60,920 nucleotides of DNA from Armatimonadetes bacterium 13_1_40CM_64_14 (GCA_001917855.1 MNEU01000086.1:1-60920); one strand, 5' to 3'; positions 1 through 60,920 are shown, counted from the stretch's first letter. Program-made: numbers and translations. The notes: generated from the letters alone by a model not told the origin.

Positions 1-1166
1 CGTCCCTCCCACCGTTTATTCGTCGCGCTGGCAATAGCAAAGACGATCCGCTCGCAGCTCGCGGTGTTGGTGAAGCAGGTCATGGGTCGTGTCCGGCGCC
101 GAATTTCCCTGAAGACGCGCTCGATAGCATTGGTCGTGCGGACGCGGCGCCAGTCCCGTGCGGGGGCGTGGTAGAAGGCCAGGAGCGCTTCCCAGTCGCG
201 CAGCAGACAGGCGACGGCCTTGGGCGCGACCCGCCGCCACGCCCGCACCCACTGCTGTAGGGCCCGCTCCGCGGTCGCCCGGTCGCGCGCTTGATAGATG
301 CGTCGCGCGAGGTGCAGGCAGCGCTCCCGATCGCGGACGCGCAGTTGCTGGGCGACATTGCGGAGCACGTAGACCCAGCAGGCTTGACGCGGGACGTGGG
401 GGTAGACCAGGTCCAGCGCCGTGTGCAAGCCACGCTGGCCGTCGGTCGTGATCAGCTGGAGCCGACTGCCGATGAGGCCGCGGCAGGCCAGCGTCGTGAG
501 AAACGCTTCCCACGTCCCCTGACCTTCTTGGCGCACCAGACGATAGTCGAGGAGCTCGCGTTGCCCGGTCGTGGTAATCCCATAGGCGACGAGGACGAGC
601 CGGCGCCGCGTCCCATCAGGGGTTTTCACCCGCAGGCTCACCGCATCGAGGAAGAGATAGGTGGAGGTATCGAGGAGCGGGCGCCGGTGATAGGCGTCTA
701 CGGCCCGGTCGAGGGTCTTAGTCACGGTGGAGACGGTCGAGGCACTGATCGTGTCGTCGAGCAGGGGCGCCAGGATCGCGCCGACCTGGCGGGTGCTGAC
801 CCCGCCCAAGAAGACCGCGCGGATCAAGGTATCGACCTGGGCCGTGCGCTGCTGGTAGCGGTCGACCACCGAAGGGCGAAACCGACCGTCGCGGGAGCGC
901 GGGATCTCCAGGTCGGGGATCGTCCCGTAGGTGGTGGTGAGGCGGCGATAGTAGGAGCCGTTGCGGTGCCCGCGGCGGCTGCGCAGGCGGACATACCGAC
1001 CGGCCCGGAGGTAATCAGCGAGCTCATCGTGCATGCGATTTTCCAGCAGGTTTTTCACGGCCCGGGTCGTTTCGCGTGAGATGTCTCCCCACAGGGTCGC
1101 GGGGTCCTTGACCTCGCGCCACAGGTCGCGTAGGGTTAAATCGGTCAGTGCCTTTACACTGGCCAT
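1..1166 (-). CDS. IS256 (Mutator-type DDE) transposase, 3' end outside the window
   Basis: Translated by hand (not in the ORF track because its stop is off-window). MASVKALTDL...RNGSYYRRLTTTYG...GVSTRQV...YLFLDAV...TTDGQRGL...QACWVY...RTTNAIERVFREIRRR; SD AAGGAGG upstream. Confidence 0.93.
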   Translation of the reverse strand, partial: MASVKALTDLTLRDLWREVKDPATLWGDISRETTRAVKNLLENRMHDELADYLRAGRYVRLRSRRGHRNGSYYRRLTTTYGTIPDLEIPRSRDGRFRPSVVDRYQQRTAQVDTLIRAVFLGGVSTRQVGAILAPLLDDTISASTVSTVTKTLDRAVDAYHRRPLLDTSTYLFLDAVSLRVKTPDGTRRRLVLVAYGITTTGQRELLDYRLVRQEGQGTWEAFLTTLACRGLIGSRLQLITTDGQRGLHTALDLVYPHVPRQACWVYVLRNVAQQLRVRDRERCLHLARRIYQARDRATAERALQQWVRAWRRVAPKAVACLLRDWEALLAFYHAPARDWRRVRTTNAIERVFREIRRRTRPMTCFTNTASCERIVFAIASATNKRWEG

Positions 1167-1265
1167 GGGGTGTATCTCCCTCCTTAGGCTCGACGGCCTC
1201 AGTTTTGGAGTGGGATACGCCCTTCTCTTTGCGGGCCCTTTTTACACAATCCACCGTACACTACC
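1..1265 (-). mobile_element. IS256-family insertion sequence (one end outside the window)
   Basis: Minus-strand transposase plus a terminal sequence GGTAGTGTACGGTGGATTGTGTAAAAAGG starting at about 1265, resembling IS256-family inverted repeats (..TTGTGTAAAA..). Confidence 0.85.
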
Positions 1266-1283
1266 CCTTTTTGGTTCACACGC

Positions 1284-1313
1284 TTGCAATTAACCGCGGA
1301 GTGGAACTAAGAT
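1284..1313 (+). promoter_or_regulatory. putative sigma70 promoter for the thi leader
   Basis: TTGCAA-18 nt-TAAGAT just upstream of the riboswitch. Confidence 0.4.
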
Positions 1314-1327
1314 AGCGAGGGACAACT

Positions 1328-1452
1328 GCATAGCACGGGGAGCTCGGAGGATTCCGGGCTGAGAGTGTGACCTGCCTGCCGTCTTTAGCGGTGGGCCCTG
1401 TCACAGACCCATGGGACCCGATCCAGGTAATGCTGGCGTGGGGAACGCGATC
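1328..1452 (+). ncRNA. TPP riboswitch aptamer
   Basis: GGGGAG...GCTGAGAG...(TGTGAC/GTCACA stem)...GACCC...ACCCGATCCAGGTAATGCTGGCGTGGGGA, upstream of a thiamine transporter. Confidence 0.93.
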
Positions 1453-1462
1453 GGATGGAATG

Positions 1463-1498
1463 ACCGCCAGGCTGGAACGGCTGGCGGTTTTTGTGTTT
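1463..1498 (+). terminator. intrinsic terminator, riboswitch expression platform
   Basis: ACCGCCAG/CTGGCGGT stem plus T-run; CTGGCG in the aptamer 3' part can pair with CGCCAG as an antiterminator. Confidence 0.8.
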
Positions 1499-1530
1499 CG
1501 GATCGAGAGATCACCACGAGGAGGAAAGAC

Positions 1531-2073
1531 ATGGAGGGAACAGACAACAAGCTCACACCACGGCTCATCGCGGAGATGGGGATCGCCATCGCGCTGGCGG
1601 CCGTGCTGCACTTGATCAAACTGTGGGAGATGCCTCAGGGCGGATCCGTCACGCTGGGGACGATGGTGCCGCTGTTTATTGTGGCGTTTCGGCGGGGTCC
1701 GGGCGTGGGTTTTGTGACCGGCGCGCTCTATGGAATCTTCGAAGGCTGGATCCTCAGTGGCGGCCGGTTCTTCGTCCATCCGGTGCAGGTCATCCTGGAC
1801 TACCCGCTGGCATTCGGCCTGCTGGGACTCGCGGGATTTTTCCCCAAGTTTCCGGCTTTTGGGGTCACGGTGGGCGCCCTGGCTCGATACGCCTCGCACG
1901 TCGTTTCGGGTGTGGTTTTCTTCTCTCAATACGCGCCCAAGGGCCAGCCCGTGTGGCAGTACTCGCTGGTGTATAACGCAACGTACCTGGGGCTGGATTT
2001 CGTCGTGGCGATCATGCTGACGCTGCTCGTCTGGGAACGCCTTTCAAAAGTCTCCGCTCCGGCGCCGGCATGA
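1531..2073 (+). CDS. thiT: ECF S-component thiamine transporter ThiT
   Basis: Hydrophobic protein with MPQGGSVTL, HPVQVILDYPLAF, HVVSGVVFF, YSLVYN; SD GAGGAGG before ATG 1531; downstream of a TPP riboswitch. Confidence 0.92.
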   Translation: MEGTDNKLTPRLIAEMGIAIALAAVLHLIKLWEMPQGGSVTLGTMVPLFIVAFRRGPGVGFVTGALYGIFEGWILSGGRFFVHPVQVILDYPLAFGLLGLAGFFPKFPAFGVTVGALARYASHVVSGVVFFSQYAPKGQPVWQYSLVYNATYLGLDFVVAIMLTLLVWERLSKVSAPAPA

Positions 2074-2087
2074 CGACTGTGTCGTAG

Positions 2088-2726
2088 ATGCGCGCCGCGA
2101 TCGTCGGGAACGGCCGCCTGCCCCCGACCCGCGGCCTGCGACAGCTTCTCCGCCGCGCGGATTTGGTCGTGTGTGCCGACGGCGGCCTTCGCCCCATGCG
2201 GGCACTCGGCATCACCCCTCAGGTGGCCATCGGGGACTTTGACTCCGCCAGCCCGTCCTTGCTGGCGTGGGCGCGCCGACGCGGGACGAGCCTCCTGGCG
2301 CACCCACGCCAAAAGGACCAGACCGATACCGAGCTCGCTATTCAGTATGCGCTGCGCGCTGGGGCCACCTCGGTCGATCTCATCGGCGTCCTCGGCGGCC
2401 GCCTCGACCACACGCTCGCCAACATTGGATTATTGGTTGCCCTGGCGAGACAGCGCCGCCGTGCGCGCATCGTCCACGGTAGTAGCGAACTGTTCTTGGC
2501 GACCCCGCACGTTTCAATTCCGGGTCGGGTCGGGGATCGCGTCTCGTTGATTCCGCTGTCGGCCCGCGTGACCGGGGTGTCCACCCACGGCCTCAAGTAC
2601 CCGCTCGCCGACAGCACCCTGCGTATGGACGCGACGCGAGGCATTAGCAACGAGATCACGGCCTCCCCAGCGCATGTACGCACACGGCGCGGGTGGTTGC
2701 TCGTGGTCATAGAACACCGATCCTGA
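2088..2726 (+). CDS. thiN: thiamine pyrophosphokinase
   Basis: CADGG, IGDFDS, KDQTDTELA, GGRLDHTLAN, GLKYPL, GISN motifs. Confidence 0.93.
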   Translation: MRAAIVGNGRLPPTRGLRQLLRRADLVVCADGGLRPMRALGITPQVAIGDFDSASPSLLAWARRRGTSLLAHPRQKDQTDTELAIQYALRAGATSVDLIGVLGGRLDHTLANIGLLVALARQRRRARIVHGSSELFLATPHVSIPGRVGDRVSLIPLSARVTGVSTHGLKYPLADSTLRMDATRGISNEITASPAHVRTRRGWLLVVIEHRS

Positions 2727-2834
2727 ACGTCCCACCGACAGATTCCACCTAAGAAGGTACGATCATCCGAACGGAATCGGCTCGTTTGCCTCGCCGTGTA
2801 TAATGGCCTTTGTGATGGGTGGATGAGAAGCGTG

Positions 2835-3767
2835 ATGGAAGATTACTGGATTCGCTCCGTGACAGATGACAGCACCGTACGGGCCATGGCCGCGGTGACG
2901 ACCTCGGCCGTCGAGCTCGCGCGCCGCCGGCATGGGACGGCGCCCACCGCCACGGCTGCCTTAGGACGGGTGCTCACGGGCGCGGGGCTGCTGGGCGTAG
3001 CTCTGAAGCGAGGCCAGACCGTGATGGTGCGGATCCAGGGGGACGGACCGTTGGGTGGCGCCTTGGCCATGAGCGACGCCGTGGGCTCCGTGCGGGGCTA
3101 CGTCGCCAATCCTCTTGTGCACCTTCCCCTCACGGCCAGAGGCAAGCTCGATGTAGGCGGCGCCGTCGGTCGGGGGACGCTTCAGGTCACCCTCGACTTG
3201 GGCCTCCGCGTTCCTTACCACGGCAGTGTTCCCCTCGTCTCTGGAGAAATCGCGGAGGACCTTGCGTCCTACCTGATCGTCTCGCATCAAATTCCCTCGG
3301 TCGTGGCCCTGGGGGTGCTCGTCGCACCTTCCGAGCGGGTCATGGCGGCCGGCGGGCTGATCGTGCAGGTGATGCCCGGTGCCGACGAGCGGGTCGTCGC
3401 GTACTTGGAGGAACGGGCGCAGGTTCTGCCGGCCGTGACCTCCATGATCTCGAGAGGCCAGACACCGGAAGAGATGGTGGATGCAGTCCTTGGCACGATC
3501 GTGAGCCGCGTAGTGGAGAGGGGCCCCGTGCGGTTCCGCTGCCGCTGCTCGCGGCGGAAGGTCCAGCAGGTCCTAATCAGTCTGGGGGACGCCGAACTTC
3601 GCGAGATACTTGCCGAACAGGGACAGGTGGAAGTAACCTGCAACTTCTGTAGCGCTCGCTACGTCTTCGGTGGCGCGGACGTCGAGGGACTCATCCTTCA
3701 GATGCACAACGGCCACGGGATCGAGAGCGAATCGGAGACCGCCGAACAGGTCCCTCCCCAGGCCTAG
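2835..3767 (+). CDS. hslO: Hsp33 redox-regulated chaperone
   Basis: GDGPLG, GKLDVGGAVG, GEIAEDL, CRCS and CNFC zinc motifs; start adjusted to ATG 2835. Confidence 0.93.
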   Translation: MEDYWIRSVTDDSTVRAMAAVTTSAVELARRRHGTAPTATAALGRVLTGAGLLGVALKRGQTVMVRIQGDGPLGGALAMSDAVGSVRGYVANPLVHLPLTARGKLDVGGAVGRGTLQVTLDLGLRVPYHGSVPLVSGEIAEDLASYLIVSHQIPSVVALGVLVAPSERVMAAGGLIVQVMPGADERVVAYLEERAQVLPAVTSMISRGQTPEEMVDAVLGTIVSRVVERGPVRFRCRCSRRKVQQVLISLGDAELREILAEQGQVEVTCNFCSARYVFGGADVEGLILQMHNGHGIESESETAEQVPPQA

Positions 3768-3982
3768 ACGGCGACTGGGGCTTTGCGACGCACCAGCGGC
3801 CGCTGAACGCGTCCTGCCTGCAGGCACTCGGTGCACACGGTAAGGCGTTGGGGCGCGCCCGCCACAACGACGCGGATCCGCTGCAGATTCGGCAAAAATC
3901 TCCGAGGCGACTTGACCGCCGAGTGGCTGATCGAATGCCCCATCGCGGGCTTCTTGCCGCAGATTGCGCAGTGTCGACCCAT
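3764..3982 (-). CDS. rpmB: 50S ribosomal protein L28
   Basis: MGRHCAICGKKP..GHSISHS...RRFLPNLQ...CTECL; SD GGAGG. Confidence 0.93.
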   Translation of the reverse strand: MGRHCAICGKKPAMGHSISHSAVKSPRRFLPNLQRIRVVVAGAPQRLTVCTECLQAGRVQRPLVRRKAPVAV

Positions 3983-4083
3983 GATACGTCCTCCAAACTT
4001 CAACGCGATCGCAAATACCAGTGCATTCTAGCACGCGGAGGCAGGGCAAGGAAAGGTTAACAGCACGTAGAACAGGGAGGCGA

Positions 4084-6201
4084 ATGCCTACGTCACGCCC
4101 CACCGCCGTCGCCACGGGCCAGGCGCGATCGGCGTCGCGGTCCCTGCACGACATCCCCGCCCAGTACGTGAAAGGTGTCGGTCCCACGCGCGCCGAGCAG
4201 CTCGCACGCCTGGGGCTCCGCACAGTCGAAGACCTCTTCTATCACCAGCCCCACCGGTACGAAGACCGGAGCCACCTCGCGACCATCGCGTCACTGCGGC
4301 CCGGCCTCAAACAGACCACGCAAGGCGTGGTGCTCGCCCTGAGCGAGAAGCGCTACGGGAAACACCAGTTCGTCGCCGCCCTCTCAGATGACACCGGTGT
4401 GTTGCAGGCCATCTGGTTCGGCCAGCGGTTTTTGCGCCGCGTCATCCACCGCGGCACGCGATTGATCGTCCACGGCAGGGTCGAACGGGCAGGCGTCGTG
4501 CAGATGGTAGTGGACGAACATGAAGTCCTCACGGGAGATGAGGACGACACGCTGCACACAGGGCGCATCGTCCCCATGCATCCGGCCACCGAGGGGCTCA
4601 GCCCTCGGGTCCTACGCACCATCATCGCCCGCGCGCTGGACGAGTACCTGGACGCGCTCCCAGAACTTCTTCCCGATCACATCCGGAAGCAGCAGGGGTT
4701 GGCGAGGCACCAGGAGGCCGTGCGCAATTTGCACTTTCCGTCATCGATGGAAGATGCAGAAGCCGCCCATCGCCGACTGGCGTTTGATGAACTGCTCGTG
4801 TTGCAGCTCGGCGTGCTTATGCGCAAGCAAGCGGTCCGCGTCGTGGAGAAGGGGATCCGCTACAAGCGCCGTGGCGGACTTCTGGCACAGTTTGTGGCCA
4901 CGTTGCCGTACTCGCTGACCGCCGCGCAGCATCGGGTCCTGGGCGACGTGACGGGGGACCTCTACAGCCCCCGGCCGATGAACCGGCTTCTGCAGGGAGA
5001 TGTCGGGTCAGGCAAGACCGTCGTAGCCGCTGCCGCGCTCTGGCTATGCGTGGGCGGCGGGTGTCAGGGGGCACTGATGGCCCCTACCGAAATTCTGGCT
5101 GAACAACACTACCTGACGTTTCGCCGCCTCCTCGCTCCCCTCGGGGTCCGCCTCGCACTGGTCACGGGGAGCCGAAGGCGACCGGACCGCGACCGCATCC
5201 GCGAAGCGCTGGCCGCAGGTGAGATCGACGTGGCTGTGGGTACGCACGCGTTGCTGGAGGAGGGGGTGGAGTTCGCCCGGTTGGGGTTAGTGGTCGTCGA
5301 TGAACAGCACAAATTCGGTGTGCTGCAGCGCGCTGAACTACGCCAGAAGGGCGAACACCCAGATGTCTTGGTGATGACCGCCACGCCTATTCCGCGAACG
5401 TTATCCATGACGCTGTACGGCGATCTGGACGCCTCCGTATTGGATGAAATGCCCCCCGGGCGCGGCGTGATCAAGACCTACGTCCGAGGACCGGAGAAAC
5501 GGCCGGAGGTATACCAGTGGGTCCGCCAGCAGGTCGACGGGGGGCACCGCGTCTACGTGGTATGCCCGCTCATCGAAGAGTCCGACAAGCTTCAGGCGGA
5601 AGCCGCGATCCATCTGGCCGAACGGTTGCGGGCGGGGGTGCTCGACGGAGTGACGGTAGGCTTGCTCCACGGTCGCATGCGACCAGACGACAAAGATGCG
5701 GTGATGGAGCAGTTCCGCACAGGGGCGATCCGGGTGCTGGTCGCCACGCCAGTGATTGAAGTCGGCATCGATGTCCCCGAAGCCACAATCATGATCGTCG
5801 AGGACGCCGACCGGTTTGGCCTCGCGCAACTCCACCAGTTGCGCGGCCGGGTTGGCCGGGGACCGCAAACATCGTTTTGCGTCCTGCTGTCGTCGGCGAT
5901 GTCGGACCCCGCACGGGAACGGCTAGACACGATGGCCCAAACGTCCGACGGGTTCGTCATCGCCCAAAGAGATCTGGAGTTGCGGGGGCCGGGGGAACTG
6001 ATGGGCACACGCCAGCACGGCCTGCCGGACTTGCGCATCGCCGATCTCCTGGGAGATGCGCCCATCCTGCAAGACGCCCATCGTGAGGCCGGCCATCTGC
6101 TGGCAGACGATCCCGACCTCTCCCAGCGTGACCACGCCGAGCTCCGGGACCTTGTTCGCCGACGGTTCGTGGAACGGCCGGGCGTGGCCGCCGTGGGGTA
6201 G
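4084..6201 (+). CDS. recG: ATP-dependent DNA helicase RecG
   Basis: RLLQGDVGSGKT, MAPTEILAEQH, DEQH, MTATPIPRTL, QLHQLRGRVGRG. Confidence 0.97.
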   Translation: MPTSRPTAVATGQARSASRSLHDIPAQYVKGVGPTRAEQLARLGLRTVEDLFYHQPHRYEDRSHLATIASLRPGLKQTTQGVVLALSEKRYGKHQFVAALSDDTGVLQAIWFGQRFLRRVIHRGTRLIVHGRVERAGVVQMVVDEHEVLTGDEDDTLHTGRIVPMHPATEGLSPRVLRTIIARALDEYLDALPELLPDHIRKQQGLARHQEAVRNLHFPSSMEDAEAAHRRLAFDELLVLQLGVLMRKQAVRVVEKGIRYKRRGGLLAQFVATLPYSLTAAQHRVLGDVTGDLYSPRPMNRLLQGDVGSGKTVVAAAALWLCVGGGCQGALMAPTEILAEQHYLTFRRLLAPLGVRLALVTGSRRRPDRDRIREALAAGEIDVAVGTHALLEEGVEFARLGLVVVDEQHKFGVLQRAELRQKGEHPDVLVMTATPIPRTLSMTLYGDLDASVLDEMPPGRGVIKTYVRGPEKRPEVYQWVRQQVDGGHRVYVVCPLIEESDKLQAEAAIHLAERLRAGVLDGVTVGLLHGRMRPDDKDAVMEQFRTGAIRVLVATPVIEVGIDVPEATIMIVEDADRFGLAQLHQLRGRVGRGPQTSFCVLLSSAMSDPARERLDTMAQTSDGFVIAQRDLELRGPGELMGTRQHGLPDLRIADLLGDAPILQDAHREAGHLLADDPDLSQRDHAELRDLVRRRFVERPGVAAVG

Positions 6202-6209
6202 CTCTGTCG

Positions 6210-6755
6210 ATGAGGACGGCGGGACGACCGAAGACGCGTCGCCGAGCGGGGGTTCGCCCGACACAGGCTCGCGTCCGGGATGCGTTGCTCAACAGCTTGG
6301 GACCGCGGATGGCCGGAGCACGGGTGCTGGACCTCTACGCCGGCACGGGCGCGCTAGGGATGGGAGCGCTGCACCACGGAGCCGCGTACACTCTGTTTGT
6401 GGAACGCCATGCCTCGCTCGCGGCCGACCTGCGCCGCCGTCTGACCGCCGCAGGCGTGAGCGACCGCGCAGAGGTGTGGGCCAAAGATGCGCTGGCTGCG
6501 GTCCGGGAACTGGGCGCGGGGCAAGGGAGGTTTGACATCATCCTGCTGGATCCCCCGTACGGCCAGGAGTTGATCGCAGCGACCCTGGACGCGATCAGAC
6601 GCGCGAGCATCCTCGCCGCGGACGGAGTGGTGGCCGCCGAGGGCCACTGGCGGGACCACCCCGGTGAGATCACAGGACTCATCTGCCGCCGCGAAGCCCG
6701 GTACGGAGAAACCAGGTTGTGGTACTTCCAACACTCAGGAGGTGAGGGCCCGTGA
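6210..6755 (+). CDS. rsmD: 16S rRNA m2G966 methyltransferase
   Basis: VRPT..RVR, LDLYAGTGALG, DPPY; recG-rsmD-coaD synteny. Confidence 0.88.
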   Translation: MRTAGRPKTRRRAGVRPTQARVRDALLNSLGPRMAGARVLDLYAGTGALGMGALHHGAAYTLFVERHASLAADLRRRLTAAGVSDRAEVWAKDALAAVRELGAGQGRFDIILLDPPYGQELIAATLDAIRRASILAADGVVAAEGHWRDHPGEITGLICRREARYGETRLWYFQHSGGEGP

Positions 6756-7234
6756 CGAGTGCCATCTACCCTGGCAGCTTCGACCCTGTCCACAACGGAC
6801 ACCTCGATGTCATCACCCGGGCGGCTCGGGTCTTTGACACCGTCATTGTCGCCGTGGCGAGAAATTCGGACAAGGACGGCCTGTTCTCTGTCTCCGAGCG
6901 CGTGGACATGTTGCGGACGGCGGCGGCGGCGGTGCGCAACGTGCGGGTCGACGCGTATGAGGGCCTGACGGTGGCCTTTGCGCAAGCCCGGGGTGCCTCA
7001 GTCCTAGTGAAGGGGCTGCGGGCCGTGGTCGATTTCGAGTACGAGCTCAAACAGGCTTCGATGAATCAGCGCCTGGCACCAAACCTGGACACGGTCTTCT
7101 TCATGACGGCCCCCCCGTACTACTTCCTGAGCTCGACTCTGATTCGCGAGGTGTCTCAGCTCGGGGGATCGGTCGCGGGGCTAGTCCCTGCGGGCGTGGA
7201 AGAGCGGTTGCGGGCGAAGCTTCACCCCCGATGA
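6752..7234 (+). CDS. coaD: phosphopantetheine adenylyltransferase
   Basis: YPGSFDPVHNGH, KGLRA..DFEYE, LSST. Confidence 0.96.
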   Translation: MTSAIYPGSFDPVHNGHLDVITRAARVFDTVIVAVARNSDKDGLFSVSERVDMLRTAAAAVRNVRVDAYEGLTVAFAQARGASVLVKGLRAVVDFEYELKQASMNQRLAPNLDTVFFMTAPPYYFLSSTLIREVSQLGGSVAGLVPAGVEERLRAKLHPR

Positions 7235-7683
7235 TTGTGCCGCCCACGTCGGTGATGGACCTGCTGACGCGCTTGGAGAGGCTACTCCGCGGGGCGGAGG
7301 TGACAGCAGGGTCCCGATCGCCGAAGGCCGAGGAAGCCCTCGGGCTGGTGCGGATGATCCGGGGGGCGCTCCCCGTTGAGCTCGGGGAAGTCAACCGCCT
7401 CCGCGCCGAGGCCGAACGGATCCACCGTCACGCCCAAGACGAGGCGAGGCGGATTGTGCTGGAGGCCCAGGTGACAGCGCGCCGGCGCGAGGACGTCGTC
7501 GCGCCCCAAACAGTCGTCAGCGTAGAGGATCCTCTGGCGGACGCGCAGCGGAAGGCGAAAGAGATCCGGGAGGGTGCCGATGCCTATGCAACGCAGGTGC
7601 TCGGCGAGTTAGAAGAGAGCATTCTCCGCGTCCTGGAGGCCATCCGCAAGGGTAAGCAGTTATTGAAAGACGCTTCGCGCTAA
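7231..7683 (+). CDS. conserved coiled-coil (DivIVA-like) protein
   Basis: Helical EAERI..AQDEARRIV..GADAYA pattern; typical position between coaD and yceD. Confidence 0.7.
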   Translation: MIVPPTSVMDLLTRLERLLRGAEVTAGSRSPKAEEALGLVRMIRGALPVELGEVNRLRAEAERIHRHAQDEARRIVLEAQVTARRREDVVAPQTVVSVEDPLADAQRKAKEIREGADAYATQVLGELEESILRVLEAIRKGKQLLKDASR

Positions 7684-7692
7684 GCCTATACT
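7663..7692 (+). promoter_or_regulatory. putative promoter for yceD-rpmF-plsX-fab
   Basis: TTGAAA-18 nt-TATACT. Confidence 0.45.
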
Positions 7693-7699
7693 AAATTGT

Positions 7700-8242
7700 T
7701 TGACGTCGGGGAGTTCGGACGTGCGCATCGACGTGGCAGCATTGGAAATCGGGCAGGTGCGGCGCGCTGCGTTCGACGAGGTCGTCGATAGTAAGACCGA
7801 GGACCTCGCTTTCGACACCCCCGTGAGGGGGAACGTCGAGGTCGATCGCACCGCGCAGACGCTCCGCCTGAAGGGTCACCTCGCGACCACAGCCCCCTTA
7901 ATGTGCGGGCGGTGCCTGACGCAGTTCCGCCAGGACCTGGCCATCGCAGTCGAGGAGGAGTTCCTGGTCGGAGGGAGCACTGCGCCCCGCGAGGGGGCTC
8001 TGCGACCCGAGGACTTTGTCTTCCCTCTGGGGCCTGACTTGGTGCTCGACGTCACGGAAGCCGTGCGCCAGCACCTGCTGTTGGCCGTGCCGATGGTCCC
8101 GGTGTGCCGACCCGACTGCCGGGGACTGTGTCCCCGGTGTGGGAAAAATCTCAATGCGCAGGATTGTGGTTGCGAGCCCGTGGAGACGATTGATCCGCGC
8201 CTCGCGCCGCTGCGGGACCTCAAGGACACGCGGAGGGAATAG
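7700..8242 (+). CDS. yceD: DUF177/YceD ribosome-associated protein
   Basis: CGRCL, CRPDCRGLCPRCGKNLN, IDPRLAPL; upstream of rpmF (start may be GTG 7721). Confidence 0.88.
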   Translation: MTSGSSDVRIDVAALEIGQVRRAAFDEVVDSKTEDLAFDTPVRGNVEVDRTAQTLRLKGHLATTAPLMCGRCLTQFRQDLAIAVEEEFLVGGSTAPREGALRPEDFVFPLGPDLVLDVTEAVRQHLLLAVPMVPVCRPDCRGLCPRCGKNLNAQDCGCEPVETIDPRLAPLRDLKDTRRE

Positions 8243-8273
8243 CCCGATCCTGACGATGAGCAGGAGGTAAGGT

Positions 8274-8465
8274 ATGGGTATTCAAAAACGACGGCGATCC
8301 AAGATGAAGGGCGCCATGCGCCGCGGGCATTGGAAGCTGCGCAGTATCACGTTGGTGGCCTGCCCGAACTGCCACGCCCAGATGCGTCCCCATCGCGCCT
8401 GCCCGACCTGCGGCCAGTACGCGGGGCGCGAGGTCATCAAAGTCGAGAAACCGGAGAGTAAGTAA
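8274..8465 (+). CDS. rpmF: 50S ribosomal protein L32
   Basis: KRRRSK..MRR, CPNC..PHRACPTCGQY. Confidence 0.95.
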   Translation: MGIQKRRRSKMKGAMRRGHWKLRSITLVACPNCHAQMRPHRACPTCGQYAGREVIKVEKPESK

Positions 8466-8479
8466 CCCGCGGTGAACCG

Positions 8480-9556
8480 GTGAGCGCAACGGCTCCTGGG
8501 GGCGATGCGGCGTTGACGATTGCTGTCGACGCGATGGGGGGAGACCATGCCCCCCAGGCGGTCGTGGCGGGCGCTTTGGCCGCCGCCCGCGACTTCGGGG
8601 TCAACATCCTGCTCGTGGGTCCCCACATCCTCGTCGAGCGGGAGCTGTCACGTCACCGCCACGTCCCCTCCACTATCCGCATTGTGGATGCCCCAGAAGT
8701 TGTTGAGATGCACGAAGCGCCCGCAATGGCCGTGCGCCGGAAGAAACGATCCTCGATCGTGGTGGCGATGGAGCAGGTGCGCGATCGGCAGGCACACGCC
8801 GCGGTGAGCGCCGGCCACACGGGGGCGGCCATGGGCGCAGCCCTCCTTCGATTAGGACGCCTCCCCGGAGTCGATCGGCCGGCCATTGCGGTCATCCTGC
8901 CGACGATCGCAGACCAGCCGATGGTGCTGCTGGACGTAGGAGCGAACGTGGACAGTCGGCCTCACCATTTACTGCAGTTCGCCCTGATGGGATCGGTCTA
9001 CGCGCGGCGGGTGTTGGGTGTGGCGTCTCCGCGCGTGGGGATCCTCAGCAACGGAGCGGAAGAGGGCAAGGGATCCGATCTCACGTTGCGGACCACCCCG
9101 CTGCTGCGGACCGCCGGGTTAAATTTCATCGGGAACGTCGAAGCTCGGGACGTCTTCACCGGCACCGCGGACGTCGTGGTGTGCGACGGATTTGTGGGCA
9201 ATGTCGTCTTGAAGTTCGGCGAGGGGTTAGCTCTGGCGATCCGCGATCTCGTGAAGGCGGAATTCCAGGGGTGGCGCGGTCGACTCTACCTGCTCTTCTT
9301 AGCCCCGCTGGCTCAGAAGCTCCGACGGATGTACCGCCGCATCGATTACCGAGAATACGGCGGGGCACCGCTTCTGGGCATCGACGGGGTGTGCATCATC
9401 GCGCACGGGAGCAGCAATGCCCGGGCCGTCCGCAACGCCATCCGCGTCGCGGTGGAGGCTGTGCGGAACCCGTTCGTCGAGGACCTGCGGGCCCAGATGC
9501 CTCAGTGGAGCGAAACGGTGCCCAGCGGCGCGGAATCCTTGGAGACCCAGCCGTGA
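8480..9556 (+). CDS. plsX: phosphate acyltransferase
   Basis: AVDAMGGDHAP, SAGHTGA, DVGANVD, DGFVGNV, GGAPLLG. Confidence 0.96.
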   Translation: MSATAPGGDAALTIAVDAMGGDHAPQAVVAGALAAARDFGVNILLVGPHILVERELSRHRHVPSTIRIVDAPEVVEMHEAPAMAVRRKKRSSIVVAMEQVRDRQAHAAVSAGHTGAAMGAALLRLGRLPGVDRPAIAVILPTIADQPMVLLDVGANVDSRPHHLLQFALMGSVYARRVLGVASPRVGILSNGAEEGKGSDLTLRTTPLLRTAGLNFIGNVEARDVFTGTADVVVCDGFVGNVVLKFGEGLALAIRDLVKAEFQGWRGRLYLLFLAPLAQKLRRMYRRIDYREYGGAPLLGIDGVCIIAHGSSNARAVRNAIRVAVEAVRNPFVEDLRAQMPQWSETVPSGAESLETQP

Positions 9557-10575
9557 CGGAGTCCGCGGGCACCGGGATGGGCCTCCGCGGTTCGACGATC
9601 ACCGGCATCGGCCGCTATTTGCCTCGGCGGATCATGACCAACCACGAAATTGAGAAGATGGTGGACACGTCGGATGAGTGGATTGTCACGAGGACCGGGA
9701 TTAGAGAGCGGCGGATTGCGGCCCCCGAGGAGGCCAGCTCGGATCTTGCGTACGCGGCATCGCAAGAGGCGCTCGCCGGTGCGGGGATCACCCCCGCGCA
9801 GCTTGACCTCATCATCGTCGGGACCGCAACTCCGGACATGTTGTTCCCGGCCACCGCCTGTATCCTCCAGGACCGGTTGGGGGCCAAGCAGGCCGGGGCC
9901 TTCGACCTTTCCGCCGCCTGCAGCAGTTGGGTGTACGCGGTGGCCGTCGCGCACGGGTACATCGCCGCAGGGCTCGCGAAAACGGTGCTCGTGGCGGGCG
10001 CGGAAACGCTGTCGAAGTTCACGAACTGGAAAGACCGCGACACCTGCGTACTGTTCGGGGACTCCGCCGGGGCCGTAGTCATGCAAGCCTGCGAGCCGGG
10101 AAGCGGATTCTTGTCATTCTATCTCGGGGCGGATGGAGCGGGGGGGTCGCTGATCGCCATTCCCGCCGGCGGCTCGCGGATCCCTGCCAGCTTTGAGTCG
10201 ATCGAGCGCAATCAGCACTTCATGCAGATGAACGGTCGCGAGGTCTACAAGTTTGCGGTCCGCTGCATCCCCAAAGCCATCGAGGAAGCCGTACAGCGCG
10301 CGCACCTGACCATCGATGACGTCGACGTGTTCATCCCCCATCAGGCCAACATCCGCATCATCGACGCCGCCGCCGGGCGGTTAGGCCAGCCCCGCGAGAA
10401 GTTCTTCATCAACGTCGAACGGTATGGCAACACGTCGTCCGCCTCCGTGCCGGTCGCGCTGTACGAGGCTGTGGAAGGCGGCCGCGTGAAACCCGGCGAT
10501 GTGGTCGTGCTGGTGGCCTTCGGCGGCGGCTTGACGTGGGGCTCCTGCGCCCTGCGCTGGACGAAACCGTCCTGA
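9553..10575 (+). CDS. fabH: 3-oxoacyl-ACP synthase III
   Basis: DTSDEWI..RTGI, AACS, HQAN, GNTSSAS, FGGG; GTG start overlaps the plsX stop. Confidence 0.96.
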   Translation: MTESAGTGMGLRGSTITGIGRYLPRRIMTNHEIEKMVDTSDEWIVTRTGIRERRIAAPEEASSDLAYAASQEALAGAGITPAQLDLIIVGTATPDMLFPATACILQDRLGAKQAGAFDLSAACSSWVYAVAVAHGYIAAGLAKTVLVAGAETLSKFTNWKDRDTCVLFGDSAGAVVMQACEPGSGFLSFYLGADGAGGSLIAIPAGGSRIPASFESIERNQHFMQMNGREVYKFAVRCIPKAIEEAVQRAHLTIDDVDVFIPHQANIRIIDAAAGRLGQPREKFFINVERYGNTSSASVPVALYEAVEGGRVKPGDVVVLVAFGGGLTWGSCALRWTKPS

Positions 10576-10585
10576 CCATCCCCCC

Positions 10586-11542
10586 ATGACCATCGCGTTC
10601 GTGTTCCCAGGCCAGGGCGCGCAACACGCCGGGATGGGCAAAGCCCTCGCCGCCGCCTCCGCCCCCGCCCGTCAGATCTTTGCGCGTGCGGATGCGTCCC
10701 TGGGATTCGCGCTGTCGGCCCTCTGTTGGGAAGGACCAGAGGAGACCCTGCGCCAGACGGAAAATACGCAGCCCGCGATCTTGGCGACCAGTATCGCCTG
10801 CCTGGCTGCGCTCCAGGCGCACGGCGTAGCACCCTCCCTGGTCGCGGGCCTCAGTGTGGGGGAGTACGCGGCGCTGGTCTGCGTCCAGGCCATGCGCCTG
10901 GAGGACGCCCTCGCCGTCGTCCGGCGCAGAGGTCTCCTCATGCAAGGAGCCGCCGCCGGGCGGCAGACGGCCATGGCTGCTATCCTAGGCCTGGACGCGC
11001 CCGCTGCTCTGCAGGTGTGCCGTGAGGCAGCCTCCCGGGGAGTCGTAGAACCATCCAACTTCAACAGTCCGGACCAGATCGTGATTGCCGGCGACGCAGA
11101 CGCGGTGCATGAAGCTATCCGGCTGGCCAAGACCGCAGGAGCCAAACGCGCCGTGCTGCTGCCCGTGAGTGCACCGTTTCACACCAGTTTGATGCGATCT
11201 GCATCTGTGCAGCTGGCGGAGGTCCTGGCCAGCGTTACGATCTCCGCGCCTGTCGTCCCTGTCGTGAGTAACGTGACCGCCCAGCCCATCCGCCGGCCCG
11301 TCGAAATCCGTCGGCTGCTGGTCGAGCAAGTTGCGAGCCCTGTGCGGTGGGATGCATCGGTGTCCGCCATGACCGCGGCCGGGGTGGACACTTTCGTCGA
11401 GATCGGTCCGGGCACGACCCTGTCGGGCCTGATCCGCAAGACCGCGCCGTCTGCCCGAGTGGCGAACGTCAACGATCCGGCCTCCCTTCAGGCGGCCGTC
11501 CGGCTCCTGCAGCCCGTCGTCCAGGGTACGGGCAATGGGTAA
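10586..11542 (+). CDS. fabD: malonyl-CoA:ACP transacylase
   Basis: FPGQG, TQPA, GLSVGEY, SAPFH. Confidence 0.96.
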   Translation: MTIAFVFPGQGAQHAGMGKALAAASAPARQIFARADASLGFALSALCWEGPEETLRQTENTQPAILATSIACLAALQAHGVAPSLVAGLSVGEYAALVCVQAMRLEDALAVVRRRGLLMQGAAAGRQTAMAAILGLDAPAALQVCREAASRGVVEPSNFNSPDQIVIAGDADAVHEAIRLAKTAGAKRAVLLPVSAPFHTSLMRSASVQLAEVLASVTISAPVVPVVSNVTAQPIRRPVEIRRLLVEQVASPVRWDASVSAMTAAGVDTFVEIGPGTTLSGLIRKTAPSARVANVNDPASLQAAVRLLQPVVQGTGNG

Positions 11543-12284
11543 ACTCGACACGCAGGTGGCGATCGTGACGGGCGGCTCGGGGGCGCTGGGCCGCGCTATC
11601 TCCACCGCCCTGGCGGCGGAGGGCGCCGCGGTCGTTGTCCACTACGCCTCGCACCGCAACGCCGCAGAAGCGGTCGTCGGAGCCATCAGCGAGCTGGGTG
11701 GACGCGCGGCGAGCGTCCAAGCCGATCTGTCCTCACCCGAGGGGGCGCGCCAACTGGTCGCATTCGCTCTGGAGTCGTTCGGAAAAATCGACATCCTCGT
11801 CAACAACGCCGGCATGATCCGCGACACGCTCATCCTGCGCATGAAGGACGAGGACTGGTCGACGGTCCTGCACACGAATCTCAGCAGCGCATTCTACTGC
11901 ACAAAGGCCGTGCTGCGCGAATTCGTCCGTCAGCACGGGGGCCGGATCATCAACATCGCCTCCATCGTCGCCGAAGTCGGCAATCCTGGGCAGGCGAACT
12001 ATGTCGCGGCGAAGGCGGGGCTCATCGGATTGACCAAAGCTGTCGCACGGGAGGTAGCCACGCGCGGCATTACCGTCAATGCGGTAGCTCCCGGGTTCAT
12101 CGAAGCCGGGATGACATCCCGGCTATCCCCCGAGCAGACGAGGACCCACATAGAGCAGGTCCCGTTGGGACGAGCGGGGAAACCTGAGGAGGTCGCCGCC
12201 GCTGTGGTCTTCTTCGCCTCTGACGACGCCGCGTACATCACCGGTCAGGTGTTGAATGTGGACGGCGGCCTGGTCATGAGGTAG
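11535..12284 (+). CDS. fabG: 3-oxoacyl-ACP reductase
   Basis: TGGSGALG, NNAG, YVAAK, NAVAPG, VDGG. Confidence 0.95.
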   Translation: MGKLDTQVAIVTGGSGALGRAISTALAAEGAAVVVHYASHRNAAEAVVGAISELGGRAASVQADLSSPEGARQLVAFALESFGKIDILVNNAGMIRDTLILRMKDEDWSTVLHTNLSSAFYCTKAVLREFVRQHGGRIINIASIVAEVGNPGQANYVAAKAGLIGLTKAVAREVATRGITVNAVAPGFIEAGMTSRLSPEQTRTHIEQVPLGRAGKPEEVAAAVVFFASDDAAYITGQVLNVDGGLVMR

Positions 12285-12415
12285 ACCAGAGCCCCCGCCG
12301 GCACAGTACCGAACAGCCGAAGGGGATCACCTTTTCAGGGCTAGATACCGGCCGCCGGTCTGCTAGAGTAGGAAGGCGGTAAAGCGGTTAGACTTATCCG
12401 GGGGTGGCAGGTCCG

Positions 12416-12667
12416 ATGGCATCAACCTTTGATCGTGTGAAGCACATCGTCGTCGAGCAGCTCGGGGTGGCCGCCGATGAGGTGGCGCCCGCGTCGTCGT
12501 TCGTGGACGACCTCGGCGCCGACTCGTTGGACGTCGTCGAGTTGGTGATGGCGCTGGAGGAAGAGTTCGGGGTCGAAATCCCCGACGAAGACGCCGAGAA
12601 AATCGCTACGGTGGGCGAGGCCGTCAAATATATCGAAACCCACATGAGCGAGCCCGCCACAGAATAG
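12416..12667 (+). CDS. acpP: acyl carrier protein
   Basis: [20 protein letters not shown]. Confidence 0.97.
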
Positions 12668-12701
12668 CTCCCGTGATCTGCACAGAGCAGGGGAAGAGCC
12701 G

Positions 12702-13952
12702 ATGACACCGGGACGCCGGGTTGTCGTCACCGGCATTGGGGTCGTCAGCCCAATCGGCACCGGCAAAGACGCGTTCTGGGCGGGCCTGATGGCTGGGCAG
12801 AGCGGGGTTGGGCGCATTACACGGTTTGATCCCTCCGGGTTTGACACCACGATCGCCGCTGAAGTCCGCGACTTTGACCCTACCGCCTATATGGACAAGA
12901 AGGAGGTTCGGCGGAACGACCGTTTCGTCCACTTCGCCTACGCGGCCGCCCGCATGGCCCTCGACGATGCGCATTTCAGCATTACGCCTCAAAACGCCGA
13001 GCAAGTCGGCGTCGTGATTGGGTCGGGCATTGGGGGAGCGGAAACGTGGGAACGCCAGCATGAGATCCTGCTCGAACGCGGCCCCAGCCGCGTCAGCCCA
13101 TTCTTCGTCCCGATGATCATCGTGAATATGGCCGCCGGCGTCATCAGCATTCTCACCGGGGCGAAAGGACCTAGCAGCTCGGTGGTCACCGCCTGCGCCA
13201 CCAGCGGGAACGCCATCGGGGATGCCATGCGCCTGATTCATCGCGGGGAGGCCAACGCGATCATGGCCGGGGGGACAGAAGCTGCGATCACGAAGCTGAG
13301 CATTGCCGGGTTCTGTGCGATGAAAGCGATGTCCACGCGCAACGACGAGCCGACCAAGGCGGTGCGGCCCTTCGACGCCAAGCGCGATGGGTTTGTGATG
13401 GGGGAGGGATCCGGCATCGTCTTGCTCGAGGAGTTGGAGCAGGCCGTGAAGCGCGAGGCCCGGATCTACTGCGAACTCGTGGGCTACGGGAGTAGCGAGG
13501 ACGCGTATCACATCACGCAGCCGGATCCCGAGGGAGACGGCGCAGCCCGCAGCATGGCGAATGCGTTGCACGACGCCAAAATGGAGCCTAGTGAGATCCA
13601 GTACATTAACGCCCACGGCACGAGTACCCCGTACAATGACCGCACCGAGACGATTGCCATCAAGCGGGTCTTTGGAGGGGACGCCAAAAAGGTGCCGGTG
13701 AGCTCCACCAAGTCTATGACCGCGCACATGCTCGGGGCGGCCGGCGGAGTGGAGCTCATCGCGTCTGCGCTGGTTCTGCAGAATCAGGTGCTGCCGCCAA
13801 CGATCAACTACGAGTTCCCAGATCCCGAGTGCGACCTGGACTACGTCCCCAATACGCCGCGCAAGGCCGCGGTCCGGGCAGCAATGTCGAATGCTTTCGG
13901 GTTCGGCGGGCACAATGCCACCCTGATTGTCCGCACGTATGACGGCCGCTAA
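12702..13952 (+). CDS. fabF: 3-oxoacyl-ACP synthase II
   Basis: TACA, HGTST, KSMTAH, GFGG. Confidence 0.97.
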   Translation: MTPGRRVVVTGIGVVSPIGTGKDAFWAGLMAGQSGVGRITRFDPSGFDTTIAAEVRDFDPTAYMDKKEVRRNDRFVHFAYAAARMALDDAHFSITPQNAEQVGVVIGSGIGGAETWERQHEILLERGPSRVSPFFVPMIIVNMAAGVISILTGAKGPSSSVVTACATSGNAIGDAMRLIHRGEANAIMAGGTEAAITKLSIAGFCAMKAMSTRNDEPTKAVRPFDAKRDGFVMGEGSGIVLLEELEQAVKREARIYCELVGYGSSEDAYHITQPDPEGDGAARSMANALHDAKMEPSEIQYINAHGTSTPYNDRTETIAIKRVFGGDAKKVPVSSTKSMTAHMLGAAGGVELIASALVLQNQVLPPTINYEFPDPECDLDYVPNTPRKAAVRAAMSNAFGFGGHNATLIVRTYDGR

Positions 13953-14826
13953 CACCCCGCCCTCGGCTCCGGCGACGATCGACGCCGCTCGAGACGCTCA
14001 GCTCACCGACCTGGAAGGGAAGCTCGGCTCGCGCTTCCGCGACCGCCTGCTCCTCAGTCTCGCCCTCCAGCACGGATCGTATGCGCAGGGGGGCGGTCAT
14101 CAGGAGAATTACGAGCGGCTGGAGTTGCTGGGGGATGCCGTCTTGAGCCTGGTCGTCTGCGATCACCTGTATCACCAATACCCCGACGCTCCGGAGGGCG
14201 ACTTGGCGAAACTGCGGGCGCGGATCGTCAGCGAACCCTGGCTGGCGCGGATTGCGACCACACTCGATCTGGGACGGTACATTCTGCTGGGCAAAGGCGA
14301 GGAGAAAGCCGGAGGCCGGAACCGACCCGCCCTGCTCGCTGATGTGCTCGAGGCAGTACTGGGTGCCGTTTACATCGACTCAGGATTCGGCGTCGCGCAC
14401 GCGGTCGCGAGCCAACTGCTCCAGGACGCGTTCGACGAACTCGCCCTGCCGAGTGAGGACTACAAGAGCACCCTGCAGGAGCTTTTGCAAGAGCGCGAGC
14501 GCCGGATTCCCCGCTACCGGATCAGCAGTCAGGAGGGCCCCGACCACGCGAAGGTGTTCGTGGCCACGGTGGAAGCCGGAGGGCGAGTCCTGGGGGAGGG
14601 TAGGGGGCCCAGCAAGAAGCAGGCAGAACAAGCGGCAGCCCAGGAAGCGTTGCAACGTTTGGCTCGACGCACCCGAAACGCCGTTCCACCGCAAGCCTCC
14701 CGCTCCGGGGCGATTGGTTCAGAACCACAGCCTGCCGTCTCACGCCAGGGAGGGGGGCCCAACGCCCCCCGGGGAGCCGGTCGGGGGGCGCCACACAGTA
14801 AGGAGACAGGGCCGCGCGGCCGATGA
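13939..14826 (+). CDS. rnc: ribonuclease III
   Basis: ERLELLGDAVL, ADVLEA..GA, dsRBD (DYKSTLQE...GPDH..F...KKQAEQ); low-complexity C-terminal tail. Confidence 0.95.
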   Translation: MTAANTPPSAPATIDAARDAQLTDLEGKLGSRFRDRLLLSLALQHGSYAQGGGHQENYERLELLGDAVLSLVVCDHLYHQYPDAPEGDLAKLRARIVSEPWLARIATTLDLGRYILLGKGEEKAGGRNRPALLADVLEAVLGAVYIDSGFGVAHAVASQLLQDAFDELALPSEDYKSTLQELLQERERRIPRYRISSQEGPDHAKVFVATVEAGGRVLGEGRGPSKKQAEQAAAQEALQRLARRTRNAVPPQASRSGAIGSEPQPAVSRQGGGPNAPRGAGRGAPHSKETGPRGR

Positions 14827-15335
14827 AGCAACTGTGGGCGCCGTGGCGCGGCGAATACCTCCAGCAAGATCCCAAGACGGACCGCTGCATCTTTTGCGAG
14901 GCGGCGGGCGGGACGGATGATCGCGCCGCTCTGGTCGTGGCGCGGGGACAGCACTGCTTTGTGCTCATGAACCGGTTCCCCTATAATTCGGGTCACGTGA
15001 TGGTGGTCCCGACCCGCCACAGCGGAAATCTGCACGACCTCGACGACGGTGAGCTCGCAGAGATGTTTCGCTACATCGACTACTCTGCGCGCGTAGCGAA
15101 GCGGGCGTTGCGCGCCGAGGGATTCAATCTGGGGATGAACCTCGGCCGCGCGGCGGGGGCCGGGATCGTCGACCATCTCCACGTGCACGTGGTCCCCCGG
15201 TGGGTGGGAGATACAAACTTCATGCCGGTCTTGAGTGAGGTCAAGGTGATCTCTGAGCACCTCCAGACGACCTACCAGAAGCTGGCCGACGGGTTTGCGA
15301 TCATGCTCGCGGAGGTCCAGCCCCGTGGTGCATAA
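14823..15335 (+). CDS. HIT-family nucleotide hydrolase/phosphorylase (Ap4A phosphorylase-like)
   Basis: LWAPWR, CIFC, NRFPYNSGH, GAGI..HLHVHVVPRW.GDTNF. Confidence 0.9.
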   Translation: MKQLWAPWRGEYLQQDPKTDRCIFCEAAGGTDDRAALVVARGQHCFVLMNRFPYNSGHVMVVPTRHSGNLHDLDDGELAEMFRYIDYSARVAKRALRAEGFNLGMNLGRAAGAGIVDHLHVHVVPRWVGDTNFMPVLSEVKVISEHLQTTYQKLADGFAIMLAEVQPRGA

Positions 15336-15386
15336 GTCGGGTCAGCAACTGGGTATACCTCCTGCGATGGCATTGGGAGAGAGATT

Positions 15387-16670
15387 GTGTTGAGGACCGT
15401 TGCCGAGTTCATGGCGAAGGCCGTCGTCACCGCCGGCCCGCACGAGACGGTCGCGGCGGTAGCGCGCCGGATCACCAGTGCCGGGGTGGGGGGGGCGCCG
15501 ATCGTCGACGGGGACCGTGTCGTGGGACTGGTCACCCTGGAAGATCTCGTCGGCCAGCCTCCATACCGGTCCGTTCGTGAGGTGATGACTGTCGATATCG
15601 TGACCGCCCCGCCCACCGCGCGGATCACCGATGCCTCCGCGTTGATGGATCAACATCACATCGGGCGCCTGCCCATCGTGCAAGACGGCGCTCTGGTGGG
15701 CATTGTGACGCGGGCCGATTTGCTCAAAGAGCTCGGCCGGCTCACCGACCCGCTCACCGATCTGCCCTGGTCGGGGACGTTGCGCCAGCAGGCGGCCGAT
15801 CTCCTGAAAGCGGGTCGAGAAATCTCGGTGGTGTTTATGGACCTGGACGACTTCGGCCTCGCGAACAAGCTCTACGGCCATGTCGTCGGCGATCGGGTCA
15901 TCCAGGCCGTCGGCACACTCCTGCGGGAGAAGACGGATCCCGATACGGATGTCATCTGCCGGTATGCTGGCGATGAGTTCGCGATCGTAACCACGCGCAG
16001 TATCGAGAATAGCCTGGAGCTCGCCCACGACTTGCGCAAAGCCGTCCTGGCCCTCGATGTCGCCGGCGCACCCCCCGGATCGATTAACGCCTCCTTCGGA
16101 GTAGCGGGCGGAAAGCGCGCCACGGAGCGACAGGACATCCACTACGATGCGACAGTTGATGATCTCCTGACGATGGCGAGCCGGGCGTCGACCGTGGCCA
16201 AGCGGACGAACGCGCGTGTTCTGCACAGCTCGCAGGTGAAAGCGGTCATTCAGCCCACCGCCGTCGAAGGAGATCGCCGGATCGTCATCCGGCGCATCGA
16301 TCTCGGTGTGGAAGATGGTCGGGGGACCGCGATCGTCGAATTAGAATACGAAGGCCGCCGGGTTACGGGCCGCGCCGAAGGATCCGTGTTGGGCAGTGGC
16401 GGTCTGCGGCTGTTAGTGGACGCTACCGTGACCGCGGTGCGGCAGTGGCTGCCCCCGCAGTGGCAGGTCGTGGTCGAGGAGATCGCCCGCACGCCCCTGG
16501 CCCAAGGCGAAGCCGTGCACATTTTGTTCGTCACCGGCGCCCCGCATACCGAGGAGCGCCTCGTCGTCGGCTCAGCCCTGTATACGGCGGATCCCCACGA
16601 AGCGGTCGTCAAGGCGACGATGAAGGCTATGAATCGCGTCCTGGCGCACGCGCCCGAGGTGTCCGCCTAA
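15387..16670 (+). CDS. CBS-pair + GGDEF-family (AGDEF) protein with a C-terminal LeuA-regulatory-like domain
   Basis: Two CBS repeats, DPLT, DLDDF..NKLYGH..GD, RYAGDEF; C-terminal about 125 aa domain ending VGSA..D..AV.KA..AMNR. Confidence 0.85.
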   Translation: MLRTVAEFMAKAVVTAGPHETVAAVARRITSAGVGGAPIVDGDRVVGLVTLEDLVGQPPYRSVREVMTVDIVTAPPTARITDASALMDQHHIGRLPIVQDGALVGIVTRADLLKELGRLTDPLTDLPWSGTLRQQAADLLKAGREISVVFMDLDDFGLANKLYGHVVGDRVIQAVGTLLREKTDPDTDVICRYAGDEFAIVTTRSIENSLELAHDLRKAVLALDVAGAPPGSINASFGVAGGKRATERQDIHYDATVDDLLTMASRASTVAKRTNARVLHSSQVKAVIQPTAVEGDRRIVIRRIDLGVEDGRGTAIVELEYEGRRVTGRAEGSVLGSGGLRLLVDATVTAVRQWLPPQWQVVVEEIARTPLAQGEAVHILFVTGAPHTEERLVVGSALYTADPHEAVVKATMKAMNRVLAHAPEVSA

Positions 16671-16720
16671 CCCCCCCCAGAACTTCCCGCAGTCCTCGCG
16701 CGTCTGCTGACCACGAGGGA

Positions 16721-18043
16721 TTAGGATGCCTCTGGCTTCCGGCGGATGTCGACGCGGCCGATGCGCCGACCGACGATGGTTTCCACTGTGAACTCCAGCC
16801 CTCCCATTGAGAACTTCGTACCTGGTTCAGGAATCGTCCCCAGGTGGTAGAAGATGAATCCGCCCAGCGTGTTGGCTTGGTCGCTGGAAAGCGCCAACCC
16901 GAACAGGTCGTTAAGGGTGGTCAAGTCGATCGAGGCCTCCACCACGATGCGGTCGGGCTCCTTCAGGTGCACGAGGGGCGGCCGGGACTGATACTCCCCC
17001 GGAATTTCCCCGACAATCTCCTCGAGGAGATCTTCAATAGTCACGATCCCGGCCGTGCTGCCGTATTCCTCCAAGACGACGGCGAGTTGGGAGCGGCCGT
17101 GCCGCATCTCCTCGAGCAGGTCCACCACTGATTTGGTTTCCGGCACGTAGAGAACCGGCCGTGCGACCTCCGCGACAGGGCGATCGGCGCGACCGTCGGC
17201 GAGGGCGATCAGCAGATCCTTCGCGTGGACCGCCCCGATGATCTGATCGAGGTCGTCGCCGATCATCGGGAGGAGGGTGAACCCGCGTTGCCGGACGAGG
17301 TCGACCGCATCCCGCACCGTCTGGGTTTTCCGCACGGCAGCGATCGCCGTACGTGGGGTCATGACCTCACCTGCGGTCCGGTCGGTGAGGCGGAAGACAC
17401 GGCGCACCAGGGAGGCCTCCTCACGCTCGAGCACACCAGCTCGGCGCGACTCGCCCACGAGCATAACGAGTTCCTCCCGCTGGTATGCCACGTGCCGCCC
17501 TGCGGGGGCGCGGAGGCCAAACAAGCGCAGGGACCCGTTGGCTACGGTGTTCAGCGTCCAGATGACCGGCCGGAAGAGGCGCGAGAGTGCCACGGTGGGC
17601 GGCAAGACCAACATGGCGGTGGACTCCGCATTCCACAAGGCCATACTCTTGGGCGCCAGCTCTCCGAAGGTAATGTGCAAGACCGTAATGAGAGCGTACG
17701 CGAGGGTAGCCGACACGGTGTGGAGGGCCACCGATCGCCAGCCGGTGGGGAGATCGGAGACCAGCGGCTCGATCACCGCGGTCAGCGTCGGCGTGCCAAT
17801 CCATCCCAGCGCGAGGCTGGCCATCGTAATCCCCAGCTGCGTGGCCGCCACATAGGGCTCCGGGTGATCGATGACACGCTGCACCAATCCCGCACGGCGG
17901 TGGCCCTGACGGACAAGTTGCGCAATGCGGGTTCGGCGTGTCGTGACGATCGCAAACTCCGCCGCGACGAACAGGGCGTTGGCCGCCACGAGGCCAACCA
18001 CGCCCAGCAGGCGCAGCGCGATCAATCCCGGAGAGAACTCCAT
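16721..18043 (-). CDS. hemolysin-family/CorC (CNNM-CBS-CorC) membrane protein
   Basis: FVAAEFA, TQLGIT, GELAPK, VMTPR, EYG.TAGIVT.EDLLEEIVGEI, TLGG. Confidence 0.92.
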   Translation of the reverse strand: MEFSPGLIALRLLGVVGLVAANALFVAAEFAIVTTRRTRIAQLVRQGHRRAGLVQRVIDHPEPYVAATQLGITMASLALGWIGTPTLTAVIEPLVSDLPTGWRSVALHTVSATLAYALITVLHITFGELAPKSMALWNAESTAMLVLPPTVALSRLFRPVIWTLNTVANGSLRLFGLRAPAGRHVAYQREELVMLVGESRRAGVLEREEASLVRRVFRLTDRTAGEVMTPRTAIAAVRKTQTVRDAVDLVRQRGFTLLPMIGDDLDQIIGAVHAKDLLIALADGRADRPVAEVARPVLYVPETKSVVDLLEEMRHGRSQLAVVLEEYGSTAGIVTIEDLLEEIVGEIPGEYQSRPPLVHLKEPDRIVVEASIDLTTLNDLFGLALSSDQANTLGGFIFYHLGTIPEPGTKFSMGGLEFTVETIVGRRIGRVDIRRKPEAS

Positions 18044-18117
18044 GCTAGATCACCTCGGTCGTTGGACTTCCGCGTAATCGCCGCAGCTTCCCTGCCAATC
18101 CGCCTCATTGTGCGTCC

Positions 18118-18147
18118 TTGACGCTACGTAAAGGGCGACGATACAAT
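18118..18147 (+). promoter_or_regulatory. putative promoter of the paa operon
   Basis: TTGACG-18 nt-TACAAT ending 10 nt before ATG 18157. Confidence 0.55.
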
Positions 18148-18156
18148 CAAGATGGC

Positions 18157-19101
18157 ATGACCGACCCGCACGCCCTGCCTCCCGACGATCCCGACCAGCT
18201 CGCCACGTTTGAAGCCCACCTTGCTGCCGGAGACCGCATTGAGGCGGGGGAGTGGATGCCGCAGCAGTATCGTGCCGAGTGCCTCCGGCTCATCCAGATG
18301 CACGCCAATTCGGAGCTGATGGGGGCGTTGCCCGAACGCGAGTGGATCCCGCGCGCACCCACCCTGGCACGGAAGATTGCCTTAGTCGCGAAAGTGCAGG
18401 ACGAAGTGGGGCATGCCCAGCTCCTGTACCGGGTGGCCGAGGATCTCGGCAAGCCCCGCCGCCAAATGATCGAAGATCTCCTCGCGGGCCGTAGCAAGTT
18501 CCACAACGTATTCCACTATCCGGCGGACACCTGGGCGGATGTGGCGGTAATTCAGGTGTTTGTCGATGGCGCGGCGATGCAGACTCAAGGCTCGTTGCGC
18601 GCGTGCAGCTATGCGCCCTACGCGCGGGTCTTAAAGCGCGTCTGCTACGAAGAAGACTTCCACATCCGGTTGGGAATCGATGCTCATCGCGCTCTAGCCG
18701 AAGGGACGCCGCGCCAGCGCGCCATGCTCCAAGACGCGATCGACCGCTGGTGGCAACCGATCATGCACTTTTTCGGCCCGCGCGATCAGGCCTCGCCACA
18801 CCTGGAAACGATGATGCGCTGGCGGATCAAGGTCAAGACTAACGATGAGCTCCGCCAACAGTTCCTGCGCCAGTTTGTCCCGCTGATCACTGACTACGGT
18901 CTTCGGGTCCCCGATGCCCAGTTGCGGTGGAACGAGACCGACCAGCGTTACGATTATAGCGAGCCCGACTGGGACGAATTCCGGCGGGTGATTCGCGGGG
19001 AAGGACCGAAGAGCGCCGCGCGCTTACAGCTGCGCAACGAGTACTGGCGCAAGCACCAATGGGTGCGCGAGGCCATGGACTCCTGGAGGTTAGCCGCATG
19101 A
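18157..19101 (+). CDS. paaA: phenylacetyl-CoA epoxidase catalytic subunit A
   Basis: HANSELMG.LPE, RAPTL.RK, KVQDEVGH, SYAPYAR, EEDFH, FGP diiron motifs. Confidence 0.93.
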   Translation: MTDPHALPPDDPDQLATFEAHLAAGDRIEAGEWMPQQYRAECLRLIQMHANSELMGALPEREWIPRAPTLARKIALVAKVQDEVGHAQLLYRVAEDLGKPRRQMIEDLLAGRSKFHNVFHYPADTWADVAVIQVFVDGAAMQTQGSLRACSYAPYARVLKRVCYEEDFHIRLGIDAHRALAEGTPRQRAMLQDAIDRWWQPIMHFFGPRDQASPHLETMMRWRIKVKTNDELRQQFLRQFVPLITDYGLRVPDAQLRWNETDQRYDYSEPDWDEFRRVIRGEGPKSAARLQLRNEYWRKHQWVREAMDSWRLAA

Positions 19102-19628
19102 CGAGCGAGATGGCCGGGTTCACCCCGGCATACTTCTACGACTATTTGGTCAAGTCACGCGCGAAGCTACTGGACTGGGTCCGGCCGCTAACACTTGACC
19201 AATACACGAAGGAATTCCCGTTTGGGCGGAAGTCGCTCCGCGCTACCTTGGTGGAAATTCCGATGTCGGAGTGGTCGTACATTCGACGCATGCGCGAGGA
19301 ACCCACAGGTCTGAAGTCGCAGGAAGACCACCCCTTCTGGCAATACTACAAGACGGACTTTGCCCCCCTGGAAGCTGCATGGCGGGAGCTGGCAGAGGAT
19401 ACTCGACGCACACTGCGGCGGATCAGCGACTGGTCCAAGCCGGTAGAATATTTACCGAACCCGAAGGTACGCGTCCGGACAATCACCGGTGGGATCGCCG
19501 GCCAGCTGCTGTTCCATGAAATCCACCATCGCGCTCAGGCCATGGCGATGCTGCGCTTGCTGGGGGTCCCGGCAGAAAATCTTGACTACTCGATCCTCAT
19601 GGTCGAGCGGATCCAGCTACCGGTCTGA
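19098..19628 (+). CDS. DinB/YfiT-family protein
   Basis: KSLRATLVEI...EW.Y, HEIHHRAQ...LRLLG; ATGA-coupled to paaA. Confidence 0.85.
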   Translation: MTSEMAGFTPAYFYDYLVKSRAKLLDWVRPLTLDQYTKEFPFGRKSLRATLVEIPMSEWSYIRRMREEPTGLKSQEDHPFWQYYKTDFAPLEAAWRELAEDTRRTLRRISDWSKPVEYLPNPKVRVRTITGGIAGQLLFHEIHHRAQAMAMLRLLGVPAENLDYSILMVERIQLPV

Positions 19629-19645
19629 CCGGGAGGGGAGGGGGC

Positions 19646-19975
19646 ATGCCCCGACTCGTTGAGTTACTGGGGAAGGCTGACGCCGACGCTACCCACCTCT
19701 TTGCAGTTCTTCGGCAGGACTCGAAAAGTGAGTCCCACGTCCACGTAGGAGATGTGCATGCTCCGGACGCCGAGATGGCGCTGATCCTGGCGAAAGAACA
19801 GTTTACCCGCCGTGAGCCGTGTGTGAGCCTGTGGGTCGTCCCCTACAATGCGATCGCCGCCACATCGTACGATGACGTCGATCTGTTCACGCACGTGACC
19901 GATAAGAGCTACCGGTTCGGGGGCTCGTACCGAGAACAGCAGCGTCCGGCAGGCCCCCGCCGAAAGGACCGATGA
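19646..19975 (+). CDS. paaB: phenylacetyl-CoA epoxidase subunit B
   Basis: HVGDVHAPDAEMAL..A...FTRR...LWVV, DKSYR. Confidence 0.9.
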   Translation: MPRLVELLGKADADATHLFAVLRQDSKSESHVHVGDVHAPDAEMALILAKEQFTRREPCVSLWVVPYNAIAATSYDDVDLFTHVTDKSYRFGGSYREQQRPAGPRRKDR

Positions 19976-20766
19976 GCGGAGTGGCCCAAACCGCCGACCT
20001 GGCGCGTCGCGACGTGCGCGACGCGCTCGCCGCCTACCTGGTCGCTCTCGCCGATGATGAGCTCATCATTGGCCATCGCCATTCTGAGTGGACTGGGTTT
20101 GCCCCCGACATCGAGTCTGATATTGCGCTCTCCTCGATCGCCCAAGATGAACTCGGCCACGCTCGCCTCCTGTATGATCACGCAGGCACCCTCTTGAGCC
20201 AAAGCCCTGATGAATTGGCGTTTGGTCGGCAGCCTGCAGCGTTCCGCAACGCCATTCTGGTCGAACGACCCAATAGCGACTGGGGCTATACCATCGTGCG
20301 GCTGTTCCTCTACGACCTCGCAGACCAGGTGCGTTTAGAGGCACTCGCCTCCGGATCTCACCGGCCGCTTGCGGAGTTGGCCGCCGCCGTTCGACGAGAG
20401 GAGAAGTACCATGTGAGTTACGGGGAGCAATGGCTGCGGCGGCTGGCCGGAGGATCAGAGGTCAGTCACACGAGGGTGCAGGAGGCGCTCAACAGGGCAT
20501 GGCCGGAGGCCACAGGGCTGTTTGAGCCGGTGGCGGGACAGCAGACCCTGCTAGAGGCCGGTATCGTCTCGGGATCGGCCTCCGAACAGATGGGGCGGTG
20601 GCATCAGTCGGTGCGGGGTGTCGCTGCCGACATAGGATTACAGGCAGGGAGCGTAGCGCCGCAGGAGGGAGGAGGGGGGAGGACTGGTCGTCACAGTGAA
20701 GACCTCCAAATCCTTCTAGACGAGATGACCTCGGTATGGCGGTCAGACCCCAAGGCAAAGTGGTAA
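19972..20766 (+). CDS. paaC: phenylacetyl-CoA epoxidase subunit C
   Basis: ADDELIIGHR.SEW, D.LGHAR, EEKYH, GR.G.HS, terminal W. Confidence 0.92.
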   Translation: MSGVAQTADLARRDVRDALAAYLVALADDELIIGHRHSEWTGFAPDIESDIALSSIAQDELGHARLLYDHAGTLLSQSPDELAFGRQPAAFRNAILVERPNSDWGYTIVRLFLYDLADQVRLEALASGSHRPLAELAAAVRREEKYHVSYGEQWLRRLAGGSEVSHTRVQEALNRAWPEATGLFEPVAGQQTLLEAGIVSGSASEQMGRWHQSVRGVAADIGLQAGSVAPQEGGGGRTGRHSEDLQILLDEMTSVWRSDPKAKW

Positions 20767-20807
20767 AGCAGACGCTAGCAAGCGTAAGGCCCGGCACGGG
20801 TGAGGCG

Positions 20808-21284
20808 ATGCCAACGAATCAGACGCTGAACGATCAGATCTGGGAGGCTCTTGGAACCGTCCAGGATCCTGAGCTACCGGTGACGGTGACCGATCTCGGT
20901 CTTATCGATGCGGTCACGGTGGATGGCGGACGGGTCCACGTGACGATGATCCCCACGTTCAGCGCCTGCCCCGCAATCGACGTGATGCGCCAAGATATCC
21001 AGAAAACACTGCTCAACGTTCCGGGAGTGCACACCGTCGAAGTCGCGCTCTCATTTGCGGAGCCGTGGACAATAGCACGGATGACCGAACGGGGCCGGCA
21101 GCGCTTGCTTCACCACGGGCTCAGCGTCCCGCTCCGCCACGCGGCAGCGCCCGTTGCGTGCCCGTTCTGCGGGTCAACGAACACCGTGTTGGAGAGTCCG
21201 TTTGGCACCACGCTCTGCCGGTCAATCTATTACTGCCGGGACTGCCGGAACCCGATTGAGCGGTTCAAACCACCGCCAACATAG
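20808..21284 (+). CDS. paaD: PaaD (DUF59 + zinc ribbon)
   Basis: DPELPV...DLG, PTFSACPA, CPFCGS..FG.T.CRSIYYCRDC. Confidence 0.9.
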   Translation: MPTNQTLNDQIWEALGTVQDPELPVTVTDLGLIDAVTVDGGRVHVTMIPTFSACPAIDVMRQDIQKTLLNVPGVHTVEVALSFAEPWTIARMTERGRQRLLHHGLSVPLRHAAAPVACPFCGSTNTVLESPFGTTLCRSIYYCRDCRNPIERFKPPPT

Positions 21285-21311
21285 GCAACTGAGGCAGACA
21301 GGAGCTTTCAT

Positions 21312-21515
21312 ATGATGGCCGTTCGTGAGAAATCCACCGACCGCCAGGGTCGCCCGTTGACGCCCGGAGCCCGAGTGCGAGTTCTCGCGGAGCAGGGGAA
21401 CCCCGAGGCGTCCGTCGTGCGGGTTCTTGACGATTACGAGGTGGTGACAGTGCAATTCGAGAAACCCACGAAAGTCGAACGGATGTACAAGACATCGGAA
21501 GTCGAAGTGGTCTGA
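21312..21515 (+). CDS. small SH3/KOW-like hypothetical protein
   Basis: SD AGGAG; beta-rich PGARVRV...VVRV...VTVQF pattern. Confidence 0.65.
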   Translation: MMAVREKSTDRQGRPLTPGARVRVLAEQGNPEASVVRVLDDYEVVTVQFEKPTKVERMYKTSEVEVV

Positions 21516-22206
21516 ACGGGCGATCCCTGAGTTTACGCTCCAATAGAACCCGCTGGCGCATGGATGTCCAATTGAAAGAAATCCGAACTCGGTAGTGCAA
21601 CCGCCCAGACGGATACCGTCTTTAATCCAATGTCAACTTTCCATTAGTCGGCGGCATCTCATTGAGGCGTCATCGATCAAGGTAGTCAAACACCAACTCT
21701 GTCTCCGCAGGTAGACGCGTCGCTGGCCCCTGATCCGTCCCGAGAATTCGCCGCCATTGGCTCGGGCTCCGTGGTGGGGGGTTGATGGGTCTACCCTGGG
21801 GGTGGGGACCTTTACGAATTTGGGCCGTGCATACCGACCGGGAATTTGAGGCCGCTGTCGCCGTGCCTTCCCGATTGCGAAGTTTACATAACCACCATTA
21901 TCGGAAGTTAGCCAAAGTCAATTACTTCGCCCTTTAGATCGACTCAGGCTGTTGACAGTGGCGGGTAGCCCGCAATTGCACAACTACCAGGACCGGACGA
22001 TCCAGAGGGTCTACGTCTTGACGTCATCCAGCGATTGCCCAGCAACAATAAGCCTGGAATTATGGTCTGGATTCACAGACCCAGAATGAACTTGGAAGAA
22101 ACCGAAGCACTGGCGGCCAAAATAACGGGGTTGCGACCATGAGAAGATTGGTTTACGCATCTGGGGACGCGATTCAGAAGACGACCTCGAACGCGTACTA
22201 ACGCGT

Positions 22207-23133
22207 TTACGGGACAGAGGGCTCGGTGGGGTCGGACTGACCTGCCTGGTTGCCTTCGCCGCTCTCGCGGGCTCGGTTCTCGCTTTCCGCGCGGTCAACG
22301 TCCTGCCACCGAGGCGTCAAGTCAACTTTATAATCGGCAAAACCGAGCTTCAGTTGCCCTTCGAGACGACCTAGTCCTTTAGCGTTGCTATTGGCGAATG
22401 TCGAGAGAAGTTCTTTCCATGCCGGTTTATCACCAACCGTGAGATAAGAGAACTTCATCCCCACCTGGGTCCGCTCGTAGAACACTTGCAACTCATGAAC
22501 TAAGCCGGATTCATCTGTCACCACCTTGAGTGCATAGGGTTGACCGGGTCGTTTGATCCAGCTTTGCATCGAGGGAGCAGTGAACAGCCACCGGGCGATC
22601 GCCCGTCGGGAAGACACATCCTGCTTGTCTACCGATCGGCCGAACCGCGTGATCGCCTCATCGACTAGGTCGCGCCGGAGACCGACGAGAACGTACTGGC
22701 CTCCCGCCAGTTCTTCGGAGATAAACACATCGTAGTTCTGGAAGCTCTCGAAGGCTTCGGATTGTGCCTCAACCCTTTGTTCGATCGAAGCGCGTGCGGC
22801 TCCTGAGAACGGTCGCAGCAGCCATGGCAGCTCAAGCTCTTGAACCGTGACTCTCCACCGCCTTGACCCCGGCGTGCGCCATTCACGGAAGATGCCAGCC
22901 GCCGTTCCGGCGATGAAGCCCCCACCGGTTGTTAGCGAGAACATTCCCCGAGCATGGGCCTGAAGTTCATAGGCGGCCGCGTCCTTCGTGCCGAAGATTT
23001 GAGCGATGAGCGTCTCCACGGGCTCCTGCGCACGCGCCGGCACCCCGACTTGAGCCGCCAGCATCATGAGGACTGCAGCAATGAAGTATATAACCGTCGC
23101 TAGATTCGGTAGCCAATGCAGCCCGCGCTTCAC
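22207..23133 (-). CDS. hypothetical exported protein
   Basis: Long ORF; from GTG 23133 it has a signal-peptide-like N-terminus (MKRGLHW...VPARA|Q); no family recognised. Confidence 0.6.
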   Translation of the reverse strand: MKRGLHWLPNLATVIYFIAAVLMMLAAQVGVPARAQEPVETLIAQIFGTKDAAAYELQAHARGMFSLTTGGGFIAGTAAGIFREWRTPGSRRWRVTVQELELPWLLRPFSGAARASIEQRVEAQSEAFESFQNYDVFISEELAGGQYVLVGLRRDLVDEAITRFGRSVDKQDVSSRRAIARWLFTAPSMQSWIKRPGQPYALKVVTDESGLVHELQVFYERTQVGMKFSYLTVGDKPAWKELLSTFANSNAKGLGRLEGQLKLGFADYKVDLTPRWQDVDRAESENRARESGEGNQAGQSDPTEPSVP

Positions 23134-23289
23134 AAGACGCCCGTCCGTCTTAGCTAGAGTTCCGCAGTGGCTGGTTATGAGCAAGATCATTGCCGCCACC
23201 AAATCTTCCTCAGCAATCATTTGTCTGTTTCCCCAGGTAAACCTACTTGATTGAGAGACGAAGTGGCGCTGGTGGGAACGCACTTTCTA

Positions 23290-23303
23290 CGAACAGGTGT
23301 TTG
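23290..23303 (+). promoter_or_regulatory. LexA (Gram-positive/Cheo-type) SOS box
   Basis: CGAACAGGTGTTTG matches GAAC-N4-GTTY and overlaps the lexA -35. Confidence 0.8.
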
Positions 23304-23329
23304 CCAATGGCGGGCGCTTATGCTATACT
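23301..23329 (+). promoter_or_regulatory. lexA promoter
   Basis: TTGCCA-17 nt-TATACT with an extended -10 TG. Confidence 0.75.
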
Positions 23330-23392
23330 CCCAGGTGCAGCATTTCCAGTTTCATACAAGGGAGTTTCGGCCAAGCGCGGAGGGAACCAGGC

Positions 23393-24007
23393 ATGGGCAA
23401 AGGCCTCACGCGGCGCCAGCGCGAGATCCTCACATTCGTGCAACGGTATGCGGACGCCCACGGATATCCGCCCTCCGTGCGCGAAATCGGGCAAGCTTTG
23501 GGGCTGACCAGCAGTTCAACCGTGCACAGTCACTTAGCGGCTCTCGAACGCAAAGGGTACCTGCGACGAGACCCAAGCAAACCACGCGCTCTGGAAGTCC
23601 TCCGAGATGAGCATGAAGTTCCCACCAAGAAGGTTATTCCTGTTCCGATCATCGGCCGGGTCGCTGCCGGCCAACCCATTCTTGCCCAGCAAAACATCGA
23701 AGATTACTTCCCCCTTCCCGTCGATTTCGTCCATACGGACGAGTGCTTCATCTTGCGGGTCAGCGGGGATAGCATGATCAACGCAGGGATCTACGACGGA
23801 GACTTGCTCGTGGTCCGACGGCAGCAGACAGCAGACAATGGCGACATCGTCGTGGCGCGCCTCGAGGATGAGGCCACAGTGAAGCGATTCTTTAAGGAAG
23901 ACGATCGGGTACGTCTCCAGCCCGAGAACCCCACGATGGAACCGATCTACACCCGCGATATGACGATCGAGGGCGTCGCCCTCGCAGTCATCCGCAAGCT
24001 CCACTGA
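23393..24007 (+). CDS. lexA: SOS repressor LexA
   Basis: [22 protein letters not shown] cleavage site, GDSM, TVKR. Confidence 0.97.
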
Positions 24008-24018
24008 CCCAGCGAGTC

Positions 24019-24408
24019 TTAAGAGGACGGGGCTGGGGTCTCGACTTCCAAGATGCCCGCGGGGCCCCGGAGCGTTGCGACCCACTGGTTCAGCAAATCA
24101 CGCCCCACCAGCGCTTCCCCGCCTAGGGCGAGCACTTGAATAGGCCACTGGGATCCGCCCACTTCCACGACCGCCGCATGGACCATCGCCCGCTGGCTGA
24201 GCCCACCTGTCCCTGCTACGGCCACTTCGGCCAAGACTGGCAGGTCGAGACGCATGGCGAGAGCCGGGGGGATCACGGTCGCGTCGGCCCCTGTGTCTAC
24301 TAGGGCGGCGAGGAGGACGTTCGGATCCGTGCCTGGCCGACCCAGCCGGATCGGAAGAATTGGCGCGGGCGGGGTACGCTGCGGATCGTAGGCGACGTGG
24401 ACCCTCAC
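24019..24408 (-). CDS. retropepsin-like (clan AA) aspartyl protease
   Basis: ALVDTGAD and LVGRDLL motifs; GTGA-coupled to the upstream gene. Confidence 0.88.
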   Translation of the reverse strand: MRVHVAYDPQRTPPAPILPIRLGRPGTDPNVLLAALVDTGADATVIPPALAMRLDLPVLAEVAVAGTGGLSQRAMVHAAVVEVGGSQWPIQVLALGGEALVGRDLLNQWVATLRGPAGILEVETPAPSS

Positions 24409-24818
24409 GGTGCGATTCTCGGTGAGCGGAGGTGCACGACTCGTTCCTGTGCCGTGACTTGGGGCATGGCGATCGACCGCACGCCGTACTTGGCAAAGAC
24501 GCGCTGCGCGAGGCCTGCAAACTCGCGATCGTGGTCTACGACCTTCCGGTTCAGGATGGCCACGAATTCGTTGGGGTAGCGCCGCAGCAGGCGGTGACGG
24601 TTCGCCTCAAACCACTCCAGATCGGGCCGGATCGCCTCGATGCCATCCGAGTGGTCCGTACGTGCGGCTCTCTGGCGCAGGGCCGTAGCCAACGCTTCCT
24701 TCGTGAACGCGGTTAAGCTCATCCCCCGCCGGGCGGCCTCTGCTTTGGCTTCTCGCGTCAGCTGACGCGGGATCCCCCGCAGGTACAGGGTTCCGGTTGG
24801 GTCCTGGGAGTTCGCCAT
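24405..24818 (-). CDS. ribbon-helix-helix + DUF5678-like protein
   Basis: N-terminus LYLRGIPRQL..EAK.EAARRGMSL is RHH-like; C-terminus WFEANR..LLRRYPNEFVAI...VVDHD resembles DUF5678. Confidence 0.75.
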   Translation of the reverse strand: MANSQDPTGTLYLRGIPRQLTREAKAEAARRGMSLTAFTKEALATALRQRAARTDHSDGIEAIRPDLEWFEANRHRLLRRYPNEFVAILNRKVVDHDREFAGLAQRVFAKYGVRSIAMPQVTAQERVVHLRSPRIAP

Positions 24819-24832
24819 CAGCTGCTCACCTC

Positions 24833-24868
24833 TGTTAGCATTATAACGTTGCTAACAAGCCCAGGCAA
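24833..24868 (-). promoter_or_regulatory. promoter with overlapping palindromic operator
   Basis: Minus strand TTGCCT-17 nt-TATAAT; inverted repeat TGTTAGCA-N9-TGCTAACA at 24833-24857. Confidence 0.75.
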
Positions 24869-24914
24869 CGGGGGAGTCCCCCGCCCGTCCAACTGGCGAA
24901 GCAATCGGAGATGG

Positions 24915-26204
24915 CTATTCGGTGCCGTTGAAGAGGTTGCGCAAGCGCTGGGCCTGCGGCCGTGGGAGCTCCGCTTCGACGGCAATCCCCTGCTCGAGAT
25001 ATTCCTGCGTGAGGATCCGCCCCTGGGCGCTGATGTCCGCGAGTGTCTTCGCCTGCGGATACGGCACGAGGATCCGCACGCGCTCCAGTGGATCAAGGTG
25101 CTGTGCGATGTCTCGCAGCAGGTTGATGAGCCCGACCTTATGAACGGCAGAGATGGCCACCCCCTGCCCTATCTCTCCTAGGATCTCGCGTGCGCGCGTG
25201 TTGGACAGACGGTCCGCCTTATTGAACGCGTAGACGAGGGGTTTGTCGGCCGCATGTAGTTCCTTCAGGACGACATTCACCGCAGTAATCTGCTCACGCC
25301 AGCGCGGATGGCTAGCATCGACCACATGGACCAGGAGATCGGCCGCAGTCACTTCCTCCAAGGTGGCCCGAAACGCCGCGACCAACTGGTGCGGCAGGTG
25401 CGAGATGAACCCCACGGTATCCACCACAAGCACCGGGCGGTGGTTAGGGAGCGTGACCTTGCGCACGGTGGGGTCGAGCGTGGCAAACAACTTATCTTCC
25501 ACGAACACGCCGGCATCGGTCAGCGCGTTAAGCAGCGAGGATTTCCCAGCATTCGTGTACCCGACTAGCGCCACCACCGGAAACTGGTCCCGGGCCCTAC
25601 GTTGCAGCGCTCGATGTCGACTGATATCGCCGATTTCACGTTTCAGGTCAGTGATGCGTTTGCGGATTCGCCGGCGGTCCACCTCCAGTTTGGTTTCTCC
25701 GGGACCCCGGGTCCCAATCCCACCCCCTAATCGAGACAACCACACGCCCCGACCGGTCAGACGAGGGAGCAGGTATGTCATTTGCGCCAAATCGACCTGC
25801 AGGCGGCCCTCTTTCGTCTTTGCGCGGCGGGCAAAGATGTCCAAGACGAGAGCCGTGCGATCGATCACCTTGGTCTCCAGCCGACGCTCCAGATTGCGTT
25901 GCTGCGCCGGGGTGAGGTCCCCGTCGACGATGATGAGATCCGCGTCGTGCTCGTAGATGTCATCTTTGACCTCGTCGACTTTGCCCGTCCCAATGTAGGT
26001 GGCGGGATCGGGGGCCGTACGCGTCTGCATCACTTGGGCGACCACTACGGCGGATGCGGAGTCTGCCAGGCGTGCGAGTTCGTGCAGATCAGGCTCCTGA
26101 CCGTCCTGAGAGCGCGAGAGACCCACCAGGATAGCCCGTTCGGCCCCTGGGAGGCCCTCAGCCCGTGACCTCGGGCTCGGGCGGCGTGCAGGCCCCTGCC
26201 CTAT
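24915..26204 (-). CDS. hflX: ribosome-splitting GTPase HflX (start uncertain, possibly ATA)
   Basis: ERAILVG, GIGTRGPGETKLE, GYTNAGKS, LFATLD, DTVGF, NKAD. Confidence 0.95.
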   Translation of the reverse strand: MGQGPARRPSPRSRAEGLPGAERAILVGLSRSQDGQEPDLHELARLADSASAVVVAQVMQTRTAPDPATYIGTGKVDEVKDDIYEHDADLIIVDGDLTPAQQRNLERRLETKVIDRTALVLDIFARRAKTKEGRLQVDLAQMTYLLPRLTGRGVWLSRLGGGIGTRGPGETKLEVDRRRIRKRITDLKREIGDISRHRALQRRARDQFPVVALVGYTNAGKSSLLNALTDAGVFVEDKLFATLDPTVRKVTLPNHRPVLVVDTVGFISHLPHQLVAAFRATLEEVTAADLLVHVVDASHPRWREQITAVNVVLKELHAADKPLVYAFNKADRLSNTRAREILGEIGQGVAISAVHKVGLINLLRDIAQHLDPLERVRILVPYPQAKTLADISAQGRILTQEYLEQGIAVEAELPRPQAQRLRNLFNGTE

Positions 26205-27415
26205 CGCGCGGGCCTCGCGGATGGCGATCCCTCGGCAGCCCCCCGCTGTGGCACTCGCCCAAAGGCTTTGGTCAGGCGGCGGAGGGCTTCGTCCAATCGG
26301 TCGTCTGGTGTGGTTAACGAGATACGCACGTACCCCTCCCCCCGTGCCCCATAGCCGATCCCGGGAGTAATCACGACCCCGGTCTTCTCCAGGACCGTGG
26401 CCGCGAACTGGGCTGACGACATCCCTCCTGGTACGGGGAGCCATACATAAAATGTCGCCTTTAGGTCGGCGGCTTGCCAACCCAAGGACCGAAGCGTGCG
26501 GATGACGCGGTCCCGGCGCGCTTGGTAGATCCGCAGACGTTGAGGCAGGTGGTCCTGCGGCCCCTCCAGGGCGGCTACGCCAGCGTGCTGGACTGCTTGG
26601 AACACGCCCGAGTCTACGTTGGTCTTGATCTTTGCCAGGGCACCCACGGCGGCGGCATTGCCGCAGACAAACCCCACGCGCCAACCTGTCATGCCGTAGG
26701 TCTTGGAAAGCGAGTGGAACTCGATGGCCACATCCGCAGCCCCCGGGACCTGCAAAACGCTGGGGGGGCGGTAGCCGTCGTAGGCGATCTCCGAGTAGGA
26801 GTTGTCGTGGGCCAGGATCAGATCGTACTTGCGGGCAAACTGGACCGCCTCATCAAAGAATTCGCGTGGGGCGGTCGCCCCCGTGGGGTTGTTCGGGTAG
26901 TTGAGGAAAAGAATCTTGGCGCTGCGCGCGACGGCCGCGGGCACCGCCCCCAATTCGGGCAGGAAGCCGCGCTCGGGAAGCAGCGGCACCGGGTGCGGCA
27001 CGCCGTCAGCGAGGATCGTCGCGGAGCGGTAAACCGGGTACCCTGGGTCGGGCACGAGCGATCCGTCGCCGGGATTCAGAATCGCCCAAGGCAAGTGCGC
27101 CAGACCCTCCTTGGATCCAATCAGGGCGAGCACTTCTCGATCCGGGTCTACGGTAACCCCAAAGCGCCGGCCATACCATCGCGCCACGGCGGTTTTGAAC
27201 GCCTGCGTGCCGCTATACGGTGGGTAGCGATGCGTGCGCGGGTCGCTCGCGCCCTCCATGAGCGCGTCGACAATGTGCGCCGGGGTAGGGAGATCGGGGT
27301 CGCCGATCCCGAGGTTAATGACGTCCACGCCCTTGGCCTGGAGTTCTTCCTGCTTGCGGTCCAGGTCCGCAAAGAGGTACGCCCCGATTTGCTCCAGCCG
27401 CCGTGCAACCTGCAT
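26201..27415 (-). CDS. dapL: LL-diaminopimelate aminotransferase
   Basis: YLFA, LGIGDPD, LIGSKEG, NYPNNPTG, HSLSKT..MTGWRVG, KTNVDSG. Confidence 0.88.
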   Translation of the reverse strand: MQVARRLEQIGAYLFADLDRKQEELQAKGVDVINLGIGDPDLPTPAHIVDALMEGASDPRTHRYPPYSGTQAFKTAVARWYGRRFGVTVDPDREVLALIGSKEGLAHLPWAILNPGDGSLVPDPGYPVYRSATILADGVPHPVPLLPERGFLPELGAVPAAVARSAKILFLNYPNNPTGATAPREFFDEAVQFARKYDLILAHDNSYSEIAYDGYRPPSVLQVPGAADVAIEFHSLSKTYGMTGWRVGFVCGNAAAVGALAKIKTNVDSGVFQAVQHAGVAALEGPQDHLPQRLRIYQARRDRVIRTLRSLGWQAADLKATFYVWLPVPGGMSSAQFAATVLEKTGVVITPGIGYGARGEGYVRISLTTPDDRLDEALRRLTKAFGRVPQRGAAEGSPSARPAR

Positions 27416-27457
27416 GCCTCACCCTCCTGGTGCGCGTGGTCCGTCTGTCGCTTTCTG

Positions 27458-28375
27458 TCACTGTATCATGCGATCGATCTCCTCTGCCACCTGGTCGGAT
27501 GTTAGCCTCGTGACATCCAGCCACCGGATGCGACTATCCCGGCGGAACCAAGTGAACTGGCGCTTGGCCAAGTGACGGGTGTTGCGCTTAAGACGGCGCC
27601 CGGCCTCTTCAAGTCCCACTCGCCCCTGCAGATACTCGACGATTTCTTTGTAGCCGAGGCCGCGCATCGCGGGCAACGTCGGGGCGTATCCCCGCGCCAG
27701 CAGCTGCTCGACCTCGGCAACGAGACCCGCCGCCAGTTGCTCATCCACGCGGGCATCGATCCGCGAATATAGAGCCTCTCGGTCCATCGTCAGCCCGACC
27801 TGCACGGCCGCCCCGATAGGATCCGTGCGCTGCAGGAAGGAAATGGGCTGGCCGGTCCTTTCGTAGACTTCCAGGGCCCGCACCAGGCGACGGATGTTGC
27901 GGGGATGGATGCGCGCGGCGGCCTGCGGGTCGACCTGTTGCAGCTTGGCGTGGAGCTGCCCCGGACGCGCGCGCTCGTCCGCTTCCATCTGCGCACGCAA
28001 AGCTGCGTCTGGAGGAACCTCCGGGATTGTAAACCCGTCCACAACTGCGCGGATATACAATCCACTACCTCCTATTAGGAGGGGCACACGACGACGGGTG
28101 CGGAGGTCGGTGATGACCTGGACAGCGTGGTCGCGATAGGTGGCCAGCGTCACGACCTGGTCGGGCTCGGCAATATCCAGCAAGTGGTGGGGAACGCGCG
28201 CCCGCTGGGCCGGCGTGGGCTTGGCGGTGCCAATATCCATCCCGCGGTACACGGTGCGCGAGTCGGCGCACACGATCTCTGCGTCGAGGCGCGGGGCGAG
28301 GGTAATTGCTGCATCCGTTTTTCCGACCGCAGTCGGCCCGCAGACGACAACTAGCGGCGGCCCCACCTCTAGCAC
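27458..28375 (-). CDS. miaA: tRNA dimethylallyltransferase
   Basis: GPTAVGKT, DS..VYRGMDIGTAKP, GGSGLY, AKRQ.TW; start approximate. Confidence 0.95.
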   Translation of the reverse strand: MLEVGPPLVVVCGPTAVGKTDAAITLAPRLDAEIVCADSRTVYRGMDIGTAKPTPAQRARVPHHLLDIAEPDQVVTLATYRDHAVQVITDLRTRRRVPLLIGGSGLYIRAVVDGFTIPEVPPDAALRAQMEADERARPGQLHAKLQQVDPQAAARIHPRNIRRLVRALEVYERTGQPISFLQRTDPIGAAVQVGLTMDREALYSRIDARVDEQLAAGLVAEVEQLLARGYAPTLPAMRGLGYKEIVEYLQGRVGLEEAGRRLKRNTRHLAKRQFTWFRRDSRIRWLDVTRLTSDQVAEEIDRMIQ

Positions 28376-28380
28376 GGACC

Positions 28381-30147
28381 CTACCGGCGCAGGAACCAGC
28401 GTTCCACCTGTGCGACCGGAACGGTCACCAGTGTGGGCCGTCCGTGGAAACACGTAAACGGATCCTCGGTCTGGGCGAGATCATGGACGAGTGCTGCCAT
28501 CTCTTCTCGCGCCAACGGATCCCCCGCCTTGATCGCGCTGTGACAGGCGGTCGTGATCGTCAAGCGTTCGAGCACCGCCTGTGGCGTGGAGACCCGATCT
28601 CCCTCGGCCAGCTCGGCCAGCAGATCGGCCAGCAGCTGCTGGGGAGCGCCCTGCGATGCCACGTGGGGCACGGCCCGGACGAGAACGGTCCGGTCACCAA
28701 ACGGCTCTAGATCGAATCCCAGTTGCGCCAGTACGCCTTGGTGCGCGGTGAGCACCGCAAACCCGTCGGCGGGCAAGCTGACCGGGATCGGCGTTACCTG
28801 GAGCTGGGTGGACGGTGCCCCACGGGCACGAGATCGCAGAAGACGCTCATAGAGGACACGCTCGTGGGCCGCGTGCTGATCAATCACGATTAACCCGTCT
28901 GCGCCTTCGGCCAGCAGGTAGCTTCCATGCAGCTGTCCCAGCAGCCGCATGGCCGGCAACCGTCCGGCTGCGGGAAGGGTCACGGGAGTCACAGCATCCA
29001 GGGGGCCAGCTATTGCCTCGATGGCCAGCGTTCCTGCGGCCACGGCGGTCGGCGCCGAGGTCGGCAACGCGGCCTCGACGGGCCGGACCAGCTGGGCGCC
29101 GCGCAGCACGCTGCGGATCGTCCGCTCGACGATGGCGAATACGTCGTGTTCATCGTCAAAGCGCACCTCGAGTTTGCGCGGATGCACGTTGACGTCCACG
29201 CGATGCGGGGATACATCTAAGAAGACAATAAAGGACGGGAATTTCCCGACCGGCACCAGCTGGTGGTACGCTTGCTCGACGGCACCGGTGAGCACGCGGC
29301 TTGATATCGGCCTGTGGTTCACGTAAAGATATTGTTGGCGACGGTTCGCGCGGACCGCCTCAGGCCGTCCTAACCACCCCCGAATCTGAATCTCACCCGT
29401 GTCTACCGAGAATGGTAAGGCCCGGCCAAACGCCGTCTCCCCCCACACCGAAGCGACGCGATCACCATCCACACCCGCCGGGTACCGCGCGACCTCTGCC
29501 CCTTCGTGAATCAAGCGAAACGTTACCGACGGGTGGGCGACAGCCAGCCGGTTGACCGTCTCGACGATGAGAGCGAATTCCCTCGATGCGGACTTGAGGA
29601 ACTTCCGTCTGGCGGGGGTGTTGAAAAACAGCTGCCGGACGGTCACCACGGTGCCGACTGCGACCCCGGCAGGCTCGTCGACCGCGACCGCGCCCCCTTC
29701 CAGCCGCACCCGCCGACCTACCGTCTCCTGGGCCACGGCACTGGCAATCTCCATCAAGGAAACCGCCGCGATGCTCGGCAAAGCTTCGCCACGGAAACCA
29801 AAGCTCCGAATCGCCTCCAGGTCGTCGGCGGTTGACACCTTGCTGGTGGCAAAACGCTGGAGAGCGAGGGGCAGGTCCTCGGGATGAATCCCCATGCCGT
29901 TGTCGCTGATCCGAATCAAATCGACACCCGCGCCATCGACCTCGATCACGATCTGGGTGGCGGCGGCATCGAGGCTGTTCTCGACCAGTTCCTTGACGAC
30001 CGACGCGGGACGCTCGACGACTTCTCCCGCGGCGATCCGATCGGCCACGGACGACTCCAGAATTCTGATCCGGCCCACGGTGGGCACCCGAGTTCTAGCT
30101 CCGGAGTCGGGGGTCATGGTCACAGGTGGCTGGGCAGGCTGCGTCAT
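28381..30147 (-). CDS. mutL: mismatch repair endonuclease MutL
   Basis: IAAGEVVERP, GFRGEAL, DVNVHP, DQHAAHER, ACH, CFHGRP; start approximate. Confidence 0.96.
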   Translation of the reverse strand: MTQPAQPPVTMTPDSGARTRVPTVGRIRILESSVADRIAAGEVVERPASVVKELVENSLDAAATQIVIEVDGAGVDLIRISDNGMGIHPEDLPLALQRFATSKVSTADDLEAIRSFGFRGEALPSIAAVSLMEIASAVAQETVGRRVRLEGGAVAVDEPAGVAVGTVVTVRQLFFNTPARRKFLKSASREFALIVETVNRLAVAHPSVTFRLIHEGAEVARYPAGVDGDRVASVWGETAFGRALPFSVDTGEIQIRGWLGRPEAVRANRRQQYLYVNHRPISSRVLTGAVEQAYHQLVPVGKFPSFIVFLDVSPHRVDVNVHPRKLEVRFDDEHDVFAIVERTIRSVLRGAQLVRPVEAALPTSAPTAVAAGTLAIEAIAGPLDAVTPVTLPAAGRLPAMRLLGQLHGSYLLAEGADGLIVIDQHAAHERVLYERLLRSRARGAPSTQLQVTPIPVSLPADGFAVLTAHQGVLAQLGFDLEPFGDRTVLVRAVPHVASQGAPQQLLADLLAELAEGDRVSTPQAVLERLTITTACHSAIKAGDPLAREEMAALVHDLAQTEDPFTCFHGRPTLVTVPVAQVERWFLRR

Positions 30148-30173
30148 CGCGTCTGCGCCACTGGCCCTCGCAT

Positions 30174-32861
30174 TCACGACCCCGCGCGATCAGGACCCTT
30201 GCGCCGTTTGAAGCGCACGACCTTCCCGGGCGGGACCGCCTCCTCCGGGGAGGGCCGCTGACGCAGTTGCTCCCGTAGGTCGTGCAGCGCCGCCATCGCA
30301 TCCATCGGGGTCATCGTCTCCAGGGGAAGCGCGAGGAGGGCGTCTTCAACTGCTGACCGCGACGCCAGGGGAAGCGGAAGCTGTGCCGCGCCCGACGCCC
30401 GCGCGGGGATGGGCGGCAAGAATGTCCCGTCGGCCGGAGGGAGGCCCGCCGTGGTCTCCAAACGATTCAAGATGCGCTGGGCTTGCTCGATCACGTCGCG
30501 CGGGAGCCCCGCGAGCTGAGCGACGTGGATGCCATAGCTGCGGTCCGCGCGGCCGTCGGCGACCGTCCGCAGAAACACGATGCGCTGGCCCTCCTCTTTC
30601 ACGAGCACGTTGACGTTGTGGACGCGTGACAGCAGATCCGCCAGCTCGGTGAGCTCGTGGTAGTGGGTGGCAAACAAAGTGCGGGCCCCGACGTGGTCAT
30701 GCAGATACTCGACGACCGCCCACGCGAGACTCATGCCGTCATACGTACTGGTCCCCCGCCCTACTTCGTCGAGGACAATCAGGCTCTGCCGGCTCGCATG
30801 GTGCAGGATGTTGGCAACTTCCTGCATCTCCACCAAAAATGTACTGCGACCGGTCGCGATGTCATCGGTGGCACCCACCCGGGTGAAGATACGGTCGACG
30901 AGGCCAACGCGTGCCGCCTCGGCGGGCACAAACGACCCGATTTGCGCCATCAACGTAATCAGCGCGACTTGGCGCAGGTACGTGGATTTGCCTGCCATGT
31001 TAGGCCCGGTGACGATGAGGATGGCGCGGTCGGTCGTCGAAGCGCTGACGTCATTGGGGACAAAGCGTTCGCCGGCGAGCAGGCGTTCAACGACCGGGTG
31101 CCGGCCGCCGCGGATCTCCAGCACCGGCTCGTCGGTAAGCGCAGGCCGCACGTACCCGTTCGCGGCGGCGACCTCCGCCAACGCACCGAGCACGTCGAGA
31201 TCGGCCACGGCATCGGCGGTGCGCAGGAGCGCCTCGGCATGGACAGCCACGCGGTCCCGCACGTCAGTGAGGAGTGCATACTCCAGCTCGGCGATGCGTT
31301 CGGCAGCCCCCAGGATCGCCGCCTCATGCACTTTCATTGCTTCAGTGATAAAGCGCTCGGCCCCCACCAGTGTTTGTTTGCGGACATAGTTTGAGGGCAC
31401 CTGGGATAGATTGGGCTTGCTGATCTCGATGTAGTACCCGAAGACCTTATTGAACCCGACTTTGAGTGATTTGATGCCGGTGCGGGTGCGTTCCTGAGTC
31501 TCGAGAGTGGCGATCCACTCCTTCCCCTCGCGCTCCACGCGGCGCAGCTCGTCCAGTTCTGCGCTGTACCCATCGCGTATCAGCCCGCCCTCCAGAACGG
31601 TCGCCGGGGGATGGTCGACAATGGCCGCATGAATCAATGTCGCTACCTCATCGTGCGGGCGGATCTCCTCCCGCAGGTGGGCCAGCGCACCTGGGACTTC
31701 GGCGAGGATCTGTCCAATCTCAGGTAACCTACCCAGCGAGCCCGACAGGGCCACCAAATCCCGCGCGCTGGCTGACCCGTGCCCGATCCGGCCGACGAGA
31801 CGCTGGAGGTCGGCGACCGAACGCAGCAAAGCCCGCAGCGTGCCTCGACCGCGTCCTGAGGATACGAAGTGTTCGACGGCACCCAGGCGTCGTTCCAGTG
31901 GAGCGCGGTCGACCAGAGGCTGTAGCAACCACTGCCGGATCCGGCGGGCACCCATGGCTGTACAGGTGTCATCCAATACCTCTGCGAGCGTTCCTGACGT
32001 CGTGCCATCGCGGAGGTTGCGCAGAATCTCGAGGTTACGGCGAGTGCCTGCATCCACCACCAACGAGCCGTCAGAGGCGTACGTGACAATCCTCCGAAGG
32101 TGCGCGAGGGGACTGCGCTGGGTTTCCTGCAAGTAGTGGAGCAATGCGCCCGCCGCACCGACGGCGGCTGGCAGATGTTCGCATCCGAACCCATCGAGTG
32201 TCGAGACTTTGAAGTGTGTCAGGAGGAGCTGGTGGGCGGTGGGGGCGTCGAACCGCCAGTCCTCCAAGGTGGTCAACCGGATACCGGAGGCTGCGGCCTC
32301 GGCGAGACGGGCAGCGGAGGATTCAGGCACTAAGATCTCTCGCGGCGCGAAGCGGGCGACTTCTTCCATCAACCGGGCGTCCCGGCCATCTGTGGTGAAC
32401 TCGGTAACCTGGAATTCGCCGGTCGAGAGGTCCGCCGCTGCAAGTCCCCACCCCCGATTAGATGGTGTGACAGCAACGAGGTAGTTGTTGGCATCCGGCG
32501 GCAGGAGGGCACTGTCGATAACGGTCCCGGGGGTTACCACTCGAACCACATCCCGGCGGACCAATCCCCGGGCTTTTTGGGGATCCTCGAGCTGATCACA
32601 GAGGGCAATCCGGTGGCCCCGTTCGACGAGTCGCGCCAGGTAGGTGTCGACCGCGTGGTACGGAACACCACACATTGGGATGCGCCCGCCTCGACCGACT
32701 TCCCGCGACGTCAGAGTGATGTCCAGGTCCCGGGATGCGACAAGGGCATCGTCATAGAACAACTCGTAGAAGTCGCCCAGGCGAAACATCAGTAGCATTC
32801 CCGGATAGCGCGCCTTCAATTGATGGTATTGCTGCAGCATGGGGGTCAGGTCGGTCTGCAC
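30174..32861 (-). CDS. mutS: mismatch repair protein MutS
   Basis: TPMLQQY, GDFYELF, TGPNMAGKST, STFLVEM, DEVGRGTS, FATHY. Confidence 0.98.
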   Translation of the reverse strand: MQTDLTPMLQQYHQLKARYPGMLLMFRLGDFYELFYDDALVASRDLDITLTSREVGRGGRIPMCGVPYHAVDTYLARLVERGHRIALCDQLEDPQKARGLVRRDVVRVVTPGTVIDSALLPPDANNYLVAVTPSNRGWGLAAADLSTGEFQVTEFTTDGRDARLMEEVARFAPREILVPESSAARLAEAAASGIRLTTLEDWRFDAPTAHQLLLTHFKVSTLDGFGCEHLPAAVGAAGALLHYLQETQRSPLAHLRRIVTYASDGSLVVDAGTRRNLEILRNLRDGTTSGTLAEVLDDTCTAMGARRIRQWLLQPLVDRAPLERRLGAVEHFVSSGRGRGTLRALLRSVADLQRLVGRIGHGSASARDLVALSGSLGRLPEIGQILAEVPGALAHLREEIRPHDEVATLIHAAIVDHPPATVLEGGLIRDGYSAELDELRRVEREGKEWIATLETQERTRTGIKSLKVGFNKVFGYYIEISKPNLSQVPSNYVRKQTLVGAERFITEAMKVHEAAILGAAERIAELEYALLTDVRDRVAVHAEALLRTADAVADLDVLGALAEVAAANGYVRPALTDEPVLEIRGGRHPVVERLLAGERFVPNDVSASTTDRAILIVTGPNMAGKSTYLRQVALITLMAQIGSFVPAEAARVGLVDRIFTRVGATDDIATGRSTFLVEMQEVANILHHASRQSLIVLDEVGRGTSTYDGMSLAWAVVEYLHDHVGARTLFATHYHELTELADLLSRVHNVNVLVKEEGQRIVFLRTVADGRADRSYGIHVAQLAGLPRDVIEQAQRILNRLETTAGLPPADGTFLPPIPARASGAAQLPLPLASRSAVEDALLALPLETMTPMDAMAALHDLREQLRQRPSPEEAVPPGKVVRFKRRKGPDRAGS

Positions 32862-33051
32862 ACCTCCTCAGTTCGGGGGACACCGGGCCACTCCTCGACG
32901 AACTCGGGAACACCGCGGGTGAAGCCGCGTCCAAGAAAAGTAAAGTGCGACGCGACAGGAATCCCAACCCGATGGCAGGGGCGCTGGAGGCATACGGTCA
33001 AAATGGTCTTGGAACATATCTTGCTTCTCCCCCCCATTTGAGGACCACCAA

Positions 33052-34125
33052 ATGGGCATCGTCGACCGGCAGCGCATCAGACAACGCGGCATCCTGACCT
33101 CTGCCGCCGGACTCTTGCTGGCGCTCGTGGTCACCGGCCTGCTCAACTATTTGGAATTCCGCACCATCACGTGGACGAACTTCCTCATCGGGCTGGCTGC
33201 AACCATCCTGGTGGAGAGCGCGTTGTGGGCGGCCGTCCGCGTGGGATGGGACACCCGAGTCAAGTGGGACGAACACTTTGTGTACACCCCCACGGTCGCT
33301 GGGACGCTGCTGCTCGCGTTGTACGTCTACCTCGCCCCATCGATGCACATGGTGCTCCTGATGGTGTGGCTCGCCGCACCGATTTTCATGGCGGGTCTAG
33401 TGGGCTTTGTGGGCGCGTTCTCGATGAGTGCCCTCATGGCCCTCTCCTACTTGGGCGTGCTCGCGGTGCTGGCTCACCAAGGCTACCCATTGTCCATGCC
33501 ATTCGAATCTGTCGTCACGCTCATCTTTGTGTCCATCAACGTCTTCACCGGAATGGTCTTGGAGAGGTTGCGGGCCGAACGGGCGGAGCGTCGCGTGCTG
33601 CGCGCCAGGCTGGCCGAACTCGCCATTACCGATCCTCTGACCAGTCTGTATAACCGGCGCCATTTTGAAGACATTCTGCGGGCGGAGATTGACCGGATTC
33701 GCCGCTATGGGGGCCACTGTGCGCTCGCCATGATCGACCTGGACTTCTTCAAGAACTACAACGACACACTGGGCCACCTCGCCGGCGACGCCCTTCTGCG
33801 GGAACTTGGGGCGCTATTGCGGGGTCAAATGCGCACCACCGACGTCCTGGCCCGATACGGTGGTGAGGAGTTCGCCCTCGTCATGGTCAACACGGCCAAA
33901 GATGAGGCCCAGACGGTGATGGAGCGCCTGCGCACATTGGTTGAGGAGTACCCCTTCCGCGGCGGAAGTATCCAGCCCTTTGGGCGCCTGACGGTCAGCG
34001 TCGGCATCGCCTCCTGCCCTCAGGACGGTGTGGGGTACGAGGAACTGATTCACAAGGCCGACGGGGCTCTGTATGCTGCGAAGCGCATGGGACGCAATCA
34101 GATCCAAGTTGCACTCCTGGCCTAG
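33052..34125 (+). CDS. membrane-bound diguanylate cyclase
   Basis: About 6 TM segments, DPLT.LYNRR, DLDFFK.YND..GH, RTTD I-site, RYGGEEF. Confidence 0.92.
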   Translation: MGIVDRQRIRQRGILTSAAGLLLALVVTGLLNYLEFRTITWTNFLIGLAATILVESALWAAVRVGWDTRVKWDEHFVYTPTVAGTLLLALYVYLAPSMHMVLLMVWLAAPIFMAGLVGFVGAFSMSALMALSYLGVLAVLAHQGYPLSMPFESVVTLIFVSINVFTGMVLERLRAERAERRVLRARLAELAITDPLTSLYNRRHFEDILRAEIDRIRRYGGHCALAMIDLDFFKNYNDTLGHLAGDALLRELGALLRGQMRTTDVLARYGGEEFALVMVNTAKDEAQTVMERLRTLVEEYPFRGGSIQPFGRLTVSVGIASCPQDGVGYEELIHKADGALYAAKRMGRNQIQVALLA

Positions 34126-34294
34126 GATTTCCCCCAAAACTTCCACAAAAGTGACGCCCCCCTGATCACTGTTTGACAACTGCCGGATAACTTTTCTCGC
34201 TCCTGGCATCCGAGTTGCTCCCTAGTTCCTGTGTGGCGCCCAAGGCGCCAATTAGGCCTCTGCCACCGGCAAGGGGCATGAAGGGAGCAAGGCA

Positions 34295-34453
34295 ATGCGG
34301 CACGAGGAGTTTGAGGCGATTCAGTTCAGGTTCAACGAGCTCGATCGCAAACTGCAGCTCATCCTGCTCGGCTGGGTCGTGAGCATCGCAGCCTTCATGG
34401 CCGGGGTGCACATGCTCACGGCAAACGCTGCCCTCCTGTCGGTGATCCGGTAA
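34295..34453 (+). CDS. 52-aa small membrane protein
   Basis: MRHEEFEAIQFRFNELDRKLQLILLGWVVSIAAFMAGVHMLTANAALLSVIR; SD AAGGGAG; below the ORF-track length cutoff. Confidence 0.6.
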   Translation: MRHEEFEAIQFRFNELDRKLQLILLGWVVSIAAFMAGVHMLTANAALLSVIR

Positions 34454-34609
34454 CTGTGGTTTCGGGCAGCTCTCCGTCGATCAAAGGACCGTCTGCGGGC
34501 AGCTAGTCACCTCAGGTCAACTCGTCCACGACGCTGAAGTATCTCCGCACTGGCATGAAAATTGCTCTAAACTTGCTCAAACGCATCGTGTCCCGTGGGG
34601 AGCGCTGCC

Positions 34610-35032
34610 ATGGCACACCGGCTGAAACTTGAAGATGTCGCCTGCGAGGTCGCCCTTTCCCGTAGCCGGGCTAGGGTCCAACTGCGGGATTCAGGTCTGA
34701 CCCACGTGGGGCTTGCAAGCAGCCGTACGGAAGGCGAGGACTGGCATGCGGTGGTCGCCCAGGCGACAGTGAATGCGATCCGCATGTATGTCGGGTTCAC
34801 AGGCGTCCAGATGCACTTCTCGCTCGGGGCCGTAAAGATCATCCCTGAGCCTCGTCCTGTAGTGATTGTATCAATCACCGCAGAATCCCAAGGCCGGGAA
34901 CTCTCTCTGGTCGGCTCTGCCCCCATGCGGGACGAGCCGCAGCGGGCTGTAGCACGCGCGGTCTTGCAGGCGCTGAATCGGCAGATTGAGGGGATCGCGG
35001 CTGCCGAACCGCATCTCCCGGCACCTGGCTAG
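34610..35032 (+). CDS. stand-alone LeuA-regulatory-like domain protein
   Basis: Aligns by eye with the C-terminal domain of 15387-16670 (ATV.A.R; VGSA...AV.+A...A.NR). Confidence 0.7.
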   Translation: MAHRLKLEDVACEVALSRSRARVQLRDSGLTHVGLASSRTEGEDWHAVVAQATVNAIRMYVGFTGVQMHFSLGAVKIIPEPRPVVIVSITAESQGRELSLVGSAPMRDEPQRAVARAVLQALNRQIEGIAAAEPHLPAPG

Positions 35033-35077
35033 ACTGACCCCAATCCAATTGAACAAGCTGGTCTACGATGTCTTGGC

Positions 35078-35662
35078 CTATAGTGACCGAAAGACAATGC
35101 GTCCATCCCATGCAGACGGCAGCTTCGGCAGTCTCCGGAATGCTCCTACTGGACCAAAGATAACGAGCTGATCAGCACGTGGCCCGAACGGGTTCACGAA
35201 CGCGCACAGGCGACGCGCCAAGGCGAGCACCTGCTCCCGTGATGCATCCGGATCGCTCACCGCAACGGCGACTCGACGCCCATCCCGCCAGACCCACAAC
35301 ACCGTGACGCGGCCCACCTGATCTTGGCCGTTCAACAAGTATCCCTCGGCTTGCATTTTCCGACGTGCACGCGCATAGAGGAGGCAGCGCGCTACGACGG
35401 AGTATGAGATTCGGACTTCTTCAGCTGGCAGCCCGAGAATCGCCACCCCCCGCCGGCCCAACGAGTATCCGCGCTGACTGCCCAAGTGGTGGATTGTGAG
35501 CAGCCGAGCGCGCCTCAATAGCCATAGGCGTTGCCAGAGTGCATGCGCTGAGGGGAAGAGATCCACCAAACACGCACTGTCACATGCGCGCGCTGCATGC
35601 ACCCGGGCGAGGATCTCCAGATCCCGGGAAGTCACCTGAACCCGTCCTCGCTGCACCGCCAT
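35078..35662 (-). CDS. Replic_Relax-like wHTH protein, nuclease motif apparently degenerate
   Basis: VTSRDLEILARV....LFPS....RL..L.RARLL...YSLGRRG resembles the Replic_Relax N-terminus; SD GGAGG. Confidence 0.55.
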   Translation of the reverse strand: MAVQRGRVQVTSRDLEILARVHAARACDSACLVDLFPSAHALWQRLWLLRRARLLTIHHLGSQRGYSLGRRGVAILGLPAEEVRISYSVVARCLLYARARRKMQAEGYLLNGQDQVGRVTVLWVWRDGRRVAVAVSDPDASREQVLALARRLCAFVNPFGPRADQLVIFGPVGAFRRLPKLPSAWDGRIVFRSL

Positions 35663-36299
35663 CAACTGATTTCCTCCAGACACCCAAGGGAAGTGGGACT
35701 ACAAGCGTACGCTCGCATCCGAGATCCTGAAGCCACCGGACGCGATCCTCCGTCGGCCCCGCCCAGATCGTTTCCCTGGCCAGATGCTTGAACTCTCGCA
35801 ACTTGTGCCGCATCTGCACTGCCGTGTAACGACCGTGGTCGTATTCGAGTGCCAGGCGTACCCCGCGGATGTCGGCGAGACCGTCAGGGAGAGCGCGCAC
35901 GGCCGGACCTACTGTCCCCGCCATCCGTGGGGCCTCCACATCCCTTGCGGATGTCCATGCGTCAAGCGATATGTGCAGTCGGGTTCGCAGCACCGCAACG
36001 CCAAGTTGATGCTCCACTTCGTGGCCGACCGTAGCCACAACCGCTGGACGGCCTAGACATCGTTGGGCCACCAATCGCCCAATGGGACTCAGGACCACAA
36101 TGTCCGTCGGGATCACCCGTCGGCTATAGCCCGTCGGCTTCAGCGCCGGTCGGGTGACCCTGACTAAGCGTTGCCTCACGAGGGTCCGCAGGAAGCCCAT
36201 CAAGTGTGGTTCCTCCTGCGAGAGGCCAATTAGAGACCACACACCGTCGATCGCGAGGATCCGGAGCAGATGGGATCGGCCTTCCATTATCGGATTCAT
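35580..36299 (-). CDS. Replic_Relax-like PD-(D/E)xK protein
   Basis: LSPIG...EHQLGV...LPDGL......LALEYDHG.Y....KL. Confidence 0.6.
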   Translation of the reverse strand: MNPIMEGRSHLLRILAIDGVWSLIGLSQEEPHLMGFLRTLVRQRLVRVTRPALKPTGYSRRVIPTDIVVLSPIGRLVAQRCLGRPAVVATVGHEVEHQLGVAVLRTRLHISLDAWTSARDVEAPRMAGTVGPAVRALPDGLADIRGVRLALEYDHGRYTAVQMRHKLREFKHLARETIWAGPTEDRVRWLQDLGCERTLVVPLPLGVWRKSVDGGAARTGSGDFPGSGDPRPGACSARM

Positions 36300-36307
36300 C
36301 TAAATAC

Positions 36308-36336
36308 TTGCAATTTACTATCAGCAAGAGTATTAT
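36308..36336 (+). promoter_or_regulatory. putative promoter of the transfer operon
   Basis: TTGCAA-17 nt-TATTAT in an AT-rich divergent gap; imperfect inverted repeat AATACTTGC...GCAAGAGTATT. Confidence 0.6.
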
Positions 36337-36369
36337 TGGGCCGCACAGATTTTGCGTCAAGGAGCACCT

Positions 36370-37707
36370 GTGGACGAATCGTGGAGTACCCTCTCACAGC
36401 GGGTGAAGGCGAAACTGGGTCAGCCGCTTCCCGATCTCCCGCCCGGTGATCCCGCCACCCCCGAGTTCTTGGAGTTGCTGACGCGGTTACGCAAGACCGA
36501 CCCTGATCTAGCCGAGGCTGTGATCAACGCTTACACGGGGACGGTTGAACCGTTACCCTCAGAACTCGAGGCGGCAGCCGAACGACGGCGCCAGCGCTTG
36601 TACCAACGCCTCCTCGCGCGCTTCGTCCGTCCTGATGGGTTGCGGACAGGTCGTGTACGGCTGAACCTGAGAAAGACGATCAACTACGGCATCGCCGCCG
36701 CAGCAATTCTCCTCATCATCTGGTCGCTCGTTCCAAAATCGCCACAGCGGTACAGGACGACGCGACGCGGGGACGCGGCCGCCTCACAAAGCCGGCGGCA
36801 GGAGATCTTGCCGTCGTTGACGCTATCCCCTTCCCCATCGCGTGAGCCGCGCCCGAGACCGTCTCTCTTAACGGGCGCACCAGATGCCGCTGCGTTGACG
36901 ATCAGCCGACCTGGGATTGCGGCGTCCCACCTGATTCCAAACGCCACGCGGGCCTCCAATTCGCCCGTGCCAGTGCGCGGTTCGGCGCCGACGGTCACTC
37001 CATCCGTCGTTGTCTTTGAGACCAACCACCAGCAGAGCCAATCAGCTCCGCCTGCTGGAGGGCGGTCCGAAAATGACTCGCCACAACAACAGCCCGTGCC
37101 GGTGATTGTCTACGACTCAGGCGGCACCCTCGCGGCAGGCAGTCAACTTCCGCGCGTCCCGTCGGCACCCAGCGCCACGCACCCGGCCGTCCTGGCCATT
37201 TCCCGTGGGCAGTTGTTGGAAGGGAAACTCGTAACGCCTGCCGTCGTGAGTTCCTCACGCGGGAGCACGCCAACGCTCGTCGAGATCACCCAGGGAGCCT
37301 TGCAAGGCGCCGTGCTTTTAGGACAGGCGACTAGAGCGCCAGACGGACTTGTGTTAATTCAGTTCAACGGGTTGATCGCTAAGGACGGAAGAGAGCACTC
37401 GTTCAGAGGCACAGCCTACGACCCGGGGCTGGGCAGCGTAGGGATACGGGGCCAGACGACGACGATGATGCCCGACGCTTCTTCCGCGCTTCTCGGCGCA
37501 ACCATGCAGTCGGTTGGCGATTACTTCACAGCTCGTGCACGCCAGACGCAAGTTACCACCCCAGGGGGACAGCAGGGTCCCACCTTATGGGACGGACTTG
37601 CTTCCACCGTAGCACGCGCGTTTGCACCTAGTTCGGAGGTTCCGCCCGGACCAACTGTGGTGACGCGACTGGATCGCGGACAGATCGTAACGATCCTAGT
37701 CTTATAG
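36370..37707 (+). CDS. VirB10/TrbI-like protein
   Basis: One TM, Pro/Ser-rich linker, C-terminal GQLLEGKL...GAVLLG...LIQF..L...G......AYD beta-domain; SD AAGGAG before GTG. Confidence 0.6.
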   Translation: MDESWSTLSQRVKAKLGQPLPDLPPGDPATPEFLELLTRLRKTDPDLAEAVINAYTGTVEPLPSELEAAAERRRQRLYQRLLARFVRPDGLRTGRVRLNLRKTINYGIAAAAILLIIWSLVPKSPQRYRTTRRGDAAASQSRRQEILPSLTLSPSPSREPRPRPSLLTGAPDAAALTISRPGIAASHLIPNATRASNSPVPVRGSAPTVTPSVVVFETNHQQSQSAPPAGGRSENDSPQQQPVPVIVYDSGGTLAAGSQLPRVPSAPSATHPAVLAISRGQLLEGKLVTPAVVSSSRGSTPTLVEITQGALQGAVLLGQATRAPDGLVLIQFNGLIAKDGREHSFRGTAYDPGLGSVGIRGQTTTMMPDASSALLGATMQSVGDYFTARARQTQVTTPGGQQGPTLWDGLASTVARAFAPSSEVPPGPTVVTRLDRGQIVTILVL

Positions 37708-37731
37708 GGAACGCGCCCAAGGAGGACGCGC

Positions 37732-38052
37732 ATGCGCACACATCAGGTCGCATGGCTTGTGTTGATCTCCCTAGCGATTGTGAACATTTTCGCGACGCCG
37801 GTGGTTGCGCAGATCAGCACCGAGCAGGCATTGGGGCCTTTTCAGCAGTTCCTGCGCGGGCTGGTGATGTGGATGTTGGGCCCCGGGCGCCTTATTATCG
37901 CCGCGGCGTGGATTCTTTCCGGGTTTCGGGTTGTGCTAGGTATGGATCGGGGCGCGGGTCCCTTCGTTCTCGTCGCGCTGGTCGGCTTCGCCATCGTTTT
38001 CGCACCCCAGATCCTCGGTGCACTGGGCATCGATGTGAGCCCATACATCTAG
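37732..38052 (+). CDS. VirB2/TrbC-like pilin
   Basis: Signal peptide plus two hydrophobic helices (G.AIVF.APQI); position before virB3/virB4. Confidence 0.7.
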   Translation: MRTHQVAWLVLISLAIVNIFATPVVAQISTEQALGPFQQFLRGLVMWMLGPGRLIIAAAWILSGFRVVLGMDRGAGPFVLVALVGFAIVFAPQILGALGIDVSPYI

Positions 38053-38058
38053 GCGCCC

Positions 38059-38379
38059 GTGTTGCGCTCTCCCATCTACCGCGAAATCGACCAATCAGTG
38101 ACCCTCTGGGGCCTGGAGCCCGATGATGTGGTCGTGCTGGCCACTGTTGGCTACTTCGTGGGGGCGTTAACATCTCAACTGCACCTCCGTGTAGGACCGA
38201 TCGACGCTACGCTGCTAGCGTCCTGCATGGGGATCGCTGCAATGTTCTCATCCTGGCTGTACTTCCGGCGGGGAAAGCCCCGGTACTACGCGCACGACCT
38301 CTTGCACGCGGCTTCAGAACCGGATGTCTGGATTGTTACCGCAGATCTCCAAGCGCGCCCCGTTACGCGAGGGGCATAA
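38059..38379 (+). CDS. VirB3-like membrane protein
   Basis: IYREID...LWGLE..D, two TM, RRGKP. Confidence 0.7.
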   Translation: MLRSPIYREIDQSVTLWGLEPDDVVVLATVGYFVGALTSQLHLRVGPIDATLLASCMGIAAMFSSWLYFRRGKPRYYAHDLLHAASEPDVWIVTADLQARPVTRGA

Positions 38380-41145
38380 ATGGATCCGGCCAAGGTACTC
38401 GCTGATTCTGGGGTTACGGCCTCGTCGCTAACCCACGCCCTCCCCTACTGGGCAGTCGTCCATGGCGCAATGCTGCTGCGCGACGGCAGCTATGAGCTGG
38501 GGTTCGAACTCCAGCCCCTCCACCTCGATACGCTCAGCGAGGAAGAGTTGGACGGCGTAGCGCGCAGGTTGAAGCGGCTCATCGAAACACTCCCTGTGCG
38601 GGAGCGCGCCCGCTTTGTCCACAGCAAGGACGCCGACGTTGAACCGGTGATCGCGCAACAAGAAATGCTGATCTCGGAACAGTCAGGCGCGGGGGCCTAT
38701 TTAGCCCGGCGGCGAATCGCTGCTCTTCGCGACGCCGTGAAGCGTGGACAGTACGTTAACCGGCGGCTGCTTCTGTCGCTAACCTACCATCCGCGCCGCA
38801 TCCGTCCTCCACGACGATGGACTGCGGTTACGGTGGTTGTTGGGGTGACTGCCCTCGCCTTTGGAGTTCTTTCGGGGTGGACGGTCGGGCTGATGGCCGG
38901 AGCTGGATTAGCAAGTCTGAGCCTGTGGCTCGGACCCGTGCGCCGCCGTAGACCATTCGTCCCTTTGACCCGTCCGGAGCTTGAGGAAGACGGCGCTGCG
39001 CTTCAGACACTACGGAAGATTATCCTTAGTGCCTTGGATGCGGCTGGGGTTTCCGCCCGCCCCCTGAGGGACAACGAGTATCTCGACTGGGCATGGCGGT
39101 ACTTCAATCCTGGCCGCGCGGCGGCGGGCCTGCGATCGCCGTTGTTGCACGATGAGACACGCACCGAATTGCCCTCGTGGTTTACGAGACCCGATCGCCG
39201 CGACTGGTTGGGGGGTGGCGAATGGATGGCCGATGTGAGCTTGCGCCAAATGATTGCGCGCAGTGGCATCGTCCGTGATCCGTCCACCCTCCTAGTCGAT
39301 GATCGCCACATCAAGATCGTTGCAATGGATGCCTTGCCGGTGGGGGAATCACGCATGAACGAGCTCGTCAAACTCCTGGCGAGCCGGACGAAGGGTAGGG
39401 TCGTCGTGGACATCTCGCGCGAGCCGCGGGCCGCCGCCCTCGCTCGGCTCGCGCTGCGGAGCCGTCTGTTGCACAGCATTATAGAGACCCACGGAGTGCC
39501 CGATACCGTCGCCGCGGAACGCGGGCTGCGGTCGACCCACGAGGTTCATTACCAAGCCGTTGGTGGAGAGATCGAAATCGTGCGCTTTGGGGTGGCGGCC
39601 ATCCTCGTGGGCGAGACCGCAGAGGAGGCCGCGGACGCCGAGCGCGAGGTGCTGGAATTCTTCAACGGCGAGTTACAGGACGCCCAAATCATCCGTGAAG
39701 ACGGCGCGCTGGCGAGGCAGTTCTTCAACCTTGCCCCCTTCTCCGGCCAAATTAACGGTCGGACGCGCGCGGCCCTCTCGATTACTGCGGTCCACTTTCT
39801 GCCGGTTGCCGGCCCGCCCCCCGGCTCGTCACGACCTGTCTTGCTCGCAAGCAACCGCTACCACGGCCTCACCGCAATCGATCCCTTCGACCCGCGCCAG
39901 CACGCCTGGAATGCCGTTGCAGCAGGTTCAACAGGGAGTGGGAAGACATTTTTCTCGGCCATCTTGGCGATGGCCACACATGCGGCGGGCGCACGTGTCG
40001 TCATCGTAGACCGAGGCAGTAATAGTCCCCCGGGCCCGTGGTTGTCAGTAACGCGGTTGCTGGGAGGACAACACATCTCGATGGATCCTGTAACGGGCTC
40101 AGCAGTCAATCCCTGCGACCTGGACTGGGGTCACGTAGAGCCGGATGCCAACAAGGTGACGTTCCTGGTGACCCTCATCAGCCGGATGGTCAGCACTGCT
40201 GGTGCCCCGCTTGACGGATACGAGCGGGGGATCGCCGAAGCCGCCGTGCGCACTGCATATGCTCGGTGCGAGCGTGCCGCCATGTCTGAGGGGATGCGAG
40301 ACGCGGTGGGTGTCTTGCAGATGCGCGACATCGTGCAGAGCTTCCGTATGCTAGGTGCGGTGGCCGGCACGCATCAGATCAGCGACGACGACCGTCGCGC
40401 GGCCCAGCGCATCGCCTCCCGACTGTACCAATGGGTCGACCGCGGCCGGTTTGCGAGTCTCGTTGACCGTGCCACCACGGTGAATCTAACGCAGGACTGG
40501 ATCTACATTGACGTAGCAGCCCTGGAAAGCAATCCCGAACTCATGCCGGTGATGATCCTTATCCTCACCGACCTAATCTGGCGACACGTTAACCGCAATC
40601 TGGGTACCGTGCGTACCCTCGTGGTCCTTGACGAGGTCTGGGCTCTCATCGCCGATCCCGTTGCAGGGGCATTCGTTGAGGACCTGTACCGGCGTTTCCG
40701 AACAACCGGCTCGGGGGTGTTGTCAATATCCCAGGACATCAGAGACTTCCGGAACAATGAACATGCGCTCGCCGTCCTCGCCAATTCTAACGCGTACTTC
40801 CTCTTTCGCACGGAGAATCCCGCCGCATACGGGGAGGTGCTCCGCTTGAATCCCCGGGAGGTCGAAGCAAATCTCGCGCGCATGTCAACGGCCACCGGGG
40901 AATACGCCGAGCTCATGCGTGTGCAACGTCTTCAAGACCGTAGCGCTAGTGGTTTGCTGGCCCTTTTTCCCTCTCCCAGCGACTACTGGCTAGTTGCCAG
41001 CCATGCGCAAGAACGGGTGCTCCGCGACCAATACTTTTGTGCGCACGCCGACCCACTACAGGCCTTGGAAGCACTGGTCCGCGATCACCCCACCCCCGCT
41101 AGCCTCCCCCTCACCCACGTACGCAAGGAGGATAACCGAGCATGA
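38380..41145 (+). CDS. virB4: VirB4-family T4SS ATPase
   Basis: Walker A GSTGSGKT, IVD, NP.D, Walker B VVLDEVW, R.FR..G....ISQ. Confidence 0.9.
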   Translation: MDPAKVLADSGVTASSLTHALPYWAVVHGAMLLRDGSYELGFELQPLHLDTLSEEELDGVARRLKRLIETLPVRERARFVHSKDADVEPVIAQQEMLISEQSGAGAYLARRRIAALRDAVKRGQYVNRRLLLSLTYHPRRIRPPRRWTAVTVVVGVTALAFGVLSGWTVGLMAGAGLASLSLWLGPVRRRRPFVPLTRPELEEDGAALQTLRKIILSALDAAGVSARPLRDNEYLDWAWRYFNPGRAAAGLRSPLLHDETRTELPSWFTRPDRRDWLGGGEWMADVSLRQMIARSGIVRDPSTLLVDDRHIKIVAMDALPVGESRMNELVKLLASRTKGRVVVDISREPRAAALARLALRSRLLHSIIETHGVPDTVAAERGLRSTHEVHYQAVGGEIEIVRFGVAAILVGETAEEAADAEREVLEFFNGELQDAQIIREDGALARQFFNLAPFSGQINGRTRAALSITAVHFLPVAGPPPGSSRPVLLASNRYHGLTAIDPFDPRQHAWNAVAAGSTGSGKTFFSAILAMATHAAGARVVIVDRGSNSPPGPWLSVTRLLGGQHISMDPVTGSAVNPCDLDWGHVEPDANKVTFLVTLISRMVSTAGAPLDGYERGIAEAAVRTAYARCERAAMSEGMRDAVGVLQMRDIVQSFRMLGAVAGTHQISDDDRRAAQRIASRLYQWVDRGRFASLVDRATTVNLTQDWIYIDVAALESNPELMPVMILILTDLIWRHVNRNLGTVRTLVVLDEVWALIADPVAGAFVEDLYRRFRTTGSGVLSISQDIRDFRNNEHALAVLANSNAYFLFRTENPAAYGEVLRLNPREVEANLARMSTATGEYAELMRVQRLQDRSASGLLALFPSPSDYWLVASHAQERVLRDQYFCAHADPLQALEALVRDHPTPASLPLTHVRKEDNRA

Positions 41146-42104
41146 GAGGTGCGATCGTAGCGTTCGCTCTCGTCCTGACCGTCCTGGGAGCTGTCCCCGT
41201 AGAAGCTTCCTTGCCCGGAGGCGATTGGAACACAGAGGACGGTTTGCTCATATTCCTCAGTCAACTCCATCGGCAAATTGACGGGATTTTAGCCTGGATC
41301 GCAGGAGTCGCCGACTACTCGGAGGCGGCATTCCAGTCCCTCGCCCCCATTTTCGACCGTGCGTATAGCGCCCAAGTGCTCGCTCGGCGCATTGATGGCC
41401 TGGCCACGGGGGGACCGCGGCGGTTTCAGGAGGTCCTGCGCGGTTTTGCAGGCCGCCTGCGCACGATCCCCCTCCCGCGTCCTGGTACCCCCCGATGGGT
41501 CATTGAGCAAGTAATCCACGCATCCCCGCACGGAGAGACCGCCCAGCAAGCCCAGGCCCTCGATCAGGTCACTGAGGAAAATGTGGCTGCCCTTGCCACC
41601 GCGCTCAGCGCAACCGAGGCCGCGCGGATTGCGGCCTCTCAGATTGTCGATGATCTCAGCCCTCAAGCGCAGGCACAGGTGGCCATGTCCGCCGCGCGGG
41701 ACTTGGCAATCCGAGCTCAGTACACGCCCAGCACGCGCGCGGCCGTACAACTCCTGGTCGAAGCCATGGCCGCCCAGATCGACCTTCAGAGCCACACCGC
41801 CGAATCGGTCATCGGGCGGCAGACTGCGGCGATCCAACAGCAGACGCTCTTGAGCCTGCAGCTTGCGGCCGTGGTGGATCGGCTGGCAACTCTCAACGAC
41901 CAGGAAAACGCACACCAGAAGGACCGGTTAGCCCAGCACACCGCAGCAGGGGTCGGTCTTTTCGAGTCCCAACGCCAAACGTTCGCGGAGATCGCACAGA
42001 GCCTCCTGACGCTGAACTCGCTGCAACAACAGCAGGAGATGGATCGGTTCTTCGCCGTGTTGACCAAGGGGGTCGTGGGGCGTGCCGACGCTCTTCAGCC
42101 CTGA
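41142..42104 (+). CDS. VirB5/TrbJ-like secreted helical protein
   Basis: Signal peptide, Q/A-rich coiled coil, between virB4 and the virB6-like gene. Confidence 0.5.
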   Translation: MRGAIVAFALVLTVLGAVPVEASLPGGDWNTEDGLLIFLSQLHRQIDGILAWIAGVADYSEAAFQSLAPIFDRAYSAQVLARRIDGLATGGPRRFQEVLRGFAGRLRTIPLPRPGTPRWVIEQVIHASPHGETAQQAQALDQVTEENVAALATALSATEAARIAASQIVDDLSPQAQAQVAMSAARDLAIRAQYTPSTRAAVQLLVEAMAAQIDLQSHTAESVIGRQTAAIQQQTLLSLQLAAVVDRLATLNDQENAHQKDRLAQHTAAGVGLFESQRQTFAEIAQSLLTLNSLQQQQEMDRFFAVLTKGVVGRADALQP

Positions 42105-43155
42105 GGCGGCCGCTACGCGGCTTCAGGAGATCATAGTTGCCTCCGGAGCACAGGGCCATCTGCGAACTGTGGGCATCGGGATCTTGCTCTTCTTCTGTCT
42201 ACTCAACCTGTTTCGTGCGTTGTTGGCGGGCAGCGGTCCACTCGTCGTCGACGCATTCCTGCGCGCAGGGATCGCCGGATTGCTTGTACAGAATTCCGAT
42301 TGGATCGCCGTCGCCGCAGTCTCGTTTTTCCGCTTCATGCAGGCCATTGGAAGCCAGGTGAACGCTCAGTTTGGGGACTGGCAGACCGTAGCCGCCATCG
42401 ACCAGATCCTCCGTGATCTGTGGGGCGCGTTGTGGGCATCGTGGGACAGTGGACTCTTCAGCGCCCTCGGCAACCTCGGCGAGCACGTCGTATTCGGTCT
42501 CACCGCCGCGCTAACGACCATTTTGTTCGTGGTTTTTTACGTGGCGGCAATCGCCATCTACGACTTCCTCGTCTTCATGGCGCTGGTGACGCTCGTCCTT
42601 GCCACGCTCATTGCGCCCCTTTCCTTTGCATTTCTCGGTCATCGCTCGACGCAGTCGTTCGCCTTCGAATGGCTACAAGCGATACTCCACGCCTCGCTCG
42701 TTATTTTGCTGGCGCAGGCAATCGTGGGGATCGTGGTGAGCCTGGCGGTGGTGCAGCCGTTACGGGATTTTGTCGAAGTCGCACGGTCGGGTGGGACAAC
42801 GCTCGGTGTGATCAGGATCCCAGTCGAGGCGCTGATCGGGTTGGGGGTGGGGATCTTTGCTCTGCTAAATGTGCAAGGCCTCGCTAGCTCGTTTGTGGGT
42901 CGCGCTGAGTCGGTCGCGGGGGCGACTGTCGCCGCGTTCGTAGGAGCGCGTCTCGTGGGATCACTGCCGGGTGTCGTCTCAGGCTGGACCGCGAGCCGTG
43001 CCGCCACGCTGGCCGGGAGTAGGGACGGCGGCTACGGCGGACCTGGCCCCACGCCCCCCGCGGGGGGAGGAAGCAGCCCTCTCGGCGTCCCTCTCCCCGA
43101 TTCACCCTCCTCTGCCGCTACAGGGACTAGGGCCCCGCCCACGGGCCACACGTAG
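42082..43155 (+). CDS. VirB6/TrbL-like polytopic membrane protein
   Basis: Multiple TM, APL.FAF....T...FEW, Gly/Pro-rich tail. Confidence 0.7.
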   Translation: MPTLFSPEAAATRLQEIIVASGAQGHLRTVGIGILLFFCLLNLFRALLAGSGPLVVDAFLRAGIAGLLVQNSDWIAVAAVSFFRFMQAIGSQVNAQFGDWQTVAAIDQILRDLWGALWASWDSGLFSALGNLGEHVVFGLTAALTTILFVVFYVAAIAIYDFLVFMALVTLVLATLIAPLSFAFLGHRSTQSFAFEWLQAILHASLVILLAQAIVGIVVSLAVVQPLRDFVEVARSGGTTLGVIRIPVEALIGLGVGIFALLNVQGLASSFVGRAESVAGATVAAFVGARLVGSLPGVVSGWTASRAATLAGSRDGGYGGPGPTPPAGGGSSPLGVPLPDSPSSAATGTRAPPTGHT

Positions 43156-43164
43156 CGTGCTGCG

Positions 43165-46100
43165 ATGCGTGATCCTACCTTCCCGTCCCGCCTCCCTGGA
43201 TGGAGCTTGATGATCAGTGCTCTGGTGGCCGGGCTCCTCGGCACGCACGTGTCAATGGTCGCATTCGCCCACTATGCCCTGGGAAATACTGAGAGCTGGA
43301 TCTGGGACCTCGCCAGCGGGGAGGGATGGCAGGTGGGAGCCGTCCTCGCGCGCTGTACGTCCACCACGCTATTCGCCAACTCGTCCCTGCCTAGCACCGC
43401 CGATTACCTGTGGTGCCGTCAGTGGTGGCTGATGTTTCACAGATGGACCGGCGGACCCGGCGGCTGGTTCTTCGGGGCGACAATGCTTCTCATCGTTGTG
43501 GGCGGAGCATCGGCCTACTTGTTCGCACTCACACGCCTCGTGCCCGAGGGACCCGCGCGCAGAAGAACGACCACCTATGCCACGCGCGACGAACTGCGCT
43601 CCTTCCTCCGTCCACGCGGCACCCCTCCCGAGGCGATGGCCGATGCGGGTGCCCTTCCCTTGGGCCACACGGTTCCTGACAAGGGCCGTCCCCATAGAGT
43701 CGACGTGTGGCTTCCGCTGCCCTATCGCTGCCAGCACATCTGGATCCTTGGGGTGACTGGCGTTGGCAAAACTAGCGGACTCATTAAACGGTGGCTCGCC
43801 ACGGACGCGCGCCTCGACGGCCGGCATGTCCCAGCCATGATGTCGACGGTCGCCGTCGATGTGAAGGACCCCGACCTGTGGGAGTTTGCGGCACCGATCG
43901 CCATGCAGTATGACCGTCGGGTAATCCGATGGTCCCCGATGAGTTCCGATAGCGCGGGGCACAATTTTCTCGACTATGTGCACACGGTGGGAGATGCATT
44001 GGACACGGCGGAAACAATTCTGAGCAACGACACGGAATACAACCGAAAAGACCCGTACTGGCGTCAAACCGAACTCACCATGCTCGCCACAACAATTCAA
44101 TTGGTCTGCGAGGAGAGTCCCGACCGCCTCCTGGGCACTTTCCTGCAGGACAAGATGCGTAACATTCTAGGAGTCGTCCCCCCACCCAGGTCGCTGGCGT
44201 TCATCCTTGGCCTGTCTCACCTCCACCCGTCGGAGTTCATGGCGTACATCGAGCACGTCGATGGCGGCCGGGCTGTCTGGCGCGATCGCTATTCCAAGGT
44301 GTTCCAAGCGCGCGACGACAAAACAGTCGGAGCATGGCAGGGTCTCCAAAACGTGCTGATCATCTTCCGCGACCCTGATGTCATCGCGGCGACAAGCCGG
44401 TCGGATTTCCACTTGTCGGTCGTCGCCCGCCAGCCCACGACCTTGATCATCGGTCTACCGCGTAAACCTGGTTCCCGTCGCCGGGTCCTCACGGCATTGT
44501 TCCTCCGGCAATTACTTCAAGAGCTTGATGACCTCGTCCGCGCGCGGGAATCCCAAAAGCTCCCGGTGCCGATAACCTTCCTTCTCGATGAGCTGGGAGT
44601 ACTTGGTCTAATCCCCACCTTTCAGGATTTCGTTGCGACATATCGGGACATGGGCGTGTCGTTCGTCATCGCGACGCAGGACCGCAAACAGCTAATCGAC
44701 GTGTACGGGGAAACAAAGGCGGATACCCTCATTGCCAATTTGCATACGCGGATCATCTTCGGGCGGGACCTGCGTCCGGAGCAGGCTGACGAAATCTGCC
44801 AGGCCCTCGGAGAAACAATCGTGCCCGAACCGGGCGTCCAATATGAGCACAAGAGTCCGCTGTCTATTGCACGCCGCGGGACGCGTATCGTGTATCAGGT
44901 CCGACGCCTGTTGGAGCCTAATGAGCTTCGGGCCATGCCCGAGTTCCGCGCCGTTGTCGTCTTGCCTGGCGACATCAAGGCGACCGTGGGCCTGTCGCCT
45001 GTACACACCGATCCTCTCTACCGCGGGATGACCCGCCGGATTAGTTCGATCGAAGCTCTCCGCCACGACATCCGTATGGACCGCGTGCTCGGTCGCCTGA
45101 CTGCGACACCTCGCATCAGATGCCCCTTAACGACTCTACCGCATCCAGGTGCCCTGGTGACTGCTGAGACACCCATCGAGCCCCCTCGTGGGCCCGCGAT
45201 CGGGACGGCTGATGACCTCGTTGACGAACTTCTCAAACTCCAGGACCCCGCTCCGCTCCCCAGGGATCAGTCCCTGCTTGAGAGCGGCGGAAGGACAGCG
45301 GCACCACCGAGCAAGCCGCGACAACTCCCCCCTACCGATCTACCCCCGCCAGCGCCAGTCGAAGAACCCGCTCCGCCCATCCTGGATTCGCCCGCCCCAC
45401 CATCGGGACCGTCTGCGACATTAGCCCCCGTAGTTGTGCGCCACCTCCGTCCCCCCGAGTCACCAATGGAAGCATTCGTGGAAACAGTCCTAAGCGGAAC
45501 GCTCCGGGATGAACGGCTCACCCCTGGAAGCCCACACGGATGGGTGTGCGCGGAGAGACGCAGCGAGTTTCTCGTGCCTTGGGGATTCTTGCGGGATTGG
45601 GGATTCAAAACGAAGCAACGGTTTACTGAACTAGAGGCCACATGGACGCGCGATGGACTGGTACGCGGGCGAGGGTCTGTCGTGGTGAACGGGCGATGGG
45701 TTACCTGTTTGCTATTCACCGAAACAGCAGCGTTACAACTACCTGAAGACCTCCGGGGCCTCCTTGCGCAATCGTTCGCGCCTGTTCCTGCGAACGAAGT
45801 GCGCCCTTCGAAAACGCGCGTGTTGATGCACGGGAATCCCGATCCCAGCGGGAGAGGCGGGAGTTCGCGCAGTACGCAGAGCTCCCCTCCTCTCCCCGAG
45901 CTTCGCGAGTTTCTGCGGGCACTTGACCAGGCCGGTCGTCACTTCATCGGGCACCCGGCTCGCGACGAGCAGTTACCAGTCCATGGCAGATGGCAGGCCC
46001 GCTCCAAAGACGGAAGCGTCGTATTGCTGGCGGAGCGTCACGTCGCAGAGGCAATGTTTAAGTCCATAGGAGTAATGGAAATCCGTAGAGTGCTCACGCA

Positions 46101-46248
46101 GTGGAGACAGGCAGGGATCCTGTTTCTCGGCGGACAGGTCCGAGGGGGGTTTTTCACCCGTAGGACTCACCGGGAGGGCAACGAGTTCTTGGCGCTACGA
46201 TGGGACCAGATCCGCTCGTTTCTCCCCCCGCAGGTCCCAAAGCTCTAA
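43165..46248 (+). CDS. VirD4/TraG coupling protein with a long C-terminal extension
   Basis: N-terminal TMs, HIWILGVTGVGKT, DVK, FLLDELG, IATQD..QL..VYG. Confidence 0.88.
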   Translation: MRDPTFPSRLPGWSLMISALVAGLLGTHVSMVAFAHYALGNTESWIWDLASGEGWQVGAVLARCTSTTLFANSSLPSTADYLWCRQWWLMFHRWTGGPGGWFFGATMLLIVVGGASAYLFALTRLVPEGPARRRTTTYATRDELRSFLRPRGTPPEAMADAGALPLGHTVPDKGRPHRVDVWLPLPYRCQHIWILGVTGVGKTSGLIKRWLATDARLDGRHVPAMMSTVAVDVKDPDLWEFAAPIAMQYDRRVIRWSPMSSDSAGHNFLDYVHTVGDALDTAETILSNDTEYNRKDPYWRQTELTMLATTIQLVCEESPDRLLGTFLQDKMRNILGVVPPPRSLAFILGLSHLHPSEFMAYIEHVDGGRAVWRDRYSKVFQARDDKTVGAWQGLQNVLIIFRDPDVIAATSRSDFHLSVVARQPTTLIIGLPRKPGSRRRVLTALFLRQLLQELDDLVRARESQKLPVPITFLLDELGVLGLIPTFQDFVATYRDMGVSFVIATQDRKQLIDVYGETKADTLIANLHTRIIFGRDLRPEQADEICQALGETIVPEPGVQYEHKSPLSIARRGTRIVYQVRRLLEPNELRAMPEFRAVVVLPGDIKATVGLSPVHTDPLYRGMTRRISSIEALRHDIRMDRVLGRLTATPRIRCPLTTLPHPGALVTAETPIEPPRGPAIGTADDLVDELLKLQDPAPLPRDQSLLESGGRTAAPPSKPRQLPPTDLPPPAPVEEPAPPILDSPAPPSGPSATLAPVVVRHLRPPESPMEAFVETVLSGTLRDERLTPGSPHGWVCAERRSEFLVPWGFLRDWGFKTKQRFTELEATWTRDGLVRGRGSVVVNGRWVTCLLFTETAALQLPEDLRGLLAQSFAPVPANEVRPSKTRVLMHGNPDPSGRGGSSRSTQSSPPLPELREFLRALDQAGRHFIGHPARDEQLPVHGRWQARSKDGSVVLLAERHVAEAMFKSIGVMEIRRVLTQWRQAGILFLGGQVRGGFFTRRTHREGNEFLALRWDQIRSFLPPQVPKL

Positions 46249-46266
46249 GGGGATCCCTTGCGGTAT

Positions 46267-46423
46267 TGGTACGGTCTGCGCCGTGTGTATCTCGACGGCC
46301 CGTACCACCCCTGAAGCGTGGCCCCTGCGCCCTTCAGGACTGGTCGGAGCGGTTCGCCTAATCAGTTGCGGGACTAGGCTCGTACCACCGCGCCCTACTA
46401 GAGCCTTGGGCTTCGTGGTGCGG
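46267..46423 (+). other. four-hairpin structured non-coding element
   Basis: TGGTACGG/CCGTACCA, CCTGAAG/CTTCAGG, ACTGGT/ATCAGT and CGTACCAC/GTGGTGCG stems in tandem. Confidence 0.6.
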
Positions 46424-46614
46424 AACTGGAGGATTGGTGGGACCTGCGGGGCATTTTGTGCGCCTGACGGCGTAGTTTTAGCGGTGCAAATGTGATTACC
46501 CAAACGAAATGGTGCAGGGTCTTGTTACTGGGGTCACAAGGGATCGAGACTTTGATTTTCACGTCATAGTACGGCTGGTTAGTGTTCTTCATTCCACGCT
46601 GAGGAGGTCCAGTC

Positions 46615-47010
46615 ATGAATACTGTGGTGCTCATTGGTCGGTTGACCAGAGATCCGGAGCTGCGGCACGTGCCCAGTGGTCAGCCGGTAGCAAGCTTTAC
46701 ACTAGCTGTGGACCGGGCATTTACAACCGAGAGGGGAAGGGGCACGGCCGACTTTATCCCTGTTGTTGCTTGGCGCAAGTCCGCGGAGCTGGTGTCCATG
46801 TATTTGTCGAAGGGTCGCCTAGTGGCCGTGGAAGGCCGCCTGCACATTCGGTTCTACAAAGCACAGGACGGGCGGAGGCAGAAGGCCGCTGAGGTAGTGG
46901 CCAACCGTATCCAGTTTCTGGATCGTAAGAAGGGGAAGGATGTGCTAACTGTAGAGCAGCCAACGATTGACGCTGAGACGGATACGGGTGCCGAGGACGC
47001 TCCTGCATAG
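46615..47010 (+). CDS. ssb: single-stranded DNA-binding protein
   Basis: MNTVVLIGRLTRDPELR, FTLAVDR, ADFI.VVAW, KGRLVAVEGRL; acidic tail. Confidence 0.95.
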   Translation: MNTVVLIGRLTRDPELRHVPSGQPVASFTLAVDRAFTTERGRGTADFIPVVAWRKSAELVSMYLSKGRLVAVEGRLHIRFYKAQDGRRQKAAEVVANRIQFLDRKKGKDVLTVEQPTIDAETDTGAEDAPA

Positions 47011-47091
47011 CAGGCGGGGTTTCTTGTAGGGAGCAGAACGACAGACGATGTAGCATGGCTATCCGGGGAAGTACCAGCGCATACGAGCTGC

Positions 47092-47802
47092 ATGCTCAAC
47101 ATGTTTAGGAAAAGCACCCGCATGCGAGATCTCACTCTGGTCTCTGATGAGAGCCCACGAAACCGCCTTGCGGTCGCGGGACCTGCGGCTCTTGCGGTGC
47201 GGGAGTTGCTCGAGTTGATCCTTGGCAGAGGGAAGCTGAGGAAACAAGGTCGATGTCCTGCCGACGAACTCGCCGCTGCGTTTCCGTCTCTTTCCGCGTT
47301 AGACGCCGCAACTCTTGAGGATTTTGCCGCTATTGTCGGGCAGCACAATGCGGGAAGACTCGCCGCTGCCCTAGAGTTAGGACGGCGCATCCGGATTAGT
47401 GCTGTGGGTACCCGACCGGTCATCCAGACGGCAGTGGACGTATACCAGTTGCTGGGTTCTGAAATGGGAAGGCTCGATCGTGAACACTTCCGAACCATCT
47501 TGTTGAATACAAAAAATCGGGTAATCCGTGTGTGTACTGTCTCAATTGGTGGGCTGAGCCAAGCGCCCGTGCATCCGCGAGAGGTGTTTAAAGACGCCAT
47601 TAAGCATGGGGCATGTGCGATGATTGTGGTTCACAATCATCCATCGGGCGATGCTACGCCGAGTGCTGAGGACAATATGATCACGGACCAGCTCGCCGCG
47701 GCTGGTAAGCTGGTAGGTATCCCCCTACTTGACCATATCATCATCGGCGATGGACAGTATGTGAGTCTCCGCGAAAAGGGCCTCCTCTCCTCGCCCCCCT
47801 AG
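47092..47802 (+). CDS. radC: RadC-family JAB domain protein
   Basis: AALELGRR, REHF, VHPREVF, HNHPSGD.TPS.ED, LLDHII. Confidence 0.92.
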   Translation: MLNMFRKSTRMRDLTLVSDESPRNRLAVAGPAALAVRELLELILGRGKLRKQGRCPADELAAAFPSLSALDAATLEDFAAIVGQHNAGRLAAALELGRRIRISAVGTRPVIQTAVDVYQLLGSEMGRLDREHFRTILLNTKNRVIRVCTVSIGGLSQAPVHPREVFKDAIKHGACAMIVVHNHPSGDATPSAEDNMITDQLAAAGKLVGIPLLDHIIIGDGQYVSLREKGLLSSPP

Positions 47803-48010
47803 CTGTGCGCGGTGTGGCGCAGGCGGTTCGTTAGGACATCCTCGGCTCATGATCTAGACCACTGAAGCCAGATCAACCTCCGATAGGATTCCGTGCTTTC
47901 CGCCGGTCGACGCTTAGTTGCCGTCTTGGACATATGTTGGGCGCTTCGGTGGCCAATGTTACTCTAAGCATTCTCGAGGAACTTTCAGTGGTCCACAGGG
48001 AGGGTTCAAA

Positions 48011-50032
48011 GTGTGGGATCAGATTGTCATGTTGTGGCTGACCGCCATCTTTCTTAGTGTTATCGCGTGGTCCCGTGCTCGGGGCGCCAACAGGCGCCAA
48101 GCGATGAAGAGTGTTGTGCGACTCATTGGATACGGGGTGCCTATCGTGTTGGCGTGGGAATGGTTCGATGCATTGCCGCTTGGCGGGATCCTGGCCAAGA
48201 CGGCCCTCGTCGCCGGATTGCTATGGTGTCTAGCTTACCGCCTGTGGACCAGGGCGTTTCTCGCGTGGCGCATTCGGGGTCAGCAAGGCCAACGGCTCCG
48301 CGCTCTGGCTTCTGGGGAGCAAGATCCTCGGGATCTTGGCCGCCTCAAGTGGTCACAGGTCATCTATGACCGTGAACAAGCACTTGCTCCTTACCTGCGC
48401 GAAGAAGCAGGCGCTTACTGGCTGGCGCGTTCCGATCCGCTCCCGGGCAGGCGCTGGTTGGGACTGACGTTGTCTCGGGCGTACGATGTGGCAGTCCCAA
48501 AAGATCTCATGCTGCGCCATGTACTCATTCTTGGCTCGACCGGCGCGGGGAAAACACGCACGGCTCTGCAGGGGATCGTCGAGCAGCAGATCGCACGGGG
48601 ATTGGGCGCGCTTGTCCTGCAATTCAAGCACGACGAGCTATTTTACCGAAGCGTTCTAGATGCTGTTGCGCGCGCTGGCCGGGAAGCGGAGTGCATCTAC
48701 TTCAGCCTCCGAAGCGATGACGAGAGCCGAACGGCGGCCTGGAATCCCCTTGACTGGCCAAATTCAGCCGAGGTTGCTGAAGCTGTGGTGCACGCGACCC
48801 TCGATGATCTCGCCGCCCTACGCTATTTTGCCGCGCAAAATCTTGATGCGCTCGGGGTTGTCCTCGACGGCGCCAGGCGTCGGGGGGAAACGCTCAGCTT
48901 TGGGCGGCTGGCGGACCTGCTCGCACAAACCGGCCGATCGGGTGCCGGGCAGCCGCTCCTGGCGTACCTGCGGTCGTTTCCTGACCTACGAGCTCGGGCC
49001 CAGAGGGTGCGGTGGGATCACGCCAGTGAGCTCAAGATGCTGGCGGCGCAGTTGGGACGGTTTGCGGCCTTGACGCCGGCTCCGGGCCGCGTCGCGTTTG
49101 ACCTTCGGACCGCGGTGCAACAAGGGCAGGTCGTGTTGGTGAACCTGGATGCCACGACTTTCCCGAAGGCTGCGCGATGCGTGGGGCGGCTTTTCATCGC
49201 AGCGTTATCTGCCGCATATTCGGGCCTTCGGCGCACCGAGGACGACCGCGTCTATCTCGTTGCCCTCGATGAGTTTGGCCCTGTCGCCGGGCCGCATCTT
49301 TCAAGCATGCTGGGCACCGCGCGGGGGTTCGGGGTGAGTCTCGTGCTGGCAACGCAGAGTTTGGCGGACTTACGGATCGCGGGGCAACGAGAAGCTGCCG
49401 GGGCGCTTGCCGCTCAGGTCGTAGAAAACATTGGCACGCAGATCGTTTTTGGCCTCCGCAATCCCCAGGACGCAAAGTGGTGGTCGGAAGCCAGCGGCAG
49501 CGTCCTGCGTGACGAGATGACGGACGTACTCGTGGAGGGTCGTGCTGATCGGAACTACGTCAATCGACGACAGGCGTCGCAACGGGAATCGGCCGCCGTT
49601 TCGATCAACCAATTGCTCTTTACACCGCGGTCGAAGGCTTTCATTTGGATTCCATCACGGCGGTGCCTTCGTGCGCCGGGCAATCGATCAGCCTATCTGA
49701 ATCCAGAACCAGACCGTCGCAGCGTCATTCTGGGAAATTTCGTGCTTCCGTCCGATCCGAGTCCGTGGCCTCAGATCCGGGGCGGATGCATTGGAGGCAT
49801 GGGGCGGGCGCTTGCGGGGACCCAACCGATTCATCCGGTCATGCCCCACCAGCAAAGCACGTCGACATCGACGGAACCGGGGCATGCCGACCCGCCCCGC
49901 CTTTTTGGAGGGGGCGTGATTGGACGAACGTTGTTAGGGTCTATGACCTGCTCCATCGCTACCAGGGAAGGTACACGGTCACAACTTAGGGAGTGCAATG
50001 AATCCGACTCGGGAGGAGGGGTGAAGCAGTGA
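48011..50032 (+). CDS. second TraD/TrwB-like coupling ATPase
   Basis: N-terminal TMs, HVLILGSTGAGKT, WNPL, VALDEFG, ARG.G...VLATQS.ADL; SD GGGAGG before GTG 48011. Confidence 0.85.
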   Translation: MWDQIVMLWLTAIFLSVIAWSRARGANRRQAMKSVVRLIGYGVPIVLAWEWFDALPLGGILAKTALVAGLLWCLAYRLWTRAFLAWRIRGQQGQRLRALASGEQDPRDLGRLKWSQVIYDREQALAPYLREEAGAYWLARSDPLPGRRWLGLTLSRAYDVAVPKDLMLRHVLILGSTGAGKTRTALQGIVEQQIARGLGALVLQFKHDELFYRSVLDAVARAGREAECIYFSLRSDDESRTAAWNPLDWPNSAEVAEAVVHATLDDLAALRYFAAQNLDALGVVLDGARRRGETLSFGRLADLLAQTGRSGAGQPLLAYLRSFPDLRARAQRVRWDHASELKMLAAQLGRFAALTPAPGRVAFDLRTAVQQGQVVLVNLDATTFPKAARCVGRLFIAALSAAYSGLRRTEDDRVYLVALDEFGPVAGPHLSSMLGTARGFGVSLVLATQSLADLRIAGQREAAGALAAQVVENIGTQIVFGLRNPQDAKWWSEASGSVLRDEMTDVLVEGRADRNYVNRRQASQRESAAVSINQLLFTPRSKAFIWIPSRRCLRAPGNRSAYLNPEPDRRSVILGNFVLPSDPSPWPQIRGGCIGGMGRALAGTQPIHPVMPHQQSTSTSTEPGHADPPRLFGGGVIGRTLLGSMTCSIATREGTRSQLRECNESDSGGGVKQ

Positions 50033-50856
50033 CTGACCTGACAGTTAAGCAAGCTGTTCAGGCAGACCGTGATCCGGATGTGCTCGTCTGGCTTGCGCGT
50101 CTGCAACTAGCGACTTCTGGACAGATTTCGGCGTTGGGATGGCCCGGGGATGGTGATGAGTGCAAGAAGAGACGGCTGCGCGAGGTACGAGAAGCCGGGC
50201 TGCTCGAATTTGTTCGCACTCGTCGTCGCACAGGACACCGTCTAGCCTTGTACCGCCTCACCCCAGTGGGCGCTGTCGCGGCAGCAAGGCTCATCGGCGA
50301 TGACCAGGTCATCCGTGGAGTCCGCCTTGCGGCCACAGAGGGAATTCATCTGGAACATCGGCTCCAGGTGAATGATACCGTTCTCCGGCTAGCCGATTGC
50401 TTCGGACGAGATGCGGTGGAAGTACTGCTTCCGCACCAAAGGCGCTTACGATGGCTAATATCGGGTGGAGCGTGGCACGAGGTCACCCCCGACGTTGTGT
50501 TGGTGTGTCGCAAGGCGGACGCGGCGCTCGTAATCGAGTACGACCGCGGGCTACGGAGTGTCGACAGCGTTTCTCTGCAGCTGCGACGCTATCGGGAAGC
50601 GGCCGAGCAACCAGATCTTCCCATGTGGGCGGGGCGATCGTCTATCGCATACGCGCTCCACCCTCCCTCGCCCGCGCGGGCAAGTGCGATTCTGCAAGCG
50701 GCAGCGGCCGCTGGGCTGGAGTCGCGTGTAGTCGTCGTCGCTGTCCAGGATCTGGCCTTGGTCGTCGCGGATGCTTTCGCGAAAACGCACGCGGCGTCTC
50801 CCGGACCGGCTCCGGATCCGGGATTAGAATCTCCGCCGATCGGTGCGCATTTTTGA
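50029..50856 (+). CDS. Replic_Relax (MOBC-like) putative relaxase
   Basis: LATSGQI, RRL..., YRLTPVG, LEHRLQVND, PDVVL........IEYDRG; GTGA-coupled to the coupling ATPase. Confidence 0.75.
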   Translation: MTDLTVKQAVQADRDPDVLVWLARLQLATSGQISALGWPGDGDECKKRRLREVREAGLLEFVRTRRRTGHRLALYRLTPVGAVAAARLIGDDQVIRGVRLAATEGIHLEHRLQVNDTVLRLADCFGRDAVEVLLPHQRRLRWLISGGAWHEVTPDVVLVCRKADAALVIEYDRGLRSVDSVSLQLRRYREAAEQPDLPMWAGRSSIAYALHPPSPARASAILQAAAAAGLESRVVVVAVQDLALVVADAFAKTHAASPGPAPDPGLESPPIGAHF

Positions 50857-50971
50857 CCATAGCCGCGTTCTGGGCAGTTGTTGTTGCCCGAACGTCGACG
50901 CGTTCTGTTCGACTGGCGCGCGTGCGAGCATCGTGGCGTGGGTGTGACGGCAGAGTTGCGTTACCAAGGAG

Positions 50972-52390
50972 GTGAATCGAGTCATGGCTCTCGTGCACGC
51001 AGTTGGAGCGCTCCTGACGCATAGTGCAGCGGTGACCGAACGGCATCCGTTCGATGCAGCTGTGGTGATCGTCGGTTGTCTGCTCCCGCGAATTTTCCCG
51101 TTGACTGTTGGGAGGGATCTCTACTGGACGGCATGGTGGATTCTTTTGGTTTGCTGGGCCGTGGGCGGCGCTGAGGGTACCGTTTTGTGGGACAAGGTGC
51201 GCAGGACGCCTTCGCCGCAGGAACCCGGGTGGTGGTCTAGGCTGTGCGTGCGCACCGGTGAATGCGCCCGGCGGATTGCAGGTAGAGTCGGCGCGAGAAC
51301 TCTAGGTGCGGGCGCCCCTATCCCTGCCAATATTCTCACGGCCCCGAGGTTGTCCGAGGCAATCCAATCAGAAGTGTGCGCCGTTAGTCCAGAGGTGAGG
51401 GTTGAGTGGGTTGGACAACCCCAGACTGGAGCGGATAGGCATGTGTCTGACCTGAGGCGCCTCCTCACGGTCGAGGCGACGTTGAAGGCGCGGATCGTGG
51501 GGCAGGATCACGTCGCGGCCGCTATCACTAAAGCCCTTTTGCGGCGCGCAGTAGACAGCGATTCACGCCGGCCGGTGCTGTCGGTCCTCGCGGCAGGACC
51601 GACAGGTGTAGGCAAGTCGGAAACGGCAAAGGCGCTAGCCGAAATCCTGGATCGACCGCTGCTCGCCTACGACATGGCAAGCTTTGGGGAGCAGCACACC
51701 GTAGCGGCGTTGATCGGCGCCCCGCCAGGGTATGCGGGTGCCGAACGGTGTGGGCGGCTCGTAGCGGATGTGCAGCGTCACCCCAACGCTGTAGTCCTGT
51801 TAGATGAGATCGATAAAGCGCACCCCACATTGCTTGATCCATTCATGCGAGTCTTCGAAGATGGGCAGTTTACCGAACTTTCCCGGGGAGAGAGTGCAAA
51901 CTTCGGCGACACGGTCGTCATCGCAACCACCAACCTGCTCCAGCGTGAAGCGACTATCTCATGGAGCGACGACCCTGCCCAGGTGCGGCGGATGCTGCTC
52001 CAGGCACGTGCCGGCTACCCAGAGGGTCCGAGCCGTAGCTTTAGCCTGCGGCCTGAGTTGATTGCTCGTCTTGACATCACAATTCTATACAGGCCGTTAT
52101 CCGCCGCAGTTGTGGAGCGTATTGCGCACGAATACGTTCCTGCCTTCGTCCACCGTATCACGACACAGATGGGAATCCACCCGGAGGTTACAGTGGATGC
52201 TCGGTTGGTGGATGAGATCATCGGCCGTTTGGATCTCCAGTTCGGCGTTCGTGAACTCAAACGCGTGGTGGGGGAAAGACTGGGCGACGCGCTGGTGGAG
52301 GGCTATCTCCCATGGATGATGCGCGGTGAGATCCCGGTCGCGGTTGAGGTCAGAGCGACCAGCGGTCAGATTACGGCTGTATTCCGGTGA
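50972..52390 (+). CDS. membrane-anchored ClpA/B D2-type AAA+ ATPase
   Basis: N-terminal hydrophobic segments, RIVGQD, GPTGVGKS, GAPPGYAG, LLDEIDKAHP, TTN, RPELIARL, FGVREL; no D1 ring. Confidence 0.85.
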   Translation: MNRVMALVHAVGALLTHSAAVTERHPFDAAVVIVGCLLPRIFPLTVGRDLYWTAWWILLVCWAVGGAEGTVLWDKVRRTPSPQEPGWWSRLCVRTGECARRIAGRVGARTLGAGAPIPANILTAPRLSEAIQSEVCAVSPEVRVEWVGQPQTGADRHVSDLRRLLTVEATLKARIVGQDHVAAAITKALLRRAVDSDSRRPVLSVLAAGPTGVGKSETAKALAEILDRPLLAYDMASFGEQHTVAALIGAPPGYAGAERCGRLVADVQRHPNAVVLLDEIDKAHPTLLDPFMRVFEDGQFTELSRGESANFGDTVVIATTNLLQREATISWSDDPAQVRRMLLQARAGYPEGPSRSFSLRPELIARLDITILYRPLSAAVVERIAHEYVPAFVHRITTQMGIHPEVTVDARLVDEIIGRLDLQFGVRELKRVVGERLGDALVEGYLPWMMRGEIPVAVEVRATSGQITAVFR

Positions 52391-52399
52391 GGTGATGAT

Positions 52400-53011
52400 A
52401 TGCAAATCTTGGCACGAGTGAGTACATTTGCGATTGTCGGTCTCTTCTTGCTCAATGTCGCGTTGGGAGTCATTGAAGAGGTTGTTACGCATCGTGTCCA
52501 CCGGGGGGAGGCCCAGGGCGCGGGACTGCCCCGATCGGCAGGGCGAGGGTCACGCCCAGTGACGGACCTCGGGGAGGCGCTTACCGCAGATGTGCACTTC
52601 TTTGCGAACCGCGTCGTGATCGATGTGGAGGCCAAGAGGGTTCTCCGCACGCAGAGGGACTTGCGATTTGATCTGCTAGTTACTCCCCGTGCGGTTGACG
52701 GGTTCGTCATTCTCCCGATGGATCGGTTAGCGGTGGATGGGGCGAAGACTGCAATTGTCACAGAGGACGGATCTTGGCTCCACGTGAAGGCTGTATACGG
52801 CGTGGGATTGGTCTTCGATAGCGAAGTCCGTCGCAGTTCTCCAGTCTACGCGATTGGTGTGCCACGACAGGTGGAGTTGGTGTTCCCCGCCCCCTCATCG
52901 AGCAGGCGTGCAACACTACTTGTGAGGTGGGCTCCGGGAAAGGCAGTCGTGTACGCACAGGGCTGGCGAGTGGACAGGATTTTGGAAGTTTCCCTCCCCC
53001 CTCAGCCATAA
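52400..53011 (+). CDS. hypothetical membrane-anchored protein
   Basis: SD GAGG, N-terminal TM, beta-rich body. Confidence 0.6.
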   Translation: MQILARVSTFAIVGLFLLNVALGVIEEVVTHRVHRGEAQGAGLPRSAGRGSRPVTDLGEALTADVHFFANRVVIDVEAKRVLRTQRDLRFDLLVTPRAVDGFVILPMDRLAVDGAKTAIVTEDGSWLHVKAVYGVGLVFDSEVRRSSPVYAIGVPRQVELVFPAPSSSRRATLLVRWAPGKAVVYAQGWRVDRILEVSLPPQP

Positions 53012-53121
53012 ACGCGGGGACTGAGGACATCATGTTCTGTGAATCTAGTCATCCCCTCCGGCAAAATTGGGAGCGAGATTCCCGTCGCAAGCGCTATGAC
53101 ACGACGTGATGGCGGGAGGGA

Positions 53122-53178
53122 GTTAAATACTGTTATATTGTTATTATACTTGCACATATGCACTCCCTGTGGTAGATT
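53122..53178 (+). promoter_or_regulatory. promoter with AT-rich upstream tract
   Basis: TTGCAC(53150)-17 nt-TAGATT with an extended TG, preceded by TTAAATACTGTTATATTGTTATTATAC. Confidence 0.6.
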
Positions 53179-53219
53179 GAGGACGGTGGTCACGGGTTCC
53201 GGCCACCGGCCATCGACTC

Positions 53220-53280
53220 GGAGCAAGCTGCGGGTTGCCCCGGGTCCACGGGCCGCGGCTTGCTCCTCCGCGGAGGAGCA
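53220..53280 (+). promoter_or_regulatory. alternative-stem leader that can sequester the RBS
   Basis: GGAGCAAGCTGCGG/CCGCGGCTTGCTCC stem competes with the perfect palindrome TGCTCCTCCGCGGAGGAGCA, which contains the SD. Confidence 0.65.
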
Positions 53281-53284
53281 GCGC

Positions 53285-53932
53285 ATGAGCACCTTGACAA
53301 AGGAAAGCAGCAGTCCCGTAAAGGTCGCGCAAGTCTTTGCCGACTTCAGGCTCGGTCTGCCTCGTATGGGTACCGTCTTCGTGAGTGCGCGCCGACACAG
53401 GGTCCAGGTGTCCTGGACCGCCAAGGGGCTAAGGGGAATGTGTAAAAAGTGCACACGCCAAGATGGGTGTGCTGCGGTCTTCGATGCCATTCGCGCGGTG
53501 GAGATCTTGGCTGAGGCGTGGGAGCGTCCTCCGATCAGTCGCATCCAGGCCCGCGTTGAGGCAGATATTCAGTCGGACCCGTTGACCGAACCGGAGCAGC
53601 CCAGAATCCGTCCGTACGATGGACTAGCCAGGGATATTTGCCAGGCGGACCTAGTGCCAATCCACATACCGCCTTGGGCGTACGACGAGCAGGGCACCCG
53701 ACGTCCGGTCGTCGACGCCGAGATCGCTGAAGACGTTTGGTACGAGCTGCAGCACAGGCTAAATCGCCTACTCGGCTATCGGATCCATGCGGAGACGAGC
53801 TACCGTCCTCCTGTCCACAAGTACTACCAGGCAAGCTGGGAGCTGGATCGGGGGATGACGCACGCTGCATTCAAGCTTGATCTCCTGACAGACCTCGATG
53901 AGGATGGGCAGCTCGATGCGTTTGCGCCGTGA
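53285..53932 (+). CDS. hypothetical protein with a SWIM-like Cys cluster
   Basis: SD GGAGGA; CKKCTRQDGC after beta strands; acidic C-terminus. Confidence 0.6.
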   Translation: MSTLTKESSSPVKVAQVFADFRLGLPRMGTVFVSARRHRVQVSWTAKGLRGMCKKCTRQDGCAAVFDAIRAVEILAEAWERPPISRIQARVEADIQSDPLTEPEQPRIRPYDGLARDICQADLVPIHIPPWAYDEQGTRRPVVDAEIAEDVWYELQHRLNRLLGYRIHAETSYRPPVHKYYQASWELDRGMTHAAFKLDLLTDLDEDGQLDAFAP

Positions 53933-55413
53933 ACGGAGACTGCGGGCGATCCACGTCTACGGCGGCCCCTCATGGCGTGCCGGAACCCGGCCGCCGTCCG
54001 ATGCCCCGGGAGCCCGACCCGCCGGAGCCTTCGGCGGCGAGGCAGTGGGATTACCCACACGAAGCACTCTGGGAACCCAAGGTTTTGATGCCGACAGCAG
54101 TTGAATCAGTTCTGGGCGAAATTCGCGAACGTCTGCCGCTCACCAAGTACCTCGTGAGCAAGGGCTTCAAGCTGCGGCAGACGGGACGGAATCGCATGGT
54201 CGCGCTCTGTCCATTCCATGCCGACAAGCGGCGGCCAAACATGGTCATTTACACGGATGAACACCGTTTTCACTGCTACTGCTGCGGGGCTAGGGGTGAC
54301 GTCGTCGATATGGCGCGCTGTCTGGACGGCTACCTCAATTTCACAACAGCGCTGCGGGCGCTAGCAGCTAGCGTTGGGCTGTCCTTGCCCCATGGTCGTC
54401 CACAGATTAGTGAGGATAGGGGTGGGATCCTCACGCTGGCTGCGAAGTTGTACGCAGAGCATTTGGGTTCTGACGTGCTTGCATACCTCGGACGCCGGGG
54501 TTTTCCCGAGGCATTCGTGCGAAAGTGGCGCATCGGCTACGCCCCCCAGAAATCACCCCAGCTCCTGCGAGACTTCCTCAGGCAGCACACCGTTGCACCG
54601 GAGGCAGCACTGGCTTCTGGCGTACTGATCGAGGCAGGCGCCCGGGACGGGCGCCTGCTGCGCGACTTCTTCGGGAACGGCGGCGGCGGGTATATCGTCT
54701 TCCCCAACCCGGCACGCGACGGAGGTATCATCGACCTGCAAGGCCGCGCTTTTCCCAACGGTAGCAACAAGCCGAAGTACCTTAACTTGCCCAAGGGCCG
54801 ACGTTACCTCTTCAACGAGAGCATCGTGCCGCGGTCGTCCGTCATTCTCACTGAGGGAATCCCCGACGCTTTGAGTTGTCTCCTGGTCGACCAACCTGCC
54901 GTTGCAGTCTATGGAACGAGCGGTTTCTCAGACCGGTCCGTGAATCAGTTCGTTCTGTGCCGCCGCATTTACGTCGCTTTCGACCTGGACGCTCACCGTC
55001 ATAGCGTCGAGATTGCCATGCAGTTTGGATTGCGCGGCCGCGTGGTCATGTTACCGGAGTCGCTCGGCCGCAACGGCGACCTGAACGACTTTCTCATGCA
55101 GCGTGGTGCCGCGTCGTTCAGTAACGACCTGACGCAGCTGCTTCAAACTGCCGACACCGGTTACGGAGCGGCTATCAACGAGCTGCCTACGGATCTCCAG
55201 CCCTACGACCTATTCGAGAGCGCCACGTCGCTGTTGGCTGCATTGGGAGCGGTAGATCCGATAAGCCGAGACGTGTATCTTCAGAGGTTACACGTCAAAT
55301 ACGGCATCGCGATGGACACTCTCCGCGACGCGGCAAGGGAGGCGCTGTTCATGACGCCCAGCACGACATTTTCCGGGACGTCGCTCGGGGTGGCCGATCC
55401 TACGGGCCATTAG
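53929..55413 (+). CDS. DnaG-like DNA primase (CHC2 zinc finger + TOPRIM)
   Basis: CPFHADK...CYCCG, IGYAP, QGR...PKYLN, TEG.PD.LS, FDLD, DLND. Confidence 0.9.
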   Translation: MNGDCGRSTSTAAPHGVPEPGRRPMPREPDPPEPSAARQWDYPHEALWEPKVLMPTAVESVLGEIRERLPLTKYLVSKGFKLRQTGRNRMVALCPFHADKRRPNMVIYTDEHRFHCYCCGARGDVVDMARCLDGYLNFTTALRALAASVGLSLPHGRPQISEDRGGILTLAAKLYAEHLGSDVLAYLGRRGFPEAFVRKWRIGYAPQKSPQLLRDFLRQHTVAPEAALASGVLIEAGARDGRLLRDFFGNGGGGYIVFPNPARDGGIIDLQGRAFPNGSNKPKYLNLPKGRRYLFNESIVPRSSVILTEGIPDALSCLLVDQPAVAVYGTSGFSDRSVNQFVLCRRIYVAFDLDAHRHSVEIAMQFGLRGRVVMLPESLGRNGDLNDFLMQRGAASFSNDLTQLLQTADTGYGAAINELPTDLQPYDLFESATSLLAALGAVDPISRDVYLQRLHVKYGIAMDTLRDAAREALFMTPSTTFSGTSLGVADPTGH

Positions 55414-55507
55414 CCCTGGAAAACACCGGTCGTTCCCCCACATGCCTTGCAAGGCGCCGTGGGACCGGGCGCTGGAAGCAAAGAGGGACCCGAAACCTCC
55501 CCCCCCC

Positions 55508-55545
55508 TTGTATCTGTAGTCACAATGGATTATCATGTGGTCACA
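55508..55545 (+). promoter_or_regulatory. vapBC promoter with two operator palindromes
   Basis: TTGTAT-17 nt-TATCAT; TGTAGTCACA (55515) and TGTGGTCACA (55536). Confidence 0.7.
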
Positions 55546-55560
55546 AGAGGGGTTAGGCTT

Positions 55561-55833
55561 ATGGCGACTGTCGGTGTGCGAGAACTCAAAGCCCGTCTGA
55601 GTCAGTACCTCAAGCGTGTAGGGCGTGGCGAGCGCATTGTCGTCACGGAGCGCGGACGCCCCGTCGCTGTGATCGGCCCTGCTGCAGCATCCGTGCGCAC
55701 CGAACGACTTGAGGCAATGCTCCGAAGCGGGATGGCAAGGTGGGCAGGTGGAAAGCCGCGCGGGTCTGCGCGGCCAGCTCGACTGACACATGGCCCGTCG
55801 GTTTCTGAGGCCATAATTGAGGACCGCCGGTGA
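55561..55833 (+). CDS. Phd/YefM-family antitoxin
   Basis: VGVRELKARLSQYL..V..GE.IVVTERGRPVA. Confidence 0.92.
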   Translation: MATVGVRELKARLSQYLKRVGRGERIVVTERGRPVAVIGPAAASVRTERLEAMLRSGMARWAGGKPRGSARPARLTHGPSVSEAIIEDRR

Positions 55834-56261
55834 TCTTGTATCTCGATGCCAGCGCGCTGGTCAAACTGTACGTTGATGAGGACGGGGCGCGACAGGCTCG
55901 GCAGGGTGTGCAGGGTGCCGAGGTGGTCGCAACATGCGAGATCGCGTACGTCGAGGTCCGAGCCGCGCTGGCGCGCCGACGCCGGGAAGGCTCATTGAAA
56001 CCTGCAGATTACCGGCGGGCGGTGCGCGATCTCCATAGCGACTGGCCGGAGTTCTTCTTGATCACCGTAGGTAGTCCCCTTGTTCGAGAAGCCGGGACAA
56101 TCACGGAACGTTACCGCCTACGAGCCTATGACGCCGTCCACTTAGCTGCAAGTTTGGCAGTCCAGGCGCGGACAGAAGAGACCGTGACCTTCGCCTGCTG
56201 GGATCGGGCCCTAGCGGACGTAGCCGTCAAGGCTGGCCTCCAGCTGTTTCCGATCGTCTAG
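55830..56261 (+). CDS. vapC: VapC PIN-domain toxin
   Basis: YLDASALVK, E.RAAL, LRAYDAVHLA, D..L. Confidence 0.92.
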   Translation: MILYLDASALVKLYVDEDGARQARQGVQGAEVVATCEIAYVEVRAALARRRREGSLKPADYRRAVRDLHSDWPEFFLITVGSPLVREAGTITERYRLRAYDAVHLAASLAVQARTEETVTFACWDRALADVAVKAGLQLFPIV

Positions 56262-56421
56262 AAGCGGCGGCTCTGAAGGGACCAAGCGTTATTCCTGTGC
56301 TGCCGGGGGATGAGGAGGCTGCGAGGACCCCGTAAGAGCGGCTCTTCGGTGGTCTTGCGGTCCGGTAGCAGACGTTAGCAGATTTGGCTCAGAATCCCAC
56401 TCTCCGATCTCCTATCCGAAG

Positions 56422-56462
56422 AAAATTCAAACAGCTGGACGTGAGAAACCCTGCGTCCAGCC
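56422..56462 (-). terminator. probable terminator downstream of selC
   Basis: GCTGGACG/CGTCCAGC stem followed by TGTTTGAATTTT on the minus strand. Confidence 0.5.
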
Positions 56463-56478
56463 TGCCTCTAGTGAGTTT

Positions 56479-56572
56479 TGGCGGAGGGCCGTGCGAATCG
56501 AACGCACCGGAGACCGACTGGTCTCCCGCCGGTTTTGAAGACCGGAAGGGGCACCAGCCCCCACTGCCCTCC
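56479..56572 (-). tRNA. selC: tRNA-Sec (anticodon UCA)
   Basis: GGAGGGCA..GGGGGC-TGGT-GCCCCT (6-bp D stem), CCGGT-CTTCAAA-ACCGG, long variable arm GGAGACC/GGTCTCC, GTGCG-TTCGATT-CGCAC, GCCA end. Confidence 0.95.
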
Positions 56573-56843
56573 ATCCTACGGAATTTGCAGCGTTTCTTCA
56601 GTTTCCTACCTCGCCGCATGTCTCCGTTTCTAACCATTTACTACCCTGCGGACGGATTTCCGAAGAACCGGGCCGCTAGGGTCTTGGCCGACTGCCCGTG
56701 AAGACCGGCCGCGAGGCGCCCATAGACCTGCAAGGTGAACCCCCGCGCTGGCATGCCCCCGCAACTAGAGAGAGATGGCACGCGGGCTACACGGAAGAGG
56801 ACCTTGCGGCATTTGTGGACCAGGTGGCCTCGTGGCGCTGCGT

Positions 56844-57890
56844 TCACGGCGCGACCCGCTTACCAGCCTGGTCGAATAGATGCACGCGGTCTCGGCGGTA
56901 GCCGAGTCGCACCTCGGTTCCAAGCGTGGGACGCGCGGCTTGATCCGCGAGCACCTTGAAATCCATCTCGCCGAGCCGCAGCGTGACCAGCGTCTCTCGT
57001 CCGAGGGGTTCGATGACCACCACGCGTGCTGGGACCTCGCCGTCGAGTGTCGCATCCTCCGGGCGGATGCCAAGCGATCCCCCTCCCTTCAGATGCCCGC
57101 TCGGCACTGGAATGCTCAGCGTTCCCATAGTGAAGTGGCCATTCTCGAATCCGCCTTCGAGCAAATTCATCGGCGGGTGACCCACGAAGCGTGCCACGAA
57201 CACATTGGCCGGCCGCAGGTAAAGATCATCGGTCGTCGCCAGTTGCTGCAACTTGCCCATAGAAAAGACCGCGATTCGGTCGGCCATCGCCAGGGCTTCG
57301 GCTTGGTCGTGCGTCACCAGGATACTGGTCACACCGATCTGCTGTTGCAGGCGCCGGATCTCGCCCCGGGCTTGCAGCCGGATCTGCGCGTCAAGGTTCG
57401 AGAGCGGCTCATCTAACAGCAGCACCTGCGGTTCCTTGATCAGCGCGCGCGCTAGCGCCGCCCGCTGCTGCTGCCCGCCGGAGACCTGCGCCGGCCGCCG
57501 GTCGAGGACATGACCGATGCCCAGCAGGTCGGCAGCCTGCCGCACCTTCTGCTCGATCTCGGCCTGGGGCGTCCGCTTGAGCCGCAACGGGAAGGCAATG
57601 TTTTCGAAGAGGATGAGGTGCGGGTAGAGCGCGTACGATTGGAAGACCATCCCCACGTCGCGATCGCGAGGGTGCAGATGGTCGACGCGGCGTTCGTTAA
57701 AGTAGATCTGACCCGCAGTGGACTGATAGATGCCAGCGATCATCAGCAGCGTCGTAGTCTTCCCGCATCCGGAGGGACCGAGGAAGGCGACCATTTCGCC
57801 CGCGCGGATGTCCAGATCCAGTGCCTGGAGCGCCACGACCTTGCCGAAATGCTTCGTCAGTCCTTCCAGGCGGACGCTGATACCCTTCAT
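56844..57890 (-). CDS. carbohydrate ABC transporter ATPase (MalK-like)
   Basis: GPSGCGKT, VFQSYALYPH, SGGQQQR, DEPLSNLD, VTHDQ. Confidence 0.95.
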   Translation of the reverse strand: MKGISVRLEGLTKHFGKVVALQALDLDIRAGEMVAFLGPSGCGKTTTLLMIAGIYQSTAGQIYFNERRVDHLHPRDRDVGMVFQSYALYPHLILFENIAFPLRLKRTPQAEIEQKVRQAADLLGIGHVLDRRPAQVSGGQQQRAALARALIKEPQVLLLDEPLSNLDAQIRLQARGEIRRLQQQIGVTSILVTHDQAEALAMADRIAVFSMGKLQQLATTDDLYLRPANVFVARFVGHPPMNLLEGGFENGHFTMGTLSIPVPSGHLKGGGSLGIRPEDATLDGEVPARVVVIEPLGRETLVTLRLGEMDFKVLADQAARPTLGTEVRLGYRRDRVHLFDQAGKRVAP

Positions 57891-58711
57891 CCTTTGACGC
57901 CCCCGGAATAGACGTTCAGTAGGTATCGCTGCCCCAGCAAGAACAGTACGATCACTGGCAGCGCGTAGAACAGACCGACCGCTGCCGCCACCCGATAGTC
58001 GGTGAATACTTCGCCGATGAAACTCTGCAGGTAAAGCGCCATCGTCCAGCTCCGCGTCGAGACGATGAGCGTGAACGGCAGGATGAACTCCCCCCACGCC
58101 GAGAGTAGCGAAAAGGTTCCCAATGCCAGGACCCCTGGACGCACCAGCGGCAGTGCGATCTTCCAGAACAAGGTCCAGCGGGACATACCGTCAACTAGCG
58201 CGGCCATCTCCATCTCCCACGAGAGGGAGTCGAAGAACCCTTTCATCAGCCAGATACCTAACGGCAGGTCCAGCGACGCTTTGACGAGGATCACGCCAGT
58301 CAAGGTGTCAAACAGCCCCAGCAGCCGTAGGATGTAGAAAATAGCGATGATGAGGCTGACGGCCGGAAACGCATGGAGCATGAGCACCAGTCCCAGATAC
58401 ATGGATCGGCCGGGGAAGGAGAGTCGCGAGATGGCATAAGCTGCCATGGAGGCGACCGTCACGACGACGACTGACACCACGACCGAGAACACCATTGAGT
58501 TGAGCAGGGGAACATGGATCGGTGGCCGATTGCCGATCGATTCCCAGAGGAAGCGCCATCTCTTCAGGGCGAGCGGTCCCGTCGGCACCAGGCCGTGGAC
58601 CTCGTCAAATGAACCAGTCAGGAAGAGCCAGACGATGCCGGCGATGACCGGCAGGCTGAGCGCGGCTACCACAAGGAAGAGGAGCCGCCAGCGGGGTGGG
58701 AGCAGGGGCAT
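57887..58711 (-). CDS. carbohydrate ABC permease (MalG-like)
   Basis: TM helices, EMAALVDG EAA loop. Confidence 0.93.
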   Translation of the reverse strand: MPLLPPRWRLLFLVVAALSLPVIAGIVWLFLTGSFDEVHGLVPTGPLALKRWRFLWESIGNRPPIHVPLLNSMVFSVVVSVVVVTVASMAAYAISRLSFPGRSMYLGLVLMLHAFPAVSLIIAIFYILRLLGLFDTLTGVILVKASLDLPLGIWLMKGFFDSLSWEMEMAALVDGMSRWTLFWKIALPLVRPGVLALGTFSLLSAWGEFILPFTLIVSTRSWTMALYLQSFIGEVFTDYRVAAAVGLFYALPVIVLFLLGQRYLLNVYSGGVKG

Positions 58712-59604
58712 CAGTTGATCTCCACTTTGGGCTCGCCGACCAGCGCCCTGAAGTTGAAGATGCGCAGGTAGAACAACGACACCGCGATGCCGATGACGAC
58801 GAGCACGGCGGCCATCGCGGCTCCCAGGCCGAACTGCACGTTACCGAAGTAATTGGAAAGCGCCGATTGGTAGGCGTGGAGCGACCACACCGTGGTCGTG
58901 TAGAACCCCGGCCCCCCGTTCGTCAGTAGCAGGATGTACTCAAAGGATGTCAGCAGTGAGAGGGTTTGATAGGCGGTCACGAACAAGATGGGCCAGCGGA
59001 GCAGCGGCAACACGACGCGGCGCACGGTTTGGCCCGTGGTCGCGCCATCGACGGCTGCGGCGAAAAACAAGTCCTGAGGGATCGCGCGGATGGCCGAGGT
59101 GAAGAGCAGCATCCCAAAGGAGGCGCCGACCAAGCCGTTGGCCAGGACGATCACGTTCCAGGGCTGCGCGGTAATCCAGTTCCTGGATGTACCCAACAGG
59201 TCACTGATCAGCCCGTAAGGCGCCTCGCGGGAGAGCCCCTGCCAGATCAAGACATAGACAACCGGCGGCAGGATGCGGGGTAACAGCCACACGGCTCGGA
59301 TCTGATTCCCGTAGCGCTCGCGCACCGAGGAGGTCAGCAAGGCCAGCAGCAGGCCCATCCCGACGTTGAAGAGTAGGGTGAAACCCACATAGTGAGCCGT
59401 GTTGAGGAGGATCCTGCCGATGAACGGGTCTCGAAGGAGGGAGTAGTAATTCCCCAGTCCGATCCAGCTGGGATGCCGGAACGTGATCGTGGAGATATCG
59501 GTCAGAGAGAGGTACAGTGTCGTCACTGCCGGCGCCACGAAGAAGAGCACAATCAGCAAGGTGGCCGGTAGCAGAAAAACCAGCGGCGCCGAGTACCTCC
59601 TCAC
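58711..59604 (-). CDS. carbohydrate ABC permease (MalF-like)
   Basis: GLGNY, AAAVDGA, LTNGGPG. Confidence 0.93.
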   Translation of the reverse strand: MRRYSAPLVFLLPATLLIVLFFVAPAVTTLYLSLTDISTITFRHPSWIGLGNYYSLLRDPFIGRILLNTAHYVGFTLLFNVGMGLLLALLTSSVRERYGNQIRAVWLLPRILPPVVYVLIWQGLSREAPYGLISDLLGTSRNWITAQPWNVIVLANGLVGASFGMLLFTSAIRAIPQDLFFAAAVDGATTGQTVRRVVLPLLRWPILFVTAYQTLSLLTSFEYILLLTNGGPGFYTTTVWSLHAYQSALSNYFGNVQFGLGAAMAAVLVVIGIAVSLFYLRIFNFRALVGEPKVEIN

Positions 59605-59650
59605 GCGACCTCTTTCCCCCGTTGCGGCTCGCTGCTCGACAATCGTGCCG

Positions 59651-60920
59651 CTATTCGATGATCACCTGATCACCCAATGCCCGCTGCATCTCTCCGGCGA
59701 CCACATCGACCGCCTGCTCAGGTGTCACGCTGCCCGACTCAACCGCGGACACGCCCCGGAAGAAGGCGTCCTGCCACTTGGGGAGGTCCGGGTGCGCCGG
59801 CTGGAAGGTCGTGTAGTTGAGGAGGTAGCTGACCTCCTTCAGGAAGCGGTTATTGACCAGCGCCGCGGTGCGCGTCAGGACCGGCAGATGGGCGCTGCCT
59901 ACTGCATGCTTGGCGTCCAGGTCAGGCGCCATGGTGTAGGCCAGCAGGCGCATGGCCAGTTCCTTGTTCTTTGAAGCCGCCGACACCATGTAGGCCTGCG
60001 GGTTCGACAGGGTGACCGGCTTGCCGCCTTTCACGTACGAGGGATGGGGCGCGTAGCCGAAATGGTCGAAGAGCCAGGCCTCACCACCCTTCGAGGCGAC
60101 CCACTGCAACTCCCACTCGGCCCAGTTCCATGTCCCGCCGGACCAGAACAAGACCTTCCCGTCGCCGTCGGTGATGGGCTGGTGGAAACGGTTCCAATCG
60201 CTGTTGATTCGGTCTTTCTCGATGTCCCCCGCGTCAACGCCGGCCCGCAGCCAGCGATAGTAGCGCAGCGCGGCGGCCTTGTTGAAGACCAGCTTGCCGG
60301 TCTGGGGATCGTAGTCGCGTCCGCCGAACGAACGGTACCACTGCATGAAGTCCGGACCATTGAACGGTCGGTGATAGTAACCTTTGCCGGGCTCGATGAC
60401 GTTCTTCTGCCTCGCGTCCTTGGCCACCGCCATTACGTCATCCCAGGTGAAGTCACCGCTCGTGATTCGCTTGGGGAGATCCACGATCTGTTGATCGGTC
60501 CATCCCAGCTTCTTGAGCAGGACCTTGTTGAAGTACAGCGGCCGGGCCTCTGTGTCTTGCGGGATGCCCCAGGTATTGCCTTTGTACTTCACGGAGGTCC
60601 ACAGCGCTGGCACAACGCCGCCGAACTGCTTGTACTGTGGGATGTACCCATCCAGCGGCGTGAGAAATCCCGCAGCCGACCAGGTGGTGCTCAGGGCGGC
60701 CGATGCCTGGACGATATCCGGAGCGTCGCCGCTCTGAAACGCCAGAAGCACGCGCCGCAGGAACTGATCCCAGTTTGTGGTGTCAAACGAGCCTTCCACC
60801 TTGATCTGGTAGTCGACGCCCTCACGCTTGAGGTCGGCATTGAACCGTTCCCCCGCCGCCTGCAGGTTGCTGAACCGCGTGACCGACGGGGCGTCCGGCC
60901 CGATCGTCCAGGCCTTGATC
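59651..60920 (-). CDS. carbohydrate ABC substrate-binding protein (N-terminus beyond the window)
   Basis: Frame open to the window edge (..IKAWTIGPDAPSVTRF..); APDI, WGIPQDTE..LYFNK. Confidence 0.9.
   Translation of the reverse strand, partial: IKAWTIGPDAPSVTRFSNLQAAGERFNADLKREGVDYQIKVEGSFDTTNWDQFLRRVLLAFQSGDAPDIVQASAALSTTWSAAGFLTPLDGYIPQYKQFGGVVPALWTSVKYKGNTWGIPQDTEARPLYFNKVLLKKLGWTDQQIVDLPKRITSGDFTWDDVMAVAKDARQKNVIEPGKGYYHRPFNGPDFMQWYRSFGGRDYDPQTGKLVFNKAAALRYYRWLRAGVDAGDIEKDRINSDWNRFHQPITDGDGKVLFWSGGTWNWAEWELQWVASKGGEAWLFDHFGYAPHPSYVKGGKPVTLSNPQAYMVSAASKNKELAMRLLAYTMAPDLDAKHAVGSAHLPVLTRTAALVNNRFLKEVSYLLNYTTFQPAHPDLPKWQDAFFRGVSAVESGSVTPEQAVDVVAGEMQRALGDQVIIE

Follow-up and report, generated by a model that had tools for sequence, protein, structure and literature searches.

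A conjugation-type gene island beside the tRNA-SeC gene of an uncultured Sysuimicrobiales bacterium is apparently inherited like ordinary chromosomal DNA

Analysis of a 60,920-nucleotide stretch of DNA (the window) from Armatimonadetes bacterium 13_1_40CM_64_14, an uncultured soil bacterium of the Sysuimicrobiales, revealed an island of 21.4 kb at 35.03 to 56.48 kb. Its left neighbor is a conserved small open reading frame (ORF; 34595-35032) that adjoins a GGDEF gene and shows 92 to 94% identity in two related species (genomes G001 and G002). Its right neighbor is a tRNA-SeC gene, and the position at the 3' end of this gene, given in a preliminary description of the DNA, was borne out by ARAGORN. 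Gene content was read from Pfam and NCBIfam profile searches and comprises a VirB-type operon, two coupling ATPases, SSB, RadC, a ClpB-like ATPase, a DnaG primase, a Phd/PIN pair, and three proteins of Replic_Relax type, one of them clear and the others divergent (Table 1). This agrees with the earlier inventory; within the VirB-type operon, the VirB2-, VirB3-, VirB5- and VirB10-like parts have no match above cut-off.

Table 1. Features of the island and its borders (window coordinates)
Feature	Position	Strand	Evidence
Left junction interval	35033..35077	.	From stop of conserved ORF 34595-35032 to RR_a stop
RR_a, 194-aa winged-helix protein with predicted nuclease-like fold, island end gene	35078..35662	-	AlphaFold model
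RR_b, divergent Replic_Relax-like protein	35580..36299	-	PF13814 22 bits, below cut-off
VirB10/TrbI-like bitopic membrane protein	36352..37707	+	TrbI 17 bits, below cut-off 35; one TM helix
VirB2/TrbC-like pilin	37732..38052	+	TrbC 22.3 bits, below cut-off 27.9; signal peptide and two TM helices
VirB3-like small protein (candidate)	38059..38379	+	Position, size, topology, conservation
VirB4/TraC-family ATPase	38380..41145	+	P-loop_TraG 49.3 bits (cut-off 25.8), TraC_F_IV 49.3 bits (28.1)
VirB5/TrbJ-like candidate, secreted, helical, Q-rich	41142..42104	+	Signal peptide; position, conservation
VirB6/TrbL channel protein	42082..43155	+	TrbL 39 bits, cut-off 25.9; five TM helices
VirD4-type coupling protein, 1027 aa	43165..46248	+	T4SS-DNA_transf 130 bits; two N-terminal TM helices
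SSB	46615..47010	+	PF00436 113 bits
RadC-like JAB protein	47092..47802	+	PF04002 155 bits; NCBIfam above cut-off
TraD-like second coupling protein, 704 aa	47918..50032	+	TrwB_AAD_bind 49 bits, TraG-D_C 37 bits; two N-terminal TM helices
RR_c, Replic_Relax (MOBC-type) candidate relaxase	50029..50856	+	PF13814 57 bits, cut-off 25.3
Single-module ClpA/ClpB-D2-like AAA+ ATPase	50972..52390	+	AAA_2 118 bits; aligns to ClpA positions 441-718
Membrane-anchored protein	52400..53011	+	N-terminal TM helix
215-aa Cys-rich protein	53285..53932	+	True start is Met83 of longest ORF
DnaG-type primase	53929..55413	+	Zn_ribbon_DnaG, DNAG_N, Toprim_3
Phd/YefM antitoxin (55447-55833) and PIN toxin (55830-56261)	55447..56261	+	Pfam
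Right junction interval	56262..56478	.	Short local hairpins only
tRNA-SeC	56479..56572	-	ARAGORN; 3' end toward island

Among the components by which a conjugative type IV secretion system (T4SS) is recognized, the VirB4-family ATPase, the VirB6/TrbL channel protein and the VirD4-type coupling protein have Pfam matches above cut-off. The best NCBIfam model for VirB4 is a TraC-F-type one, at 193 bits below its cut-off of 567. The VirB3-like and VirB5-like proteins have no family match and are candidates by position, size, topology and conservation: the VirB3-like gene lies immediately 5' of VirB4 in all eight relatives' loci examined, and the VirB5-like candidate is kept 3' of VirB4 in G025 and G066. 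Furthermore, the VirB10-like gene is kept in the G003, G025, G023 and G080 loci, and the VirB2-like gene has a dN/dS of 0.11 in comparison with the sister species G001.

The preliminary description had counted three Replic_Relax genes, a reading that is firm for RR_c, the only one of the three to pass the PF13814 gathering threshold. The start of RR_c overlaps the stop of the TraD-like gene (50029 versus 50032), the two being taken as translationally coupled, and H110, D155, E170, D172, R173 and G174 are invariant in an alignment of nine sequences. RR_b, transcribed divergently from the T4SS operon, stays below threshold, and 2 of 38 homologs have a precomputed PF13814 assignment. It matches RR_c in BLASTP (E = 0.001), with a common EH..PD..E-x-D-x-G motif, and its own invariant residues (H97, D139, E152-Y-D154-H-G156) are the equivalents of those of RR_c. 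A hidden Markov model of the RR_b family found a gene at the same position in G066, G080, G025 and a Thermus plasmid. For RR_a, neither Pfam, NCBIfam nor PDB gave a sequence match, and none of its 40 homologs has a Pfam domain. An RR_a homolog of 89% identity is encoded on a 673-kb contig of a close relative. In the AlphaFold model of RR_a (pLDDT 83), an alpha-beta-beta-beta-alpha-beta domain comes after a winged helix; its Foldseek matches to PD-(D/E)xK nucleases are weak (EndoMS/NucS, XisH and Bax1; best E 1e-3). RR_a has no conserved acidic motif and lacks the acidic residues kept in RR_b and RR_c; its dN/dS against G001 is 0.26. A sequence search of the PDB found no MOBC structure. The TraD-like protein has a paralog (67%) on contig C31, no plasmid relative of RR_c was detectable by tblastn, and no oriT was identified in the island, where weak hairpins only were seen.

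Among the remaining genes, SSB has a dN/dS of 0.16. An ORF at 46509-46892 overlaps it in the wrong frame and was rejected as a gene (dN/dS 1.2 against G001). The membrane-anchored protein has no family match; its gene is kept in C31 and in metagenome copies. The 45 homologs of the Cys-rich protein are all 164 to 228 aa long and none has a Pfam domain, and its model (pLDDT 66) gave no structural match (best E 0.9). In a metagenome copy, another toxin-antitoxin-like pair, named from ORF reading, occupies the place of Phd/PIN.

As the preliminary description had stated, the island shows no tyrosine or serine recombinase, HUH relaxase or tRNA 3' duplication. A Pfam scan of the island ORFs tested found no recombinase family, DDE types included, and no HUH relaxase. 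Searches extended to the rest of the metagenome-assembled genome (MAG), as had been proposed, gave three PF00589 matches in six frames, all on other contigs, and none for PF00239 and PF07508; with a MAG that is 77% complete, a missing contig might encode a recombinase that acts in trans. The island holds no copy of any tRNA-SeC segment of at least 15 nt (across the window, the longest partial match lies in mutL, with 18 nt at 89% and E 7.8), and the two island ends have no common repeat of at least 9 nt. Two defining features of an integrative and conjugative element (ICE), a self-encoded integrase and att direct repeats or a tRNA 3' duplication, were not found. Such cases have precedent: in Cury et al. 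(2017, NAR, PMC5587801), 37 of the 200 ICEs delimited lack an integrase, among them 6 with DDE recombinases and 6 with pseudogenized integrases.

We compared the locus with those of related species. Contig C223 of G001 is collinear with window positions 25603 to 49588 and carries the island at the same locus. Over the 35.0 to 49.6 kb covered by this contig, which ends at 49588 before the right third of the island, dS is 0.26 to 0.56 in 12 island genes versus 0.36 to 0.46 in 6 flank genes. With dN/dS values of 0.09 to 0.34, the island genes are under strong purifying selection, and every gene compared is intact, as had been claimed for the major ORFs. Purifying selection indicates proteins in use and says nothing on what for. 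In the third species, G002, the only island DNA is a piece of the end gene RR_a, its final 47 codons (155 to 201). Since flank identities among the three species are about equal (87.8, 89.2 and 89.8%) and G002 keeps this remnant, the island is older than these species, one of which lost it through an imprecise deletion. The proposed comparison of an empty site with vertical conservation therefore gave a shared locus with flank-like dS in two of three species of the genus and, in G002, an end gene cut short and broken contigs with no clean empty site. At family level the element is patchy, occurring in 1 of 21 other genomes.

Other genomes carry related elements elsewhere, beside a SpoIIIAA-like ATPase in G003 and flanked by a transporter gene and an SDR gene in G066, so the family has moved. 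In G003 the homologous element ends at most 42 bp past the RR_a stop, with RR_a as terminal gene as here. Here and in G080 alike, a tRNA gene has its 3' end toward the island. In G066 and G080, 10 ORFs flanking each element were tested and none was a classical integrase. At 20 kb from the T4SS, G066 has a tRNA-Glu together with a tyrosine recombinase, and a classical ICE ancestor is possible on this ground; the element accompanied by an integrase, anticipated as a refutation, was seen in no close relative and may be present in this distant one. Of 23 genomes of a sister family (f3), 19 have a related T4SS, with synteny over about 22 kb in three genera, and a VirD4-type coupling protein is paired with a PF13814 protein in all six f3 loci fetched. 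A Replic_Relax-like gene also lies upstream of related T4SSs at four further loci, one of them on a Thermus plasmid.

The suggestion that the island is an undescribed class of element using Replic_Relax nucleases was not supported. PF13814 proteins are the MOBC relaxases of CONJscan, and streptococcal integrative mobilizable elements (IMEs) already pair a VirD4-type coupling protein with one (Coluzzi 2017, PMC5357655); MOBC is described as an established family of PD-(D/E)xK relaxases that occur on conjugative plasmids, ICEs and mobilizable elements (PMC12857230). A MOBC relaxase usually comes with a coupling protein of its own. Like RR_c, TraX of pAD1, MobC of CloDF13 and the relaxases of class-8 streptococcal IMEs appear to combine PF13814 with conserved acidic and His residues, and their genes are coupled directly to their own VirD4/TraD-type gene, as RR_c is to the TraD-like gene. 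MobB of CloDF13 is a coupling protein. Unlike these systems, the island has two further, much more divergent Replic_Relax paralogs beside the T4SS, and it lacks the serine integrase that streptococcal IMEs carry.

The nearest plasmid relatives of VirB4, with 30 to 34% identity over the C-terminal half, are on Thermus, Meiothermus and Deinococcus plasmids, and sequence comparison places the island T4SS in a probably unclassified lineage of Sysuimicrobiales and Thermus/Deinococcus plasmids. Thermus thermophilus NZ_LR027519.1 has an island-like order of VirB2, a small protein, VirB4, two unknowns and VirD4; a Toprim protein and VapBC are encoded close by, and a 163-aa RR_b-like protein lies divergently upstream (hmmsearch E 3.5e-12; PF13814 E 0.019). 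However, Thermus-type clusters are plasmid-borne whereas the island is chromosomal; they include an SLT transglycosylase and a SpoIIIAA/VirB11-like ATPase, both missing from the island, and no RR_c, TraD-like gene or AAA+ module was seen in them. The integrase-less ICEs of PMC5587801 are likewise described as chromosomal conjugative systems that have a relaxase but lack recombinases of the tyrosine and serine types; what sets the island apart is one locus common to two species with flank-like divergence. With Hfr-type conjugation and Thermus transjugation, in which the donor pushes DNA out and the recipient takes it up by its competence system (Blesa 2017, PMC5365140), the likeness is the idea of chromosomal donor machinery mobilizing chromosomal DNA. 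The island, by contrast, has an apparently full VirB/VirD4/MOBC set. Transjugation is not known to require a VirB-type T4SS or a relaxase.

The island's parts appear to belong to known families, and what is unusual, judged from sequence, is that it is inherited and maintained like an ordinary chromosomal locus. With moderate confidence, we regard it as a plasmid-like conjugative element that is now fixed and vertically inherited in the chromosome of this Sysuimicrobiales genus and probably still functional. The alternative of a domesticated chromosomal system, raised in the preliminary description, gains real support from the shared locus in G001, the flank-like dS, the purifying selection and the non-site-specific remnant in G002. 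An active ICE using an unrecognized recombinase, with RR_a, RR_b and the proteins of unknown function as candidates, seems unlikely. The differing loci of relatives that show no classical integrase among the flanking ORFs tested, the terminal position of RR_a here and in G003, its Foldseek matches to XisH-family "excision controlling factor" structures (E 2.6e-3 to 3.8e-3) and the tRNA 3' ends facing the island side would all suit it. The ends, however, have no att-like repeat, flank-like dS means no recent movement, the loss in G002 cut within RR_a rather than at the boundary, RR_a lacks the acidic residues of RR_b and RR_c, and the 215-aa protein has no recombinase-like fold match.

That the T4SS was domesticated for DNA release, protein delivery or contact-dependent killing, with the relaxase-like genes as regulators, strikes us as quite unlikely: vertical inheritance, purifying selection, the widespread and syntenic T4SS of f3 and the original reading of PF13814 as a transcription regulator (PMC3424549) are in line with it, but the whole DNA-transfer kit is kept (MOBC and coupling protein operon, SSB, RadC, primase, addiction module), RR_c retains its invariant motif, and no effector-like cargo was seen in the island. 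Decay toward eventual loss, in an ICE that had its integrase end deleted, would explain the absence of both integrase and att repeat and the loss in G002, and pseudogenized integrases occur in 6 of the 200 ICEs of Cury 2017 (PMC5587801). We hold it to be quite unlikely too, since none of the genes compared is disrupted in either of two species at dS of about 0.4, with dN/dS of 0.09 to 0.34 versus 1.2 in the wrong frame. An assembly or binning chimera, conceivable in a 95-contig MAG and named beforehand as a refuting scenario, has negligible probability: junction and order are identical in the independent G001 MAG, Logan contigs of 16.6 and 12.7 kb from two runs bridge flank and island at the left junction at a flat depth of about 10, and independent metagenome contigs (L086, L091) link the T4SS and processing modules in the same order.

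In the favored reading of a fixed conjugative element, RR_c would nick a putative oriT inside the island, perhaps with RR_b and RR_a as partners that bind or nick DNA, and the coupling proteins would pass the single strand to the VirB channel. SSB, RadC and primase would work in the recipient as establishment genes, and the Phd/PIN pair would be an addiction module. Since the element cannot excise, transfer would begin inside the chromosome and, Hfr-like, could carry along flanking chromosomal DNA, for which RecA recombination in a related recipient would be needed. The integration module may have been lost early in the genus or never been present, as after plasmid integration via recombination.

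A wider reading, which we consider doubtful, is that a Sysuimicrobiales lineage of integrase-free, chromosomally fixed conjugation systems acts as built-in Hfr-type donors, which the host would retain for exchanging genes and which would not be selfish elements, and that the RR_b family is the missing relaxase of the Thermus/Deinococcus T4SS plasmids. If true, Thermus and Deinococcus T4SS plasmids scored as non-conjugative by current tools would have an RR_b-family relaxase. PLSDB types the Thermus relative as non-mobilizable and MPF_T.

The host of the window belongs to Ca. Sysuimicrobiales (phylum Sysuimicrobiota/CSP1-3), the order that also holds the genome of Candidatus Thermofontivivens primus. 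Its metagenome-assembled genome (MAG; G000) comprises 2.08 Mb in 95 contigs at 77% completeness, and the window is the entire contig C56. The GC content of the island is 0.613, compared to 0.640 for the genome. In a separate MAG of the same genus (G001), a 24-kb contig is collinear with window positions 25603 to 49588, and the metagenome contigs L086 and L091 carry the genes from VirB4 to the primase in the order found in the island. Two soil runs yielded Logan contigs, 16.6 and 12.7 kb long, that span the left junction with even depth; since these runs are possibly the source of the window DNA, they do not count as independent support. Island pieces, mostly at least 99% identical, are also present in two runs from other studies. 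The island is thus real and not an artefact. A single X3 Logan contig diverges at position 34986, where it ends in a 30-letter loose end without a match in the window, and two Logan joints, 39648 to 52887 (with a 21-letter side) and 52158 to 43624, were discarded as apparent cross-matches. No joint between the two island ends was seen in the Logan contigs, which were aligned over stretches of at most 20 kb that take in one end at a time.

Locations of features in the window and in related sequences (window positions unless a locus or genome is named)
Feature	Location	Strand	Remark
Left flank genes	left of island		hflX, aminotransferase gene, miaA, mutL, mutS, GGDEF gene, conserved 145-aa ORF
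358-aa ORF	22207-23283	-	
lexA	23297-24007		
145-aa ORF	34595-35032	+	between GGDEF gene and island
RR_a	35078-35662	-	
RR_b	35580-36299	-	
SSB gene	46615-47010		real gene of the region
RR_c	50029-50856	+	
Right flank	right of island		tRNA-SeC, ABC transporter operon
Second module copy, G000 contig C31	L072, 1-10727		
RR_b-like 163-aa "hypothetical protein"	L092, 10930-11421	minus	divergent, upstream of VirB2-VirB4-VirD4
T4SS of family f3	G028:C34:164-187 kb (L032/L033)		example locus
T4SS of family f3	G034:C5 (L034/L035)		example locus
T4SS of family f3	G040:C49 (L036/L037)		example locus
Bracketing features in G066	G066:C11:14911-16312 and 66281-66960 (L094, L081)		
tRNA-SeC and partial duplicate in G003	G003:C65 (L030), 2688-2750 and 9293-9387		

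The gene list of the preliminary description was right, with Pfam and NCBIfam assigning VirB4, VirB6, VirD4, a second TraD-like ATPase, SSB, RadC, a ClpA/ClpB-D2-like AAA+ ATPase, a DnaG primase, and a Phd/PIN pair. VirB2 and VirB10 were detected by Pfam below threshold, and the VirB3-like and VirB5-like calls are based on position, topology, and synteny. Among the three genes that had been described as Replic_Relax-like, the assignment holds for RR_c, which matched PF13814 (Replic_Relax, the Pfam domain of MOBC relaxases) with 57 bits. RR_b reached a sub-threshold 22 bits; it aligns to RR_c with an E value of 0.001, and EH..PD..E-x-D-x-G residues are common to both. RR_a gave no sequence match to any family; a homolog with 89% identity, P0007, is encoded on a 673,670-bp JGI contig. 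In the structural model of RR_a (pLDDT 83), a winged helix precedes an alpha-beta-beta-beta-alpha-beta domain, for which Foldseek returned weak matches to PD-(D/E)xK nucleases (best E value 1e-3; none at E <= 0.001). The acidic motif is absent from RR_a, and hhalign comparisons with RR_c and RR_b yielded probabilities of at most 5%, the aligned part being limited to the N-terminal winged-helix stretch.

In its parts, the island matches a conjugative element equipped with a MOBC relaxase. PF13814 was placed in the PD-(D/E)xK fold in 2012 (PMC3424549), CONJscan scores PF13814 proteins as MobC, and those of streptococcal IMEs are reported to occur together with a VirD4 coupling protein (PMC5357655). 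MOBC itself is established as a family of PD-(D/E)xK relaxases found on plasmids and ICEs (PMC12857230). As PF13814 proteins are known MOBC relaxases, the suggestion of an undescribed class of element using Replic_Relax nucleases does not describe something new in kind. The absence of an integrase is likewise already known, as 37 of 200 delimited ICEs were reported without one, including 6 that carry DDE genes and 6 whose integrases are pseudogenised (PMC5587801). What sets the island apart from known cases is the combination of a complete, selected transfer kit with no excision module and vertical inheritance at the species level, together with three Replic_Relax-fold proteins and two coupling proteins.

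The history of the locus was analyzed by comparing G000 and G001 with a Nei-Gojobori script. Over the island up to 49.6 kb, where the G001 contig ends, twelve island genes showed dS values of 0.26 to 0.56 and dN/dS ratios of 0.09 to 0.34, and dS values of 0.36 to 0.46 were found for six flank genes (the aminotransferase gene, miaA, mutS, the GGDEF gene, the 145-aa ORF, and mutL). The truncated hflX ORF (dS 0.19) was left out of the flank set because its long ORF takes in a non-coding extension. An ORF at 46509-46892, considered as a gene without assigned function, was rejected as a wrong frame over the SSB gene, and its dN/dS of 1.2 provides an internal control. The compared genes are intact, in line with the earlier impression of the major ORFs: they are single tblastn segments without frameshifts between G000 and G001, and stops occur only in 5' extensions of longest-ORF calls.

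In the flank, the three species of the genus differ from one another to about the same degree, with identities of 87.8, 89.2, and 89.8%. The comparison of relatives for an empty selC site or vertical conservation found the island at the same locus in G001 but no clean empty site in the third species, G002. This 93% complete genome contains no island DNA beyond the RR_a end, of which the last 47 codons are kept at 81% identity; before them stand 141 bases of unrelated sequence and then the contig end. Another G002 contig begins 730 bp past the tRNA. The simplest reading of these alignments is that the island was already present at this locus in the common ancestor and has since been inherited vertically under selection, and that its removal or replacement in G002 involved a cut within a gene and would hence not be site-specific excision. 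Vertical inheritance and purifying selection between G000 and G001 thus support the other proposal of the preliminary description, a domesticated or fixed chromosomal system.

Pfam and profile searches bore out that the island contains no tyrosine or serine recombinase. The recommended search of the remaining genome gave three matches to PF00589 (tyrosine recombinase), all on other contigs, and no serine-type match in the 77% complete MAG. No tRNA-SeC fragment was found in the island, in agreement with the reported lack of a duplicated tRNA 3' end, and no terminal repeat common to both island ends was detected. A hidden recombinase was found neither by the NCBIfam search of ten unknown ORFs nor by PDB sequence searches with a 297-aa ORF, RR_c, and RR_a; ESM Atlas scores of the 297-aa ORF were all below 0.8, and a Cys-rich 215-aa island protein gave a poor model (pLDDT 66) and no structural match. 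Inspection of local inverted repeats in five intergenic stretches revealed no convincing oriT.

The right-hand module, from the TraD-like gene to the primase gene, recurs on contig C31 of the same MAG, a contig cut at both ends. This second copy encodes the TraD-like ATPase, RR_c, the AAA+ ATPase, two unknowns, and the primase at 54 to 68% amino acid identity. It carries inserted genes for PIN and HepT toxins and lacks an integrase. This paralog prompted the reading of the island as a tandem of an ICE and an IME, which was rejected as the main reading because L086 and L091 show both modules joined in the order of the island and no internal tRNA-SeC fragment exists. Classical ICE ancestry of the island's family is possible in view of recombinases near the elements of more distant Sysuimicrobiales, G066 and G080, although none of ten ORFs tested around each element is an integrase. 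A PF00589 search of five genomes located, in G066, a tRNA-Glu with a tyrosine recombinase 0.9 kb on, 20 kb from the T4SS, and an integrase fragment 18 kb past the T4SS on the opposite side. Beside this fragment and 51 kb from the tRNA-Glu, 14 nt of the sequence that directly follows this tRNA recur (marginal, E value 0.04), and the two sets of features possibly delimit a classical ICE around the T4SS. In G080, a tRNA-Thr separates the recombinase from the element. In G003, which represents a different genus of the family to which the window belongs, the tRNA-SeC beside selB is partly duplicated: 63 nt of its 3' part recur 6.5 kb off, a pattern that marks an old integration event at selC within this family. 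None of six ORFs tested between the copies was recognised as an integrase. For the island itself, an intact conjugative set kept by selection without excision, chromosome mobilisation or domestication fits better than a selfish ICE.

The VirB4 profile matched 25 of 94 genomes of the order: 19/23 in family f3, 2/34 in f5, 0/12 in f4, and 1/21 in the window's own family besides G000. Three f3 matches (G085:C245, G074:C92, and G084:C53) contain one in-frame TGA each, which may reflect an error in sequencing, pseudogenisation, or codon recoding. At least 22 of the 23 f3 genomes have a strong PF13814 gene, order-wide PF13814 tallies being lower bounds from a search that missed RR_c in the window; the f5 tally of 5/34 takes in G062, flagged unpublished. 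In all six f3 loci fetched, the PF13814 gene neighbours a gene for a VirD4-type coupling protein and is separate from the T4SS. The T4SS is syntenic over ~22 kb in three genera (55 to 76% amino acid identity). This has the look of a transfer system retained by vertical descent throughout the family.

In G003, a fragment with RR_a, RR_b, VirB10, VirB2, VirB3, and the start of VirB4 (48 to 76% amino acid identity) adjoins an SpoIIIAA-like ATPase gene, whose G000 ortholog is found on contig C22 at a place that lacks a T4SS, indicating that the island family occupies different loci. Distant relatives have only the channel genes and VirD4 in common with the island. With an HMM of the RR_b family, matches were obtained in G066, G080, G025, and the Thermus thermophilus plasmid NZ_LR027519.1 (for the plasmid, E value 3.5e-12 and PF13814 E value 0.019), in each case from a gene that lies upstream of the T4SS and is divergent to it, as in the island. 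Like the island, this plasmid has the order VirB2, small protein, VirB4, two unknowns, and VirD4, but it is a plasmid typed as non-mobilizable, while the island is chromosomal. A survey of 67 Deinococcus-Thermus plasmids reported no conjugative plasmid (Coluzzi 2022). By homology, the encoded 163-aa protein is a candidate for an unrecognised relaxase of Thermus T4SS plasmids, and the RR_b family beside the T4SS offers a testable candidate relaxase in a culturable relative.

In the proposed mechanism, RR_c would nick an oriT within the island, and the dedicated TraD-like ATPase and/or VirD4 would dock the nucleoprotein at the VirB channel. Unfolding or remodelling of the transferred protein may fall to the ClpB-like ATPase, and establishment in the recipient could be aided by SSB, RadC, and the primase; without excision, transfer would be Hfr-like. 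RR_b, kept with the channel genes from Sysuimicrobiales to Thermus, may be the cognate nickase of the channel, and RR_a, which has no catalytic residues, may bind DNA in an accessory role. Two papers on the phylum Sysuimicrobiota do not mention conjugation, type IV secretion, or mobile genetic elements in their main texts, and this appears to be a first look at conjugation genes in this uncultured phylum.

Two further observations concern the left part of the window. The 145-aa ORF next to the island has no family match and is a real gene, with 92 to 94% amino acid identity in G001 and G002 and a dN/dS of 0.10. A low-GC stretch (0.57 to 0.58) at 21000-24000 contains a 358-aa ORF without a Pfam match, which is divergent from lexA.
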